A DNA stretch of 64,000 nt from NCBI GenBank assembly GCA_963714015.1, contig OY970223.1, positions 448,001 to 512,000 on the forward strand. Reading direction: 5' to 3'. A program made the position numbers and the translations under genes. Source of the stretch: Vulcanimicrobiota bacterium. Its GTDB lineage: Bacteria > Vulcanimicrobiota > Vulcanimicrobiia > Vulcanimicrobiales > Vulcanimicrobiaceae. A model generated the notes under the pieces. That model made no database searches. It was not told where the DNA came from and saw only the letters and a program-made list of their open reading frames with translations. This document shows positions 1 through 64,000 of the stretch, piece after piece. Position 1 is the first letter of the stretch. Each line of letters starts with the position of its first letter.

Positions 1-314
1 TCGACAATCGTTAGGAAGGAGAGCCCCGACGTGCGCTCGATGCTCGCCAGTTGGTCCTGCAACGTCTTCGAATCATGAGTCTGCAGACTGTGGCGGAGCG
101 CGTCGGAGACCGCGTCCTGCGAGATCAGCAGACGGATTTGCTCCTTATGCGAATCCCAGTAGCCCGAGAATGCATTCGAGCCGTTCGTCACTTCGGAGCG
201 CCCTTGCGCCATCAAATCGCGCGTAAGCGCGAGGCGGGCGGCTCCTACACTGATGACAAAAAATAGGAAGATCGCTCCGGCGATCGTTCCCAGCAATCGA
301 ACACGCAGGCTCAT
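1..314 (-). CDS. Membrane sensor (N-terminal TM plus extracytoplasmic Cache-like region), 5' part only; runs off window
   Basis: Not in ORF track. ATG at 314 overlaps the MCP stop (ATGA). Own translation: MSLRVRLLGTIAGAIFLFFVISVGAARLALTRDLMAQGRSEVTNGSNAFSGYWDSHKEQIRLL...SGLSFLTIV, open to the window edge. Confidence 0.7.
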   Translation of the reverse strand, partial: MSLRVRLLGTIAGAIFLFFVISVGAARLALTRDLMAQGRSEVTNGSNAFSGYWDSHKEQIRLLISQDAVSDALRHSLQTHDSKTLQDQLASIERTSGLSFLTIV

Positions 315-1975
315 ACGGTTTCTCCCTGGGCGGCTTCATGGACTTTGAATTGCGAGAGCCGGACATCAATGCGGCCGGCAAAATCGTTCATTTGGTTCAC
401 CGACGCCTGCATGCGCTGTGCTGCGTCGGTGACTTCCTTGTTGACGTAAGTGAGCACCTCGACGGACGAGGCGTTCTGTTGCGAGATCTCGGAGATGTTG
501 CGGAACGCGGAGTTTACTTCGGTCGAATGCGACGACATCTGCTGCGTCGCCTGAACGTTGAGTTGAACCGAGCGCGTGATCTCCTCGATCGAGCGGATCA
601 CTTGATAAGAGTTGCTGCTCATCTCCCGCGCGACCGACGAGATCTCCGCAATCTGCTGGTTGGCGCTCAGGACCGCCGTGACGATCTCACGCAGCGCGCC
701 CGAGGCAGAGGTCGTGCTAGTGACGCCTTCTTCCACGCGTTCCGTCAAACGCTCCATGGCACGGACGACTTCATTGATCACGTTCTGGGTGGAGAGAATG
801 TGGCCGGCGATCTCCTTCGTGGCTTGGACGCTGCCGTCGGCCAGTTTGCGGATCTCGGTGGCGACCACCGCAAAACCGCGGCCGTGTTCTCCCGCGCGCG
901 CCGCCTCGATTGCGGCATTGAGCGCGAGCAGGTTCGTCTGTTCGGCGATTCGATCGATCACTTTGACGATGTCGCCGATCTGCTCCGAGTTCGTGCCGAG
1001 CTGCGCGATGTCGCCCGCGAGCTCGCCGATCGTCGAGCGAATCGTATCCATGCCTTCGACGATCGTGTGAATCGCCGATCCGCCCCGCTGCGCGGTTTGA
1101 GAGGTTTCTTGCGAAATCGACGAGAGTGAATCGACCTGAGCCGTAACTTGCTCGATCGACGTTGCCATGTTCGTGACGGCCAGTGAGGTCTCGTCCAAGC
1201 TGCGCGTCTGCTCTTCGGCGGCCGCGGCGATCGCGTTGATGGTCTCAGTTAATTGGTTGATCTTGTTCGTTGCCTGCTCGACGATCCGCGATTGTTCGTT
1301 GATGCCTTCGTCAAGCTGGCCCTGTGCCAGGGAGGCGCCTTCGATGACGGCGAGCGCGGTGGAGGCGGTCGTCTGCAGATCGGAGCCGGCGGTTCCCAGA
1401 TTGTCCGCGTTCGCGTGCAGATTGCTCAAAAACTCGCGCATCCCGAAGATGAGTTTGTTGATGGCGATCGCCAGTTCGGTGAGCGTCCCGTCCGAGACGG
1501 CTAAATTCTTTGTAAAGTCACCCTGCGAGACTTCACGGACGCCCGAGGCCAGCGCCGAAATCGAACCTTGGAGCGCTTCGCTTCGCGGCAGTGCGGTGCG
1601 GCTGCGCCCGAAGAGCACCGGGAACGCCTCTTCAATCGACGAGCCGATAGGCACGATTTCGCCGGAGAAGAGCAAGCTGATGAGCGCGCCGGTAACCGCA
1701 AGAGCGATACTGGAACCCGCAGTGCCGTGAAGATGATGACCGGCGCGGGATGTGTAGTCCGCGGCGGCTGCCGACACCGCGAGCACGACCCCAATCGGCG
1801 TTCCGACCAGCGCAGCCGTGAGAGCAACGATTCCGAGAACGAGCAGTTCATAGCCCGCAAACGAGCTGCCGTACCAGCAGAGCGAGCCGCAAAGCAGCAC
1901 GGCCGCAGCAGCGATTGCGATTCGCGGCAGAGTGGCCAGCCGGGCGCGCCAGGCAACAAGTCGAGTCTGGATCAC
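311..1975 (-). CDS. Methyl-accepting chemotaxis protein
   Basis: Signalling hairpin IAEQTNLLALNAAIEAARAGEHGRGFAVVATEIRKLA, HAMP-like segment, about 4 N-terminal hydrophobic helices. GTG start at 1975 chosen after GAGG. Confidence 0.93.
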   Translation of the reverse strand: MIQTRLVAWRARLATLPRIAIAAAAVLLCGSLCWYGSSFAGYELLVLGIVALTAALVGTPIGVVLAVSAAAADYTSRAGHHLHGTAGSSIALAVTGALISLLFSGEIVPIGSSIEEAFPVLFGRSRTALPRSEALQGSISALASGVREVSQGDFTKNLAVSDGTLTELAIAINKLIFGMREFLSNLHANADNLGTAGSDLQTTASTALAVIEGASLAQGQLDEGINEQSRIVEQATNKINQLTETINAIAAAAEEQTRSLDETSLAVTNMATSIEQVTAQVDSLSSISQETSQTAQRGGSAIHTIVEGMDTIRSTIGELAGDIAQLGTNSEQIGDIVKVIDRIAEQTNLLALNAAIEAARAGEHGRGFAVVATEIRKLADGSVQATKEIAGHILSTQNVINEVVRAMERLTERVEEGVTSTTSASGALREIVTAVLSANQQIAEISSVAREMSSNSYQVIRSIEEITRSVQLNVQATQQMSSHSTEVNSAFRNISEISQQNASSVEVLTYVNKEVTDAAQRMQASVNQMNDFAGRIDVRLSQFKVHEAAQGETV

Positions 1976-2042
1976 GTGCACCTCTAGTTGTGGCGGGACC
2001 AAAGAGCGCACACAGGCGCTCCGAAAAGACCCACTATCCGAG

Positions 2043-2070
2043 ATTACGGCGCAACGGGGTATTTTTTTTA
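2043..2070 (-). promoter_or_regulatory. Putative sigma28 (FliA/SigD) promoter
   Basis: TAAA-N16-GCCGTAAT upstream of the MCP gene; resembles TAAA-N15/16-GCCGATAA. Confidence 0.5.
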
Positions 2071-2131
2071 GTTTGGCGGGCTCGAACCAAGGCGAGGAGG
2101 GCAAGCAAGCGCTTGTTGCAGGAGGAGTGTC

Positions 2132-2665
2132 CTAGTTACGGGCGCGGCTACGCTTCTCGCAAATCTCGCAAAAATGCGACATTTTGTTGTCCGTCTCGAA
2201 GATCGAGTTGGAATAATACATCGCGCAGCGCGCATTGAAGCAGTGCTTCAGTCCGGAGGCGTGTCCTAGTTCGTGCACGCACTCTTTGAGCGTGCGCTGG
2301 AACAGCACGTTCTCGTCCGGGTCCTCGCCGTAAAATTCGCTGCGAAGCCGGTGAACGGAGACGACTGCGATACGCCGCTGTTCATCGGCGTCCCCGAAAA
2401 TATAGCGTTGTGACGTTTTATAGAGATCGAAATCTGTGACGGCAAGCAGAAACCCGTCACCGTCGGGATACTGCCGGAATACCTTGTTCGTGAGCGTCGA
2501 AAGAAACATCTGGCGGCGCGAACTGTTGACCGCGTTTTGCGGAACCGCGACGTGGCGCTCGACGAAGATCCGATATAAGAACCGCTCTTCCAAGCAGAGC
2601 GCTAAACGCGAAAGAAATGCCGGCTCAATAGTGTTGATCGGTACGATCCGCAGTTGGCTGTCCAT
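2132..2665 (-). CDS. Archaemetzincin family Zn metalloprotease (M54)
   Basis: HELGHASGLKHC zinc motif followed by C-x-M...S...D-x-K...FC-x-x-C. Confidence 0.9.
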   Translation of the reverse strand: MDSQLRIVPINTIEPAFLSRLALCLEERFLYRIFVERHVAVPQNAVNSSRRQMFLSTLTNKVFRQYPDGDGFLLAVTDFDLYKTSQRYIFGDADEQRRIAVVSVHRLRSEFYGEDPDENVLFQRTLKECVHELGHASGLKHCFNARCAMYYSNSIFETDNKMSHFCEICEKRSRARN

Positions 2666-2707
2666 CCTTGGGCGGTCTCTTTCGACGCGGCCGCGAACAC
2701 GCCCCGC

Positions 2708-3073
2708 ATGGTCGTCGGCATCGGAATCGATCTGGCCGAGGTGGAACGCTATCGCTTCAGTGACGCCGAGCTGGCGTGGTTCGCTCGCAAGGTCTATACC
2801 GAAGAAGAAATGGCCTACGCCGCTCGCAAGCGCAACCGCGCAGAGCGCTATGCCGGATTCTTTGCCGCTAAGGAAGCCGCCCGAAAGGCTTTCGGTCACG
2901 CGATTCCCTGGAGGCTCGTGGGCGTCTCGCACGCTCCAAGCGGCAAACCGCTCATCAAGCTTTACGGCGATGCGGCTGATTTGTTGGAGAAACGCGGCGT
3001 AACGGTTGTCCACCTGACGATAACGCACACCGCTACGACGGCGGCCGCGGTCGTGATCCTGGAGAGAAATTGA
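2708..3073 (+). CDS. acpS: Holo-[acyl-carrier-protein] synthase
   Basis: GIGIDLAEVER, FAAKEAARKA, SGKP, LTITHT motifs. Confidence 0.93.
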   Translation: MVVGIGIDLAEVERYRFSDAELAWFARKVYTEEEMAYAARKRNRAERYAGFFAAKEAARKAFGHAIPWRLVGVSHAPSGKPLIKLYGDAADLLEKRGVTVVHLTITHTATTAAAVVILERN

Positions 3074-4589
3074 GTTCAGTCTTTACACCGGCGCAGATGC
3101 GCGCCGCCGATGCCCAGGCCTGCGCAGAAGTAGGCGACGTCGCGCTGATGCGAGCCGCCGGCGAGTGCATCGCGCAAGTCGCGAAGCAGTACGCGCGGGA
3201 GCCGACCGCCGTCGCGTTCGCCGGCGCGGGAAACAACGGCGGCGACGCTTTTGCCGCAATGGCGTGTATGGACGGATTCCAACGAACGATCTATGCCCAG
3301 GAAGCGAAAACTCCGTCCGATGCGCGCGCGGATGCGGAGCGCCGGGCTCTGGAGAGCGGTGTGCGCCTGATGCCGTTTCCGCAGACGAAGCAAGAAGCGT
3401 TGCAGGCAATGCACGGCGCCGGCATCGTGATTGCCGGATTAGTCGGTACCGGCGCACGGCTGCCCTTGGATCCGCTTCACGCGAACGTCGTTGAAGCCGC
3501 GAACCCGTCGGGTGTGTCCGTTCTAGCCATAGATATACCGCCCGGAATCGATGCCGAGCTCGGCAGGATTGTCGAGCCCGCTCTTCGCCCTACGGTCACG
3601 GTAACGCTCGGCGCGCTCAAAATCGGCCTGCTGCTCGCGCCCGCACGATCGTATGTAGGCGATCTTTGGTTAGCCGATATCGAAATGCCGGCGGAAACAA
3701 TCGAGGGACAGCATTCCGGCATCCAGGCGCTGAACGACGCCGAGTTTCTCGCGCTGCTTCCCCGGCGCGAGCAGGCATCGGATAAACGCAGTGCCGGCGC
3801 ACCGCTCATTGTCGCGGGCTCGCAGCAGTTTCCCGGCGCGGCGATCCTCTGCGCGATGGGCGCGGCGCGAGCCGGTGCCGGCTACGTAACGGTGGCAACG
3901 CCGAAAGCGGCTGCACCGGCGCTCAGAACGCATCTCATCGAGCAAGTCGTCGTCGAGATCGAACCGGACGGCGACGCCGATCGAACGGTTTCGGATTTGC
4001 TCGAGCTGGCCAAGCGCAGCTCTTCCGTCGGACTGGGCCCCGGTCTTGGCTTGGACGATCGGACGGGCGAGATCGTTCGCGAGTTTTGTCGCCGTGTCGA
4101 TCTTCCGCTCGTCGTCGATGCGAGCGGGCTCTTCCACTTTGCGAAACATCTCGAGATTCTGCGCGACAAGAAAGCCGTGCTGACGCCGCACGCCGGAGAG
4201 TTCGCGCGCCTGTCGGGCAAGGGCACCGTACGCGAAGAAGATCGGATTGCGCGGCTGAGGGAATTCGTCGACCGCACCGGCGTGACGACGCTGCTCAAAG
4301 GACAGACGACGCTGGTGTATGACGGTACCACGCTGCATGTGAACACGACCGGATCTTCCGCGCTTGCCACAGCCGGGACGGGCGACGTGTTGACGGGACT
4401 AATCTCCACGCTGCTGGCGCAGGGTCTTCATCCTGTAGATGCGGCGCGAGCCGGTGCGTACTGGCACGGCTTGGCGGGAAAACACGCGCAAAAGGATCGC
4501 GCCCGTGGGGTCATAGCGCGCGACGTTTACGAATCCTTGGCGGCGGCTCTTCCTGCAGCAGCAAAGCCCGAGCGCTTGACGCGCGTCTT

Positions 4590-4593
<4 letters not shown>
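3070..4593 (+). CDS. nnr: Bifunctional NAD(P)HX epimerase/dehydratase (YjeF)
   Basis: GAGNNGGD, DIPPG, GPGLG, LTPHAGEF, ATAGTGDVLTG motifs. Confidence 0.92.
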
Positions 4594-7353
<2,760 letters not shown>

Positions 7354-7362
7354 CAGCTCGGG

Positions 7363-10300
7363 CTAAGCTTCTACGGGAACGCGCCCACCCTTCGCGAGAT
7401 CGTCCAAAACGCGAAGATTCTCGCGCTCGAGTTCATCGACCGATCGCGAATCCGCGTGGCGATGACCCACTGCCCGTTCGTCCGAAAGAACCGGTCCGAG
7501 GTATTGACCGGTATACGACTGCTCGTTGAGCGCAAGCTCCTCGGGCGTTCCGGCTCCCACGACTGTTCCTCCCCGATCTCCGCCTTCGGGGCCGAGATCG
7601 ATGAGATAGTCCGCCGTTTTGATGACGTCGAGATTGTGCTCGATCACCAGCACCGTGTTTCCGCTTTGAACCAGGCGCTGCAGCACTTCCAGCAGCTTGT
7701 GAATGTCGGCAAAGTGCAACCCTGTCGTCGGCTCGTCCAGAACGTAGAACGTGCGGCCCGTGGAACGGCGGGAAAGCTCGGTCGCGAGCTTTACGCGCTG
7801 GGCCTCGCCGCCCGAAAGCGTGGTCGCCGGCTGCCCCATTTTGATGTAGCCCAGACCCACGTCGCAGATCGTCCGCAACTTGTTGTGAATGCGCGGAATT
7901 GCCGAGAAAAATTCGTTCGCTTCGTCTACGCGCATCTCCAGCACGTCGGAGATCGTCTTGCCTTTATACTTGACCTCGAGCGTCTGCGCGTTGTAGCGCT
8001 TGCCTTTGCAGACTTCGCACGGCACGTAGACGTCGGGCAAAAAGTGCATCTCGATCTTGATGATTCCGTCACCCTGGCACGCTTCGCAGCGGCCGCCTTT
8101 GACGTTGAACGAGAAGCGGCCCGGCGTGTATCCGCGTATCTTTGCATCGGGAACCAGCGAGAAAAGTTCGCGGATCAAATCGAACGCGCCGGTGTACGTC
8201 GCGGGGTTACTTCGCGGCGTGCGGCCGATGGGGGATTGGTCGATAACGACCATCTTGTCGAGCTGTTCGACGCCCTTGACGCTGCCGTACGTGCCGCTTG
8301 CCGGATGGCCATGCAGATGCTGGTTGAGCGCCTTGTTCAAAACCTCGTTGACGAGTGTGGACTTCCCGCTGCCGCTCACGCCCGTAACGCAGGCAAAGAC
8401 GCCGATCGGAAAGTCGACGTCGACGCCCGTGAGGTTGTTGGCCTTGGCGCCTTTGACGCGCAGCCAGCCGCGCGGTTCGCGGCGGCGCTTCGGAATCGGA
8501 ATGAATTTGCGGCCCGAAATATATGCGCCGGTCTCAGAGTTGGGATGCGCTACAACGGCGTCGAGATCGCCCACCGTCAAGATTTCGCCGCCCTCGGCGC
8601 CTGCACCGGGACCGATGTCGACGATAATGTCCGCCGTGCGAATCGTGTCCTCGTCGTGTTCGACGACGATCAGCGTGTTGCCGATATCACGCAGCGTGCG
8701 CAGCGTCGCCAGCAGGCGGTCGTTATCCCGCTGATGCAGTCCGATGGATGGTTCGTCGAGGATATACAGCACGCCGACGAGCGAACTGCCTATCTGCGTC
8801 GCGAGGCGGATGCGTTGGGATTCGCCTCCGGAGAGCGTGGTCGCGGAGCGCCCGAGCGTCAGGTAATTCAGCCCCACGTTCGTCAAGAATCCCAAGCGTC
8901 CACGAATTTCCTTGAGCACCTGATGCGCGATCTGCTCTTCGCGCTCGTTCGTCTTGAATTCGCGGAAAAACCGTTCGCACTGCTCGATCGACATCCGCGT
9001 TACGGCGTCGATGTTCGCGCCGCCGATCGTTACCGCCAACGCTTCAGGCTTCAGTCTGGCGCCCTTGCACTGCGGACACGTGGACGCCGACATGTATTTT
9101 TCGATGTCTTCTTTGACGTAGTCGCTCGACGTTTCGCTATGCCGGCGCTGAAGATTGTTGACGACGCCCTCAAACGTGGAGCGGTACTCCCAAACCGAGC
9201 CCGAGCGCGATTCGTAAGAGAAATTTTGCTCGCGATCGGTACCGTACAGAATGACCTCCAGGACTTCGTCCGAGAGCCTCTCCACCGGAGTCGAGGTCTT
9301 CACGCGGTACTTGCGCAGCACGCGCTCGAGTTGCTGCATGTAGTAGGGATTCATCGAAGGGAACCGTCCGCCGCCGACGGACTTGCTCCACGGCACGATG
9401 GCGCCTTCGGCGATCGACTTGCTGCGATCCGGAATGACCTTCCACGGGTCGATCTCGATTTTCTCGCCCAAACCGCTGCAGCCCGGACAAGCGCCGTACG
9501 GTGAGTTGAAGGAGAACAATCGCGGCGCCAGCTCTTCGAAAGAAAGCCCGCAATGCACGCACGCGAACGCCTCGCTGAAGGTCAGCTCGCCCGGCTGTCC
9601 CGAGCCGCTCGAAGCGTCCAGAAGCGCCGTGGCGATTCCGGAAGACAAACGCAGCGTCGTCTCCACGGAGTCAGTCAATCGTTTGCGGATGTCGGGCTTC
9701 ATGACGAGCCGATCGACGATGACCTCGATCGTGTGCTTGCGCTTCTTATCCAGGACGATTTTCTCGCGCAGCTCTTTCGTTTCGCCGTCGACGCGCACGC
9801 GCGAAAAGCCCTCCTTTGCGACCTCCTCGAAGAGCTTCGTATACTCGCCTTTGCGTCCGCGCACGAGCGGCGCGAGCAATTGGATGCGGGAACCTTCGGG
9901 CAATTCCATGATCGAATCGACGATCTGCTCGCTGCTCTGCGAACTAATTTCGCGGCCGCAGTTGTAGCAGTGCGGAATGCCGATGCGGGCGAACAGCAAG
10001 CGCAGATAGTCGTAAATCTCGGTGACCGTTCCGACCGTCGAGCGCGGATTGCGGGACGTCGACTTCTGGTCGATCGAGATTGCCGGGGAGAGGCCCTCGA
10101 TGTAATCGACGTCGGGCTTCTCCATCTGGCCGAGGAATTGGCGCGCGTACGAAGAGAGCGACTCGACGTAGCGGCGCTGACCCTCAGCGTAGATTGTGTC
10201 GAAGGCCAGTGACGACTTGCCCGAGCCGGAGAGTCCGGTAATGACTGCCAGACGGTTTCGCGGCAGCACGAGGTCGACGTTCTTGAGATTGTGCTCGCGC

Positions 10301-10386
10301 GCGCCCTTGATCACAATGGAGTCAAGCCCGCGGGGCTTGGCTCCATTCTCATGAGCTTGGCGAAGCGGCGTGGAAGTATCTGGCAT
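7363..10386 (-). CDS. uvrA: Excinuclease ABC subunit A
   Basis: GAREHNLKN, two Walker A motifs ([18 protein letters not shown]), LSGGE signatures, zinc fingers. Confidence 0.98.
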
Positions 10387-10452
10387 GCCTAGTCGTTCAA
10401 CACAGGGCCGCCTTCAAATGTTTCAGCGAGCCCTTGCCGGCAGGTTGAAACG

Positions 10453-11229
10453 CTAGGCGGGCGGCGCAGGCGGCGGAGCGGTCGGCGGCGCTCCAACGGC
10501 TACCGCCTGTACGCCTGCGCGCAACTTGAGGTACTCTCCGACGACGACGAGCGTCGCGTACGCGGCCACGGCCTGCGTGATGATCTGCCGAATGAGCGCA
10601 CCGATTAGCGGTATGCCGTTGAAGAGGCCCGAGATCCACGTCGCGATGATGAACGCGATCGCAAGAAGTACGACGATGGCCAGCGTCGCAACGAAGTTCT
10701 TGGCCGTGATGCGCGCCGATTCACTCAGTCCGTCCGTCGCGCTGTGATTACCAACGATTACGCTGGGAAGCGCGTAAAGAAAGAAAAGATAAAATGCGAG
10801 CAGCGCGAGTCCCAACGTCGGAATGGAAAGCGCAACGGCAACGGCTCCGAGCAAGAACAGCAAGACGACCGCTATCATGACTTGAGCGCCGTCGATGTTG
10901 AATGCGGCTGCGCCGTCGGCCAGCGTTGCCGTGCCCGTGCGCCAGGCCGCCCCCGCCATTCCGGTCGTGTACGCGATAACGAGGATGGTCGCGACCATCG
11001 CGACGATACCGATGATAAATGCACTCAGAAATGCGGATGCGAGGCCGGCGCCCGGCAAGCCCGCCGATGCGAGCGTCGTGCCCGTGGCAATCCCGAAGAG
11101 ACCCAGGATGCCGACGACCACGGCCGCTACGATGCCGATGACGATGCCGGGAACGATGATAATCCAGTTCCGGCTGAGGAGTTCCCAAGAATGGGAGAAC
11201 GTGTTGCCCAAGTCTTCCGAGGATTGCAT
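10453..11229 (-). CDS. Uncharacterised polytopic membrane protein (paralog A)
   Basis: About 6 hydrophobic helices, Pro-rich tail; GGAGG upstream; shares TTGMAGAAW, LPSVIVG and YATLVVVGEYLKL with neighbour. Confidence 0.8.
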   Translation of the reverse strand: MQSSEDLGNTFSHSWELLSRNWIIIVPGIVIGIVAAVVVGILGLFGIATGTTLASAGLPGAGLASAFLSAFIIGIVAMVATILVIAYTTGMAGAAWRTGTATLADGAAAFNIDGAQVMIAVVLLFLLGAVAVALSIPTLGLALLAFYLFFLYALPSVIVGNHSATDGLSESARITAKNFVATLAIVVLLAIAFIIATWISGLFNGIPLIGALIRQIITQAVAAYATLVVVGEYLKLRAGVQAVAVGAPPTAPPPAPPA

Positions 11230-11293
11230 GAGGATCAACCTCCAAGCTTTGGAAGGGCCTTGTTTTCAGGTTCTTAAGGTTCGGAGCGGTTCG

Positions 11294-12007
11294 TTACGGC
11301 GCCTGGTCGACCGGCGCCAGTTTGAGGTACTCCCCCACCACGAGCAGCGTCGCGTACGCCACGACGGCCTCCATGACGACCCATTGCACCGCCTCTCCCA
11401 CTCCCGAAACGGGCCCGGCAAAGCCGCCGGCCAATCCGCCCAGCACGGAGAGGATCACGATCAGGACTACGGCGCAGAACGTTACGGCGAAATTTCGAGC
11501 GGCAATGCGGATCGATTCGACGATGCCGTCAACGGGGGAACGTCCGCCCACGATTACCGACGGCATCGTGTAGAGCACGAACGTCGCGTAAAGCAGAACC
11601 GAGATGCCGAAGGTCGGCACAGCCAGGACCGCCGCCGCCAGGCCGATCAGAAACAGCAAGAGCAGCGCGCCGGTCGCGCGGAGGCCACTCCGGCGAAAGG
11701 CACTTACCCCGTCCGAGATGCTCGCCGTGCCGTGCGTCCACGCTGCGCCGGCCATTCCGGTCGTGAATGCGATGACGATCAACGCCCCTAGGATCCGCAC
11801 GCCGAAAGCCACGATCGTTTCGAAGAAGAGCCAAAACCCGTGCGGCCCTTGCGCGTCGAGATCGCCGAAGAACTGCCACGAGGAATCTCCCGAAGCGGCA
11901 AGCGTGTAGGAAATTGCCGCGCCGGCAAGCGCGACGGCAAGGGAGGGCACCACGATAATCGCGTTCTTGCGCAGCAGATCGAAGGCGCTCCCGAAAATTT
12001 CGCTCAT
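11294..12007 (-). CDS. Uncharacterised polytopic membrane protein (paralog B)
   Basis: ATG overlaps HAD stop; TTGMAGAAW, MPSVIVG, YATLLVVGEYLKL. Confidence 0.8.
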   Translation of the reverse strand: MSEIFGSAFDLLRKNAIIVVPSLAVALAGAAISYTLAASGDSSWQFFGDLDAQGPHGFWLFFETIVAFGVRILGALIVIAFTTGMAGAAWTHGTASISDGVSAFRRSGLRATGALLLLFLIGLAAAVLAVPTFGISVLLYATFVLYTMPSVIVGGRSPVDGIVESIRIAARNFAVTFCAVVLIVILSVLGGLAGGFAGPVSGVGEAVQWVVMEAVVAYATLLVVGEYLKLAPVDQAP

Positions 12008-12714
12008 CGCAGATGCGCGGCCGCTTCGGTAATATTCTTGACGGTTGCGTCGGGCGGCGGAGCGCCTTGCGGCACGCGCTCGCCGCGCACGTTCACCCAA
12101 ACGGTGTACAGCCCCGCCTCCAGTGCGCCTGCGATGTCGCGGTCGTACCGGTCGCCGACCATCGCGCTGTTCGCGGGCGATGTCTGTAACTTCCGGCAAG
12201 CGTGCGAGAAGAGCAGCGGATCCGGTTTGATCATGCCGACCTCGTCCGCCAAAAAAATCGCGTCGAAATACTGAGCGATCTGCAGCAACGCAATCTTCTC
12301 GTGATGCGTTTCGGATATGCCGTTGGTCAGAATCCCGAGCTTTTTCCCTTGCGCCTTCAAATCACGGAGCAGATCGATTGCTCCCGGATAAGGCGAGAAG
12401 TACTTCTTGCGGTAGTCGTTATAATTGGTCGCACTGCGTTCGGCGAGCGCCGCGTCCTCCAACCCGACCGCCGTCAATGCGTTGCTCCACATCGTCGCGC
12501 GCAGCCGCGAGAGCTTCGTCTTCACCTGGTCCGCGGTGAGCCGCTGCCAAAAGCCTTCGGCCTCGGCGACGTACGCTTCTTTCAGGGCCAGGGCATCGAT
12601 ACCGTGCTCGGCTGCAACTTCGCGAGCGACCTCTTCGGCTGCGCTCGTGAACGCGAGCGTATCGTCGTGCAGCGTGTCGTCCAAATCGAACAGGACGGCG
12701 CGAATGTCACGCAT
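12004..12714 (-). CDS. HAD-superfamily hydrolase (YjjG/YigB-like)
   Basis: FDLDDTL motif I, TNG motif II, KPD, VGDRYDRDI motif IV. Confidence 0.9.
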   Translation of the reverse strand: MRDIRAVLFDLDDTLHDDTLAFTSAAEEVAREVAAEHGIDALALKEAYVAEAEGFWQRLTADQVKTKLSRLRATMWSNALTAVGLEDAALAERSATNYNDYRKKYFSPYPGAIDLLRDLKAQGKKLGILTNGISETHHEKIALLQIAQYFDAIFLADEVGMIKPDPLLFSHACRKLQTSPANSAMVGDRYDRDIAGALEAGLYTVWVNVRGERVPQGAPPPDATVKNITEAAAHLR

Positions 12715-15182
12715 GATGTGAAAAACGAACGCGGAAAGAACGCAGCTCGAACGGCTCGAGCGTAAATTGCAAGTACTCGCCTTCGATTTCGCACGGCGCC
12801 TCAACCGGCCGTTCGAGGGCGTCGACGGCTGCAGCTTCGGTCATTCTGGCGCCGCACCGCACGCCCGCCCGTATCGTGCGTCCGTCACACTCTCGCACGC
12901 GCACAATCACGCCGTCGCCATCGTGCGCAGGCTTGCACGCCGCAACGAGGACCGAACGATCCTCGCACGTGAAGAGCCGCACCCGCCGTTCGTGCGCAAA
13001 CGCTTCCCACATACGCTCCAAGTCGCCGTTGCCGGCGTCAACGAGCGGAGCAAACGCGTACGAGAACCGGTGTTCCCCCTTGTCGGCACGCGCATCGGGC
13101 CAGGTCGTACCCCGCAGCAACGAGTGCCCAAGGCGCATGCCGCCTTTGGGCAGCGCGCGCGCGCTCCAGCCGTAGGTGTCCAACGACAAGACCGCGACGC
13201 CGTTGCCCTCGCCGTCGCGTACGGCAGCGAAACGCTGTCCCGGCACCTCAAATTTCGCCTGCTCGGCCGGCGTTCGATTCCGGGCGCTGCGCGAAATGGT
13301 TCCGTGCGGTGACCCGTACGTCACGCTATCCGTGCCGATCGCAAGCCAATTCTCGACACGCAGCAGCTTTCTGCGCTCGGTCCAGTCCACTCGCAAATCG
13401 ATTCGAAGAAACGGTTCATCCCCGGCCAGGCTGACCTGCATCGTTGCCGGAGAGCGCCCGAACGTAAAATCTACAGCCAAAGCGCCGTTCTCCGGCCGCG
13501 CTCCAAGCGGCTTGGCGTTGCGCATGGTCTGCTCGTACCCGCGATCGATGTTCCACGCTTCCCATTGCTTCGGTTTATCGCGGTAGAGCGCGAGCACGTT
13601 AGCCTGACTGCAAAAACTGCTTCGCCCGCGCGCTGCAAGTTCGACGATGGATCCGCTGCGATTCACCACTGCGCGAATGAGGCCGTTATCGAAGACGTAG
13701 TCGCCGTCTTCTTGCTCGTGCGGCGCTACCGTACCGGGCTGCGCGTGATGCTGCGCGCGCGGGAGCATCGCCTGCGCGGCCGCAATGACGGAAGCGACGA
13801 TTTCCTCGGCCTGCGCGTATTCGGCGGCGACGTCATCGTAAACCGGCGTTATGGACGTCCCCGGCAGAACGTCGTGGAATTGATTGCGCAGAACGATCTC
13901 CCATGCCGCGTGCAAACCGTTTCGATATTGCGCGATTGCAGCCGCCGGAGCGTGTACGGCAGTGCACCACGCGAGCAGCTCTTCGGCTAATGCGAGGGAT
14001 CGTTCCAGCAGGGCGTTGTGAAACTTGACGTCGTGATGCGTCGTGTACACGCCGCGATGATACTCGAGGTAAAGTTCGTCGCGATGAACCGGCAGCGCCG
14101 CCCGGCGGGACGAAAGATCCCGGAACCACGTTACCGGATGAATCCACGATCCGATGCCGCGCGCCTGCTCGAGCATCTTTGAAGTGACGCCGCCGCCGCC
14201 GTCGCCATAACCGAGAACGATCGGTTCGCTGCGTTCGCGCGCGCGAATCAAGCGCCACGGATATGGTCCGCCGTCGTAGGACTGAATCAGCGCGGCGACT
14301 ACACCGCTGCCGTCGGGCCCTTCCCAAACGAACTGCGGGTACGGAAACTTCGTCGTGTCGTTCCACTGCAGCTTCGTCGTGGAGAAATAGGGAATCCGCG
14401 CATGCGCCAGCAGCTGAGGCAGCGTGTTCGCAAAGCCGAACGTATCCGGCAGCCACGCAATCTGCGGCGTCAAACCGAACCGGCGCCGGCAATATTCAGC
14501 GCCGTAGAGCATTTGGCGCACCAGCGACTCTCCCGAAGGCACGTTGCAGTCGCTCTCGACCCAAAGCGCGGCGACGCCGGGATCGAACCGTCCGGCTGCG
14601 ATGTGATCGCGCACGCGCGCATACAGCTGTGGGTCTTCCGCTTCGACGAAAGCGTAGAGCTGCGGCTGGCTTTGAATGAAGACGAATGACGGATCGCGAT
14701 CGAGCAGATCGCACGCAATCGCGAACGTGCGCTGCGCCTTACGCCGCGTCTGTTCATAAGTCCACAACCAGGCGACGTCCAAGTGGCTATGGCCCAGCAG
14801 CATGAAGCCGTTCTCGCCTTCCGCATGCGGATTGGAACTGCCGTCTATCGCGGCGTGCGTTACGGTGACCGTGCGCGACGGCTCTTGGTGAGCGCGCACG
14901 TTGAGGAACCACCAGATGAGGCCGGGTCCGGACGGAAGGCCGTTCGTCGGAAGCGCCTCGAGTTCGACGTCCAGCGCGAGTTCGCGAGCGCGCTCGCACG
15001 GCTGCACGACGACCTCATGATGCTCCCGGTCAAACGCGCCCGCGGCGACGCCGTCGACGCGCAGCAGCGCACCGGTCCAGGTCTTGTATTGTAGAGCAGC
15101 GGGCGCAGACTGCGGCGCGAGCGTTGCGGTCAGCGTCGCGATTCCATCCCGACGCCCGCTCTCGGTCAGACGCAGGCTGCAT
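12707..15182 (-). CDS. Alpha-mannosidase, glycoside hydrolase family 38 (1-base frameshift near 15175)
   Basis: HSHLDVAWLW, WLPDTFG, LYLEYHRG, NQFHDVLPG. The frame is open back to the uvrB stop; removing one base restores an ATG at 15182 (TGATG overlap). Confidence 0.88.
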
Positions 15183-17227
15183 CAGTTGCCGACGAGTTCC
15201 TTCAGCGCGTGCTCGAAGATCTTCGGAGCTTTCCCCTGGAAGAGCAGCGACTCGTTGCCGCCGATTTGTTTTCGAAGCTCGATGAGTTCGTCGCGCAGCG
15301 CGGCGGCCTTTTCGAACTCGAGACTGGCGGCGTACTCCCGCATCTTGCGATCGAGTTCTGCCGCCATCTTCATGGCGACGTCGCGCGGGAGCTTTTCACG
15401 CCGGATATCGCTGCGCGTTTCTTCGTTTGCGCCGACCATCGCGAGAATGTCCCGAACTTCCTTTCGCACGGATCGCGGCTCGATGCCGTGCTCCGTATTG
15501 TAAGCCACCTGGCGTTCACGCCGGCGCCGCGTCTCGCCGATGGCTCGTGCCATCGACTCCGTGACGACGTCGGCATACATGATGACTTTGCCCTCGACGT
15601 TGCGGGCCGCGCGTCCGATAGTCTGAATGAGCGACGTGCCGCTGCGCAGGTACCCTTCCTTGTCGGCGTCGAGAATGCCGACGAGCGATACTTCGGGCAG
15701 ATCGAGTCCTTCACGCAGTAAATTGATGCCCACGAGTACGTCGAATACCCCTAAACGCAAGTCGCGCAGAATCGCCACCCGTTCGAGCGTGTCGACCTCG
15801 CTGTGAAGATAGCGGACGCGGAAGTTCATTTCGATCAGAAAATCGGTGAGATCTTCGGCCATCTTTTTCGTGAGCGTCGTCACCAGTACGCGCTCCTTGC
15901 GCTCGACGCGCAAGCGGATCTCTTCCATCAGGTCGTCCACCTGATTGCGTGTGGGACGTACGTCGACTTCGGGATCCACCAGGCCCGTGGGCCGAATGAT
16001 CATTTCAACGACTTGAGTGCTGTGCGAGGTCTCGTACGTTCCGGGGGTTGCAGAAAGGTAGACGAACTGTTTGACGTGCTCCTCGAACTCTTCGTACGTG
16101 AGCGGACGATTGTCGAGCGCGCTGGGAAGACGGAAGCCGTGCTCCACAAGGGAGAGTTTGCGCGACCGGTCGCCGCCGTACATCGCGTGCACCTGCGGCA
16201 GCGTGGCGTGCGATTCGTCGATGAAGACGAGCCAATCTTCCGGAAAGAAGTCCAGCAGGCACCATGGCGTAGATCCGGGCTCGCGTCCCGTCAGGTGGCG
16301 CGAGTAGTTCTCGATCCCGTTGCAGTATCCGACCTCGCGCAGCATGTCCAGGTCGTATCGCGTGCGCATCTCCAGACGCTGCGCCTCCAGCAACTTGCCG
16401 TTTTCCTTGAAGTAGCGCAAGCGTTCCTCGAGCTCTTGCTCGATCGACTGCACCGCGCGCCGCAGCTTCTCGTCCGGCGTGATGAAGTGCTTGGCGGGAA
16501 AGATCATCAGATCGTCTTTGCTCTCGACGTATTCGCCGGTCATCAGATTGACGACGTTGATCGCGTCGACCGTGTCTCCGAAAAATTCGATGCGGTGAAC
16601 GAGCTCCTCGTCGACGCCCACGAATTCGAGCGTGTCGCCGCGAACGCGGAAAGTGCCGCGGACCAGGTTCAAATCGTTGCGGCGGTACTGCATGTCGACG
16701 AGCTTTCGGAGCAGCGCATCGCGCTCGATCTCGTCGCCGACCGAAATGCGCACCGACATCTCCACATAGTCCGAAGGCGATCCCAAACCGTAGATGCACG
16801 ACACCGACGCGACGATCAGCGTGTCGCGCCGCGTTATCAGCGACTGCGTCGCCGAGTGGCGAAGACGTTCGATCTCGTCATTGATGGAGCTGTCCTTCTC
16901 GATGTAGGTATCGGTGTGCGCGATGTACGCTTCGGGCTGATAATAGTCGAAGTAGGAGACGAAATACTCCACCGCGTTCTCGGGGAAGAACTCGCGGAAT
17001 TCGGCACAGAGCTGCGCTGCGAGCGTCTTATTGTGACACAGAACCAGGGTCGGCTTCTGAACCAGCTCGACCACACGAGCCATTGCCATCGTCTTGCCGC
17101 TGCCGGTGACGCCTAGGAGCGTCTGTGCTCGATCGCCGTTTTTGACGCCCTGTGCCAACGCGGCCGTGGCCTTGGGCTGGTCGCCGGCGAGTTGGAAGGG
17201 GCTGACGAGTTTGAACTTCTGGGCCAT
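15182..17227 (-). CDS. uvrB: Excinuclease ABC subunit B
   Basis: [22 protein letters not shown] beta-hairpin, [13 protein letters not shown]-terminal UVR domain. Confidence 0.98.
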
Positions 17228-17339
17228 CGCTACTCTGACATATCTTCCCGGAGTGGAGTTTCGCGGCTTGAGGGTAGGGTTGAGTCGCCGGGCGCGGGAA
17301 CTTCAAGCACCGCCCTGCCCGCATCCTGGAGACCGCCTT

Positions 17340-18362
17340 TTGAGCCACAACCCGTTGATCTTTAGCGGCAACTCGAACGTACAGTTGGCCGAGGAGATTG
17401 CCAAACGCCTGCGCCTGCACGTAGGAAAAGCGCTCGTTTCGAAATTCAAGAACGAAGAGACGCGGGTTCAGATCCAGGAGAACGTCCGCGGTTCCGAGGT
17501 TTTCGTGGTCCAATCCCTTTGCAAGGCGCTCAACGGGAACTCCGTCAACGATTCGCTGATGGAGATTCTGCTGATGATCGACGCGCTCAAGCGCGCGTCC
17601 GCGGCTCGAATCACCGCCGTCATTCCGTATTACGGCTACGCCAAACAGGACAAGAAGACGACCGGGCGCGAGCCGATCTCCGCAAAGGTCGTCGCCAACA
17701 TGCTGAAGATTTCCGGAGCCAAGCGAATGGTCACCATGGATCTTCACGCGGCGCAGATTCAGGGCTTCTTCGACGGTCCGGTCGACAATTTGATGGCGAT
17801 GCCGACGCTCTGCAACTACCTCAAGAAGGAAGGTCTGCACGAGAACCGCATCGTGGTCGTCTCTCCGGACGCAGGGGGCGTGCATCGAGCCGAACTCTTC
17901 GCCAAGCGGCTGGGGAGCTCGCTCGCGATCGTCTTCAAGCGCCGTCCCGAGCCAGACGTTTCCGAGGTCACCGACATCGTCGGCGACGTTCGGGGCAAGA
18001 TCGCGGTCGTCGTGGACGACATGATCTCCACCGGCGGGACCCTTGCGAAAGCAGCCGAAGCCATTCTCGCGCGTGGCGCGACGGAAGTGCACACTGTCGC
18101 CTCGCACGGCATCTTCGCGGGCGATGCGATCGGGGTGCTCGAAGAGTCTCCGATCCAGAAGGTAATCGTCACGAACACGATTCCGCTCCCGGCACTGAGC
18201 GCGCACCCCAAGTTCGCGCAGCTCTCCATCGCTCAGACCTTCGCCGATGCGATCAATCGCATTACGACCAACCGCTCCGTCTCCGAGCTCTTTACGGACG
18301 ACGGTGAAAAAAAAATGAATGAGACACCGCAACTGATTCCCGAACCAGTCGTGGTCTCGTAA
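17340..18362 (+). CDS. prs: Ribose-phosphate pyrophosphokinase
   Basis: IPYYGYAKQDKK, MDLHAAQIQGFF, VSPDAGG, VVDDMISTGGT; TTG start at 17340. Confidence 0.96.
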   Translation: MSHNPLIFSGNSNVQLAEEIAKRLRLHVGKALVSKFKNEETRVQIQENVRGSEVFVVQSLCKALNGNSVNDSLMEILLMIDALKRASAARITAVIPYYGYAKQDKKTTGREPISAKVVANMLKISGAKRMVTMDLHAAQIQGFFDGPVDNLMAMPTLCNYLKKEGLHENRIVVVSPDAGGVHRAELFAKRLGSSLAIVFKRRPEPDVSEVTDIVGDVRGKIAVVVDDMISTGGTLAKAAEAILARGATEVHTVASHGIFAGDAIGVLEESPIQKVIVTNTIPLPALSAHPKFAQLSIAQTFADAINRITTNRSVSELFTDDGEKKMNETPQLIPEPVVVS

Positions 18363-18382
18363 CGCTTCAAAAGGATAGCAAT

Positions 18383-19037
18383 GTGGCACAACAACTTTCA
18401 CTGTCCATCGAACGGCGCCCAGGCCGAGGCACGGCCAAGTCGCACGCGCTTCGCCGCACCGGAAAAGTTCCGGGCGTGGTCTACGGACACGGCTCGAGCG
18501 AGACGATCGCGGTCGAGCGGCGCGCGCTGGATGAGCTTCTGCATCACGGCGGACGGACCGGTCTGGTCGAGCTCCGCTTGGACGGAAAGAAGTTCGACAC
18601 CGCGCTCGTTCGTGAGATTCAGATCGATCCGGTTTCGCGCAAGGCGATCCACGTCGACCTTCAGCGCGTCGGAGCCAACGAAACCGTGCACGCCAAACTG
18701 CCCATCACCACAGCCGGCACTCCCGACGGCGTCCGCAACTTTGCCGGCGTCATGGACGTGATCGTGCACGAGCTCGACGTGGAAGGTCCGGCAAACAAGC
18801 TTCCGGACCATCTCGAGGTCGACGTCACCGAGCTGGGGATTCACGAACACGTTACGGCGGGCGAGGTCAAGCTGCCCGACGGATTCAAACTGCTCACGGC
18901 GCCCGACACGATCGTCGTCACGGTGGAATCCTCTAAGACGGCGCGCGCGCTCGAAGAGGCCGACCTGGGTGCTTCGATCGAGCAGACGCAGCCCGAACTC
19001 GTCGGCAAACCGGAGAGTGAAGGAGCTGCAGGAATAA
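18383..19037 (+). CDS. rplY: 50S ribosomal protein L25/Ctc (as written, in frame with pth)
   Basis: LRRTGKVPGVVYG, IHVDLQRV, LPDHLEVDVTEL, acidic tail; follows prs. Confidence 0.9.
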
Positions 19038-19615
19038 GGCTTCTCACCCCGCCAGAAACCCGCATCGTCGCGGGATTGGGCAACCCCGGCAAAGAGTACG
19101 AACGCACGCGCCACAACGTCGGCTTTCTGGCAGTCGACGAGGTGGCGCAACGTTTGTCCGTCGGTTCGTGGAAAGCGAAGGACGGCGCGCGCCAAGCCTA
19201 CGACTCGCAGCGCAAACTGGTACTCGTCGAGCCCCAGACCTACATGAACAACAGCGGCGTACCGCTTCGGCTCATCGCTTCGTGGTATCGCACGCCGCCG
19301 GAGTCGGTGCTGGTGGTGTACGACGACATGGATCTACCATTCGGCAAAGTGCGTATGCGGCCGTTCGGCGGACACGGCGGCCATAATGGTATGCGTTCCA
19401 TTATTGCAACGATGACGGACCGGTTTCCGCGCATTCGAATCGGTTTGGGCCGTCCGCAGAACGATGGGATCGATCACGTGCTCGGAACCTTTTCCGCCGA
19501 AGAGCGCCTGTTGCTGCCGAAGATCCTCGACATTGCGGCGCAGGGCGTGCTGACCTGGCTCGATGATGGAACCGACGCGGCAATGCGTCTCATCAATACG
19601 TCAGAGATCGCGTAA
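19034..19615 (+). CDS. pth: Peptidyl-tRNA hydrolase (start uncertain: fused to L25, or ATA start)
   Basis: GLGNPGKEYERTRHNVGF, PQTYMNNSG, YDDMDL, GGHNG, RIRIG. Confidence 0.9.
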   Translation: MRLLTPPETRIVAGLGNPGKEYERTRHNVGFLAVDEVAQRLSVGSWKAKDGARQAYDSQRKLVLVEPQTYMNNSGVPLRLIASWYRTPPESVLVVYDDMDLPFGKVRMRPFGGHGGHNGMRSIIATMTDRFPRIRIGLGRPQNDGIDHVLGTFSAEERLLLPKILDIAAQGVLTWLDDGTDAAMRLINTSEIA

Positions 19616-20446
19616 AGCAAAGCTGCGCATCGCGACGGCGTAGACCGCGACGATCCAGCCAATCGTCCACAGTACGGTTGCAAGCGGCGGCGGCGAGGTT
19701 ACGAAGAAGGGCCCGGGCCACCCATGGCCGGCGGCGGTGGCCAGTACGGCCGCCGGTTCCAGACGAAACACGGCTTCGCGCCACATCGCGTCGGTCGGCA
19801 GCACCAGCTGCGAGACGATGCCCGCGTTCTTCATCGCCTCATTTCCGAAAAAAGCCCCCAAACTGCCCGCTATTCCTGCAATCCACGCCAGACCGAACAG
19901 CACGATCGCGATGACACTGGACGCGATAGCCGATAGCCGCGTCGATAGCGCGAACGCAAGAACGAGCATCGCCAGCGACAGCAGACACAGATACGCAACG
20001 GCGGCGTATGGATGCGGGGGAAGGTACCCGGTTACGGCGCGGACGATCGCGAACTCCGCCGCCCCCGAAAATGCAGCATATGCGCAGATGATAAAGCCGA
20101 GCGCGAGAATCTTTCCGCTCATCAACGCCGCTCGCGAGATCGGGCGTGTCAGAACCGGGAGCAGAACGCCGCTCTCCACGTCGTTCGCCACGCTGGGCGC
20201 CGCGATAAAGACGCCGACTACGGCCAGCACGAAACTGAACATATAAGCAATGAGAATCAGCATAATTGCGGAGATTGCCAATACCTGAACGCGCCCGATG
20301 GGAGCGCCGCTGCGGTCGTGGGCCCAGACCAAATGCGAAAAGCCCCATGCGGTGAGCCCGGCGACAACCAAAGTCAAAACGATCGCTGCCGTGATGAAGC
20401 GCCGCCGCAATAGTTCCCGCAGGGTGAGTAAACCTACGTCGATCAT
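19601..20446 (-). CDS. ABC-2 type transporter permease
   Basis: DVESGVLLPVLTRPISR...GK motif, about 6 TM helices. Confidence 0.88.
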   Translation of the reverse strand: MIDVGLLTLRELLRRRFITAAIVLTLVVAGLTAWGFSHLVWAHDRSGAPIGRVQVLAISAIMLILIAYMFSFVLAVVGVFIAAPSVANDVESGVLLPVLTRPISRAALMSGKILALGFIICAYAAFSGAAEFAIVRAVTGYLPPHPYAAVAYLCLLSLAMLVLAFALSTRLSAIASSVIAIVLFGLAWIAGIAGSLGAFFGNEAMKNAGIVSQLVLPTDAMWREAVFRLEPAAVLATAAGHGWPGPFFVTSPPPLATVLWTIGWIVAVYAVAMRSFALRDL

Positions 20447-21366
20447 GCTTGCGCGCCTCCCGCTATCTGCAGGAAACGCTCCTCCAGACTGGCTGCCAGC
20501 GGCTCGACGGCAAAAACGCGCGCATCTACGGCGACGAGCGCCTGCACCAGATCGGGAACGCGATCGCGCGCGAGGCCTGTGACGACGAATGCATCCGTGT
20601 GGCGCGAGACTGCGCCGAATCGTTGGAGCACCGGCTCCAGCGGCGTCCCGTTCGCAGCGGCGCGCACGCGAACGGCACTCTGAACGCCGACGATCTCCGC
20701 AATGGTGCCTTCCGCGACGACGCTGCCTTGCGAAACGATTGCTATCCGATCGCACACCTGCTCCACCTCCGTCAGCAGATGCGAGTTCAAGAAGACCGAC
20801 GTTCCGTTTGCTTTGAGAGAACGAAGAATCTCGCGGACGTCATGGCGGCCAATCGGATCCAGTGCCGAAGTCGGTTCGTCCAGCATGACCAGCGCCGGAT
20901 CGCCCAGCAGCGCCACGCCGAGCCCCAATCGCTGCTGCATTCCCTTCGAATATGTCCCGACGCGATCGCCGGAGCGCCCGGATAGTCCAATCAACTCCAG
21001 AACCCGATCGATCGCCGCCTGATGATGGCGGCCGCCGGCCCTTCCAGGCAATGCTAACCTCGCATGAAAACGCAAAACTTCGCGAGCCGTCAGCCAATCC
21101 GGATATCGGAAAAGCTCCGGCAGGTAGCCGAGTCTTTTTCGCGCGGCGCGGTCGCCCAAGCGCGCGCCGAGCACGGTTCCTTCGCCCGCCGTGGGCCGCA
21201 CCAGGCCTACGAGCATCTTCACGGACGTCGTTTTGCCGGCGCCGTTCGGGCCGAGGAATCCGAATATCTCGCCGGGCTTGACCGTTAGATTTAGACGCGC
21301 GACCGCAGTCACGTTGCCGTACGTCTTGGCTAGACCTCGAACGTCAATGGGATTAGCGTAAGTCAT
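20443..21366 (-). CDS. ABC transporter ATP-binding protein
   Basis: GPNGAGKTT, YSKGMQQR, LDEPT, NSH. Confidence 0.95.
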   Translation of the reverse strand: MTYANPIDVRGLAKTYGNVTAVARLNLTVKPGEIFGFLGPNGAGKTTSVKMLVGLVRPTAGEGTVLGARLGDRAARKRLGYLPELFRYPDWLTAREVLRFHARLALPGRAGGRHHQAAIDRVLELIGLSGRSGDRVGTYSKGMQQRLGLGVALLGDPALVMLDEPTSALDPIGRHDVREILRSLKANGTSVFLNSHLLTEVEQVCDRIAIVSQGSVVAEGTIAEIVGVQSAVRVRAAANGTPLEPVLQRFGAVSRHTDAFVVTGLARDRVPDLVQALVAVDARVFAVEPLAASLEERFLQIAGGAQA

Positions 21367-22414
21367 TAGCGACGGCCAGCACCTGATCCATCGTCAGTGC
21401 GCCGCCGAGCACGCCGTAGACCAACCCGTTCTTCTCCCAAACGACACCGGCGCCCAAGCCCGTGTTGTCGCCAATCGCCAGGCCCCGGACGCCGTCCACG
21501 GCAACCTGCTGTGCGTTCTGTTTTGAAATGTTCACCGGCACGGGCATCTGATTCTGCAGGTCGCCGAGCGCCCGAATCTGCTGCGCCAAATCGGCTGAGA
21601 TTCCGGGCATTGCCAGCATGTAGCGTTCCAACTGCTGAAACGATGCGCCCTTGGACGAGACCGTCGGAATCTGCAGCTGGACCACGGTCAGTCCGGCTTT
21701 CGGTTCATCCGAATCGCCGCCGATCTTCGAAACACCGTAATTCGCGCCGAACATTTCGCCGATGCGCACCGTCACAGTCGTGCCGTTCAGGCCAGGCGGC
21801 ATCGGCGGGAGCCTGCGGCGGGACTTCGCCTCGAAAGACGCAGCTTTCGCAGCGCTGAACGTATATTGATACACCGCGGGCGATCCGACGATGAACGATC
21901 GCCGGCGTCCGATCTCCGAAGGAATCTTCTGCGGAAGACGGGGCGTAAAGATCATTTGCGCTCGCGCAGCCGCAACACTGGAGAAGGGCCTCATGCGCTG
22001 ACGCCGGATCACGCGCATGGTGCCGAGCTCGCCGGCTTGAGGAGAAACGCGCAACTGCCGCAGATCGGCGCTCGTGACGTTGATAGGGACGAATTCCTTT
22101 GGCTGGAAAATCGTTAGAAATGCGCTGGCGTAACCGCCGAGCGGCGTAAAGATGAAGCCGCAAATGAGGATTGCCGCCGCGGCTGCCGCGGCGATCGAAC
22201 GATAAATGGGCCGGTCCTGCCATTTGCTCCGCCTTGCAGTCAGGTGGACCTCCCCTTGCAGCATCCGCCGTGCAAAAGCCGCATTCGACTGCAGTTCGCC
22301 GGTCAGCGCGCTGCAGCGATCGCACGCGCGCGCATGCGCCTGCGCATCCGGCGTAAGCGATTCGGGCTCGTCGATCCAGCGGCGCAGGTCGCCTTCAGTC
22401 AAATGTTCCACCAT
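21353..22414 (-). CDS. Putative zinc-binding anti-sigma factor with TM and extracytoplasmic domain
   Basis: N-terminal H...HARACDRC (HxxxCxxC), one TM helix, directly downstream of ECF sigma. Confidence 0.75.
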   Translation of the reverse strand: MVEHLTEGDLRRWIDEPESLTPDAQAHARACDRCSALTGELQSNAAFARRMLQGEVHLTARRSKWQDRPIYRSIAAAAAAAILICGFIFTPLGGYASAFLTIFQPKEFVPINVTSADLRQLRVSPQAGELGTMRVIRRQRMRPFSSVAAARAQMIFTPRLPQKIPSEIGRRRSFIVGSPAVYQYTFSAAKAASFEAKSRRRLPPMPPGLNGTTVTVRIGEMFGANYGVSKIGGDSDEPKAGLTVVQLQIPTVSSKGASFQQLERYMLAMPGISADLAQQIRALGDLQNQMPVPVNISKQNAQQVAVDGVRGLAIGDNTGLGAGVVWEKNGLVYGVLGGALTMDQVLAVANDLR

Positions 22415-22928
22415 CGATCTCCTTTTTGAGCGCGCGTTCCGCGCGAGCCAGCCGCGTGCCGATCTGCGCGTGATCCACCCCGAGCACATCGCCGATCTCC
22501 CGGTACGAGAATCCGCTGTAGCGCAGTGCGAGGATCTCGGCGTCCCGATTGCTCAATCGCGCCAGGGCCGTCCGCAGCATCGCGCGGTAAACTCGCGATT
22601 CGATCACGTGCTGGGGATCGTTCGAGGCCTCCGCGTAGCCGCGCAGCGATTGCGAAAGCCTGAATTCACGGCGTTCGCGAACGGTCCGGCGCCGGCGGCT
22701 GCGTATCGCGTTGAGCGCCGTATGGACGACCGCCGTGTAAATCCAAGCGCGAGACCACTTGCGCGGAAAGGCCGCGCACTGGGCGAAGACCTCTTGCGCA
22801 ACGTCCTCGGCTTCCGCAGCATCGCGCGTTATCCGGAACGCCACGGATACGGCTCTGCCGTACTCGCGCGCGAAAAAACGCTCGAACGCTTCGTCGGGCC
22901 CGTCCGGAACCGCCGCTACAGCCACCAT
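22395..22928 (-). CDS. ECF RNA polymerase sigma factor
   Basis: AEDVAQEVF (region 2); LSNRDAEILALRYSGFSYREIG...IGTRLARA (region 4). Confidence 0.92.
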   Translation of the reverse strand: MVAVAAVPDGPDEAFERFFAREYGRAVSVAFRITRDAAEAEDVAQEVFAQCAAFPRKWSRAWIYTAVVHTALNAIRSRRRRTVRERREFRLSQSLRGYAEASNDPQHVIESRVYRAMLRTALARLSNRDAEILALRYSGFSYREIGDVLGVDHAQIGTRLARAERALKKEIDGGTFD

Positions 22929-22971
22929 GCTCGTTATAGCACTGCGCCGGACGTTTTTGTAACGAGGAGCG

Positions 22972-22998
22972 TTATCTTTGGGCATATATGGTCGATAA
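22972..22998 (+). promoter_or_regulatory. Possible sigma28-like promoter
   Basis: TTATCTTT-N11-GTCGATAA versus consensus TAAAGTTT-N11-GCCGATAA; the -35 match is weak. Confidence 0.3.
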
Positions 22999-23023
22999 AG
23001 TAAGAACGACGGAGGCCGTTTGA

Positions 23024-23702
23024 ATGCAAGGATTCGCCGGAAAGGCATTCGTGGTACGCGTCGACGAGGCAACCGCCTTCGCCGAGCAGACCACGCTGGT
23101 CGATGACCTGACCTACCTGGCCCGGCGCAACGTCCATCCGATCGTCGTGGCCCCCTCCCGCCGCGCGAGCCGGTCCCTCGTGCGCACGATCAACCGCAGC
23201 GGCAACATGGCCGTGGGACTTTCCGGAGCGGACGCGGCAATGCTTCCCGGAACCGGCAACGGGATCGGTAACGTGCAGATCGGTATTCTTCAAACCCTCA
23301 CCGGAGCCGGATACATTCCGGTGATCGAACCCACGGCGTTCTCCGCGTTCGGCGAACACGACCGAGCCGTGGCGGCGGATGAAGTCGCTCGCGCCGTCGC
23401 CGCTGCTACGGATGCGGTACGCGCGATGTTTTTTCACGCGCTCGGCGGCGTCGTCGACCCGCAGAGCGAAGCCGTGATCAGCGAATTGACGCCGGCCGAA
23501 GCGCTGGCGATCGCGGACGATCCCCGCGTGCCGCGCGATCTGCGTGCGGCGATACGGGCGGCTGCGTTAGGCGTGCGCGCGGGCGTCCAGAGCGCACAGA
23601 TCGTCGACGGCAGAATCAGCTCACGCGACGGTGGTCGAACTTCTGACGGCGCACCATCTGGGCACCAGAGTGACCGGCAGCGTCTTTACCGGTGCCGCGT
23701 AG
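23024..23702 (+). CDS. Degenerate acetylglutamate kinase (ArgB/AAK-fold) homolog; frameshift near 23618
   Basis: AVGLSGADA, GYIPVIEP. Corrected C-terminus DGRIAHATVVELLTAHHLGT, stop at 23702. KxGG and HGGG motifs absent. Confidence 0.8.
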
Positions 23703-24864
23703 CGCAGTAGTCGGGCAGGTTTTGAAGTACCGCTACCCGTTCGCCTACTGAGGGCCGAGCGCCCAAATACCAATTCGCGAGCATCCGCGGACAGATTGTC
23801 TGAAGGTCTTGGTCGGCGTCGCGGATCTGCGATCGTACGGCCGCGACCCGATCGCCCGTAACGGCGACGGCCGCTCCGTCCGTGACTATCTCGGAGCGGC
23901 GCACGTAGCCGTTGTAAAACGGCAATGCGACTAAATAGACGATGCCGATTACCGCACCGAGCAGCGCGAGCCGCGAGACGGGATCGTCGTCGCGGCGGAA
24001 TCCGATGCGATCCGCGATCAGCACCGAGATCGCCACGCCGACTACCAAAAAAGCGCTCTGCACCAGCGCCGTCTGAAGTCCCAGATTCTCGTCGATCCAT
24101 GCCAGCGATCGGGTGATGAAAAAGTGCAGTTCGGGTGCCGTCGATCCGGCCACGATCGTGTCGGGCAGAACGATGCGCTGAGTGTTTCCCCAGCCCATGA
24201 CGTAAGGGGCGCCGGCGCGCGTTCGTTGCGAGACGTGTTCTTCGAGCATCGGAACGGGCACGCGGCTTGCCGTGTATGGCGTATAGCTGGACGTAAGGGG
24301 AGCAATAACGAACGGCGTCACGTACGCAACGAGCAACGTGAACCCGAAGACCGCTCCAATGGTGTAGAGATACCATTGGTGCGTGCGGTCCGCCATCCAC
24401 AGCACGACGGCAGCGGTGATTCCGATCACAATCGTCGTTACGACGGTCCCCACGATCCAATGACCCAGCCACGTGCGAAACAGCAGCTCGTTCAGATCCA
24501 TCAGGCGAAGAAAACGGTACTGAACCGCCTGCGGAATGAGCGCCGCGGCTTTGTCGATGAGCGCCAGCGCCGCACCAAAGCAGAATCGAACGCCGAATTC
24601 CCAGCCGATGCGCCGGCGGAGCCAATCGCGCAACTGAGCGGACTGACCCGAGGCCCAAAATCGCGCAAGTACCAAAATCTGCGCCGCAATCGTCACCAGC
24701 CACACCGGCACGCGAAAACTCTCGAGACGTCCGGCCGCAGCCTCGCGCGCCCGGTCGATGAGCGCGGCGGGCGCCGCGGTCAGCAGCGCATGTGCGGAAA
24801 GAGCGTTGACCTGAACGTCTAAGGCATTGGGGCGTCCTAATACGACCGCGAGCAAGTCGACCAC
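23686..24864 (-). CDS. M48/Ste24-like membrane protein lacking HExxH
   Basis: YVMGWGNTQRIVLPDTI and RPSVGERV match the Ste24 layout; HExxH position reads RSLAW. Start approximate. Confidence 0.78.
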   Translation of the reverse strand: MVDLLAVVLGRPNALDVQVNALSAHALLTAAPAALIDRAREAAAGRLESFRVPVWLVTIAAQILVLARFWASGQSAQLRDWLRRRIGWEFGVRFCFGAALALIDKAAALIPQAVQYRFLRLMDLNELLFRTWLGHWIVGTVVTTIVIGITAAVVLWMADRTHQWYLYTIGAVFGFTLLVAYVTPFVIAPLTSSYTPYTASRVPVPMLEEHVSQRTRAGAPYVMGWGNTQRIVLPDTIVAGSTAPELHFFITRSLAWIDENLGLQTALVQSAFLVVGVAISVLIADRIGFRRDDDPVSRLALLGAVIGIVYLVALPFYNGYVRRSEIVTDGAAVAVTGDRVAAVRSQIRDADQDLQTICPRMLANWYLGARPSVGERVAVLQNLPDYCATRHR

Positions 24865-24914
24865 GCAAGCCTTGTTTACGGCGCTCCAGCGGAACTCCCG
24901 CACCGCGCGATTTT

Positions 24915-26031
24915 CTACTGCGCTGAGTCGTCGTACACCGCGAAGCCACCGCCGCAAGCCGGAAATGAAACCCTGTCGCGCCCCGACCTTTTGCTGTGAT
25001 ACATCGCGGCATCGGCGACTTCGAGCAATTCATTCGCCGTGAGGGCGTCGCTCGGATACGCCGCAATTCCGACGCTCGCGCTGATCGGCAGATCGACGCC
25101 GAAGTCGAAAGTGCGGACCGCTCGGCAAAAGCGCTGCGCGCGTTCGATACAGGCGATTTTCTGCACGTTGTGCAGGATCGCGCAGAATTCATCTCCGCCG
25201 TTGCGCGCGGCGATGTCGATCGCGGGAATCGCATGCAGCCGAAGGAGCGCCGCCATACGTTGAAGCACCATGTCGCCGGCGGCGTGACCGTACGTGTCGT
25301 TGACGCGCTTGAAGTGATCGGTGTCCACGAACCATAACGCCAGGGCGACGTTTCCGCTGATCCGTGCTGCGGCGATCTCTTCCTGCAGTTTGTCTCGAAA
25401 GGCACGGGGCGTATACAGTCCGGTCAGCGCGTCGTAGGTCGCGTTTGCCCGATCGGATTCCCGCTCGGCTGCAAGTGCATACGGGGCGGCTGCTTGTGCG
25501 ACGGTGCTGACGACCGAATCGGCGTTTCGAAACTCGTCCGCAGCGGAAGACACGTAGACTACGGCGGATAACCGATCTCCGCAGGACATGGGAATGGCCA
25601 AAGCGGCGCGGTCGGTGGGAATCAACGGTCTGCCTTCTGCAACCAGTTCTACGCGATGCCCGCAGATTGCAGCACGGGACGGCAGTGCCGCCGCGTCGTC
25701 CCTGCGCAAGCGCAACGTTGCAAAATGTTCGCTGCGCGGGCCGGCTGCATGCACGCAGCGCAGACTCTTCGGCCTCGGGAGCAAACACCAGCACCGCGTC
25801 GATTGACGGATCGAGCACCTTGAGCGTGCGTTCGAGCGCCGTAAGCACGGCCTTAGTCGAATCGCGCGAGGCCGCGGTGACGACACGCACCGCTTCAAGC
25901 AATTGCGACTGCCGGCGGGATGCGTCGTCCAGCGCGCCGCGGGAAGCCTCGGCTTGGCGCTTCATCGTCGCGGCGTAGGCGCCGAAGCACAAACAGAGAA
26001 CCGCCAGGAAAGCCAGACCGGCCGCGTACAC
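24915..26031 (-). CDS. Membrane-anchored GAF-GGDEF diguanylate cyclase; frameshift at 25764
   Basis: N-terminal TM, GAF-like LAIPM...AVVYV, DALTGL, DTDHFKRVNDTYGHAAGD, RNGGDEF. Confidence 0.88.
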
Positions 26032-26040
26032 AGGAGGTAA

Positions 26041-27336
26041 GTGCCCATCCCCGCCGCCGACAAGTCATCCGAGGTCCTCGCGGCCGCGAGCGATGCAAAT
26101 CGCCGCGGCGTTCAACTCCACAGTCAGGGACGCCTCGAAGAAGCCGTTATCGCGTTTCGCCAAGGAATCGATCTGCAGCCCTCCCTGGGCGAACTTCACG
26201 TAAACCTCGCAACGACGCTGATGACGCTGGGGCGTTTCGATGAAGCGCGGTCGGTTTACGAACGCGTTCTCGAAATCGACCCGTCCGACATGCGCGCGCA
26301 CTTGGCGATGTACGAACTAGAACAAATCGCGGGGAACACGGAAAAAGCCCTCGCGCATCAGGATCGGCTGCTGCAGCAGCAGACGCTTTTCACGCAGCTT
26401 GCACCGGCGGAACGGCGCAGCATGCTCGTATTGATGGCCCCGGGCGATTGGCAGGCAAACGTCCCGCTCGACTTTCTCGTGGACCGGGCCACGACGACGT
26501 TGCACCGGCTTTATGTAACGTCGCCGGAGAAAGCCTTTGCCGGCGAGCTGCCGCGCGCGGATCTGGTTTTCAACGCCATCGCCGAATCGGATGAAAACAC
26601 CGCTCGATTGCACTACGCGCAAAGGTTCGTCGCTACGCTCGGACTGCCGGTGCTCAACGCGCCGGAACGCGTATTGGCGACGAGCCGCACGCGCGTCTGG
26701 GAAGCGCTGCACGACCTCGACGGCATTACCGTGCCTCGAACGCTGCGCGTACCGGCGCAAGCACTGATCGGCGCCGAACCCCCCATCGCTTATCCGCTCG
26801 TCGTCCGGCCGGTCGGATCGCACGCCGGCCACGGTTTGGAACGGGTCGCAAATCGCGCAGAATTGGACGCGTATCTGCGCGGCACGGTGTCCGAAGATTA
26901 CTATTTGATGCCGTTCGTCGACTTTTCCAAGCCGGACGGCTTCTACCGCAAATACCGCATCATCGTCGTAGACGGCGTTCCCTACGCTTATCACTTGGCG
27001 ATTTCGCCGCGCTGGATGATTCACTACTACAACGCCCCGATGAGCGCGCACGAGTGGATGCGCGCGGAGGAAGAGCATTTTCTGACCCACTTCGAGGACG
27101 TCTTCGGCGCCGAACTGCAGCGGGCACTGCGCGAGATCGCGCGCGTGCTGCGTTTAGAGTACTTCGGCATCGATTGCTCGATCGATCGCGACGGCAACCT
27201 GCTCCTCTTCGAAGCCGATCCGGCAATGATCGTGCATGCCGGAGACGATCCCGCAATGTTCGGCTACAAAATACCGGCCGCCAAGCGAATTTTCAACGCG
27301 TTCGAGAAGCTGATTGACCGTGTTGGATCCCGCTGA
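26041..27336 (+). CDS. TPR-domain ATP-grasp (RimK-like) protein
   Basis: N-terminal TPRs; PLVVRPVGSHAGHG, KYRIIVVDG, YFGIDC...LLFEAD; AGGAGG RBS. Confidence 0.82.
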   Translation: MPIPAADKSSEVLAAASDANRRGVQLHSQGRLEEAVIAFRQGIDLQPSLGELHVNLATTLMTLGRFDEARSVYERVLEIDPSDMRAHLAMYELEQIAGNTEKALAHQDRLLQQQTLFTQLAPAERRSMLVLMAPGDWQANVPLDFLVDRATTTLHRLYVTSPEKAFAGELPRADLVFNAIAESDENTARLHYAQRFVATLGLPVLNAPERVLATSRTRVWEALHDLDGITVPRTLRVPAQALIGAEPPIAYPLVVRPVGSHAGHGLERVANRAELDAYLRGTVSEDYYLMPFVDFSKPDGFYRKYRIIVVDGVPYAYHLAISPRWMIHYYNAPMSAHEWMRAEEEHFLTHFEDVFGAELQRALREIARVLRLEYFGIDCSIDRDGNLLLFEADPAMIVHAGDDPAMFGYKIPAAKRIFNAFEKLIDRVGSR

Positions 27337-28766
27337 CTGGGAGAGCTTCCGCGCGCAAGCGCACGAAGCGCTGGACGAGGCGATCGACTATCTTCGGGGC
27401 GTGCGCGAGCGCCCGGTCTGGCAAGCGGTCCCGGACGCGGTCAAAGCGGCCTTCGATCTGCCCTTGCCTGCGCAGGGCGCCCCGTTCGCCGACGTTTACC
27501 GCGAGTTCGCGCAAACGATTCTTCCGTACCCCACGGGAAACATCCATCCGCGCTTCTGGGGCTGGGTGCACGGATCCGGTACGCCGAGCGGCGCCATCGC
27601 CGACATGCTGGCCGCGTTCATGAATTCAAACGTCGGCGGCCGCGATCACGGAGCTGTCTACGTCGAGCGTCAAGTCGTCGCGTGGTTTCGCGATCTTTAC
27701 GGCTGGCCGAAGAGCTCCAGCGGAATACTCGTAACGGGTACCTCCGCCGCAAATCTCATCGCGATCCTTGCGGCGCGCACGAACGCGCTCGGCCATGCCG
27801 CCCGGGAACAGGGTCTGGATCAGCGCGGCGAGGGAGCGTTGATCGGCTATGCATCCGCTGCGACGCACGCTTGCGTCCGCAAGGCATTCGAGATTGCCGG
27901 GTTGGGCGCCGCGAACTTGCGCGTGCTCCCCATTGACGCCGAACATCGAATCGACACGCAGACCGTTCGCGAAGCAATCGCTGCCGATCGCGCGGCCGGA
28001 AAACGTCCGTTTTTGATCGTCGGAAATGCGGGAACGGTCGACGTGGGTGCCGTCGATCCGCTCGCGGATCTCGCCGAACTCGCCGATCTCGAAAACGTGT
28101 GGTTTCACGTGGACGGCGCTTTCGGCGCTACGGCGTATCTCTCGGAGCGCTTGCGGCCCAAGCTGCGTGGAATCGAACGGGCCGATTCCTTGGCTTTCGA
28201 CTTTCATAAGTGGCTGCACGTGCCGTACGACGCCGCATGCGTTTTGGTACGAGAGGCAGAGACGCATCGCGCGGCGTTCGCCGGCGAAGGCCCGTACATC
28301 ACCCGCATGACGCGCGGCCTTGCGGCCGGAGACTCCTTGGTTTGCCGATTATGGGCCGGATCTCTCGCGCGGTTTTCGCGCTCTCAAGGTGTGGTTCGCC
28401 GTAAAGGAATTCGGTGCAGCCGGCCTTGCGGCAGCGATCGAACGCAACTGCGATCAGGCACGGCTTCTCCAGTCGCTGATTGAAGCGGACGAGTTCTTCG
28501 AACTGGTCGCCCCGGTCGAACTGCAGATCGTCTGCTTTCGCCCGCGGCGGCCTCACCTTTCCGCCGAGCAGATCGACCGGCTTACGGACGAGAGCGTGAT
28601 CCGGCTGCAAGAGAGCGGCATCGCGGTCATCTCGTCGACGACCATCTTCGGACGGCGCGCCATGCGCGCATGCATCACGAATCATCGTACGCGGGACGAG
28701 GATCTTCCCATGCTCCTGAATGCCCTGCGGGAGTCGATGCGGGAAGCTGAAGAAGCCCTGACGTAG
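27314..28766 (+). CDS. PLP-dependent group II amino-acid decarboxylase; frameshift near 28332
   Basis: HPRFWGW, WFHVDGAFG, SLAFDFHKWLHVP (PLP Lys); continues in the next frame as LSRGFRALKVWF. Confidence 0.9.
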
Positions 28767-28774
28767 GGCCATTC

Positions 28775-31325
28775 ATGCGGTCGCGCATTACCGAACGGCT
28801 CAGGCGGGCTGCCCGTTTTCCGGTCACATTAATCGTCGCTCCCGCCGGTTTCGGGAAAAGCGTCGCGTTGCGAGATTTTTTGGAAGAGTCCGGCCTCGAA
28901 GCAGTCCGCTGCAACGCGCGGCGCGAGGACGGGACGCTGCTTGCGTTCGTCCGCAGTCTGAGCGAAGCGCTCGAACGGGTCGCTCCCAGCGCGCTCGCAT
29001 CCTATCCTTCGGTTCAGCAGCGCGTTCTGGGGTCGGAAGAGCCCGTGCGGCAATTGGCCGATTGGTTCGCAGAGCATTTGAAAACTGTTTCGTGCACGAT
29101 TGCCATCGACGATCTGCATTTTGCGTCCGTGGACCCCGCCTCTATCGCCCTGCTCGCTGATCTGATCGAACGCACGAGCGAACATCTCAAATGGATCATC
29201 GCGGCGCGCTCGGACGTGGGGTTGCCGGTCGGAACCTGGATTGCGTATGGGCGCATGGACATCGCCGTGGGCGAGGAGGAACTGCGTTTTACGACCGGCG
29301 AGGCTCTTGCCGTGGCCGGGGAATCCGGCTCCGAAATCGATCCTCAGGAAGTGGAAGCGCTGCGCCAGCTCACCGAAGGGTGGCCCGTTGCCCTGACCAT
29401 CGCGTTGCGCACCCGTACGCACGCTCACGATTTGCGAACTGCATCGTTCGGAACTCGCGAGATGGTTTACCGGTACCTCGCCGAGCAGGTTTTCGCCGCA
29501 TTGACGTTGCCGCAGCGCGCATTCGCGCTCTCGACGAGCGTATTCTCGGCATTCGACACGTCCGTAACACGAGCGCTCGGCGCGACGCCGGAGTTCGTTT
29601 CGGAAATTCGCCGCAAAGTGACTTTTCTGCAGGAAACCGAACCGGGCCGCTACCGCTATCACGATTTGTTCCGCGACTTTCTGGAAACGGAGCTCCGGCG
29701 CTCGGGCGAAGGTGAATGGGTGCGCGCAGTTTGCGAAGGCGCTGCCGCACTCGGCCGATCGGGACAAGAGCCTGCCGCACTGCTCCTCTTCGCGAAAGCA
29801 CGCTCGGCGGAAGGCATCGTTTCGATCGTCGACCGCTCGGGCTTCAATCTCTTCGAGAGCGGTGAAGCCGATACGCTCGCAACGGCGCTCGAAGCGTTGC
29901 CGGACGAGGTGCGCCGCACCAATCCGAGCGCACTCGGCTTGAGCGCGATGCTCGAGTCCGGACGGGGACATTTTGAAATTGCGGAGCGAGACTTCAAAGA
30001 AGCGATCGGGCTCGCAGCGGATCCGCATCTTCGCGCGGAACTGGTGCTGCGCTACGCCATAGAGATGGTTCGTCAAGACCGCGACTGCACGCCGCTGCTC
30101 GAACCGTATGCCGGCGCATCCGAGCTCTCACCGGAAGAACAGGCGCCGTTGCTCGCTACGCTGGCGACGGCATATGCGCGCGCCCGCCGCACAGCGGATG
30201 CCGTCAACACCATCCAGCGCGCTCTGGAGATTTTGCCGGCCCGCGCTAACGAAACCGTTCGCGCCCGGATCTACCATCAAGCCGCGTACGTCCATCAGTT
30301 CGTCCACGATCCGGATAAGACGGAGCGCTATGCATCACTGGCAGTCGAAATTGCGCTGCGGCGCAACCTTTACGAGCTGGCGGCGCGGGCGTACAGCATT
30401 CTGTACGCCATACGCTACGAAGCCGACGATCCGCTGGGCAGTCTGACCATTCTCGATCGCCTCGTGGAGTCTGCGCGTAAAGCCGCGTCCAATCAGGCGC
30501 GCCTCTTTGCGTTGATGGCGTCGTATGAAATCCAAGTCGAACGCGGCGACGAAGGAGCGCTGGACGAGCTGGACGGCTCGCTGCAAGAGACCCGCACGAC
30601 CTTTACGCTGGCGCGCGCGGAGGCGCTCGTTCCGGCGCTGGCGATGCGCACGGCGTGGTCCGGTGATTTTCGGGCCGCTTACGAGCTCTGCGCGGGGAAC
30701 GTGCAACAGCAATCTACGGCAGAGCGTCGCGCGCTGCTCTCCGCTCAAGCCAGCTTCTACGCTTTGGCCAGCGGACTCCAAAACGAAGGCGAAGACGCCT
30801 ACCGTGAAGCGGCGTCGGCGCTCGAGCGTACGGGGAAACCGAGCCTGCGGGCGACGCTGACACGCGTATTCTTGGCGCTGGCCGACTTGATTCGCGGGCA
30901 TCACGCCGCGGCGCACCGCCTCCTCACGGACGCCGAAGAAGTGACGGCATGGCCGCGGCCGAGGGCATTTGCGCATGCCGTTCGCATTCTGTACCGAGTG
31001 CATTTGGGGCAAGCCGATGCCGCTGCACTCGAAGTCTCACTCGAACGCTTGAGAACCGCGCAATTCGGCGGCGCCGCGCGTCTTATCGCGGCACTTCCGC
31101 TGCCTCAGAGCAAAGGGGGCGGCTACATGCAGCTCTACGCCCGCCGAGCGCGAGATTCTGGAGCTGCTGTCCGCAGGAGCGAGCACCAAAGAGATTGCGA
31201 ATCGGACCGCCCGCAGCGCCCACACCGTAGACACCCATATACGTGCGATTTGCCGCAAGCTGCAGTGCAGCGGCCGGCGAGAAGCGGTAGCGTTAGCCGT
31301 AGGGGCGGGCTGGGTACATAGGTAG
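28775..31325 (+). CDS. MalT-like STAND ATPase-TPR-LuxR transcriptional regulator; frameshift near 31135
   Basis: APAGFGKS, IDDLH, TEGWP, YRYHDLFRDFL. Corrected C-terminus LTPAEREILELLSAGASTKEIA...TVDTHIRAICRKL is a LuxR HTH. Confidence 0.9.
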
Positions 31326-31367
31326 GCGCACCAGGCGGGGTGGTGGCGACTTGCTTTGGAGTTGCAC

Positions 31368-32559
31368 GTGGAATTCGGATTTCGGCGCACGTGGCTGTTA
31401 GCCGGCTGCACGCTCTTGGCGGCTTGCAGTGTGTCGAATTTGCCGGCGTTGCAGCAGACTGAACGAGCCTCGCAAGGCACGGGCAGCGGACTTCCGGCAA
31501 ACGGCGCCAGCGGTTTGCCCGCGAACGGCGCAAGCGGCATGCCGGCGGGCGACAACCTTAGCCTGCAATCTGCTCGATACGCCCGGTCAGGTAGACTGCA
31601 CCATCGCAATCAATCTCAACGTTCAGCCGAACGGCAATCCGAATACTCCGGGCGGCCTGCTTCCGGGATACCATCCTGCGGATCTTCAGGCGGCATACGC
31701 GTTGCCTTCACAACTCAAAGGCGGAACGGTCGCAATCGTGGACGCATACGACGACCCGCTAGCCGAAATCGATTTGGCGGTGTACCGCGCTACGTTCGAC
31801 CTGCCGGCATGCACGACGTCGAACGGATGCTTCAAACGCGTCAACGAAGAGGGCGGCACGAAAAGCTACCCGTTGCCGAACCTGCAATGGCAGCAAGAGA
31901 TCTCGCTCGACATGGACATGGTTTCGGCCATCTGTCCCAACTGCAGCATTCTGCTGGTCGAAGCGAACACGCCGAGCATCCAGGATCTCGGCACGTCGGT
32001 CGATACGGCGGTTCAAATGGGCGCGCAGGCCGTCAGCAACAGCTACTACGCGCAAGAGTATCGAGGCGAGCTGAAAGCCGACAAGTATTACCACCATCCG
32101 GGTGCCGCAATCGTCGTCAGTTCCGGCGATCAACCCGCGTCGTACTATCCTGCCGCCTCACCGTTCGTAACAGCTGTCGGCGGCACGACGCTTAACCTCG
32201 CGAACGGTCGCAGCGAAAAAGCTTGGGCGCCCGCCGGACACGGCTGCAGCGTCTACGAACCGAAGCCCAACTGGCAAGGCTGGACCGGCTGTGCGTCGCG
32301 TTCGTCCGTCGACGTTTCGGCCGTTGCCGATCCGCAAACCGGTGTTGCATTCTGGGATACGACGTCCGGCGGCTGGCTCGTAGCCGGCGGTACCAGCATC
32401 GCGTCGCCCATCGTGGCTGCCGCCTATGCGCTCTCAGCGAATCCCGAAGGACCGGGGTATTCTTATTCGCATCGCAGCGGGTTCAACGAGATTCCGCCCG
32501 GTACGCGATATACGCTCGCCACGGGTCTGGGCTCGCCGAACGGCGTCACCGGATTCTAG
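31368..32559 (+). CDS. S53 (sedolisin-like) lipoprotein peptidase; frameshift near 31562
   Basis: Lipobox LAAC; EISLD, SNSY, SSGD, GGTS, GLGSPNG. Confidence 0.85.
31488..31547 (+). repeat. 2.5 copies of a 24-bp coding repeat (GLPANGAS)
   Basis: Translation GLPANGAS GLPANGAS GMPA in the linker after the lipobox. Confidence 0.75.
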
Positions 32560-32873
32560 ACGCCGACCGCGTCGCTCGATCCGGTGTCCAGCGCCGCCTG
32601 AACCGAGTCAAAGACCGGAAAGAGCTCTTCGAGTCCCGTAGCGCCGAGCAGCCGCCGCACGAAAGCAGACTTCACTGCGAGGCGTATGCGCGAAAGCTGT
32701 CGCTCCTCGCGTTCTTTATGCGTCAGGACGAGCGCACAGATCAACGTGCTCGTGATGTACTTGGCCGCGGTAAGATCGAGCACCACCAAGGGACCGCTCC
32801 CCGCGCATAACAAGCGCTGGTGCAGCTCCTCGCGCCGGTAGATGTCCCACTCGCCCGCCAACGATATAACCAT
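32556..32873 (-). CDS. STAS-domain anti-sigma factor antagonist
   Basis: LAGEWDI, VVLDLT..YITST, VRRLLGATGL..LFPVFDS. Confidence 0.88.
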   Translation of the reverse strand: MVISLAGEWDIYRREELHQRLLCAGSGPLVVLDLTAAKYITSTLICALVLTHKEREERQLSRIRLAVKSAFVRRLLGATGLEELFPVFDSVQAALDTGSSDAVGV

Positions 32874-32900
32874 CTCCCCTTCATCCTACCCCGCCGGCAG

Positions 32901-32941
32901 GCAGGCGCGCCGTACTCAATTTACGGTATGTCGGCGCCTGC
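32901..32941. promoter_or_regulatory. Nested inverted repeat, possible operator, between STAS and S53 genes
   Basis: CCGTA-N7-TACGG inside GCAGGCGC...GCGCCTGC. Confidence 0.4.
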
Positions 32942-32981
32942 GCTTCAACACGTACGCTGTAGCGGTGGAGGAAGATTTCCA

Positions 32982-34808
32982 ATGAAGAGATTGACAGTGC
33001 TCGCGATTGCCGCGGGGCTATTGACGGCATCGTGCGCAGGACACAGCGGAAGTTCCGCGTTGCCCCAGGTGGGCGCCGGCGTTAAAAGCGGCGGTCCGAA
33101 CCGCCATATGAGCCAGCAAAACGTACCGCCGGGATGGGCCGCCACGGCGACGCAACCGGTCAACCTTGCCAATGCCGTCGACCTGGGAGCGCTTCCCGCA
33201 AGCCAGTCGCTCACGATTCGCGTGGGCCTAGCGCTCCGGAACCAAAGCCAGCTGCAATCGCTCGTAAGCAGCGGTCAAACCGTCGAACCGTCGGCGTTCA
33301 TGTCGAATTATGCGCCGACCAATGCGCAGATTTCGCAAGTTACGAGTTATCTTCAATCAAAAGGCTTCACCAGCATCAGCGCCGAGCCGAACAATCTGAT
33401 CGTCAGCGCCACCGCAACGGCGGCGCAGGCGCAGACGGCGTTCGACACGACGCTGCATTCGTTTTCAATCAAAGGCGTGACGGTGTGGGGCAACGTTACC
33501 CCCGCCTACGTCCCGGCATCGCTCGGCGGCATCGCCATCGCCGTATTAGGTTTGAGCAACGAACAGACTATGGCGGCGACGCCGCGCACCACGACCAAGC
33601 CGCAGCCCGCGCCGACGCCCTCGCCGACACCGGGACCGCCGTCGCCGTGCAGCTTGTACGGACTGGAGATCGTCGGATTCCCGACCGGACCGGAGCCTGA
33701 GCCCGACACGCAATACGGCTGTCTGCGCAACTATTATCCCGCCGACTACTGGCGCGCGTACGATGCACTCAAGGCGCCCACCGGCAGCAACGTAAGCATT
33801 GCGATCATGACCGCAGGTCAGTTGGGCGACGCAGTCAACAATCTGCGTCAGAATGAGACGTCGGACGGGCTCGCGCAGGTTCCCGTTATCACGAAGCAAG
33901 TCGGCGTTCCGGGCGGCGTGATCACGGACGGCGTAGACGAATGGACGCTCGACATGACCGCGTCCAGCGGCATGGCGCGCTCGCTCAAATCGCTCTACGT
34001 CTACGATACGACGTCACTGGACGATTCGGACATCGCACTCATGTACAACCGATGGGTGACCGATCGCCTCGGCAAGATCGGCAACTCGTCCTTCGGCGGA
34101 TGCGAATACGGACCGTTTTTGGACGGCTCGATGATTTTGGACGACGAGATCTTCTTGCAAGGCGCATCGCAAGGACAGACGATGTTTGCCTCGACGGGCG
34201 ACACGGGATCCTTCTGCCCGGTCGAAGTCGGCGTGAACGGCATCCCGGCCGGCCTTCCGCTCGTGAACTATCCCGCTTCTTCGCCGTACGTCGTCGGAGT
34301 CGGCGGAACGACGCTCGTCACGCAAAACGACGGATCCTATCAGAGTGAAGCCGCGTGGTATTCGGGCGGCGGCGGCGTCAGCCAATTCGAGTACTCGCCG
34401 GTGTGGGAATCGCCCGCGCAGCCCATCGGTCAGAACGCCGACATGCGCGGACTTCCCGACATCGCCATGGATGCGGATCTGCAGACCGGTATGAATCTGT
34501 ACGACGCGGATCAAGGCGGATGGATCGTCATCGGCGGAACGAGTCTGGCATCACCGCTCGCCGCCGGCACCTACGCGCGACTGCTCTCCGCCAATACCAA
34601 ACTCGGATTTGCGCCGCCGCAGTTCTACACCAACTTCACCTCGCACACAGCGGGCGCACAAGTAACGGGACCCCCGCCGTGGCAGCCGGACGGTGGATTT
34701 CACGACTTGCTCGTGGGAGCCAACGGAACATACACTGCGCTGCCGGGCTACGACTACACGACGGGTCTGGGTTCGATCGATGTGGGCGTGATGGCAACTC
34801 AACTCTAG
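32982..34808 (+). CDS. S53 kumamolisin/sedolisin-like lipoprotein peptidase with activation prodomain
   Basis: Lipobox LTASC, prodomain, Pro/Thr linker, EWTLD, STGD, GGTS, GYDYTTGLGS; GGAGG RBS. Confidence 0.92.
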   Translation: MKRLTVLAIAAGLLTASCAGHSGSSALPQVGAGVKSGGPNRHMSQQNVPPGWAATATQPVNLANAVDLGALPASQSLTIRVGLALRNQSQLQSLVSSGQTVEPSAFMSNYAPTNAQISQVTSYLQSKGFTSISAEPNNLIVSATATAAQAQTAFDTTLHSFSIKGVTVWGNVTPAYVPASLGGIAIAVLGLSNEQTMAATPRTTTKPQPAPTPSPTPGPPSPCSLYGLEIVGFPTGPEPEPDTQYGCLRNYYPADYWRAYDALKAPTGSNVSIAIMTAGQLGDAVNNLRQNETSDGLAQVPVITKQVGVPGGVITDGVDEWTLDMTASSGMARSLKSLYVYDTTSLDDSDIALMYNRWVTDRLGKIGNSSFGGCEYGPFLDGSMILDDEIFLQGASQGQTMFASTGDTGSFCPVEVGVNGIPAGLPLVNYPASSPYVVGVGGTTLVTQNDGSYQSEAAWYSGGGGVSQFEYSPVWESPAQPIGQNADMRGLPDIAMDADLQTGMNLYDADQGGWIVIGGTSLASPLAAGTYARLLSANTKLGFAPPQFYTNFTSHTAGAQVTGPPPWQPDGGFHDLLVGANGTYTALPGYDYTTGLGSIDVGVMATQL

Positions 34809-34830
34809 ATCCGGCTAGCATCACCCCGGG

Positions 34831-34866
34831 AAGAGGCGCCGTCTCACGCACGGCGCTTCTTTCTTT
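34831..34866 (+). terminator. Intrinsic terminator between convergent genes
   Basis: AAGAGGCGCCGT-loop-ACGGCGCTTCTT followed by TCTTT. Confidence 0.7.
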
Positions 34867-36226
34867 AGTCCGGTTTTTTAGGAAGCGGCCGCGCGGGATT
34901 GCCGGCAACGCGCTCGCCCGCCGGAACGTCCTTGGTCACGACGGCGGACGCTCCGGTCAACGCGCCGTCGCCGACGGTGACCGGTGCAACAAGCGACGTG
35001 TTCGATCCGATCGAAACGCTGCGGCCGATCGTCGTTTTGTTCTTACGCACGCCGTCGTAATTGCACGTAATCGTTCCGGCTCCGATGTTGGTGTCCTCGC
35101 CGATTTCTGCATCGCCCAGGTAGGACAGGTGACTGGCTTTTACGCTCGGCGCGAGCTGCGAGTTCTTAATCTCCACGAAGTTGCCGATGTGCACGCGGTC
35201 GGAGAGCACCGTGTTGCCGCGCAGATGCGCGAAAGGACCGATCGTCACGTCGTCGCCGACGGTGCTCTCGATGATGACGCTCTCGCGAACCGTAACGCGC
35301 GCTCCGAGTCTTGCCGCGGAAAGCCGTGCATTGGGACCGATGACGCAATCTTCGCCGATCTCGCTCAAACGCCCGATGCTGGAGTTGGGATAAATCACGG
35401 TGTCCCGGCCGATGCGCAGTTCGGGTTCGACGTACGTTGTCTGGGGATCCACGATCGTCACGCCTTCGCGCATATATTGCGCGCACAGCCGTTCGTTCAT
35501 TTCCTTGCGCGCCTGTGCGAGTTCAACGCGATCGTTGATCCCGAGCACGTGCAGATGATCGGTCGCCATGACGGGGACCACCGGTCTTCCGTTGTTGACC
35601 AAATCCGCTATCGTGTCGGTCAAATAATACTCTCGCTGCGCGTTCTCGTTCCGCAGCCGGGCCGCGGCCTCGCGAAGCGCGGCCTCGTCGTAAGCGTAAA
35701 TGCCGGCGTTCATCTCGTCGACCGCGAGCTGGGCAGGCGACGCGTCGCGCGCTTCGACGATGCGTTCCACCTGCGTACCCCGCCTAATTACGCGGCCGAA
35801 GTTGGAAGGAAGCGGCATTCGCACGGTCACCATCGCCAGCCCTGCGGTCTGACCGTTCGCTGCCCCGGCACTTTGCAGCGATCCGACGGCGCCGCGAAAC
35901 AGCTCTTCGTTGACCAGCGGCATGTCTCCGTACGCGACGACGATATGGCCGCCGGCCTGCGGCGGCAACTCGCGCAGCGCTACTTGGACCGCGTGCCCGG
36001 TTCCAAGCTGTTCGTTCTGGACGATTCCGCGCACGCCGAATTCGGCAATCTTCGGCTGCAGTTCGTCGTTGGTTACGACGACGATCTCGTCGACTCCCGA
36101 ACGGCGGAGCGCACTGAGCACGTACCAAAGCATGGGTCTGCCGCACATCTCGTGCAGCACCTTGGCTTTGGCGCTCTTCATCCGCGTGCCTTTGCCCGCA
36201 GCCAACACTATCGCTCGAACGGCCAC
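34865..36226 (-). CDS. glmU: Bifunctional UDP-GlcNAc pyrophosphorylase/acetyltransferase
   Basis: LAAGKGTRMKS, QLGTGHA, EYYLTD, hexapeptide repeats, NIGAGTITCNYDG. Confidence 0.96.
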   Translation of the reverse strand: MAVRAIVLAAGKGTRMKSAKAKVLHEMCGRPMLWYVLSALRRSGVDEIVVVTNDELQPKIAEFGVRGIVQNEQLGTGHAVQVALRELPPQAGGHIVVAYGDMPLVNEELFRGAVGSLQSAGAANGQTAGLAMVTVRMPLPSNFGRVIRRGTQVERIVEARDASPAQLAVDEMNAGIYAYDEAALREAAARLRNENAQREYYLTDTIADLVNNGRPVVPVMATDHLHVLGINDRVELAQARKEMNERLCAQYMREGVTIVDPQTTYVEPELRIGRDTVIYPNSSIGRLSEIGEDCVIGPNARLSAARLGARVTVRESVIIESTVGDDVTIGPFAHLRGNTVLSDRVHIGNFVEIKNSQLAPSVKASHLSYLGDAEIGEDTNIGAGTITCNYDGVRKNKTTIGRSVSIGSNTSLVAPVTVGDGALTGASAVVTKDVPAGERVAGNPARPLPKKPD

Positions 36227-36227
36227 G

Positions 36228-37675
36228 TTAGTGCAGCGCCTCCAGCGCTGCCCGCAAACGGCGCAGCGATTCCACTTTTCCTAGCATCTCCATGCCGTCG
36301 AAGAGCGGCAACGAGGTCGGGCTACCGGTAATGGCGATGTAAAACAACCGCGCTACATCCTTGAATTTTACGGTTCCGTCGGCTTGCGCAACACCGCTTT
36401 TGAGGCGTTCGCCTATGGAAGACTGTTTCCAGGACCCGCTTTCGAGCGAGATTAGCGACTCGATCGCGCCGTCCAGCACTTGCTTGGCTCGATCCTCCGG
36501 AACTTTCGGCAGCGCGAGATCGCGCCGGCCGACCTCGGGAGCCTGCGCCAGAAACTCGATCATCGGAGCGACGCCGGCGAGCGTTTCGATGCGCGGCGCG
36601 ACGATGGCAGCGATACGCTCCCGCTGCTCCGCCGGTATCGCGCTGGGCCAAACAAAACCCCATTCCGCCAGAACGCTCAAGAACTCGACGGCAGAAAGAC
36701 GCCGAATCCACTGGCCGTTGAGCCAGTTCAGCTTCGACAAATCGAAAACCGGACCGCCGAGCGCGATGCGAGTCAGTTCGAAGCCGCGCGCCATCCCAAG
36801 GACCAGCGCCGACGGTCCCTCGCACTCGAGCAAATCGGGATTGTCGTTGCGCGAATCGATGAGCACTCCCAAGAAATTGAGCAGCGCTTCCGCCAAGTAT
36901 CCGCGTTCGCGGTAGTAAAGAATGCTCGTGGGGTTCTTGCGTTTGCTGAGCTTGCTCTTGTCCGGATTGCGCAGAAGCGGCAAATGGCAGAGCTGGGGGC
37001 TTCCCACCCGAAGTACCGATAGAGCAAAATGTGCTTTGGCGCGGAGCTGATCCATTCTTCGCCGCGAATCACGTGCGTGATCCCCATCAGATGATCGTCG
37101 ACGACGTTGGCCAGATGGTAGGTCGGGAAGCCGTCGGACTTCATCAGCACCTGCATGTCGACGCTTTTCCATTCGATCTCGATTCGCCCGCGGAGCAAGT
37201 CGGTAAAGACGCAGGTACCCTCTTGCGGCACTTTCATCCGAACAACTCCCGCAAGCCCGGCCTTCTGATTCGCGGAAACCTGTTCGGCGTTGAGTTGCAA
37301 GCAGTTGCCGTCGTAATGCGGCGGCTGCTTAGCGAGCCGCTGATTCTCGCGCATCTCTTCCAACCGCTCGGGCGTGCAGAAGCACCAAAAAGCGTCGCCT
37401 TGCGCGAGCAATCGATCGACGTGCTCGCGGTAAATCGCCGATCGCTCGCTTTGCCTGACCGGCTCACCGCTCCACTCTAGGCCGAGCCACTGCAGCGAGC
37501 GTAGAATCGCGCTCTCGGACTCCGCCGTGCTGCGCGCCCGATCCGTATCCTCGATTCGAAGCACGAACTCGCCGCCCTGACTCTTCGCAAAGCAAAGATT
37601 CACGAGCGCGACGTACGCAGTGCCTACGTGCGGATCGCCGGTCGGCGACGGCGCTACTCTGGTTCTGACACTCAA
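36228..37675 (-). CDS. gltX: Glutamate--tRNA ligase; 1-base deletion near 36995
   Basis: [11 protein letters not shown] (HIGH), [15 protein letters not shown]; second frame has KLSKR (KMSKS) and the anticodon domain. Confidence 0.93.
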
Positions 37676-37836
37676 GATGCGTTAATCCTTATTCCCAGGC
37701 GATCTTGGCGCAAGCGGTTCGCATTGCGGCCACAACGAGCTTTGCGAAGCGGGATTTGAGAGTCCGGACGGGATGCGCGGTTCACAACTCGTTCTTTGAA
37801 AAAACGAGACAGCGGCAAATTTGAGTGGACGTGATA

Positions 37837-38253
37837 TCAGCCCACGAGTTCGCGTCTTTTCCCGCACGCCTCTTGTACGAAATTGATGATGTCCGCAAGT
37901 GGAGCGCCGGGCGTAAAGATCGCTTGCACGCCTTTACGCCGCAGCTCCTCGGCGTCTTCGGGCGGAATCGTGCCGCCGCCGAAAAAGACGATGTCCGCGG
38001 CGCCTTGGGCTTTGAGCTGTTCGACGATCAAAGGGAAAAGCGTCATATGCGCGCCGGAGAGTATGGAGAGTCCGATCCCGTCGGCGTCCTCTTGAATCGC
38101 GGTCTGTACGATCTGTTCGGGGGCTTGGAAGAGCCCCGTGTAGATCACTTCCATCCCGGCGTCCCGCAACGCGCGCGCAATTACTTTGGCGCCGCGGTCG
38201 TGGCCGTCCAGTCCGGCTTTGGCGATGACGATTCGGAGCGGCCGCGAGCTCAT
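37837..38253 (-). CDS. Acyl-CoA mutase small cobalamin-binding subunit (IcmB-like)
   Basis: GLDGHDRGAK (DxHxxG), SILSGAH, GGGTIP, IFTPG. Confidence 0.92.
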   Translation of the reverse strand: MSSRPLRIVIAKAGLDGHDRGAKVIARALRDAGMEVIYTGLFQAPEQIVQTAIQEDADGIGLSILSGAHMTLFPLIVEQLKAQGAADIVFFGGGTIPPEDAEELRRKGVQAIFTPGAPLADIINFVQEACGKRRELVG

Positions 38254-38396
38254 CTCGGCGCTCCGGCTGGTTCCCTGACCGTTTGATGCTCTTCGAGTTC
38301 TTGCGAAAGACGCAGCGCCTCTTCCAACTTCCGCGTTACTTCTTTCAGTGTCTGCTCGGCGGCTTGCCGCTCGTCGTCATTGCGGATTCGCATCAT
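38250..38396 (-). CDS. 48-aa coiled-coil-like hypothetical protein
   Basis: TAATG overlap with the large-subunit stop and ATGA overlap with the small-subunit start; [37 protein letters not shown]... Confidence 0.6.
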   Translation of the reverse strand: MMRIRNDDERQAAEQTLKEVTRKLEEALRLSQELEEHQTVREPAGAPR

Positions 38397-40108
38397 TAAA
38401 ATGCAGCTCTCTCCGTGTAACGGCCGTAGACTTCGATCATTGCATCGGCGATTTCGCCTTCGGTGGCGTACGCGTTGACGCAATCGATCAGATGAGGCAT
38501 CAAGTTGTCGTTGGGATCCTTGCACGCGGCTTTGAGGCGATCCAGCATAGATTGCACAGTCTCGCGATTGCGGCGGTCGCGCACTTCTTGTACCGAACGG
38601 GCTTGCGCGCGCTCCACCTCTTCGGTGATCTTGAGCAGTTCGATGTCCGAGCGATCTTCGGGCCTCTCGAAGGCGTTGACGCCGACGATGACGCGATCTT
38701 TGGTCTCGAGCGAACGCTGGTATCGATAACTCGCGTCGGCGATTTCTCGCTGGAAGAAGCCGGCTTCTATCGCTTCGATTACGCCGCCGTATTCGTCGAT
38801 TTGACGGAAATAGTCTTCGGCTTCGCGCTCCATCTGCTCGGTCAGCGCTTCGACGTAATAGGAACCGCCGAGCGGATCCACCACGTTCGTGACGTTCGTT
38901 TCATACGCCAGAACCTGCTGCGTGCGCAGCGCTATCTCGACCGATTTTTCGGTCGGCAGCGCGAGCACTTCGTCCATCGAATTGGTGTGCAGCGATTGCG
39001 TTCCGCCCAGAACCGCTGCCATCGCTTCGTATGCGACGCGAACGATATTGTTCTCGGGTTGCTGAGCGGTCGCGCTGCACCCTGCGGTCTGCGTGTGAAA
39101 ACGCAGCTGCCACGACCTCGGATCTTTGGCACCGTACCGTTCGCGCAGATGGCGCGCCCAAATACGGCGAGCCGCACGGTATTTGCATATCTCCTCGAAA
39201 AAGTCGATATGCGCGTTGAAGAAAAAGGAGAGGCGCGGCACGAACGAGTCGACGTCCATGCCGGCGGCGATTCCCGCTTCGACATAGGCGAAGCCGTCGG
39301 CAAGCGTGAACGCCAGTTCTTGAACGGCTGTAGATCCGGCTTCCCGAATATGGTAGCCGCTGATCGAGATCGTGTTCCACTTCGGCATCTCATCGCGGCA
39401 GAACCGCATCATATCCACGATGACGCGCATGTGAGGGCGCGGCGGAAAGATCCACTCTTTCTGCGCGATGTATTCCTTGAGGATGTCGGCTTGAATCGTG
39501 CCGCCCAGCGCGGCGCGGGGAATGCCCTTCTTTTCAGCGGCGGCGATGTATTGCGCAAGTGCGATGCACGCCGGACCATTGATCGTCATCGACGTGGTGA
39601 TGTCGCCCATGTCGATGCCGTCGAAGAGCTGATCCATGTCCGCAAGAGAATCGATGGCGACGCCGCATTTGCCGACTTCGCCGCGCGCCTTCTTGGAGTC
39701 CGAATCGAAACCCATGAGCGTCGGCATGTCGAAGGCCACCGATAAACCGTGCTGGCCCTGGGAGAGGAGAAAATGATAGCGCTCGTTGGTCTGTTTGGCG
39801 GTGCCGAATCCGGCGAACTGACGCATCGTCCAGAGGCGGTCACGATACATATTTGGGTGGATCCCGCGCGTGTACGGGTACTGCCCGGGATAGCTCAGGT
39901 CGGTTGCCAAGTCCAGGCCGGCAACGTCCTGCGGCCCGTAGAGCGTCTTCAGAGGAAGGTCGGAGATCGTGCGATCGACCGCCCCGGAACCGGCGCCCTT
40001 GCGCCCTTTGCCGCGCGCGGACGCCGCTTCCCAGCCTTCTTTCTGCTCGGTAAATTCGTCGGTGGGTAGAGCGCCCAGACCGCTGGGACGCTGGATCATT
40101 TTTGCCAA
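38396..40108 (-). CDS. icmA: B12-dependent acyl-CoA mutase large subunit, isobutyryl-CoA mutase type
   Basis: [34 protein letters not shown]. Confidence 0.8.
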
Positions 40109-40254
40109 GAGTGCCTTCCCTTTGCCGGGCGGTGAAGTTTCGCCGCCGGCTCCGATTTTACCGCAGTATTCTCGCCCATTGCGGCGCGGCAGGCAGACTT
40201 CAAGGTCATAGCGGGCTCGGGCCGAGACGGCGCCCGCCTGCCGAAGCTAAGGGA

Positions 40255-40986
40255 TCAGGGCCCGTCGCAAGCCCTGACGGCCCCCAGCGCCGGCGCAATA
40301 AAGCCCAGCTCTTGCGCATGCAGCGCCTTCTGCACCGTGGCGGTCGGGGTGTTGAACATCAGGTCTTTCGTGACCGCCGTCATCGTGGCTCCGGGCGTCG
40401 CCACAGCTCGCGCGGGCGCCGGCGTGGTGTAATCGAGCGGATTGCTGTTGTTGTAGTCCGGCACGGCGCCCGCTGATACACTCGCAAGGGCGGGCGGGAG
40501 CGCTCCCGCGTTGAGCGTCCTTCCTGCGACCAGATCGTATTTCGCTGCGAGCGCGTACTGCAGCTTGGCGATGTTGTCCATTCTCGCGCGCAGCTCGTCG
40601 AGCGCGGGGTCTTTGCCCACGGGCGCGTCATGGTACGATTGCGCGAGCTGCTTCTCCACGCCGGCAACGCGCTGATAGATCAATGAAGCTTCCTGATCGA
40701 GTTTTGCGGCGTTCAGATTGAGCTCGCCGTTGGCCGTGTACGTTCCCTGCTGCCCCGTGTCGGACAGAACGTTGGTATCCCAACTTCGGTAGCGGGTGAG
40801 CTGCTTGTCCATCACGACGAATTGATCGCTGTTCTGCTTCTCGACCGTTACGAACGGCATCACCATATGGTGCAGCGCCGTGCACAGCGGACGTGCGGTG
40901 ATCTCAATAATCGTCTTGAGCGGTGTAGCCGAGGGCTGCGGCGCCGGCGAGGTCTGCAGCGCCAACAAAACGACGGCTTCGATCAA
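40255..40986 (-). CDS. Exported hypothetical protein (paralog 1)
   Basis: Short hydrophobic N-terminus, PSATP linker, ARPLCTALH, C-terminal CDG. Confidence 0.8.
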   Translation of the reverse strand: MIEAVVLLALQTSPAPQPSATPLKTIIEITARPLCTALHHMVMPFVTVEKQNSDQFVVMDKQLTRYRSWDTNVLSDTGQQGTYTANGELNLNAAKLDQEASLIYQRVAGVEKQLAQSYHDAPVGKDPALDELRARMDNIAKLQYALAAKYDLVAGRTLNAGALPPALASVSAGAVPDYNNSNPLDYTTPAPARAVATPGATMTAVTKDLMFNTPTATVQKALHAQELGFIAPALGAVRACDGP

Positions 40987-40987
40987 T

Positions 40988-41749
40988 CTATTGGCCGTCG
41001 CAGCTTTTCACAGCCGAGATTGCCGGCTTAGTGAAGGATAATTCCTGAACGAGCATCCCGCGATACAGATCGCCGCCGGAGGCGCGAATCAAAAAATCAC
41101 GATCGACGGGAGCATCGGTCCCGTTGGGCGGCGTCAACGCGCCTGCCGGAGGCGGAGTGAAAGAGTCCGCGATTGGGTCCTGATTGAAGTCGGGGATCAG
41201 CATCTGCGAGCTGTACGCCGGATCCTGAATGATGTTGAGCAGTCCTGTGGAGTCCAGCGTGCGTCCCGCAACGGCGTCGTACTTGCTGGCCAGCGCGTAC
41301 TGCAGTTTCACTATGTTGTCGATGCGCGCGCGAAGCTCGTCCAGCGCGGCATCGCTACCGGTGGGAATGTCACGGTACGAATGCGCGAGCTGCGTCTCGA
41401 CGTCCGCGAGCGATTGATACATCAAGGACGCTTGCTGATCGATTCGGCCGGCCTGAAGGAGCTGCGCTCCGTTGGCGGTGTTGCTGCCGTTGGCGCCCAG
41501 CTCGAGCGTCGTTCCGTGCGAGTCCCATTTATGATACTCGACGAGTTCCTTGTCCATCGTCTTGAACGATTCGTTGTTCTTCTTTTCGGTTATCACGAAC
41601 GGCAGCACGATCTTGTGCAGCGCCGTGCACAGCGGCCGAGCGCGCAGATGAATGATCGTCGGCAAGCTGGGTGCCGGCGTGGGGGACGGAAATAGCGCCG
41701 GCGTCTGACCGGCGAAGAACAGCAGTAAGAGCAGGGGCAGAGCGGTCAC
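40988..41749 (-). CDS. Exported hypothetical protein (paralog 2)
   Basis: ARPLCTALH, ALDELRARIDNIVKLQYALASKYD, C-terminal CDG shared with neighbour. Confidence 0.8.
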   Translation of the reverse strand: MTALPLLLLLFFAGQTPALFPSPTPAPSLPTIIHLRARPLCTALHKIVLPFVITEKKNNESFKTMDKELVEYHKWDSHGTTLELGANGSNTANGAQLLQAGRIDQQASLMYQSLADVETQLAHSYRDIPTGSDAALDELRARIDNIVKLQYALASKYDAVAGRTLDSTGLLNIIQDPAYSSQMLIPDFNQDPIADSFTPPPAGALTPPNGTDAPVDRDFLIRASGGDLYRGMLVQELSFTKPAISAVKSCDGQ

Positions 41750-42735
41750 GGAGTCAGGCCTTTCACTGTAGCGCGGTTTCGAGCCGCGCGATGCGGTTCG
41801 TCGGTCTGATAAGGCTGCACGCCGAACGTCTGAAGGATGCGTTCGGCGGCGGCATACGGATCGACACCCGCGGCAACTTCACTTTCAAGTTCGCGTTCGA
41901 GCTTCCGCTGGAGATGTCCGAGAGCGAGCTGGCGCACCTGATGGATGAACGCTTCGCGCCGCTTTTCTGTGATCTCGCCGGAGCGCTGCAAGTATTCGAC
42001 ATGACGTTCGACTGCCGTCCACAAGTCGTCGATCCCCTCGCCGGTGGTCGCTTGCGTCATGACCAGTTCCGGAACCCAGCCGCTGAAGTCGAGCATCTCC
42101 ATCATGGAACGAATTTCGCGCTTGAGCTGATTCGCCATCGGGTGATCTTTCTTGTTCACCGCGAAGACGTCGGCGACTTCCATGATGCCGGCTTTGAGCA
42201 CCTGGATCGAATCACCGCTGCCGGGCTGAAGCGCGACGACCGTGGTTTGGGCCAGTTCGGCAATCTCGATCTCGGATTGGCCGACGCCGACCGTTTCGAT
42301 TATGACGACGTCGAGACCGAACGCATCCATCAGGAGCACCGCGTCGGCCGTCGCCCCCGCAAGGCCGCCCAAATGTCCGCGGCTGGCCATCGAGCGAATG
42401 AAAACGCCGCTGTCGGTGAAGTGTTCGGTGAGACGAATCCGATCGCCCAAAAGCGCTCCATGCGAGAACGGCGACGTCGGGTCGACTGAAACGACGCCGA
42501 CACTCTTGCCGAGCGAACGCGCCTTGCGGACAAGCGCCGAACTCAACGTGGACTTCCCCACGCCGGGCGGTCCGGTCAACCCGATCGTCATCGCTCGTCC
42601 GGTCTTGGCGAACAAGTGGCGGATCAAATCCGCGCCGCGTCCGGATTCTGCATGCGATATTGCGCGGGCCAGCGCGCGCGGCGATCCCTCGTGGAACTGC
42701 TGCAGCAAGCCCGCGTGTCCGTTACTCTCAGTCAA
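41746..42735 (-). CDS. meaB: Mutase-associated GTPase chaperone MeaB/ArgK
   Basis: GPPGVGKST, DPTSPFSHGALLGDRIR, ETVGVGQSE, NKKD; TTG start assumed. Confidence 0.93.
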   Translation of the reverse strand: MTESNGHAGLLQQFHEGSPRALARAISHAESGRGADLIRHLFAKTGRAMTIGLTGPPGVGKSTLSSALVRKARSLGKSVGVVSVDPTSPFSHGALLGDRIRLTEHFTDSGVFIRSMASRGHLGGLAGATADAVLLMDAFGLDVVIIETVGVGQSEIEIAELAQTTVVALQPGSGDSIQVLKAGIMEVADVFAVNKKDHPMANQLKREIRSMMEMLDFSGWVPELVMTQATTGEGIDDLWTAVERHVEYLQRSGEITEKRREAFIHQVRQLALGHLQRKLERELESEVAAGVDPYAAAERILQTFGVQPYQTDEPHRAARNRATVKGLTP

Positions 42736-42802
42736 TGCACGGAAGGGATTGCCGCCGCCCGGCGCGCGGACCTCCCCCGCCGCGTTCAGAATCAACCGGC
42801 GA

Positions 42803-43813
42803 ATGCATGCCGCGCTCCTCAGTCTGCTCTTTCGTGCGACCGAAGTCGATGCGACGATTCGCCTCGTCATGAGGACGGAGCGCGTTGCCGGAATATCGGT
42901 TACGGCTGCCCGGGACGGCCGCATGGTCTATGCTCGGGGCTTCGGATATGCAAATCTGGGCCGGCGCACCGCGGCGACGGCGCGAACGGTGTACCGCGTC
43001 GGCTCGCTGACCAAAGGGTTCACCGCCGCGCTGGCGATTCGCCTCGCCCGGCAAGGGAAGCTTGGGCTGGACGACCCGATTTCCCGCTATGTGTCCGTTC
43101 CTTGGAACGCCCCGATCACGATCGCGCAGCTGCTCGCTCAGACGAGCGGCGTTCCTTCATATAGCGATTCGTCAGCGCTCTCGCGCGGCGGCCAATACTC
43201 GCCGGAGCAGCTCGTCGCGGCGGTGAGCTCGGAGCCGCTGCTCTTTCAGCCCGGAACGCACTACGCATACAGCAACACCAATTACGTCCTGATCGGCCTG
43301 GCTTTAGAACGCGCCGGGGGCGCGCCGTACGCTCAATTACTGCAGTCGCAGGTGCTCGATCCGCTGGGCCTGCTAAATACAAAGTATGGAGATCAGCCCG
43401 AAGAAGCCCGCGGCTACGCGAGGAACACGTTGAACACCCCGGTCACGCCCAATTCAACTTCCTACGCGTATTCCGCTGCCGGACTGACCTCGGACGCGAT
43501 CGACGTCGTGCACTGGCTGCAAGACGTTCCGCAGCCTTACTACGGATTTTTGCCGGCCCATCTCTACGGGCACGATGTCTTCATTGCAAGCGGCAACGTG
43601 AACGGCTACAGCTCGTTCGCGTTGTTTGACCCGGCTGCGAACGTTCAGATCGCGCTGCTCAGCAATGGCGACGCGCTCGATCTGCAACCGCTTGCGATGG
43701 ACGTTTTCGCGGCAATAGAACCGCCGGCGCCCGGAACGCGCGCGCCTACGCTCCGTAACGCCGTTCGCGCAGACCAAAATCTCCGACCGCTTGTGCGAAG
43801 TGCTGCACCGTGA
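42803..43813 (+). CDS. Serine hydrolase, beta-lactamase/S12 family
   Basis: GSLTK (SxxK), YSNTNY, QLLAQTSG; 3' end overlaps uppS. Confidence 0.87.
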   Translation: MHAALLSLLFRATEVDATIRLVMRTERVAGISVTAARDGRMVYARGFGYANLGRRTAATARTVYRVGSLTKGFTAALAIRLARQGKLGLDDPISRYVSVPWNAPITIAQLLAQTSGVPSYSDSSALSRGGQYSPEQLVAAVSSEPLLFQPGTHYAYSNTNYVLIGLALERAGGAPYAQLLQSQVLDPLGLLNTKYGDQPEEARGYARNTLNTPVTPNSTSYAYSAAGLTSDAIDVVHWLQDVPQPYYGFLPAHLYGHDVFIASGNVNGYSSFALFDPAANVQIALLSNGDALDLQPLAMDVFAAIEPPAPGTRAPTLRNAVRADQNLRPLVRSAAP

Positions 43814-44436
43814 AGTCGGGCCACATGATGGGCAGCGTGACGAACTCGGTGTACGCGACCTGGTAGAGCAGAAAATTCGATAGACGGTACTCTCCGCCGG
43901 TGCGGATCAGCAGTTCCGGATCGCCGGCGTGCGCTGCGTACATCCGGCTGCGCAGCAGCGTGTCGTCGACGTCCTCCGGTCGAAGCTTGCCGGCGGCGGC
44001 CTCACACGCGATGGCGCGAGCGGCGCGCACGATGTCGTCGCGGCCGCTGTAATTGAGCGCAAGATTCAGCGTCAGCCGGCGATTCGTTTGGGTCGCGCGA
44101 ACGAGATGTTTCAAAGCTGCGCGGACCGGAAGCGCGAATGCGCGGGAATCGCCCAACACCTGAACGCGCACTCCTAACTTCATTAAATTCGCGCGCTCGT
44201 TGTGCGCAAAGAACGCGCAAAGTCTGCATCAGCAGCGTTACCTCGGAGGGCTCGCGGTTCCAATTCTCAGTCGAGAACCCGAAGACGGTCAGCGTCTCTA
44301 TGCCGGCTTCGAGCGCTCCGCGCACCGCCTCGCGCAGTGCGCCGATTCCGCGGCGGTACCCTTCGGCGATAGGGAGACCGCGCGCGGCAGCCCAGCGCCG
44401 GTTCCCATCCATGATGATTGCTACGTGCCCCGGCAT
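43746..44436 (-). CDS. uppS: Isoprenyl (undecaprenyl) diphosphate synthase; frameshift at 44223
   Basis: HVAIIMDGNRRW, FSTENWNR; second frame has NYSGR, IRTGGEYRLSNFLLYQ, ERRYG. Confidence 0.9.
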
Positions 44437-44443
44437 ATTAGTA

Positions 44444-44469
44444 ACTTTGTATCACAAAGTAAATCACAA
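44444..44469. promoter_or_regulatory. AT-rich palindrome plus direct repeat in the uppS/tricorn divergent region
   Basis: ACTTTGT-ATC-ACAAAGT perfect inverted repeat; ATCACAA repeated at a 12-bp interval. Confidence 0.5.
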
Positions 44470-44513
44470 TTCAAGCGGAACAAAAGCCTTTCGCGGCCAA
44501 ACCTGTGGCCCTC

Positions 44514-47500
44514 ATGGAACAGGGGTACTATCGTCACGCCGCCGTGGCCGGCGACCGCGTCGTCTTCGTCTGTGAGGACGATCTGTGGAGCGCACCCACC
44601 GGCGGCGGCGCAGCGATCCGCCTCACCGCTACGCCGGGCCTCTGTACCTCGCCGCGCCTCTCGCCCGACGGCACGCAGATCGCGTTCGTGGCAAATGACG
44701 AAGGGGATCCGGAGATTTACGTCATGCCCGCCGCCGGCGGTAAGCCGCGCCGTTTAACCTATCTGGGCGGGACGATCGCAGCCGTATGCACGTGGAGCGC
44801 GGACGGCTCGGAAATTTTTTTCGTCAGCAATCCGAGCGCGTGGTATCAGCGCGAAACCCGCGGTTTTGCGGTGAACGCCGGCGGCGGACCGGTGCGCGAC
44901 CTCGCCCTGGGGCACATGAAATCGTATTTCCCGGGACCGGGCGGCGGCGCCGTCGTCGGCCGTAACGAGACGGATCCCGCGCGCTGGAAGCGTTACCGGG
45001 GCGGAACGTCGGGCGAAATTTGGATCGACCTGGGCTCGGGCGTATTCGAGCGGCTGCGTTTGCCGGACGGGAATGCCGTCTCGCCCATGTGGATTGGCGA
45101 TCGCATCTATTTTCTGACGGATCACGAAGGCATCGGAAATATTTATTCGTGCACGCTCGCCGGTGACGATCTGCGCCGTCATACGCATCACAGCGATTAC
45201 TACGTGCGATTTCCGTCGACCGACGGAAAGCGCATCGTATACACAGCGGGAGCGGCAATCTACTGTTTCGACGTCGAGCGCGACGAGGTCAGGGAACTGC
45301 AGATATCGGCACCGTCCGCGGCACCGCAATCGGCACGGCGGTTCGTCGACGGATCCGATGAGTTCGACGAATTCGTTCCGTCTCCCGACGGAACGCGTGT
45401 CGCCGTCATCGCGCGCGGACAGCCGTTCACGATGCCGCTCTGGGAAGAAGCGCCGGTAGATCGCGGCACCGGGAGCGCCGTACGGCACCGCTGCATCGCT
45501 TGGACCCACGACGGGACCCATCTGGTTACGAGCAGCGACCCCAACGGTTACGAGCAGCTGGCGCTTTACGACGCGCAATCATCGTCGCCGACCGTGCTGC
45601 TGACGAAAGGCGACGTCGGACGCGTCACCGAGATTGCCTGTTCCCCGCGCGGCAACCGCATCGCATTTGCAAATCACCGGTACGAACTGCTGCTGATCGA
45701 CGGCGAGGGCGCGCCGCGCGTACTCGACAAAAGCTTAGGCAATCGCATTACCGACTTGGCGTTTTCGCCGGACGGCCGTTGGCTGGCGTACGTCTGGTCT
45801 CCCGGCGGGGACAACGCGGCAATCGTCCGCATCGTCAAATGCAAATCCGGAAAGGTCTACGACGTCACGCCGCGGATGCGAGTGGATCAAAGCCCGGCAT
45901 GGGATCCCGAAGGACGCTACCTGTACTTCATTTCGATGCGGGACTTCGATCCGGTCTATGACGCGCTGCAGTTCGATCTGAGTTTTCCTCAAGCGCAGCG
46001 TCCATTTCTCGTTACGCTTCGCTCCGACGTTCCCAGCCCGTTCGTTCCCGCGCCCAAACCGGTGCACCGCGAGCACGACCACGAACACGAAGACGAAAAG
46101 AAGAACGGCAAAGCCTCGACGCGGATCGAGATCGATTTCGACGGCATTCAGGGCCGCATTCTGTCCTTTCCCGTGGACGAAGGGGAATACGGGCAGATCG
46201 TGGCGGTGAAGAACCGCGTGTACTTTACGCGATTCGAAGTCCGCGGCATCAAGCCGGGCGATCGTGACTGGAACGGTGAGGAATCGGGTGGAACGCTCTT
46301 GGCGTACGACTTCGACCAACAGCGGTGCGCCGCAGTCGCAACCGACGTATCACGCGTCGTTCTGGGAAGCGATTATCACACGCTTCTTTACAGCTCGCAC
46401 GATCGGCTTCGCGCGATCGATGCTCTGAGCGATCTCCCGGACGAAAACGACGATCTCAAACCGGCCGCGGAGCCCGGACGCAAGAGCGGGTGGATCGATC
46501 TGAATCGAATCAGCGTTGAGATCGACCCTCCGGCGGAGTGGCGTCAGATGTACCGTGAAGCGTGGCGGCTCCAAACCGAGCATTTTTGGGTGGAAGACAT
46601 GTCGGACATCGACTGGGATCGCGTTTTCGATCGCTATGAGACGCTGCTGCCGCGCGTGCGGACGCGCTCCGAACTCTCCGACGTCATTTGGGAAATGCAC
46701 GGCGAGCTCGGAACCTCGCACGCATACGAGATCGGCGGCGACGTGCGGCAGCCGCCCAAGTATCAGCGCGGCTTTTTGGGCGCGGACTTCCGCTACGACG
46801 ATGACGCGCGGGGCTGGCGAATCGCGCGCATCTACCGTGGCGATTCCTGGAATCGAGAGGTGGACTCACCGCTCGCGGAACCGGGCGCCAATCTGCGCGA
46901 GGGCGACGTGCTGATCGCCATCGGGGGTAAAGCTTTGACGCGCGGCTTCGGCCCCAACCAGGCGCTCGTGAACACCGCGGGTCGAGAAGTAGCGCTCGTC
47001 GTACGTACTTCGAGCGGCGAACGCCGTCTGAGCGTGAAGGCGCTCGAAAGCGAACAGGCCTTGCGCTATCGCGCCTGGGTCGAAGCCAATCGCGCGCTCG
47101 TGCACGAACGCTCCAACGGCGACATCGGTTACGTGCACGTGCCCGATATGGGGCCGTGGGGATTCTCGGAATTCCATCGCGGCTATCTGTCGGAATTCGA
47201 TCGCAAAGGCCTCATCGTCGACGTGCGATACAATCGCGGAGGCCACGTCTCGCCGCTCCTGCTCGAGAAACTGGCTCGCAAACGCGTCGGCTACGACGTC
47301 TCGCGTTACAGCAATAAGCCGATGCCCTATCCGCCGGAGTCGGTCGCCGGCCCTATCGTCGCAATCACCAATCAATTTGCCGGCTCCGACGGCGACATCT
47401 TCAGCCATTGCTTCAAGTTGTACGGACTCGGCGCACTCGTCGGCAAACGCACCTGGGGCGGCGTGGTCGGCATCAATCCGTATCACCACCTTGTGGACGG

Positions 47501-47738
47501 CACCATCACGACGCAGCCGGAGTTTTCATTCTGGTTCAAAGACGTCGGCTGGCGCGTCGAAAATTACGGCACCGATCCGGACTACGAAGTCGACATTGCG
47601 CCGCACGATTACCGCGACGGCAAAGATCCGCAGATGGAGTTCGCGCTGCGCCTCGTCACCGAGGCGGCCGCAAACTACAGCGAACCATACCCGGATCTGT
47701 CGACCAAACCGTCTTTGCCTTTACCATCTTTGCCTTAA
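44514..47738 (+). CDS. Tricorn protease (S41)
   Basis: WKRYRGG, PD40/beta-propeller repeats, GELGTSHAY, PDZ, DVRYNRGG, AGSDGD, RTWGG. Confidence 0.94.
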   Translation: MEQGYYRHAAVAGDRVVFVCEDDLWSAPTGGGAAIRLTATPGLCTSPRLSPDGTQIAFVANDEGDPEIYVMPAAGGKPRRLTYLGGTIAAVCTWSADGSEIFFVSNPSAWYQRETRGFAVNAGGGPVRDLALGHMKSYFPGPGGGAVVGRNETDPARWKRYRGGTSGEIWIDLGSGVFERLRLPDGNAVSPMWIGDRIYFLTDHEGIGNIYSCTLAGDDLRRHTHHSDYYVRFPSTDGKRIVYTAGAAIYCFDVERDEVRELQISAPSAAPQSARRFVDGSDEFDEFVPSPDGTRVAVIARGQPFTMPLWEEAPVDRGTGSAVRHRCIAWTHDGTHLVTSSDPNGYEQLALYDAQSSSPTVLLTKGDVGRVTEIACSPRGNRIAFANHRYELLLIDGEGAPRVLDKSLGNRITDLAFSPDGRWLAYVWSPGGDNAAIVRIVKCKSGKVYDVTPRMRVDQSPAWDPEGRYLYFISMRDFDPVYDALQFDLSFPQAQRPFLVTLRSDVPSPFVPAPKPVHREHDHEHEDEKKNGKASTRIEIDFDGIQGRILSFPVDEGEYGQIVAVKNRVYFTRFEVRGIKPGDRDWNGEESGGTLLAYDFDQQRCAAVATDVSRVVLGSDYHTLLYSSHDRLRAIDALSDLPDENDDLKPAAEPGRKSGWIDLNRISVEIDPPAEWRQMYREAWRLQTEHFWVEDMSDIDWDRVFDRYETLLPRVRTRSELSDVIWEMHGELGTSHAYEIGGDVRQPPKYQRGFLGADFRYDDDARGWRIARIYRGDSWNREVDSPLAEPGANLREGDVLIAIGGKALTRGFGPNQALVNTAGREVALVVRTSSGERRLSVKALESEQALRYRAWVEANRALVHERSNGDIGYVHVPDMGPWGFSEFHRGYLSEFDRKGLIVDVRYNRGGHVSPLLLEKLARKRVGYDVSRYSNKPMPYPPESVAGPIVAITNQFAGSDGDIFSHCFKLYGLGALVGKRTWGGVVGINPYHHLVDGTITTQPEFSFWFKDVGWRVENYGTDPDYEVDIAPHDYRDGKDPQMEFALRLVTEAAANYSEPYPDLSTKPSLPLPSLP

Positions 47739-47795
47739 GTCCCCAGCGAACTCAAAACGCGTCTCTAGTCCACACCTGCTTAGTAACCTCGGCCC

Positions 47796-47824
47796 TTGAC
47801 GGCAGCAGGCTGCTTTGGTACTAG
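47796..47824 (+). promoter_or_regulatory. Sigma70-type promoter for aceA-aceB
   Basis: TTGACG-N17-TACTAG with TG at the extended -10 position. Confidence 0.6.
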
Positions 47825-47920
47825 TTAGAGACTTAGCGGCTCTCATCCAACGGTCCAAAGGCACTCCTCCAATTGGAACGAGCCAATCGTAACGAACGCA
47901 CCAGCCAAAGGAGTTTGAAA

Positions 47921-49219
47921 GTGAGCGTTTCTGCCGCGTCGAGTTTAGAACACCGCTGGAAGAGCGAACCCCGCTGGGCCGGGATCGACCGCCGCTACAG
48001 CGCTGCCGACGTCGAGCGCCTGCGCGGCTCCGTGAAGGTCGAGCACACTTTGGCTCGACTGGGAGCGGACCGGCTGTGGCAACTGCTGCAGCAGGACGAG
48101 CCGGTGGCCGCTTTGGGCTGTCTGACCGGAAATCAGGCGGTTCAAGCCGTGAAGGCCGGACTGAAAGCGATTTATCTGAGCGGCTGGCAGGTGGCGGCCG
48201 ACGCTAATCTCGCCGGGCAGATGTATCCGGACCAGAGCCTGTACCCGGCGAACAGCGTGCCGAGCGTCGTCGAGCGGATCAACAACGCGCTGCAGCGCGC
48301 GGATCAAATCGACGTCAGCGAAGGGCGCAACACAACGTACTGGTTCGCGCCCATCGTTGCAGACGCGGAAGCGGGATTCGGCGGAGCACTCAACGTCTTC
48401 GAGCTCATGAAGGCGATGATCAAGGCGGGCGCGGCGGGAGTGCACTTTGAAGATCAACTCGCCTCCGAAAAGAAGTGCGGGCACATGGGCGGCAAAGTGC
48501 TGATTCCGACGCAGCAGGCGGTACGCCACCTGAGCGCCGCGCGGTTTGCTGCCGACGTCCTGGACGTGCCCACGATCGTCGTGGCGCGCACCGATGCCGA
48601 CGCCGCGCAGTTGCTTACCAGCGACGTCGATCCGCGCGACCGGGAGTTCTGCACCGGAGAGCGCACGGCCGAAGGCTTCTATCGGATTCGCGGCGGAATC
48701 GATGCCGCCATCGCTCGCGGCCTGGCCTATGCGCCGTATGCCGATTTGATCTGGTGCGAGACGTCCGAGCCGAACGTGGAAGCAGCACGGCGCTTCGCGC
48801 AGGCGATTCACGCCGCCCATCCGGGCAAGCTGCTCGCGTACAACTGTTCGCCGTCGTTCAACTGGAAAAAGAAACTGGAGGAGCGCAGTATCGCGCAATT
48901 CCGCGAATCCCTAAACGCGATGGGCTACAAGTTCCAATTCATCACGCTGGCCGGGTTCCACGCGCTCAACCACAGCATGTTCGAGCTGGCGCGCGATTTC
49001 AACGAGCGCGGCATGAGCGCGTATGCCGACTTTCAGGAGCGCGAGTTCGCCAGCGAAGTCTACGGATACACCGCGACGCGGCACCAACGCGAAGTCGGAA
49101 CCGGCTACTTCGACGAGATCGCTAAGGCGGTTGCCGACGGCACGTCTTCAACGACGGCGCTCTCGGGCTCGACCGAAGAAGAGCAGTTTTACGAGACGCA
49201 GACGCCGGCGGTTGCCTAA
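47921..49219 (+). CDS. aceA: Isocitrate lyase
   Basis: [40 protein letters not shown] before GTG. Confidence 0.97.
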
Positions 49220-50747
49220 TGCAGACGCTTTCTCGCAACACGATGAACGCCGCGCCGGCGCAGTTCGAAATCCAACGCGATCTGCCGCCCGGCTTTGCTC
49301 AGTTTTACCGGCCGCTGCACGAAGCGTTTGCTGCGCGAGCGCGAGAGCTCGTGGAGGAACGCCGTCACGTCTTGGCGCGAGCGCACGAAGGCGTGCTGCC
49401 GGCGTACTTGGGCGCCGACAAAGGACGCCCGACCGATTGGCGGATCGCTCTGCCCCACTGGTGCCGGGATCAGCGCAATCAGATGACCGGCCCAGCGGAC
49501 GACGCCGAGCTGGTCGTCAAAATGCTGAACTCCGGCGCACCGGGAGTCATGCTCGATCTCGAAGATTCCATGGCCAACACGTGGGATCACCTGGTGCAGG
49601 GACATCGCAATATCGTCGAGGCGCTGTACGGAACGCTCTCGTACTTTGACGCAAAACGAGATGCGCGGATCGGTATAAAGCCTAGCGCAACGGTGATTTG
49701 GAACCGCGTGCGCGGGCTGCACCTCTCTCAAGCCGGAATTTTAGAAGAAACGACTCCCGCGCCGCTATTCGACGTTGCGCTTCTGGCGCACACGATCGAC
49801 CTCGATCGACTGCCGGAAAGAACGCTTTGCCTCTACATTCCGAAATCCGAATCGGCTCAGGAGGCGTTGTGGTGGAGCGATCTCTTCAATGCCGTCATCG
49901 CGGCGAAACGGTGGCCGGCGCAAGCGATCAAATGCATGGCTCTTGTGGAAGCGCATCCCCTGGCGTACCAGCTCGAAGAGTTCACCTTCAATCTGCGCAA
50001 GTATCTCGTCGGGCTGAATTTGGGACGCTGGGACTACATGGCAAGCTTGATTCACTATACGCTCGCCGATCCGGAATGGCTTCTGCCGGATCGGAACACG
50101 ATTCCGGTCGACGTTCCGTTTTTTCAGCGCTTGCGCGCGCTGATACCGGAAGTTTGTCATCGGCACGGCATGCTCGCCATCGGCGGAATGACCGCGCTGT
50201 ATCCCAGCCGTGAAGATCCGGACCTCAACGCTCGAGCCCTTGACGTATTGGCGCGCGACAAGAAAAACGAGGCGGATTGTTTGATGGACGGCGCGTGGAC
50301 CGGGCATCCCGATCAGAATCAGATTGCGGTCGCCCAATTTCCATATCCTAATCAGCTCGCATGCCGGCCGGCGTTCGTCGATCCCAACGCTGATTTGCGC
50401 CCGAAACCGGTTGACGTAGGAACCAAGAGCCTCGGCGGCACGCGTGCTGCAATTCGCACGGTTATCCGGTACCGCGCAGGAGTTCTGAGCGGCAAAGGCG
50501 CCAGTTTGCTGGACGGCTACATGGAAGACCTGGCTACGGACCGCATCTATAGGCTAATGATCGCGCAGCGCATGCGTCATCCCGGAGGTTATACGCCGGA
50601 CTCGCTGAGCGTAAGCTTCGATACCGAGCTGCAGCGAATTCTGAGCGAGTTCCGGCGGGCGCAGGAGACGACGAGCGCGAGCGCTTCAAACGGGCGCGCG
50701 AACTTTCGGAGCAGATGATTCTGCTCGGGGACTTCGACCCGGTTTAA
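49219..50747 (+). CDS. aceB: Malate synthase (A-like); 1-base deletion near 50650
   Basis: TGP, DLEDS, YIPK, GLNLGRWDY, AIGGM, DGAWTGHP, MEDLAT. Corrected tail ends FKRARELSEQMILLGDFDPV. Confidence 0.88.
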
Positions 50748-50764
50748 GGCTGCGTTAATCGTTG

Positions 50765-50827
50765 CCAGGAGTTGAAGAACTCCCTTGGAAAGTCGCTGCA
50801 AACGCGTCTTTCTAAAGGGAGTTTTTT
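50765..50827 (+). promoter_or_regulatory. Alternative RNA hairpins covering the receptor RBS (terminator/attenuator-like)
   Basis: AACTCC (50778-83) pairs either with GGAGTT (50768-73) or with AAGGGAGTT (50815-23); T6 follows. Confidence 0.6.
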
Positions 50828-50828
50828 C

Positions 50829-53412
50829 ATGCGATCCATACTGATCGCCGCACGCGCTTTGGCAATGACCGCTCTGGTTTTCGCTGTCGCGTCGGCCAGT
50901 GGTTTGGCACAAACCCCGAGTCCGGCCGGCGGTTCGGGCAGTATCACCGGAACGGTGACCAATGGAGTCAGCCAAGGACCGGTCGCCAACGCAACGGTGG
51001 AATTGGTCGGCACGGCTGTGGATAAAACGGCGCATTCGGACGCGTCGGGCAATTTTTCGTTCGACGGTTTGGCGGCCGGGTCGTACTCGCTCAAAACTAC
51101 GGCGCACGGATACACGCAGAGTACATCCGCGCCGTTCAGCGTCGGCGTGAACGAACAGGTCTCGCTGGCAGTCGCCCTGCAGCCCGTGAGCGGCGCCGAA
51201 CTGCGCACGATCAGACTCCGTCCGCGTCAACGGCAAGCAATCCGTGAACACGACCAGCACGCCCACCGTAACGATTACAAACCGGCAATTCGTCCAGGCC
51301 GGTCAGGTGCTGGTCGAGCAAGCGCTCGAGCAGACGCCCGGCGTGACGCTCGAGCATTACGACGGCGGACTGGGATCCGTCGCGACCGTTTCGATTCGCG
51401 GCGCCGGCGGCTTTATGCAGGGAAACAACACGGGCTACGAAGTGCTCGTGCTGCAGGACGGCGAGCCGATGCGCAACGGACAGTACGGCGACGCCGACCT
51501 CTCGACGCTGACCCCGTCGATTTACTCTCGCGTCGAAGTGCTCAAGGGCGTCGGCGGCACGTCGCTGTTCGGTGCCAATACGATCGGCGGCACCGTCAAT
51601 CTCGTCACGCGCGACCCGCTCGCCACCGAAGGCGGCCAATTCATCGGCGGCCTGGGCGGATTCGGCACGTTTCACTACGACCTGGTCGAAACAAATACGA
51701 TCGGAAAATTCGGCTATATTTTCGACCTGCACCGGCTGGGTACCGACGGCCCGGTTCCCGGCAGTTTCATCGCCGACTACGTGACGAATACGTACAACAA
51801 CAACAATACGGGCTGCACGACCGCGGCGACCTGCGGACCATTCTGGCATCCGACGCAGTCCTTCGCACTCGAGAGCGATCTCATCAAACTGAAATATCAG
51901 TTCTCTCCGGCCACCTTCCTGACGCTCAGCCAGCAAGGTGAGAGCGACATGCGCGATCAGATCGGCCTGCTGACGAATCCCACGAACGCCTACGGCGGGA
52001 ACGGCAACTACTTCGATCCGCTCGGCTATCCGTATTACTACGGTTTCCCCGGCGACCAACTCTGGAATATTGAACCAAAGATCGGCGCGGATCTCCACAC
52101 GCAAGCCGGCGGCGGCGATCTGATGCTTCGGTCGTACGGCGGCATCTTGGAACGCGTCGACGACGGCAACGGCGAACCCGCCGCAATTTGCTGTTACCTT
52201 CAACGTTCGATCGACCGGCTCTATGGCGACGAAGCGTACTGGACGAAGCTGTTCGGCAACCATACCGTGACCCTGGCGGCGGGAGGAAACGGCGACAGCT
52301 ACTTCTACGGTTCGACCGGGTCGAGCGACACGCCGCTCAATTTCGGCGACATCAATTTGACGAACGGCAAGCAGATCGAACGCACCTACATGGCGCGTGA
52401 CGACTGGCAAATGAATCCGCGCCTCGACATGAATCTGACGGGTTACTACAGCACCTACGACACGCTTCAGGTCAAGCGTTTCGATCCCCGATTGGGTTTA
52501 GTCTATCGGCCCGATCTCTCGACGGCCGTGCGCTTCTCCGCCGCCAGCGGCTTTGCGCCGCCGCGCCTTTCGGACTTGTATAATCCGCTCGACACCTACG
52601 CGGGCGACGCGCTCGCCGACGTGCGCTGTCCGTACAAAGACGGCGTCTACAACGGCTACTGCGTCGCAACGTCCGGCAACCCCAACATCAAGTCCGAGAC
52701 GGCAGTGGGATTCGATTTAGGCGTCGATCACACATTCGGTTTCGCGAACCGCGGTTTGGTCAGTCTGGATCTCTATCGCACCAACTTGAACGACCACATC
52801 TTCTACGTCGACGTGCCTGCGCCGGCCGGGACGGGAAACTTTACCGGCCACGCAAGCCAAGGCGGAAACCCGATTCTCTACGTTCAGGAGCCGATCAATC
52901 TGGCGCATGCGGTGTACGCGGGATTTGAATTCAACGGAGTCCTTCCGGTAACGCACAACTTCTCGCTGACCGGCCTCTACACGACCCAGGCGGCGTATCC
53001 GACGGGCGTCGACCTCGTTACCGAACAGAACGCCGGCGACGTCGTCAACAATCAGCAGTTCCTGGGCGTTCCGGTACACCAGGCGAGCTACGGCCTTCGG
53101 TACGACAACAATGCGGGGGCGTCGGCGTTCTTCCGCGGCGACGACTACATGCAGAACAACGCCTACGATCTGCCGCAGTTTTGGCTCTACAGCGCCGGAA
53201 TCACGGAACCAATGCCGAGCGACAATTCCCTGACCTTCGCCTGGCAGAATATCTTCAACAAAAACTCCCTGATTTTCTCGCAATTCAACGGCGGCGTGCC
53301 GTATCCGGGCGCAAGTCCCTACGGGCCGCTCGGCGAGACTGCTCATCCGGTTAATCCGCATTACATCATGGTCACGTTCACTCACAGTTGGGGTTCGCTG
53401 AGGAACCCCTAG
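50829..53412 (+). CDS. TonB-dependent receptor with N-terminal carboxypeptidase-regulatory-like domain; frameshift near 51215
   Basis: Signal peptide, GSITGTV..SDASGNFSF, plug (LEQTPGV, SIRG, RVEVLKG..SLFG.NTIGGTVNLVT), DPRLGLVY, GNPNIKSE, NIFNK. Confidence 0.9.
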
Positions 53413-53436
53413 CCCCTGAGCGTCCGCCAAGACCCC

Positions 53437-53467
53437 GGCGCCCCGCCCAACCGGCGGGGCGTCCCGT
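53437..53467 (+). terminator. GC-rich hairpin after the receptor gene
   Basis: GGCGCCCCGCC-CAACC-GGCGGGGCGTC; weak U-tract. Confidence 0.45.
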
Positions 53468-53519
53468 TTATCCCCGTAGCGTTGACGGCCGCCGCCGCAA
53501 AGCGTTATCACCTTTTAAG

Positions 53520-54609
53520 ATGAAACGCCTCTCCCCGCAGCGGCTTCGTTGGATTCTAGCCGTGATAGCGATCTACAGCGTCGTAGCGGTCTTGATGTTC
53601 GGCTACCATTACCTGAACGACGTCGCCAACGGAACGACGAGCACGTGGGAACGCCGTCTGATCGAAGAGACTACCGGCGTCTACACGGTGTGCCTGCTGG
53701 TTCCGTGGATCGTGTGGGTCGCTCGGCGTTTTCCGCCCAGGCGCTGCCATTGGGCAAGTGTAGTTGCGGCATGGCTTGGCGGCACGATAGTTTTCACGAT
53801 CGCCCACACCACGCTGATGGCGCTCAGCCGCATCGCGATCTACCACGGCTTAGGGCTCGGCCCGTATGACTACGGCATCATGCTTTACCGCTATCCCATG
53901 GAAGCTTCGAACGACGTCCTTTCCTTCGTGGTAGTAGCGGCAATCGTCACGTTCCTAGACCGCCTCCAGGCAGCCCGCGCAGCCGAACTCCACGCCGCGG
54001 AACTTCAGGCGAAGCTGGCCGAGGCGAAGCTCGAGAATTTGCGGCTGCAGCTGCATCCGCATTTTCTTTTCAATACCCTCAATGCAATCTCGACCGTTAT
54101 GTACGAGGACGTGCGAAAGGCCGACGCCATGCTGGCTAAGCTCAGCGACTTCATGCGCATGGTGCTCGCCTCGAGCGACGTGCAGCAGGTCAGCATCGAA
54201 GAAGAGCTCGGCGTCGAGCGAATGTACGTCGATATCATGACCGAGCGGCTCGAACGTCGCCTCACCCTGAGCGTTTCCGTCGAAGGAAGCGCGAGGGAAG
54301 CGTCGGTTCCGTTCATGCTGCTCCAGCCGCTGCTCGAGAATAGCATCCGGCACGGAATGCAGCTCGGCCGGCGACTCGCTCGATCTGCGAATCGACGTGC
54401 GCCGTTCGAACGGTTCAACCGTAATTTGCGTCTCCGACGACGGACGAGGCATCGTACCGGGAACTCCGCGCGGCATCGGTTTGAACAACGTCGAGTCGCG
54501 TCTGAAATACATGTACGGGAGCAGCGCATCCGTCGCTCTCGAACGGCGTAAGTCGGGCGGTACGCAGGCAACGATCGTTTACCCGTATTTGAAAGCTTCG
54601 AAGACGTGA
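53520..54609 (+). CDS. LytS/YehU-family sensor histidine kinase; frameshift near 54362
   Basis: 4 TM helices, QLHPHFLFNTLN, LQPLLENSIRHG; next frame has DDGRG, GIGLNNV, GGT. Confidence 0.9.
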
Positions 54610-55357
54610 GACTGCCTGTATTGGTTGCCGACGACGAAGCACCGGCGCGCCGCAAACTCGCGCGCTTCCTCGGCGCGCATGCCGACGTGGAGATCGTGGG
54701 GGAAGCTTCCAACGGTATCGATGCGGTAGACCTCATCGCGATGACCAAACCGAAGCTTGTCTTTCTCGACATACAGATGCCGGATTTGGACGGCCTCGGA
54801 GTCGCCGAGACCATCGTGCGCCTCGAGCAGCCGCCGTCGATCGTTTTCGTGACCGCTTTCGATCAGTACGCGGTGAAAGCGTTCGAGGTGAGCGCGCTCG
54901 ACTATCTGCTCAAACCGTACGACCGCGAACGTTTCGATCGCACGCTCGACCGCGCACGCACTTCGCGCGAACCCTTCCCGACGCCGGCCGCATTGCCGAG
55001 ACGCTGGCGCAGCTTCGCAACGAGGATCGCTACGTTCGTCGTCTCCTCATACCGAATGAGGGACGCTCGTTCTTCGTTGCAGTGCGCGAGGTTTTGCGCC
55101 TGGAATCACAAGGGAACAACGTGATGGTGCATAGCCGGCGCGGCCTCCACCAGCTTCGCTCGACGCTGGAATCGATCGAAACGCGGCTGGATCCGGCGCT
55201 CTTCGCCCGCGTGCACCGCTCCCATTTGGTGAACATCGACGAAATCGAAGAGATCCGCCCTTGGTTCCATGGCGATTACAAATTGCTCATGCGTGACGGC
55301 ACCGAAATCGCGTGGAGCCGCCGCTTTGCGGCAAAACGTTCGGATTTATTGAAGTGA
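54606..55357 (+). CDS. LytTR-family response regulator; 1-base deletion near 54960-54978
   Basis: ADDE, FLDIQMP, FVTAFDQYA, DYLLKP; next frame has FARVHRSHLVN. Confidence 0.92.
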
Positions 55358-56881
55358 CTGCCCAAGACCGTCCTCGAGGCGAGCAGTTGACGCCGTGGAT
55401 CGCAGCGGCGGCCGTCTTCGCGATCCACGCCGCAGGAAATCCTCACTATGGTTTTTTCCGCGACGAGCTCTACTTCATCATCTGCGGATTCCATCCGCAA
55501 TTCGGCTACGTCGATCAGCCTCCGGTCGTGCCGCTGCTCTCCGCGGGAACGCAGACTCTTCGGCCATTCGCTCTTCCTGCTTAGGCTACTACCGGCGCTC
55601 TTCGCAGCGGCAGGCGTCTACACGACGTGCCTGCTGGCGCTCGAATTCGGCGGCGGCGTCTTTGCGCAGCTTCTCTCTGCGGTTGTGTTTTTCTTCACGA
55701 CCGTGCTGATGAGTTTCGGCATGAAGGTCTCGACGGATACCGTCGGACTCTTCACCTGGCCTCTGCTCGCGTTGATACTGGTACGCATCGCCAAGGGAGC
55801 CGACCAGCGGCTCTGGCTGCTCGGCGGCGTCATCGCGGGCATTACGATAGAGAGCAAATACAGCGTGCTCTTCCTTATTGTCGCGCTCATAATCGGCTTG
55901 CTGCTGACGGCCGAGCGGCGTATTCTTTTCAATCGCTGGTGCGCGGCAGGAGCCGGCATTGCCGTACTCATAGCACTCCCCAACTTCCTCTGGCAGTGGC
56001 GCTTCGGCTTCCCGATGATCGAGCTGTTGAAGGCGGGGCAAAACGGAAAAAATCTCGTTGCCGGACCGCTGCTTTTTTTGGCCCAGCAGCTGATCATTAC
56101 GAACCTCTTCGTCTGGCCCGAGTGGGTGATTGGTTTCATCTGGCTGCTCGCCGCGACGCGCTTCCGCTTCTTGGGAATTGCCTACGCCGTGCTCATCGCC
56201 GAAATGATCGTGTTTCACGGTAAGCACTACTATCCGGCCGACGTTTATCCGACCCTCATCGCGGCCGGCGCCGTTCCAATCGAGCGCTGGACGCGCACAA
56301 GTAGAATTGCGCGCGGCGTCGTGGTCGCGTACGCAACCGTCTTCGGCATCGTCTTCCTTCCGTTCGCGCTGCCGGTACTCTCCGAAAGGACGTTCGTCGC
56401 ATACCAAAATCAAGTCGGAAGGGCCCTACATATTTCGAGATCGGCAACCGCAACGGAAGCCGGCCGTGAAACCGCAGCACTACCCGGCGATTGGGCCGAT
56501 ATGCACGGCTGGCGCCGGATGGCCGCAGCCGTCAAACGCGTGTACGACGATCTACCGCCGCCGCAGCGCGAACGCGCCGTCGTTTTTGCCGGCAACTATG
56601 GTGAAGCCGCCGCCGTAGAATTCTTCGATCCCGGAATTCCCGTGATCAGCGAGCACAATCAATACTATCTCTGGGGAACTCGCGGCTACGACGGCAGCGT
56701 TCTGGTGCAGATCAACGGCTCGTGTTTTCACTCCGACGGGTACTTCAGGTCCCGGACGCTTGCCGCCCGGCTGAACGATCCTTGGGCAATCTCGTACGAA
56801 GCGAACGCTCCGATTTGGGTCTGCCGCGGGATCAGAAAGCCGCTGCCGGAGATATGGCCGGCAATCAAGCTGTACGAATAA
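55354..56881 (+). CDS. Glycosyltransferase family 39 (ArnT/PMT-like); frameshift at 55555
   Basis: FFRDELYF, GYVDQPP, multiple TM helices, SKYS, PNFLWQ, NYGEAAA. Confidence 0.85.
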
Positions 56882-57752
56882 AATCCAGCAACGCCGGATA
56901 AACGAGATCCGTTCGCGCCCGCGGGTTCTCCGCATCGATGATATCGTGATTGTGCGGCAAATTGTCAAACGTATGCATCTTCGCCCAGCCGGGACGGTGC
57001 GCGTTCCAGTGTTCAACGACGTGCGCGGTAACACGGTTATTCACCGCGGGGTCGTGCCGGTTGCACACCATGACCGCGCCGCGCCCGGCAGGTGCGCGCT
57101 TGCGCGATTGATCGTAGACGAAGTCGGATATGCGCAGCGTCTGCGCAAGGGCTCGCGTAGAGAACTGCGGATAGCCGGTCAGCGGCCGGATCTCTTCTCT
57201 TATGCGCGGGTCCCACCACAGGAAACGGTTCGGCAGCACGCGCGCCGCTCCGGCCAAAGCTCGACTGAACGGGTACGGAAGCTGCAGTACGCCGAATACC
57301 GGCGCAACGGCCACCGCATAGGCAATGTCGCTGCGTATTTGCGCGAAGTAGGCGCAAAGTACGCCGCTCGACGAGATCCCCAAAACACTCACGCGATTTC
57401 CCAATCCGCAGGCAATATCGACTGCTTCCGTTGCGCAAGCCAGGAGCGGCTCCGCGCGCAAGCGAGCAACGCGGTGCGTCATACGGTTCTTGTCGCCGTG
57501 CTCGGGAAGACGGGGAATCAGCACGTTGGCCCCGCTCTCATAAACCGCCGGAGCAAATGCCGCGTACTGACCGGGATGATTGGTGTACCCGTGCAGCAGC
57601 ACGACGGCATGCGGCGTGCGTCCGCCGTGCGTGAGCAGCGCCGTGTACGCTTCCGGCCGTATGGACGCATCGTCAAGCGCTTGCAGGGCACGCACGCGCT
57701 CGAGCGCTTCGCCGTAGGAGTTTGCCGGATTTACTTTTGCGACTTGAAGCAC
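56865..57752 (-). CDS. Alpha/beta hydrolase (carboxylesterase-like); start uncertain
   Basis: LHGYTN, PRLPEHG, GISSSG, DPAV, HDII. Confidence 0.8.
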   Translation of the reverse strand: MLQVAKVNPANSYGEALERVRALQALDDASIRPEAYTALLTHGGRTPHAVVLLHGYTNHPGQYAAFAPAVYESGANVLIPRLPEHGDKNRMTHRVARLRAEPLLACATEAVDIACGLGNRVSVLGISSSGVLCAYFAQIRSDIAYAVAVAPVFGVLQLPYPFSRALAGAARVLPNRFLWWDPRIREEIRPLTGYPQFSTRALAQTLRISDFVYDQSRKRAPAGRGAVMVCNRHDPAVNNRVTAHVVEHWNAHRPGWAKMHTFDNLPHNHDIIDAENPRARTDLVYPALLDFIRTA

Positions 57753-58276
57753 GGCGGAACGTGATCGTCGATGACGCCGACTGCCTGCAGAAACGAATAA
57801 CAAATCGTCGTACCGACGAAGGTAAACCCCCGCTTGCGCAGGTCTTTACTGAGCGCATCCGAGAGCGGTGAGGAAGTTTGTGAAGCATCGCCGCGAGGGC
57901 GGCGCAGCGGTTTGCCGTCGACGAAATCCCAAAGATAGCGGTCGAAGCTGCCGTACTCGCGCTGCACCGCCAGGAACGCCTTGGCGTTCTTTACCGCCCC
58001 TTCCACCTTCAGCCGGTTGCGAACGACGCCCGGATCTTGCATGATGCGTTCGATCCGCGGCTTCGAGAACCGCGCGACCGCGCGAGGATCGAAATTCGAA
58101 AATGCGGCCCGGTAGTTTTCGCGCTTGCGCAAAATCGTATCCCAACTCAAGCCCGCCTGTGCCCCTTCCAGCACGAGAAACTCAAAGAGCACGTTGTCGT
58201 CGTGAACGGGAACACCCCATTCGCGATCGTGATACGCGATGGATAATTCGTTCGTCGCCCAAGAGCAGCGGTTCAT
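57731..58276 (-). CDS. tag: DNA-3-methyladenine glycosylase I
   Basis: RCSW, YHDREWG, LEGAQAGLSW, GFTFVG, DDH...C. Confidence 0.95.
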   Translation of the reverse strand: MNRCSWATNELSIAYHDREWGVPVHDDNVLFEFLVLEGAQAGLSWDTILRKRENYRAAFSNFDPRAVARFSKPRIERIMQDPGVVRNRLKVEGAVKNAKAFLAVQREYGSFDRYLWDFVDGKPLRRPRGDASQTSSPLSDALSKDLRKRGFTFVGTTICYSFLQAVGVIDDHVPPCFKSQK

Positions 58277-59122
58277 TGGTCGATCAGTTCTACGACTACC
58301 GGCGCTACCCGCCCGGCCACGGAGCGATAGCGCATGGGCTCGATAATGTCGTGTGCGAACGGCAGATCGGTGAAGCGGTGAACCCGAACCGCTCCCGGCT
58401 TGTGTTTAGACCACTGCTGAATGAGCTGCGAAATGGCGCTGTTGCTCACCGCCGGCTCCCGTGAATTCATTACGACTACAAGCTCCTCGGCTTTAGGTTG
58501 CTCACGGTACGCCGCTTGGAGCAGCTCGTGTGCGATGGTCAGACTGTGGCCTATTGCATGCGATGCGTAGCGCGGATAGCCGTGGGCGGGCTGTTGCCTC
58601 TCGCGCAGAAAGGGATCCCACCACAAAAAGCGGTTGCGGCGCCGCAGCACCCACTTGGCCAAATGCATCCGCAGTGCGTTCGGGACGAACGCGACGCCCA
58701 TGAACGGCGTAACTGCCACCACCCGGTGCAAGCGATGAAATTGACCCAAGTGCGCCGCCAGAAGGCCGCCCAGTGAGAAGCCTGCTACGCAGACCTCTTC
58801 TCCCAGCCCTTGCGCGATCTCGAGCGAGTCGAACGCGCACGCCTTCAGTCTGTCTCGCATTCAGCCGTGCAAGGGCGTCCGAAAGCCGGTCGCTGTATCC
58901 GTGGCGAGGCAAACGCGGAACGAAGACGTTGTGTCCGCGCTCGTACAGCGCCCGCGCGATCGCAACGAACTGATATGGGCTGGCGGAGAGACCGTGAAAG
59001 AGCACGGCGGCGCGTTGCGTCCGGCGGCCGTGATCGAACACAAGCGTGCGCCCCAGTTCGCCGATGCCGCTATGGTCCCGGCGCAAAAAGCGCTCTAGGC
59101 GCTCTTCAGCCTTTTCGTACAT
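58273..59122 (-). CDS. Alpha/beta hydrolase paralog; frameshift at 58849
   Basis: FHGLSASP, PRLPRHG; next frame has GFSLGG, FLWWDP, EPAV, HDII. Confidence 0.82.
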
Positions 59123-59214
59123 TCCACACTTTCAAAAAGGACCCAGAAAGGGCCGCGAGGCGAGCGTCCTTAACTCAAGCGATCAGCTGTTCCTGGAACC
59201 GCCGTTCCACCCCC

Positions 59215-60429
59215 ATGGATATCATGCACGACACTCGAGACAACGCAAGCCCGCTCATCGCGCTGGAAGACCGTTACGGCGCGCATAATTACCATCCGCT
59301 CGATCTCGTCGTCCAGCGAGCCGAAGGGGTCTGGCTCTTCGACGTCAACGGAAAGCGCTACCTGGACTGCGTGAGCGCATATTCAGCCGTTAATCAAGGA
59401 CATTGTCACCCGCGGCTTCTCGCCGCGCTCACCGATCAGGCCAAGAAAGTCGCGCTTACGTCGCGCGCCATGCGCAGCGAGCAGCTTCCGCTTTTCCTCG
59501 AGCGTCTCACGCAATTCTGCGGTTACGAGATGGCTCTTCCGATGAACACCGGCGTGGAGGCGATCGAAACGGCGATAAAACTCGCCCGCCGCTACGGCTA
59601 TCGCGTAAAAGGCATTGCTCCGAATCGCGCCGAGATCGTCGTTTTCACCAACAATTTCCACGGCCGCACGACCGCCGCGATCAGCGCAAGTTCCACCGAA
59701 GACTATCGCCGCGACTTCGGCCCCTTCACGCCGGGCTTCGTACACGCGACCTACGGCGATTACGAGTCCGTCGCCAAAGCAATCAACGAAAACACGTGCG
59801 CCGTACTGATCGAACCGATCCAGGGCGAAGGCGGCGTCATCGTACCGCCCGACGGCTTTCTCAAGCGCGTGTGGGGCCTTTGCCGCGAGCACCGCGTGCT
59901 CTTCGTCGCCGACGAAATCCAAACCGGTTTCGGACGAACCGGCGATCGCTTCGCTTGCGATCACGAGGCCGTCCGCCCGGATGTTTTGGTCGTCGGAAAA
60001 GCGCTAGGCGGGGGATTCTATCCCGTTTCCGCAGCACTGGCGGACCGCGATCTCATGGACCTCTTCAAACCGGGCGATCACGGCAGCACGTTCGGCGGTA
60101 ATCCGCTCGGGGCGGCCGTGGCTATCGCCGCCTTGGACGTCATTGCGGAAGAGAAACTTGCCGCACGAGCACGTTACGCCGGCGCGAAGATCATGCAGGC
60201 GTTGCGCGCGATGGAGTCACTGAAGATTGCAGAAGTCCGCGGGCGCGGTTTGCTCATCGGCATCGAATTGACGGTTCCGGCGCGCAGACTTTCGGAGATG
60301 CTGCTTGAACGCGGCGTCGTGGCAAAAGACACGCACGCAACGGTGCTGCGCATTGCGCCGCCGCTCGTCATCGAAGATGCGGAGATCGATTTGCTGCTTG
60401 CAGCCTTCCGCGAGGCAATCGCCGGCTAG
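59215..60429 (+). CDS. rocD: Ornithine--oxo-acid aminotransferase
   Basis: GAHNYHPL, SAYSAVNQGH, FHGRT, DEIQTG, GKALGGG, HGSTFGGNPL. Confidence 0.93.
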   Translation: MDIMHDTRDNASPLIALEDRYGAHNYHPLDLVVQRAEGVWLFDVNGKRYLDCVSAYSAVNQGHCHPRLLAALTDQAKKVALTSRAMRSEQLPLFLERLTQFCGYEMALPMNTGVEAIETAIKLARRYGYRVKGIAPNRAEIVVFTNNFHGRTTAAISASSTEDYRRDFGPFTPGFVHATYGDYESVAKAINENTCAVLIEPIQGEGGVIVPPDGFLKRVWGLCREHRVLFVADEIQTGFGRTGDRFACDHEAVRPDVLVVGKALGGGFYPVSAALADRDLMDLFKPGDHGSTFGGNPLGAAVAIAALDVIAEEKLAARARYAGAKIMQALRAMESLKIAEVRGRGLLIGIELTVPARRLSEMLLERGVVAKDTHATVLRIAPPLVIEDAEIDLLLAAFREAIAG

Positions 60430-60438
60430 GATCGTTGG

Positions 60439-61368
60439 GTGGCTGGGTTTTTCAACTTTGCGGACGTGGTCGACCGGCTCGCCGAACACGATCGCGCGGG
60501 ACTCATTTTCGTCGACGAGCACGGTCATCGGCGCGACTATTTGTTCTCGGAGATATCCCAGCACTCGGGACGGTACGCCGGCGCACTGCGGACGCTCGGG
60601 GTAGAAGCCGGACGCTCCGTGCTCGTTTGCGCATCCAACAGCGCAAAGTGCCTCTTCGCGATGTTGGGCTTGCAACGCCTCGGCGCCGTTTCTATCCCCT
60701 GCGCAAAGGACTTGCCGGCCGCCGAACTGCGCGAGATCGCACGCGCTAACGCGGCGAAATGGGTGGTCTGCGACCGCACGCGCCGAACCGAGGCGGCGGC
60801 GGTCCGAGCCGGCGCGGGGATCGATCATTTTCTGCTCATCGGCGAGGAAGCGCAAGGCTGGGAACGGCTCGATCGTCTCGCGGAGAACTCGCGCGGCGTT
60901 ATCAACGCCCGCACGCAAAGTTCCGATCCGGCATGCGTCCTACAAGGCGCAATTTACAACCAGGCTTCTCTGCAGGCGGCCGTGGAGTCGAGCAATCGAG
61001 TCTTGCTCGCCGGGAGAGGCGACGTCGTGTGGTGCGCGCTGCCTATGGGGAGCGCGAGCTGGTTCGCAAACGTGTACGTCGCGCCTTGGTCTTGCGGAGC
61101 GGCAACCGTCGTGCACGATGCTCCGTTCCAGCCGGTCGAACGTCTGGATCTGTTGCGGGAGTTGGACGTGAGCATTCTCCTGCAGCCGGCGCCGGAGTAT
61201 GCAGCGCAAGTGCAAACGAGCGAAATCGCGCATTTTCGCGGCGCGCGTCTGCACCGCTGTCTGTCGGTCGGCGCGCCGGTCGATTCTACCGTAGCGGGAC
61301 TATGGCTGGATGCAATGCACATCCCGATCGAGGATGCGGCCGGCGGCGTAACGCTGGGAAACCGCTAG
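60439..61368 (+). CDS. Truncated, degenerate AMP-binding (acyl-CoA synthetase-like) protein
   Basis: FNFADVVD, LGAVSIP, LHRCLSVGAP; no TSGTTG loop; no C-terminal domain. Confidence 0.72.
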   Translation: MAGFFNFADVVDRLAEHDRAGLIFVDEHGHRRDYLFSEISQHSGRYAGALRTLGVEAGRSVLVCASNSAKCLFAMLGLQRLGAVSIPCAKDLPAAELREIARANAAKWVVCDRTRRTEAAAVRAGAGIDHFLLIGEEAQGWERLDRLAENSRGVINARTQSSDPACVLQGAIYNQASLQAAVESSNRVLLAGRGDVVWCALPMGSASWFANVYVAPWSCGAATVVHDAPFQPVERLDLLRELDVSILLQPAPEYAAQVQTSEIAHFRGARLHRCLSVGAPVDSTVAGLWLDAMHIPIEDAAGGVTLGNR

Positions 61369-61390
61369 CCGCATCCTCTAAATCGAGATC

Positions 61391-63226
61391 CTACTTGGTG
61401 TACGGCTGAACGATGTCCGTCAGCCGCTGCGGTACCGACGGTATGCGCACCAGATGGGGATACCGCGGGCCGTCATAGTACGGGATCGAGATCGTCCGGA
61501 ACAGCTGGTCCTTCTCCATCACGACCTGAATCGGCTGATGCGAATGCTGCGCCTCCTTCATTGCGTTGTACATGACGTCGGGCGTGTACTCCCGACCGTT
61601 CACGGCGATGAGCTTCCAGTCGAAGCCCATCCCCGCTTTCCAAGCCGGCGAACCGAAGTGAACGTCGCCTACCGTTCCGGTCGGCGCCGCGACAAACCCC
61701 AGCGAGTAGGTGAAGTTGTCTTGCGGCACGTCCATGGTGGGCTTGTCGGTGTAAACGAGGCGCCAGCCGTCGGCTTCGAAGCCGTTCGGCGGATGAACCG
61801 CAATGTCGTCGACCCACGTGTGGAAGAATCCGGCCCAGTCGTAAGGCTGCACGGCATTGAGTCCGGCGATGATGTCCTCGCGATTGTACGGAACGATGTC
61901 CGGTCCGGAGTTCTCTTTGCCGAAGAACTCGCGAGCGAACGTGTCGAGCGACTTGGTATTATGGGAACTATCGCGGATTATTGAGTCGACTTTGAGCCAT
62001 AACAGCGCGCCCTCGGAATAGAAGTCGACGCCGCGGCGCTCGGAGTAGTATCCGCGCGGCGATCCGTAGAGATACGGAGCCGCCGTGGCGGTGTCGCCGA
62101 GCGATCGCCACAGCCTTCCGGGTTCGTTGTCGTAATTGGCGTAGATCGCCGCGATGTGATCGGGCCAATTCTTGACCGGCCGGATTCCGTCGCGGTACGA
62201 CATCACGTCGCCGTAGTATTGCGTCATTCCCTCGTAAACCCAGAGAAGGGAGTCGTCGAACGGAACGTTTGGATTGATGCGTGCAAGGCCGTCGGGCATG
62301 CGGTACTTGCCGTCCCACGAGTGATTGAACTCGTGTGAGAGCAAATCGCCGCCGCGCTCGAGCACCTTAGGATCCAGGAAGTAGTCGCCGACTTCTCCGT
62401 CGTCGCTGGACTCGTGGTGCTCGACGCCTTCACCCGGCATCACGTCCGAAAGCGTCAGCAGAAAATGATAATCGTGCCAGTGCCGCGCACCGTACATCGC
62501 GATCATCTCGCGGACCAGCTTCTTGAAATGATCGATCACGCCGGGTGACGCGTCGACCTCTTCGGGCGTATCCGCACACGCGTTCAATGTAGCGGTGCCG
62601 GGAAAGGAGCCGGTGTCTTGCCAGAGCACCCATTGCCGGAAATTGATGCAGGCGTCAAGGGGCGAGTCGAGCAGACGCTCCAGCGACGTAGTGCTCCAGC
62701 TTACGGTGTTGCCTTCACGCTTCTGGTCGTAGAGCGCCGTCGCGAATTTCCAATTGGTTCCCGGAAGAATCAGCGAGGGATCGAAAGTCGTCGCATCCAT
62801 CGTTCCCGTAGACGGATACAAAATGTTCTGATTCCAATCGATCACGAAGATGTTCGGCGAGGACAGGCGATTGGAGGAATAGTTTCCGAACGTCGCGCCC
62901 AGGTACGTGAAGTCGACGTCCAAACTCGACGTGCCTTTGGGCACGTCCAGCGTAACGGCATACATGTTCAGCGGATCGCGGCGCCATGGAATCGACGTTC
63001 CATCGGCCTTGATTTCGAGTGCGGCAACGTTTTGGATCGGCCCCACGGCGGCGTGCTCGCCCGGAATCCACTGCGGATAGTAGAGGGTCAATTTCCCCGG
63101 AGCAACCGGAATGACTTCATGCGTTCGGACGATGTTTTGAGTAGGCGCTTGGGATGCATCGACAACCAGCTTGATCGGGGGTTGTGGCGTTGCGCTCAGC
63201 GCCGCTAGAATGGCGGCTAGAATCAT
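61391..63226 (-). CDS. M61 glycyl aminopeptidase with PDZ domain
   Basis: PQWIPG, GVEHHES, SHEFNHSWDGK, LWVYEG, C-terminal PDZ. Confidence 0.92.
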   Translation of the reverse strand: MILAAILAALSATPQPPIKLVVDASQAPTQNIVRTHEVIPVAPGKLTLYYPQWIPGEHAAVGPIQNVAALEIKADGTSIPWRRDPLNMYAVTLDVPKGTSSLDVDFTYLGATFGNYSSNRLSSPNIFVIDWNQNILYPSTGTMDATTFDPSLILPGTNWKFATALYDQKREGNTVSWSTTSLERLLDSPLDACINFRQWVLWQDTGSFPGTATLNACADTPEEVDASPGVIDHFKKLVREMIAMYGARHWHDYHFLLTLSDVMPGEGVEHHESSDDGEVGDYFLDPKVLERGGDLLSHEFNHSWDGKYRMPDGLARINPNVPFDDSLLWVYEGMTQYYGDVMSYRDGIRPVKNWPDHIAAIYANYDNEPGRLWRSLGDTATAAPYLYGSPRGYYSERRGVDFYSEGALLWLKVDSIIRDSSHNTKSLDTFAREFFGKENSGPDIVPYNREDIIAGLNAVQPYDWAGFFHTWVDDIAVHPPNGFEADGWRLVYTDKPTMDVPQDNFTYSLGFVAAPTGTVGDVHFGSPAWKAGMGFDWKLIAVNGREYTPDVMYNAMKEAQHSHQPIQVVMEKDQLFRTISIPYYDGPRYPHLVRIPSVPQRLTDIVQPYTK

Positions 63227-63307
63227 AGGATGGAGGGTTACGCGCTTCGAATCGAAGCTACTGCGTGCCAGCGGCGCGGCACGCGCCGCGATTGAGGCTA
63301 CAGCGAC

Positions 63308-63952
63308 ATGATTGCACTGTTCTTGGCGTTACAGACTACTCCGGACCGTCCTACACTGCCCACGCCTCCGCCGTGCAGCGCACCGTTTCACGATGCGTCG
63401 ATCGTTCAGCGCGTCAATCCCGTCGTGCCGCAGAATGCGCCCCTCTTTCAACCGGTGCAAGGGATAGCTCAAGTCAGCATTGGGCCCGACGGAACCGTCA
63501 CTGCCGTGCAGATCGTGCAATCTACGGGGGACCCCGGGCTCGACGCGGCGATACTCGAAGCGGCAAAGAAGAGCACGTACGAGGCCAAAACCGACGATTG
63601 CACGTCGATGTTCGGAACGTATCTGTTTCGGGCAAGTTTCTCGCCCGCGTCGCCGCTGCCCAGCGGTGCTCCGCCGGATCCATGCAATCACGAAGGCCGC
63701 ATCACGACGTCGGCAAAGCCGGTGTATCCACTTTCCCTGCGACTCGAGTCGCCGGAAATGGCGGTCGTGCGCGTGACGGTCGGCGCAGACGGCACGCTCG
63801 CGGACGCGCAAATCATAAAGTCCACGGGTAACGCCACGCTGGATCAGTCGGCCGTTCAGGCGGCAAAGCAATCGGCGTATGCGCCCAAGGTTCAAGAGTG
63901 CAAGGGAATCGCGGCACAGTACCTCATGAAATTCCTATTCAACCCGCACTAG
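63308..63952 (+). CDS. Protein with two TonB C-terminal domains
   Basis: Two copies of V.(I/V)G.DGT......STG...LD.....AAK.S.Y. Confidence 0.85.
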   Translation: MIALFLALQTTPDRPTLPTPPPCSAPFHDASIVQRVNPVVPQNAPLFQPVQGIAQVSIGPDGTVTAVQIVQSTGDPGLDAAILEAAKKSTYEAKTDDCTSMFGTYLFRASFSPASPLPSGAPPDPCNHEGRITTSAKPVYPLSLRLESPEMAVVRVTVGADGTLADAQIIKSTGNATLDQSAVQAAKQSAYAPKVQECKGIAAQYLMKFLFNPH

Positions 63953-64000
63953 AAGTCGAGTAACGTAGGGTACAAGCTGCTCGTGAACGCATCGCCCTTT
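63949..64000 (-). CDS. Possible 3' end of a convergent gene
   Basis: Open minus frame KGDAFTSSLYPTLLDF* overlapping the TonB stop by 4 nt. Confidence 0.3.
   Translation of the reverse strand, partial: KGDAFTSSLYPTLLDF

Follow-up and report, generated by a model that had tools for sequence, protein, structure and literature searches.

Frameshifts at AGCT in a bacterial genome assembly suggest consensus errors at a modified motif and point to an orphan beta-class methyltransferase

Frameshifted genes in the window

The 64-kb stretch of DNA analysed here (the window) contains a series of genes whose reading frames are interrupted by one extra or one missing base in or near the palindrome AGCT. 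A sequence-only reading had placed all 14 frameshifts that it noticed on or beside this motif. The motifs are indeed found there, and each site differs by a net +1 or -1 base from G001, a related genome, or from other relatives; an edit that restores AGCT is the best or nearly the best repair at 11 of the sites and fits less well at three. At a null rate near 6%, the chance of 14 out of 14 would be about 5e-18. Indel placement was scored at 13 of the 14 sites (all but 15174) against one reference each, and the AGCT-consistent edit is the best placement at four, lies no more than 4 score units off the best at six and is worse at three.

The four best-placed sites comprise AG[A/T]CT (+1) in a GGDEF diguanylate cyclase gene (25762..25766, - strand), AG[T/A]CT (+1) in uppS (44221..44225, - strand), AG-T (-1) in a malate synthase gene (50648..50651, + strand) and AG[A]CT (+1) in a TonB-dependent receptor gene (51213..51217, + strand), the placement of the last being unique; G001 reads AGCT at both the uppS and the receptor site. 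Close to the best placement are an extra base immediately ahead of AGCT in the gene of an argB-like amino-acid kinase (site 23618, 23617..23621, + strand, score -2), one immediately behind AGCT in the gene of a MalT-like regulator (31131..31136, + strand, -2), a missing base beside AGCT in gltX (36991..36995, - strand, -4), A-CT (-1) in a LytTR-type response regulator gene (54960..54963, + strand, -1), AG[A]CT (+1) in a PMT_2 membrane glycosyltransferase gene (55553..55557, + strand, -2) and AG[T/A]CT (+1) in an alpha/beta hydrolase gene (58847..58851, - strand, -2). The poorer fits are AGACT (+1) in a PLP-dependent decarboxylase gene (28330..28334, + strand, -5; best placement 28333-28334), AGCCT (+1) in a subtilase (S8) gene (site 31560, 31558..31564, + strand, -7; best placement 31558-31560) and, weakest of the set, an extra base close to AGCT in the gene of a LytS-type histidine kinase (54361..54371, + strand, -10), for which the best position, 54370-54371, is 6 nt downstream of the motif. 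That gltX and uppS are among the affected genes is borne out by NCBIfam matches on the intact G001 orthologues.

At 15174..15178 (- strand) AG[G/C]CT (+1) falls in the third codon of a glycoside hydrolase-like gene (824 aa) that follows uvrB and has a mannosylglycerate hydrolase match; the DNA alignment is ambiguous here, and the assignment is based on the N-terminal residues of its orthologue in G001 (V/M-R-L-R-L versus M-Q-L-R-L once the central base is removed). A 15th site had been overlooked: AGCT[G] (+1) at 19024..19028 (+ strand), where the stop codon of rplY (L25/TL5) is lost and the gene runs in frame into pth, giving an ORF of 410 aa (18383-19615) in place of the two separate genes of G001. 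A rplY end of the GAATAG/GAATAA type is kept in six aligned relatives; because the rplY tail is otherwise variable, the extra base is only presumed, from these alignments, to be an error. The remark that many AGCT read normally was correct: 196 are intact in the window, so most sites are right. We rejected 14 further gene-model calls (3062, 7011, 12009, 12742, 20448, 21355, 22415, 24929, 27313, 41754, 49217, 55310, 57754 and 58278), which lie at or near gene boundaries or in an uninterrupted G001 match; for 24929, 57754 and 58278 G001 matches on a single side.

AGCT enrichment across the genome

The window belongs to G000, a one-contig assembly, 89.6% complete, of a soil bacterium. In the genome-wide 4-mer enrichment test that had been suggested as a check, AGCT ranks first of 136 four-mers at frameshifts. 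No more than 1 nt separates 94 of 207 frameshifts from AGCT, compared with 12.0 expected, and 104 lie within 3 nt; the strictest rule leaves 35 AGCT-linked frameshifts (2.6 expected), and a reference-free gene model assigns 182 of 437 non-junction insertions to AGCT (against 36). The AGCT-linked events are spread evenly along the genome (chi2 49, df 56, p 0.72), the other 103 being patchy (chi2 133). About half of all frameshifts are thus unrelated to AGCT, and the claim that all of them sit at the motif holds within the window only.

The 94 closest events are made up of AG[A/T]CT (32), AGCT[C] (17), AGCT[G] (15), AG[G/C]CT (9), deletions (13) and other changes (8), the commonest being an additional base exactly midway in AG^CT (41/94). 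Only a few percent of the AGCT sites of the genome are affected. Substitutions at AGCT are not in excess (1006 vs 1147), and the palindromes GATC (31 vs 24.7), GTAC, CCGG, GCGC, GGCC and TCGA are not enriched at frameshifts. Among the 103 non-AGCT frameshifts there is no convincing second motif, the best of many tested being CAGG (23 vs 13.6, z 2.9).

Evidence for errors rather than pseudogenes

The earlier reading had held that the broken genes are not pseudogenes, and our results agree. An independent run (X1), which yields near-identical contigs of 284-412 bp, includes a contig without the extra base at 51215; this is one of 15 window sites corrected among the indel rows listed, in one contig at depth 3.3, with the platform of X1 off record. 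Since this base is missing from X1 and since dnaA, gltX and both uppS copies are among the broken genes, the data support AGCT-linked errors of sequencing or assembly, with the genes intact in the cell. True pseudogenes would be expected among dispensable genes only, with their lesions present in independent reads, which is not what was found. An inserted base in X1 behind 47919 was set aside: the contig has 10 other differences, and the position is between a ribosome-binding site and a start codon. Runs X2 and X3, which contain only pieces of other organisms, were left out.

A candidate methyltransferase and its distribution

The suggested search of the genome for a cytosine methyltransferase returned two PF00145, three PF01555 and one full PF02086 genes. 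Our candidate is one of the PF01555 proteins, P0001 (319 aa; G000:C1:1044674-1045633), which matches the family over residues 24-241 (123 bits) and PADLOC PDLC03296 over its full length (419 bits); the order of its motifs, DPPY at 30-33 followed by DFFAGGG near 209-215, is that of the beta class. No restriction enzyme adjoins the gene within 1.5 kb, where the neighbours, read from translation, are an unannotated ORF of 297 aa on the opposite strand and a divergent gene that resembles sensor kinases and is syntenic in five relatives. By sequence the nearest solved structure is CcrM (6pbd, E 9e-22), although P0001 scores 99 against a CcrM cut-off of 830. A phage collection gave an uninformative best match of 32%, and a cluster look-up of 10 distant homologues returned no specificity names.

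P0001 shares 56-60% identity over its full length with proteins of Methanoculleus, Methanoregula, Methanofollis and Methanohalophilus, and 32 of 81 Methanomicrobiales genomes have a full-length match. The proposed link between P0001 and AGCT is the genus-level distribution of these homologues, which matches that of published m4C AGCT groups; all four Methanoculleus genomes tested also share a second beta-class family. In Methanohalophilus (11 genomes) the homologue is the sole PF01555 match over the cut-off in five of six carriers.

Within the phylum 26 of 301 genomes carry the P0001 gene, all of family f1 (one carrier, G325, is unpublished). It is restricted to some Baltobacteraceae genera and persistent within its clade (7/7 in g30, 3/3 in g28, 2/2 in each of g1 and g7, versus 0/59 in g27 and 0/19 in g25). 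In gene-carrying relatives 10 of 12 insertions show the AGCT signature, contexts being read by eye: 5/5 in G017, 2/3 in G007, 1/1 in G008 and 2/3 in G013, where the coverage of G007, G008, G011, G013, G015 and G016 is 5-12 kb per genome or nil. The single-contig relative G006, which lacks an orthologue, has no frameshift at 230 AGCT; about 6 events would be expected at the rate of G000 (p 0.0016), while at the rate of G017 the probability of a zero count is 0.066, which makes this genome, its platform off record, a weak control. A Dam-family enzyme accompanies the P0001 gene in 21 of the 26 carriers, whereas the carriers of genus g28 have no Dam match. Because this enzyme is common to the same relatives, P0001 does not stand out by co-occurrence alone.

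Proposed explanation and alternatives

Taken together, these observations make it probable that modification of AGCT by the stand-alone P0001 causes one-base consensus errors in genes that are intact. Both strands of the palindrome would be methylated in the cell, AG(m4C)T being the likeliest product, and the modifier would most likely be P0001, encoded outside the window. The assembly would have been built from long reads of native DNA, probably by nanopore; signal distortion by the modified base would lead the consensus, at a few percent of sites, to gain (mostly) or lose one base in or beside AGCT, with AG[A/T]CT or AGCT[G/C] as typical outcome. The sequence-only reading had proposed that the organism methylates AGCT, a motif that AluI-type methyltransferases are known to modify. 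Judging from the errors, modification is the likely cause, but an AluI-type C5 enzyme is not supported as the modifier; the modifier is probably not AluI-like, and what the evidence favours is an orphan enzyme of the beta class that acts on the N4 of cytosine. Counting against our explanation are the three window sites with a poor fit to AGCT repair and the 103 of 207 frameshifts without a link to the motif.

A modified AGCT could have another writer among the methyltransferases that G000 encodes: the intact C5 enzyme of the pair at G000:2073430, adjoined by a Type II restriction enzyme, the Dam-family protein at G000:17290, or a further beta-class or C5 gene. A C5 enzyme is not present wherever the signature appears: G017 has no PF00145 match and a single PF01555 match, the P0001 orthologue, and G007 likewise shows the signature without a PF00145 match (both genomes are 92-93% complete). 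Also, five relatives (G001, G007, G008, G013 and G017) gave no hit to the partner restriction enzyme, and its look-alikes belong to HaeIII/MspI/HinP1I-type clusters, which is a lead only. The Dam-family gene does recur in G007, G008 and G017. However, its product passes the TIGR00571 model and retains GLCRxNxxGxFNVPFGRY, a segment of E. coli Dam, which points to GATC, a motif without enrichment at frameshifts, and G013 (only 72% complete) has the signature without a PF02086 match. AGCT is under-represented in G000 (O/E 0.80), which would favour another writer, but this depletion was discarded as a sign of methylation, as it does not track the gene (O/E 0.97 in the parts covered of both G017 and G006). 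We consider another writer unlikely.

The errors might also arise from the sequence context of AGCT in the base-caller or polisher, with no modification at all. The small share of affected sites would suit this, modification itself being deduced from the errors; yet AGCT contains no homopolymer, none of the other four-base palindromes tested is enriched, and G006, without the gene, has no events where about 6 would be expected. Such a context error is quite improbable. As AluI cuts blunt at AG^CT, an enzyme of this kind, followed by Ku/LigD rejoining with a non-templated extra base, could instead have left real scars and true pseudogenes. Ku is present, the commonest change lies at the exact point of such a cut, and in M. 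smegmatis blunt breaks receive single non-templated bases from LigD-POL (PMC4176160). Against this, there would have to be hundreds of fixed scars, with dnaA, gltX and both uppS copies among the genes hit, the base at 51215 is missing in X1, insertions outside the word (AGCT[G/C], 32/94) do not fit a central cut, and the many-contig gene carriers G002, G003 and G009 have no such breaks in the 28 kb covered. Scars are thus extremely unlikely.

Comparison with known systems and implications

The AluI system consists of a C5 enzyme that forms m5C in AGCT and a restriction partner. Our candidate shares the four-base motif with it; unlike AluI, it is an amino-methyltransferase without such a partner, and G017 has the signature without a C5 gene. 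As a methyltransferase that is orphan and conserved across a clade, P0001 resembles the regulatory enzymes Dam and CcrM (PMC4752239), although it falls far below the CcrM cut-off and there is no AGCT cluster at the origin/dnaA region. Nor does AGCT cluster in intergenic DNA (O/E 0.69); the densest 400-bp windows hold 8 AGCT and are coding.

The error type is a known kind of artefact. As with the nanopore modification errors described in PMC11610603 and PMC11649196, the errors are systematic and motif-bound, survive in long-read assemblies and reveal methylated motifs. Those in PMC11610603, the accessible sections of which do not mention AGCT, are for the most part C>T and G>A substitutions, whereas ours, found by orthologue comparison without reads, are one-base indels without substitution excess, a difference in error type that counts against our explanation. 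Our literature search, with subscription journals, REBASE and bioRxiv supplements outside its scope, turned up nothing on methylation of AGCT in Eremiobacterota or on nanopore indels linked to this motif.

The closest parallel is with archaeal orphan m4C AGCT enzymes: group HG16 (Methanoculleus 6/6, Methanoregula/Methanospirillum 6/6; PMC10609329), HG11 and HG19 of Nitrososphaerota, M.Mma5219II (Methanohalophilus mahii) and M.MhuIV, both m4C AGCT (PMC11033074), and M.NspBD3I (PMC10609329, PMC11033074, PMC6329791). P0001 shares with them the PF01555 beta class, the lack of a nearby restriction partner, genus-wide persistence and a Dam-like GATC companion, and its identity of 56-60% is to proteins of the same methanogen genera. 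It differs in its bacterial host (Ca. Baltobacteraceae by homologue names), and its motif is deduced from errors instead of kinetic or signal data. GATC and AGCT marks occur as a pair throughout Methanomicrobiales and Nitrososphaerota, where a shared epigenetic role is suspected (PMC10609329), and the co-occurrence of P0001 with a Dam-family enzyme repeats this pattern, so far described in these two archaeal groups. More tentatively, we propose that a Ca. Baltobacteraceae (Eremiobacterota) subclade may keep the orphan pair m6A GATC and m4C AGCT, as in archaea. If true, this would be a bacterial case of the pairing, with an AGCT enzyme more alike across domains (56-60%) than usual.

For an uncultured lineage, the errors would offer a free read-out of the methylated motif and single out one enzyme; if our explanation is true, frameshift maps against relatives would suffice to follow the activity of this enzyme in public long-read assemblies. 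Several hundred genes appear falsely broken or fused in this assembly and in related long-read genomes, the rplY-pth ORF being an example, and claims of pseudogenes, gene fusion or gene loss from the assembly are therefore unsafe.

Frameshifts at AGCT in the window

All 14 motifs named in the sequence-only reading are present at the positions given there, and each site represents a net one-base shift by DNA and protein comparison with G001, a relative of the same genus (60 contigs), and with other relatives; at 15174 the shift rests on the N-terminus of the orthologue. The placement of the edits on AGCT stood only in part: when all possible one-base edits were scored at 13 of the sites, the AGCT edit was best at 4 and within 4 units at 6, but worse at 3 (by 5, 7 and 10 units at 28330, 31560 and 54361, respectively). 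At 44221 and 51213, AGCT stands in G001 itself. The genes gltX and uppS had been named correctly. The list of frameshifts was real but missed a fifteenth site, AGCTG at 19024, which costs rplY its stop within an ORF (18383-19615, 410 aa) that joins rplY (L25/TL5) to pth. These are two separate genes in relatives and, judged from sequence, the 410-aa L25-Pth fusion is probably false, a product of one added base at AGCTG 19024.

Genome-wide enrichment

The source genome, of which the window is C1:448001-512000, is a single contig of 3.56 Mb with 0.06% contamination; its completeness of 89.6% despite the one contig suggests frameshift errors. The names of close homologues of one of its proteins assign it to Ca. 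Baltobacteraceae. As reference set we called 1818 genes on 2.19 Mb of G001 (of about 3.7 Mb), of which 1198 had an orthologue in the source genome; 220 frame-switch candidates, 210 of them scored, came down to 207 distinct events, of which 169 are insertions and 38 are deletions. The expected enrichment was found, AGCT ranking first of 136 four-mers under all five settings, but the attribution of every frameshift to AGCT did not extend genome-wide, as 103 of the 207 events are unrelated to it. Events repaired by restoring AGCT, or adjoining it, numbered 35 under the strictest rule (2.6 expected) and 94 when the edit was allowed a slack of 4 score units and 1 nt (12.0 expected). Within the 1.2 Mb covered, 2.8% of AGCT sites are affected, a lower bound, as this pipeline recovered 8 of the 14 window sites; with 9297 AGCT sites in the genome, at least about 260 events are implied. 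In a reference-free gene model, AGCT or AGNCT lay within 22 nt of 182 out of 437 non-junction insertions (36 expected). The AGCT-linked events are evenly spread and the other 103 patchy, which looks like a steady per-site AGCT error together with locally poor consensus. The patches fall in bins 700-800, 950-1050, 2200-2250, 2400-2500 and 3450-3500 kb, and findings from them call for extra caution; the window lies outside them, hence only AGCT-type frameshifts among its 14.

Sequencing error or mutation

An independent sequencing run (X1) provided contigs of 284-412 bp differing from the window at 0-2 positions. One of them (depth 3.3) lacks base 51215, restoring AGCT; this is a single site, and X1 may be the source sample. 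In the source genome dnaA is frameshifted at ATCAGCTGAG, as are gltX and both copies of uppS, and further genes on the list are, presumably, dnaB-, valS-, carB- and mutS-like, judged by their N-termini. The indel spectrum at AGCT is narrow. True scars, left where blunt AG^CT breaks were rejoined, came into question since Ku is encoded in the genome and LigD adds single bases to blunt ends (excerpts of PMC4176160). The missing X1 base, the broken dnaA, gltX and uppS and the narrow spectrum led us to reject such scars, and likewise bear out the earlier view that these are not pseudogenes. The AGCT-linked frameshifts are almost certainly an assembly artefact, with AGCT modification very likely its biological cause. 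At window position 47919, an X1 contig of 96% identity carries one additional base between the isocitrate lyase start and its RBS; this probably reflects strain variation.

Published nanopore errors tied to modified bases are, in excerpts of PMC11610603 and PMC11649196, mainly substitutions, whereas those seen here are one-base indels. Nanopore sequencing can detect methylated AGCT in Methanospirillum (excerpt of PMC10689673), as can SMRT sequencing in Thaumarchaeota (excerpt of PMC8919816); our search found no literature on AGCT methylation in Eremiobacterota or on an AGCT indel signature. The artefact as such is ordinary; modestly new are the proposed enzyme and the fact that it occurs together with Dam within one bacterial subclade.

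A candidate methyltransferase

Overall, it is likely that AGCT is modified by an orphan m4C enzyme, with P0001 (PF01555) as the candidate. The genome holds two C5, three PF01555 and one full Dam-family methyltransferase genes. The P0001 gene (G000:C1:1044674-1045633, 319 aa) is intact; no restriction partner lies within 1.5 kb of it, and relatives carry orthologues at 62-76%. In P0001-carrying relatives with few contigs, the AGCT signature occurs at 10 of 12 insertions, leaving out rows due to the source genome's own rplY-pth fusion; it was not seen at three deletions. The P0001 gene is itself broken beside AGCT, its presumed target, in the relatives G007 and G013 (L144:2245, L145:2070). In another relative, G017, the P0001 orthologue is the sole PF01555 match, and no C5 methyltransferase was matched in that genome. 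A relative without P0001 (G006) had no frameshifts across 73.8 kb, in which AGCT occurs 230 times; as a control this is weak.

Among the other loci, a restriction-modification pair in a low-GC stretch (L075:1447-2789; genome about 429670-431010) consists of two split genes, one for an SPPY-type methyltransferase (broken at GAGGAGGCTG) and, downstream, one with a weak REase_II match; we take the pair to resemble BglII/BstYI, and AGATCT is under-represented in the genome (observed/expected 0.75). A trio (L011:354-3576; about 2072280-2075500) combines an intact HTH-fused C5 methyltransferase, a convergent Type II restriction enzyme and a controller-like HTH gene; the same trio is plasmid-borne in Caulobacter sp. 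and Desulfohalobium. A phage-like stretch (L012 and L074; about 2677000-2684400) contains part of a C5 methyltransferase together with an N6/N4 methyltransferase of orphan type.

A co-occurring Dam-family enzyme and archaeal homologues

Across the phylum, P0001 was matched in 26 of 301 genomes (including the unpublished G325), all within its own family and mostly in whole genera or none. A Dam-family enzyme (TIGR00571 above cut-off) is found in 32 of the 301, namely in 21 of the 26 P0001 carriers versus 11 of the 275 others, a pattern rather than a test because kin are not independent. In the source genome it is an orphan-looking adenine methyltransferase among housekeeping genes (G000:C1:17290-18147; G001 orthologue L057:10851-11714). 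Since this enzyme is common to most P0001 carriers, the co-occurrence would also be compatible with it as the AGCT modifier; its family membership and the lack of a GATC excess at the frameshifts count against that. The pairing of P0001 with a Dam-family enzyme matches the GATC and AGCT methylation that excerpts of PMC10609329 describe in Methanomicrobiales and Nitrososphaerota. A role in origin timing, as in the excerpted PMC4752239, is without support here, because no AGCT cluster was found at the dnaA region.

P0001 as the AGCT enzyme is consistent with its archaeal homologues. A scan listed 80 loci, many in Methanoculleus, Methanoregula, Methanofollis and Methanohalophilus, with full-length identities to P0001 of 52-61%. 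Precisely for the first two of these genera, excerpts of PMC10609329 report HG16, an orphan m4C AGCT group, a likeness by host genus rather than by alignment with a named enzyme. M.Mma5219II of Methanohalophilus mahii is an m4C AGCT enzyme (excerpts of PMC11033074 and PMC6329791); 6 of 11 Methanohalophilus genomes carry the P0001 homologue, and 5 of these show no further PF01555 match above the cut-off. In Methanomicrobiales, 18 of 81 genomes have a homologue of about 250 aa (43-50%), the full-length form being listed for none of these 18; the two forms may replace each other in this order.
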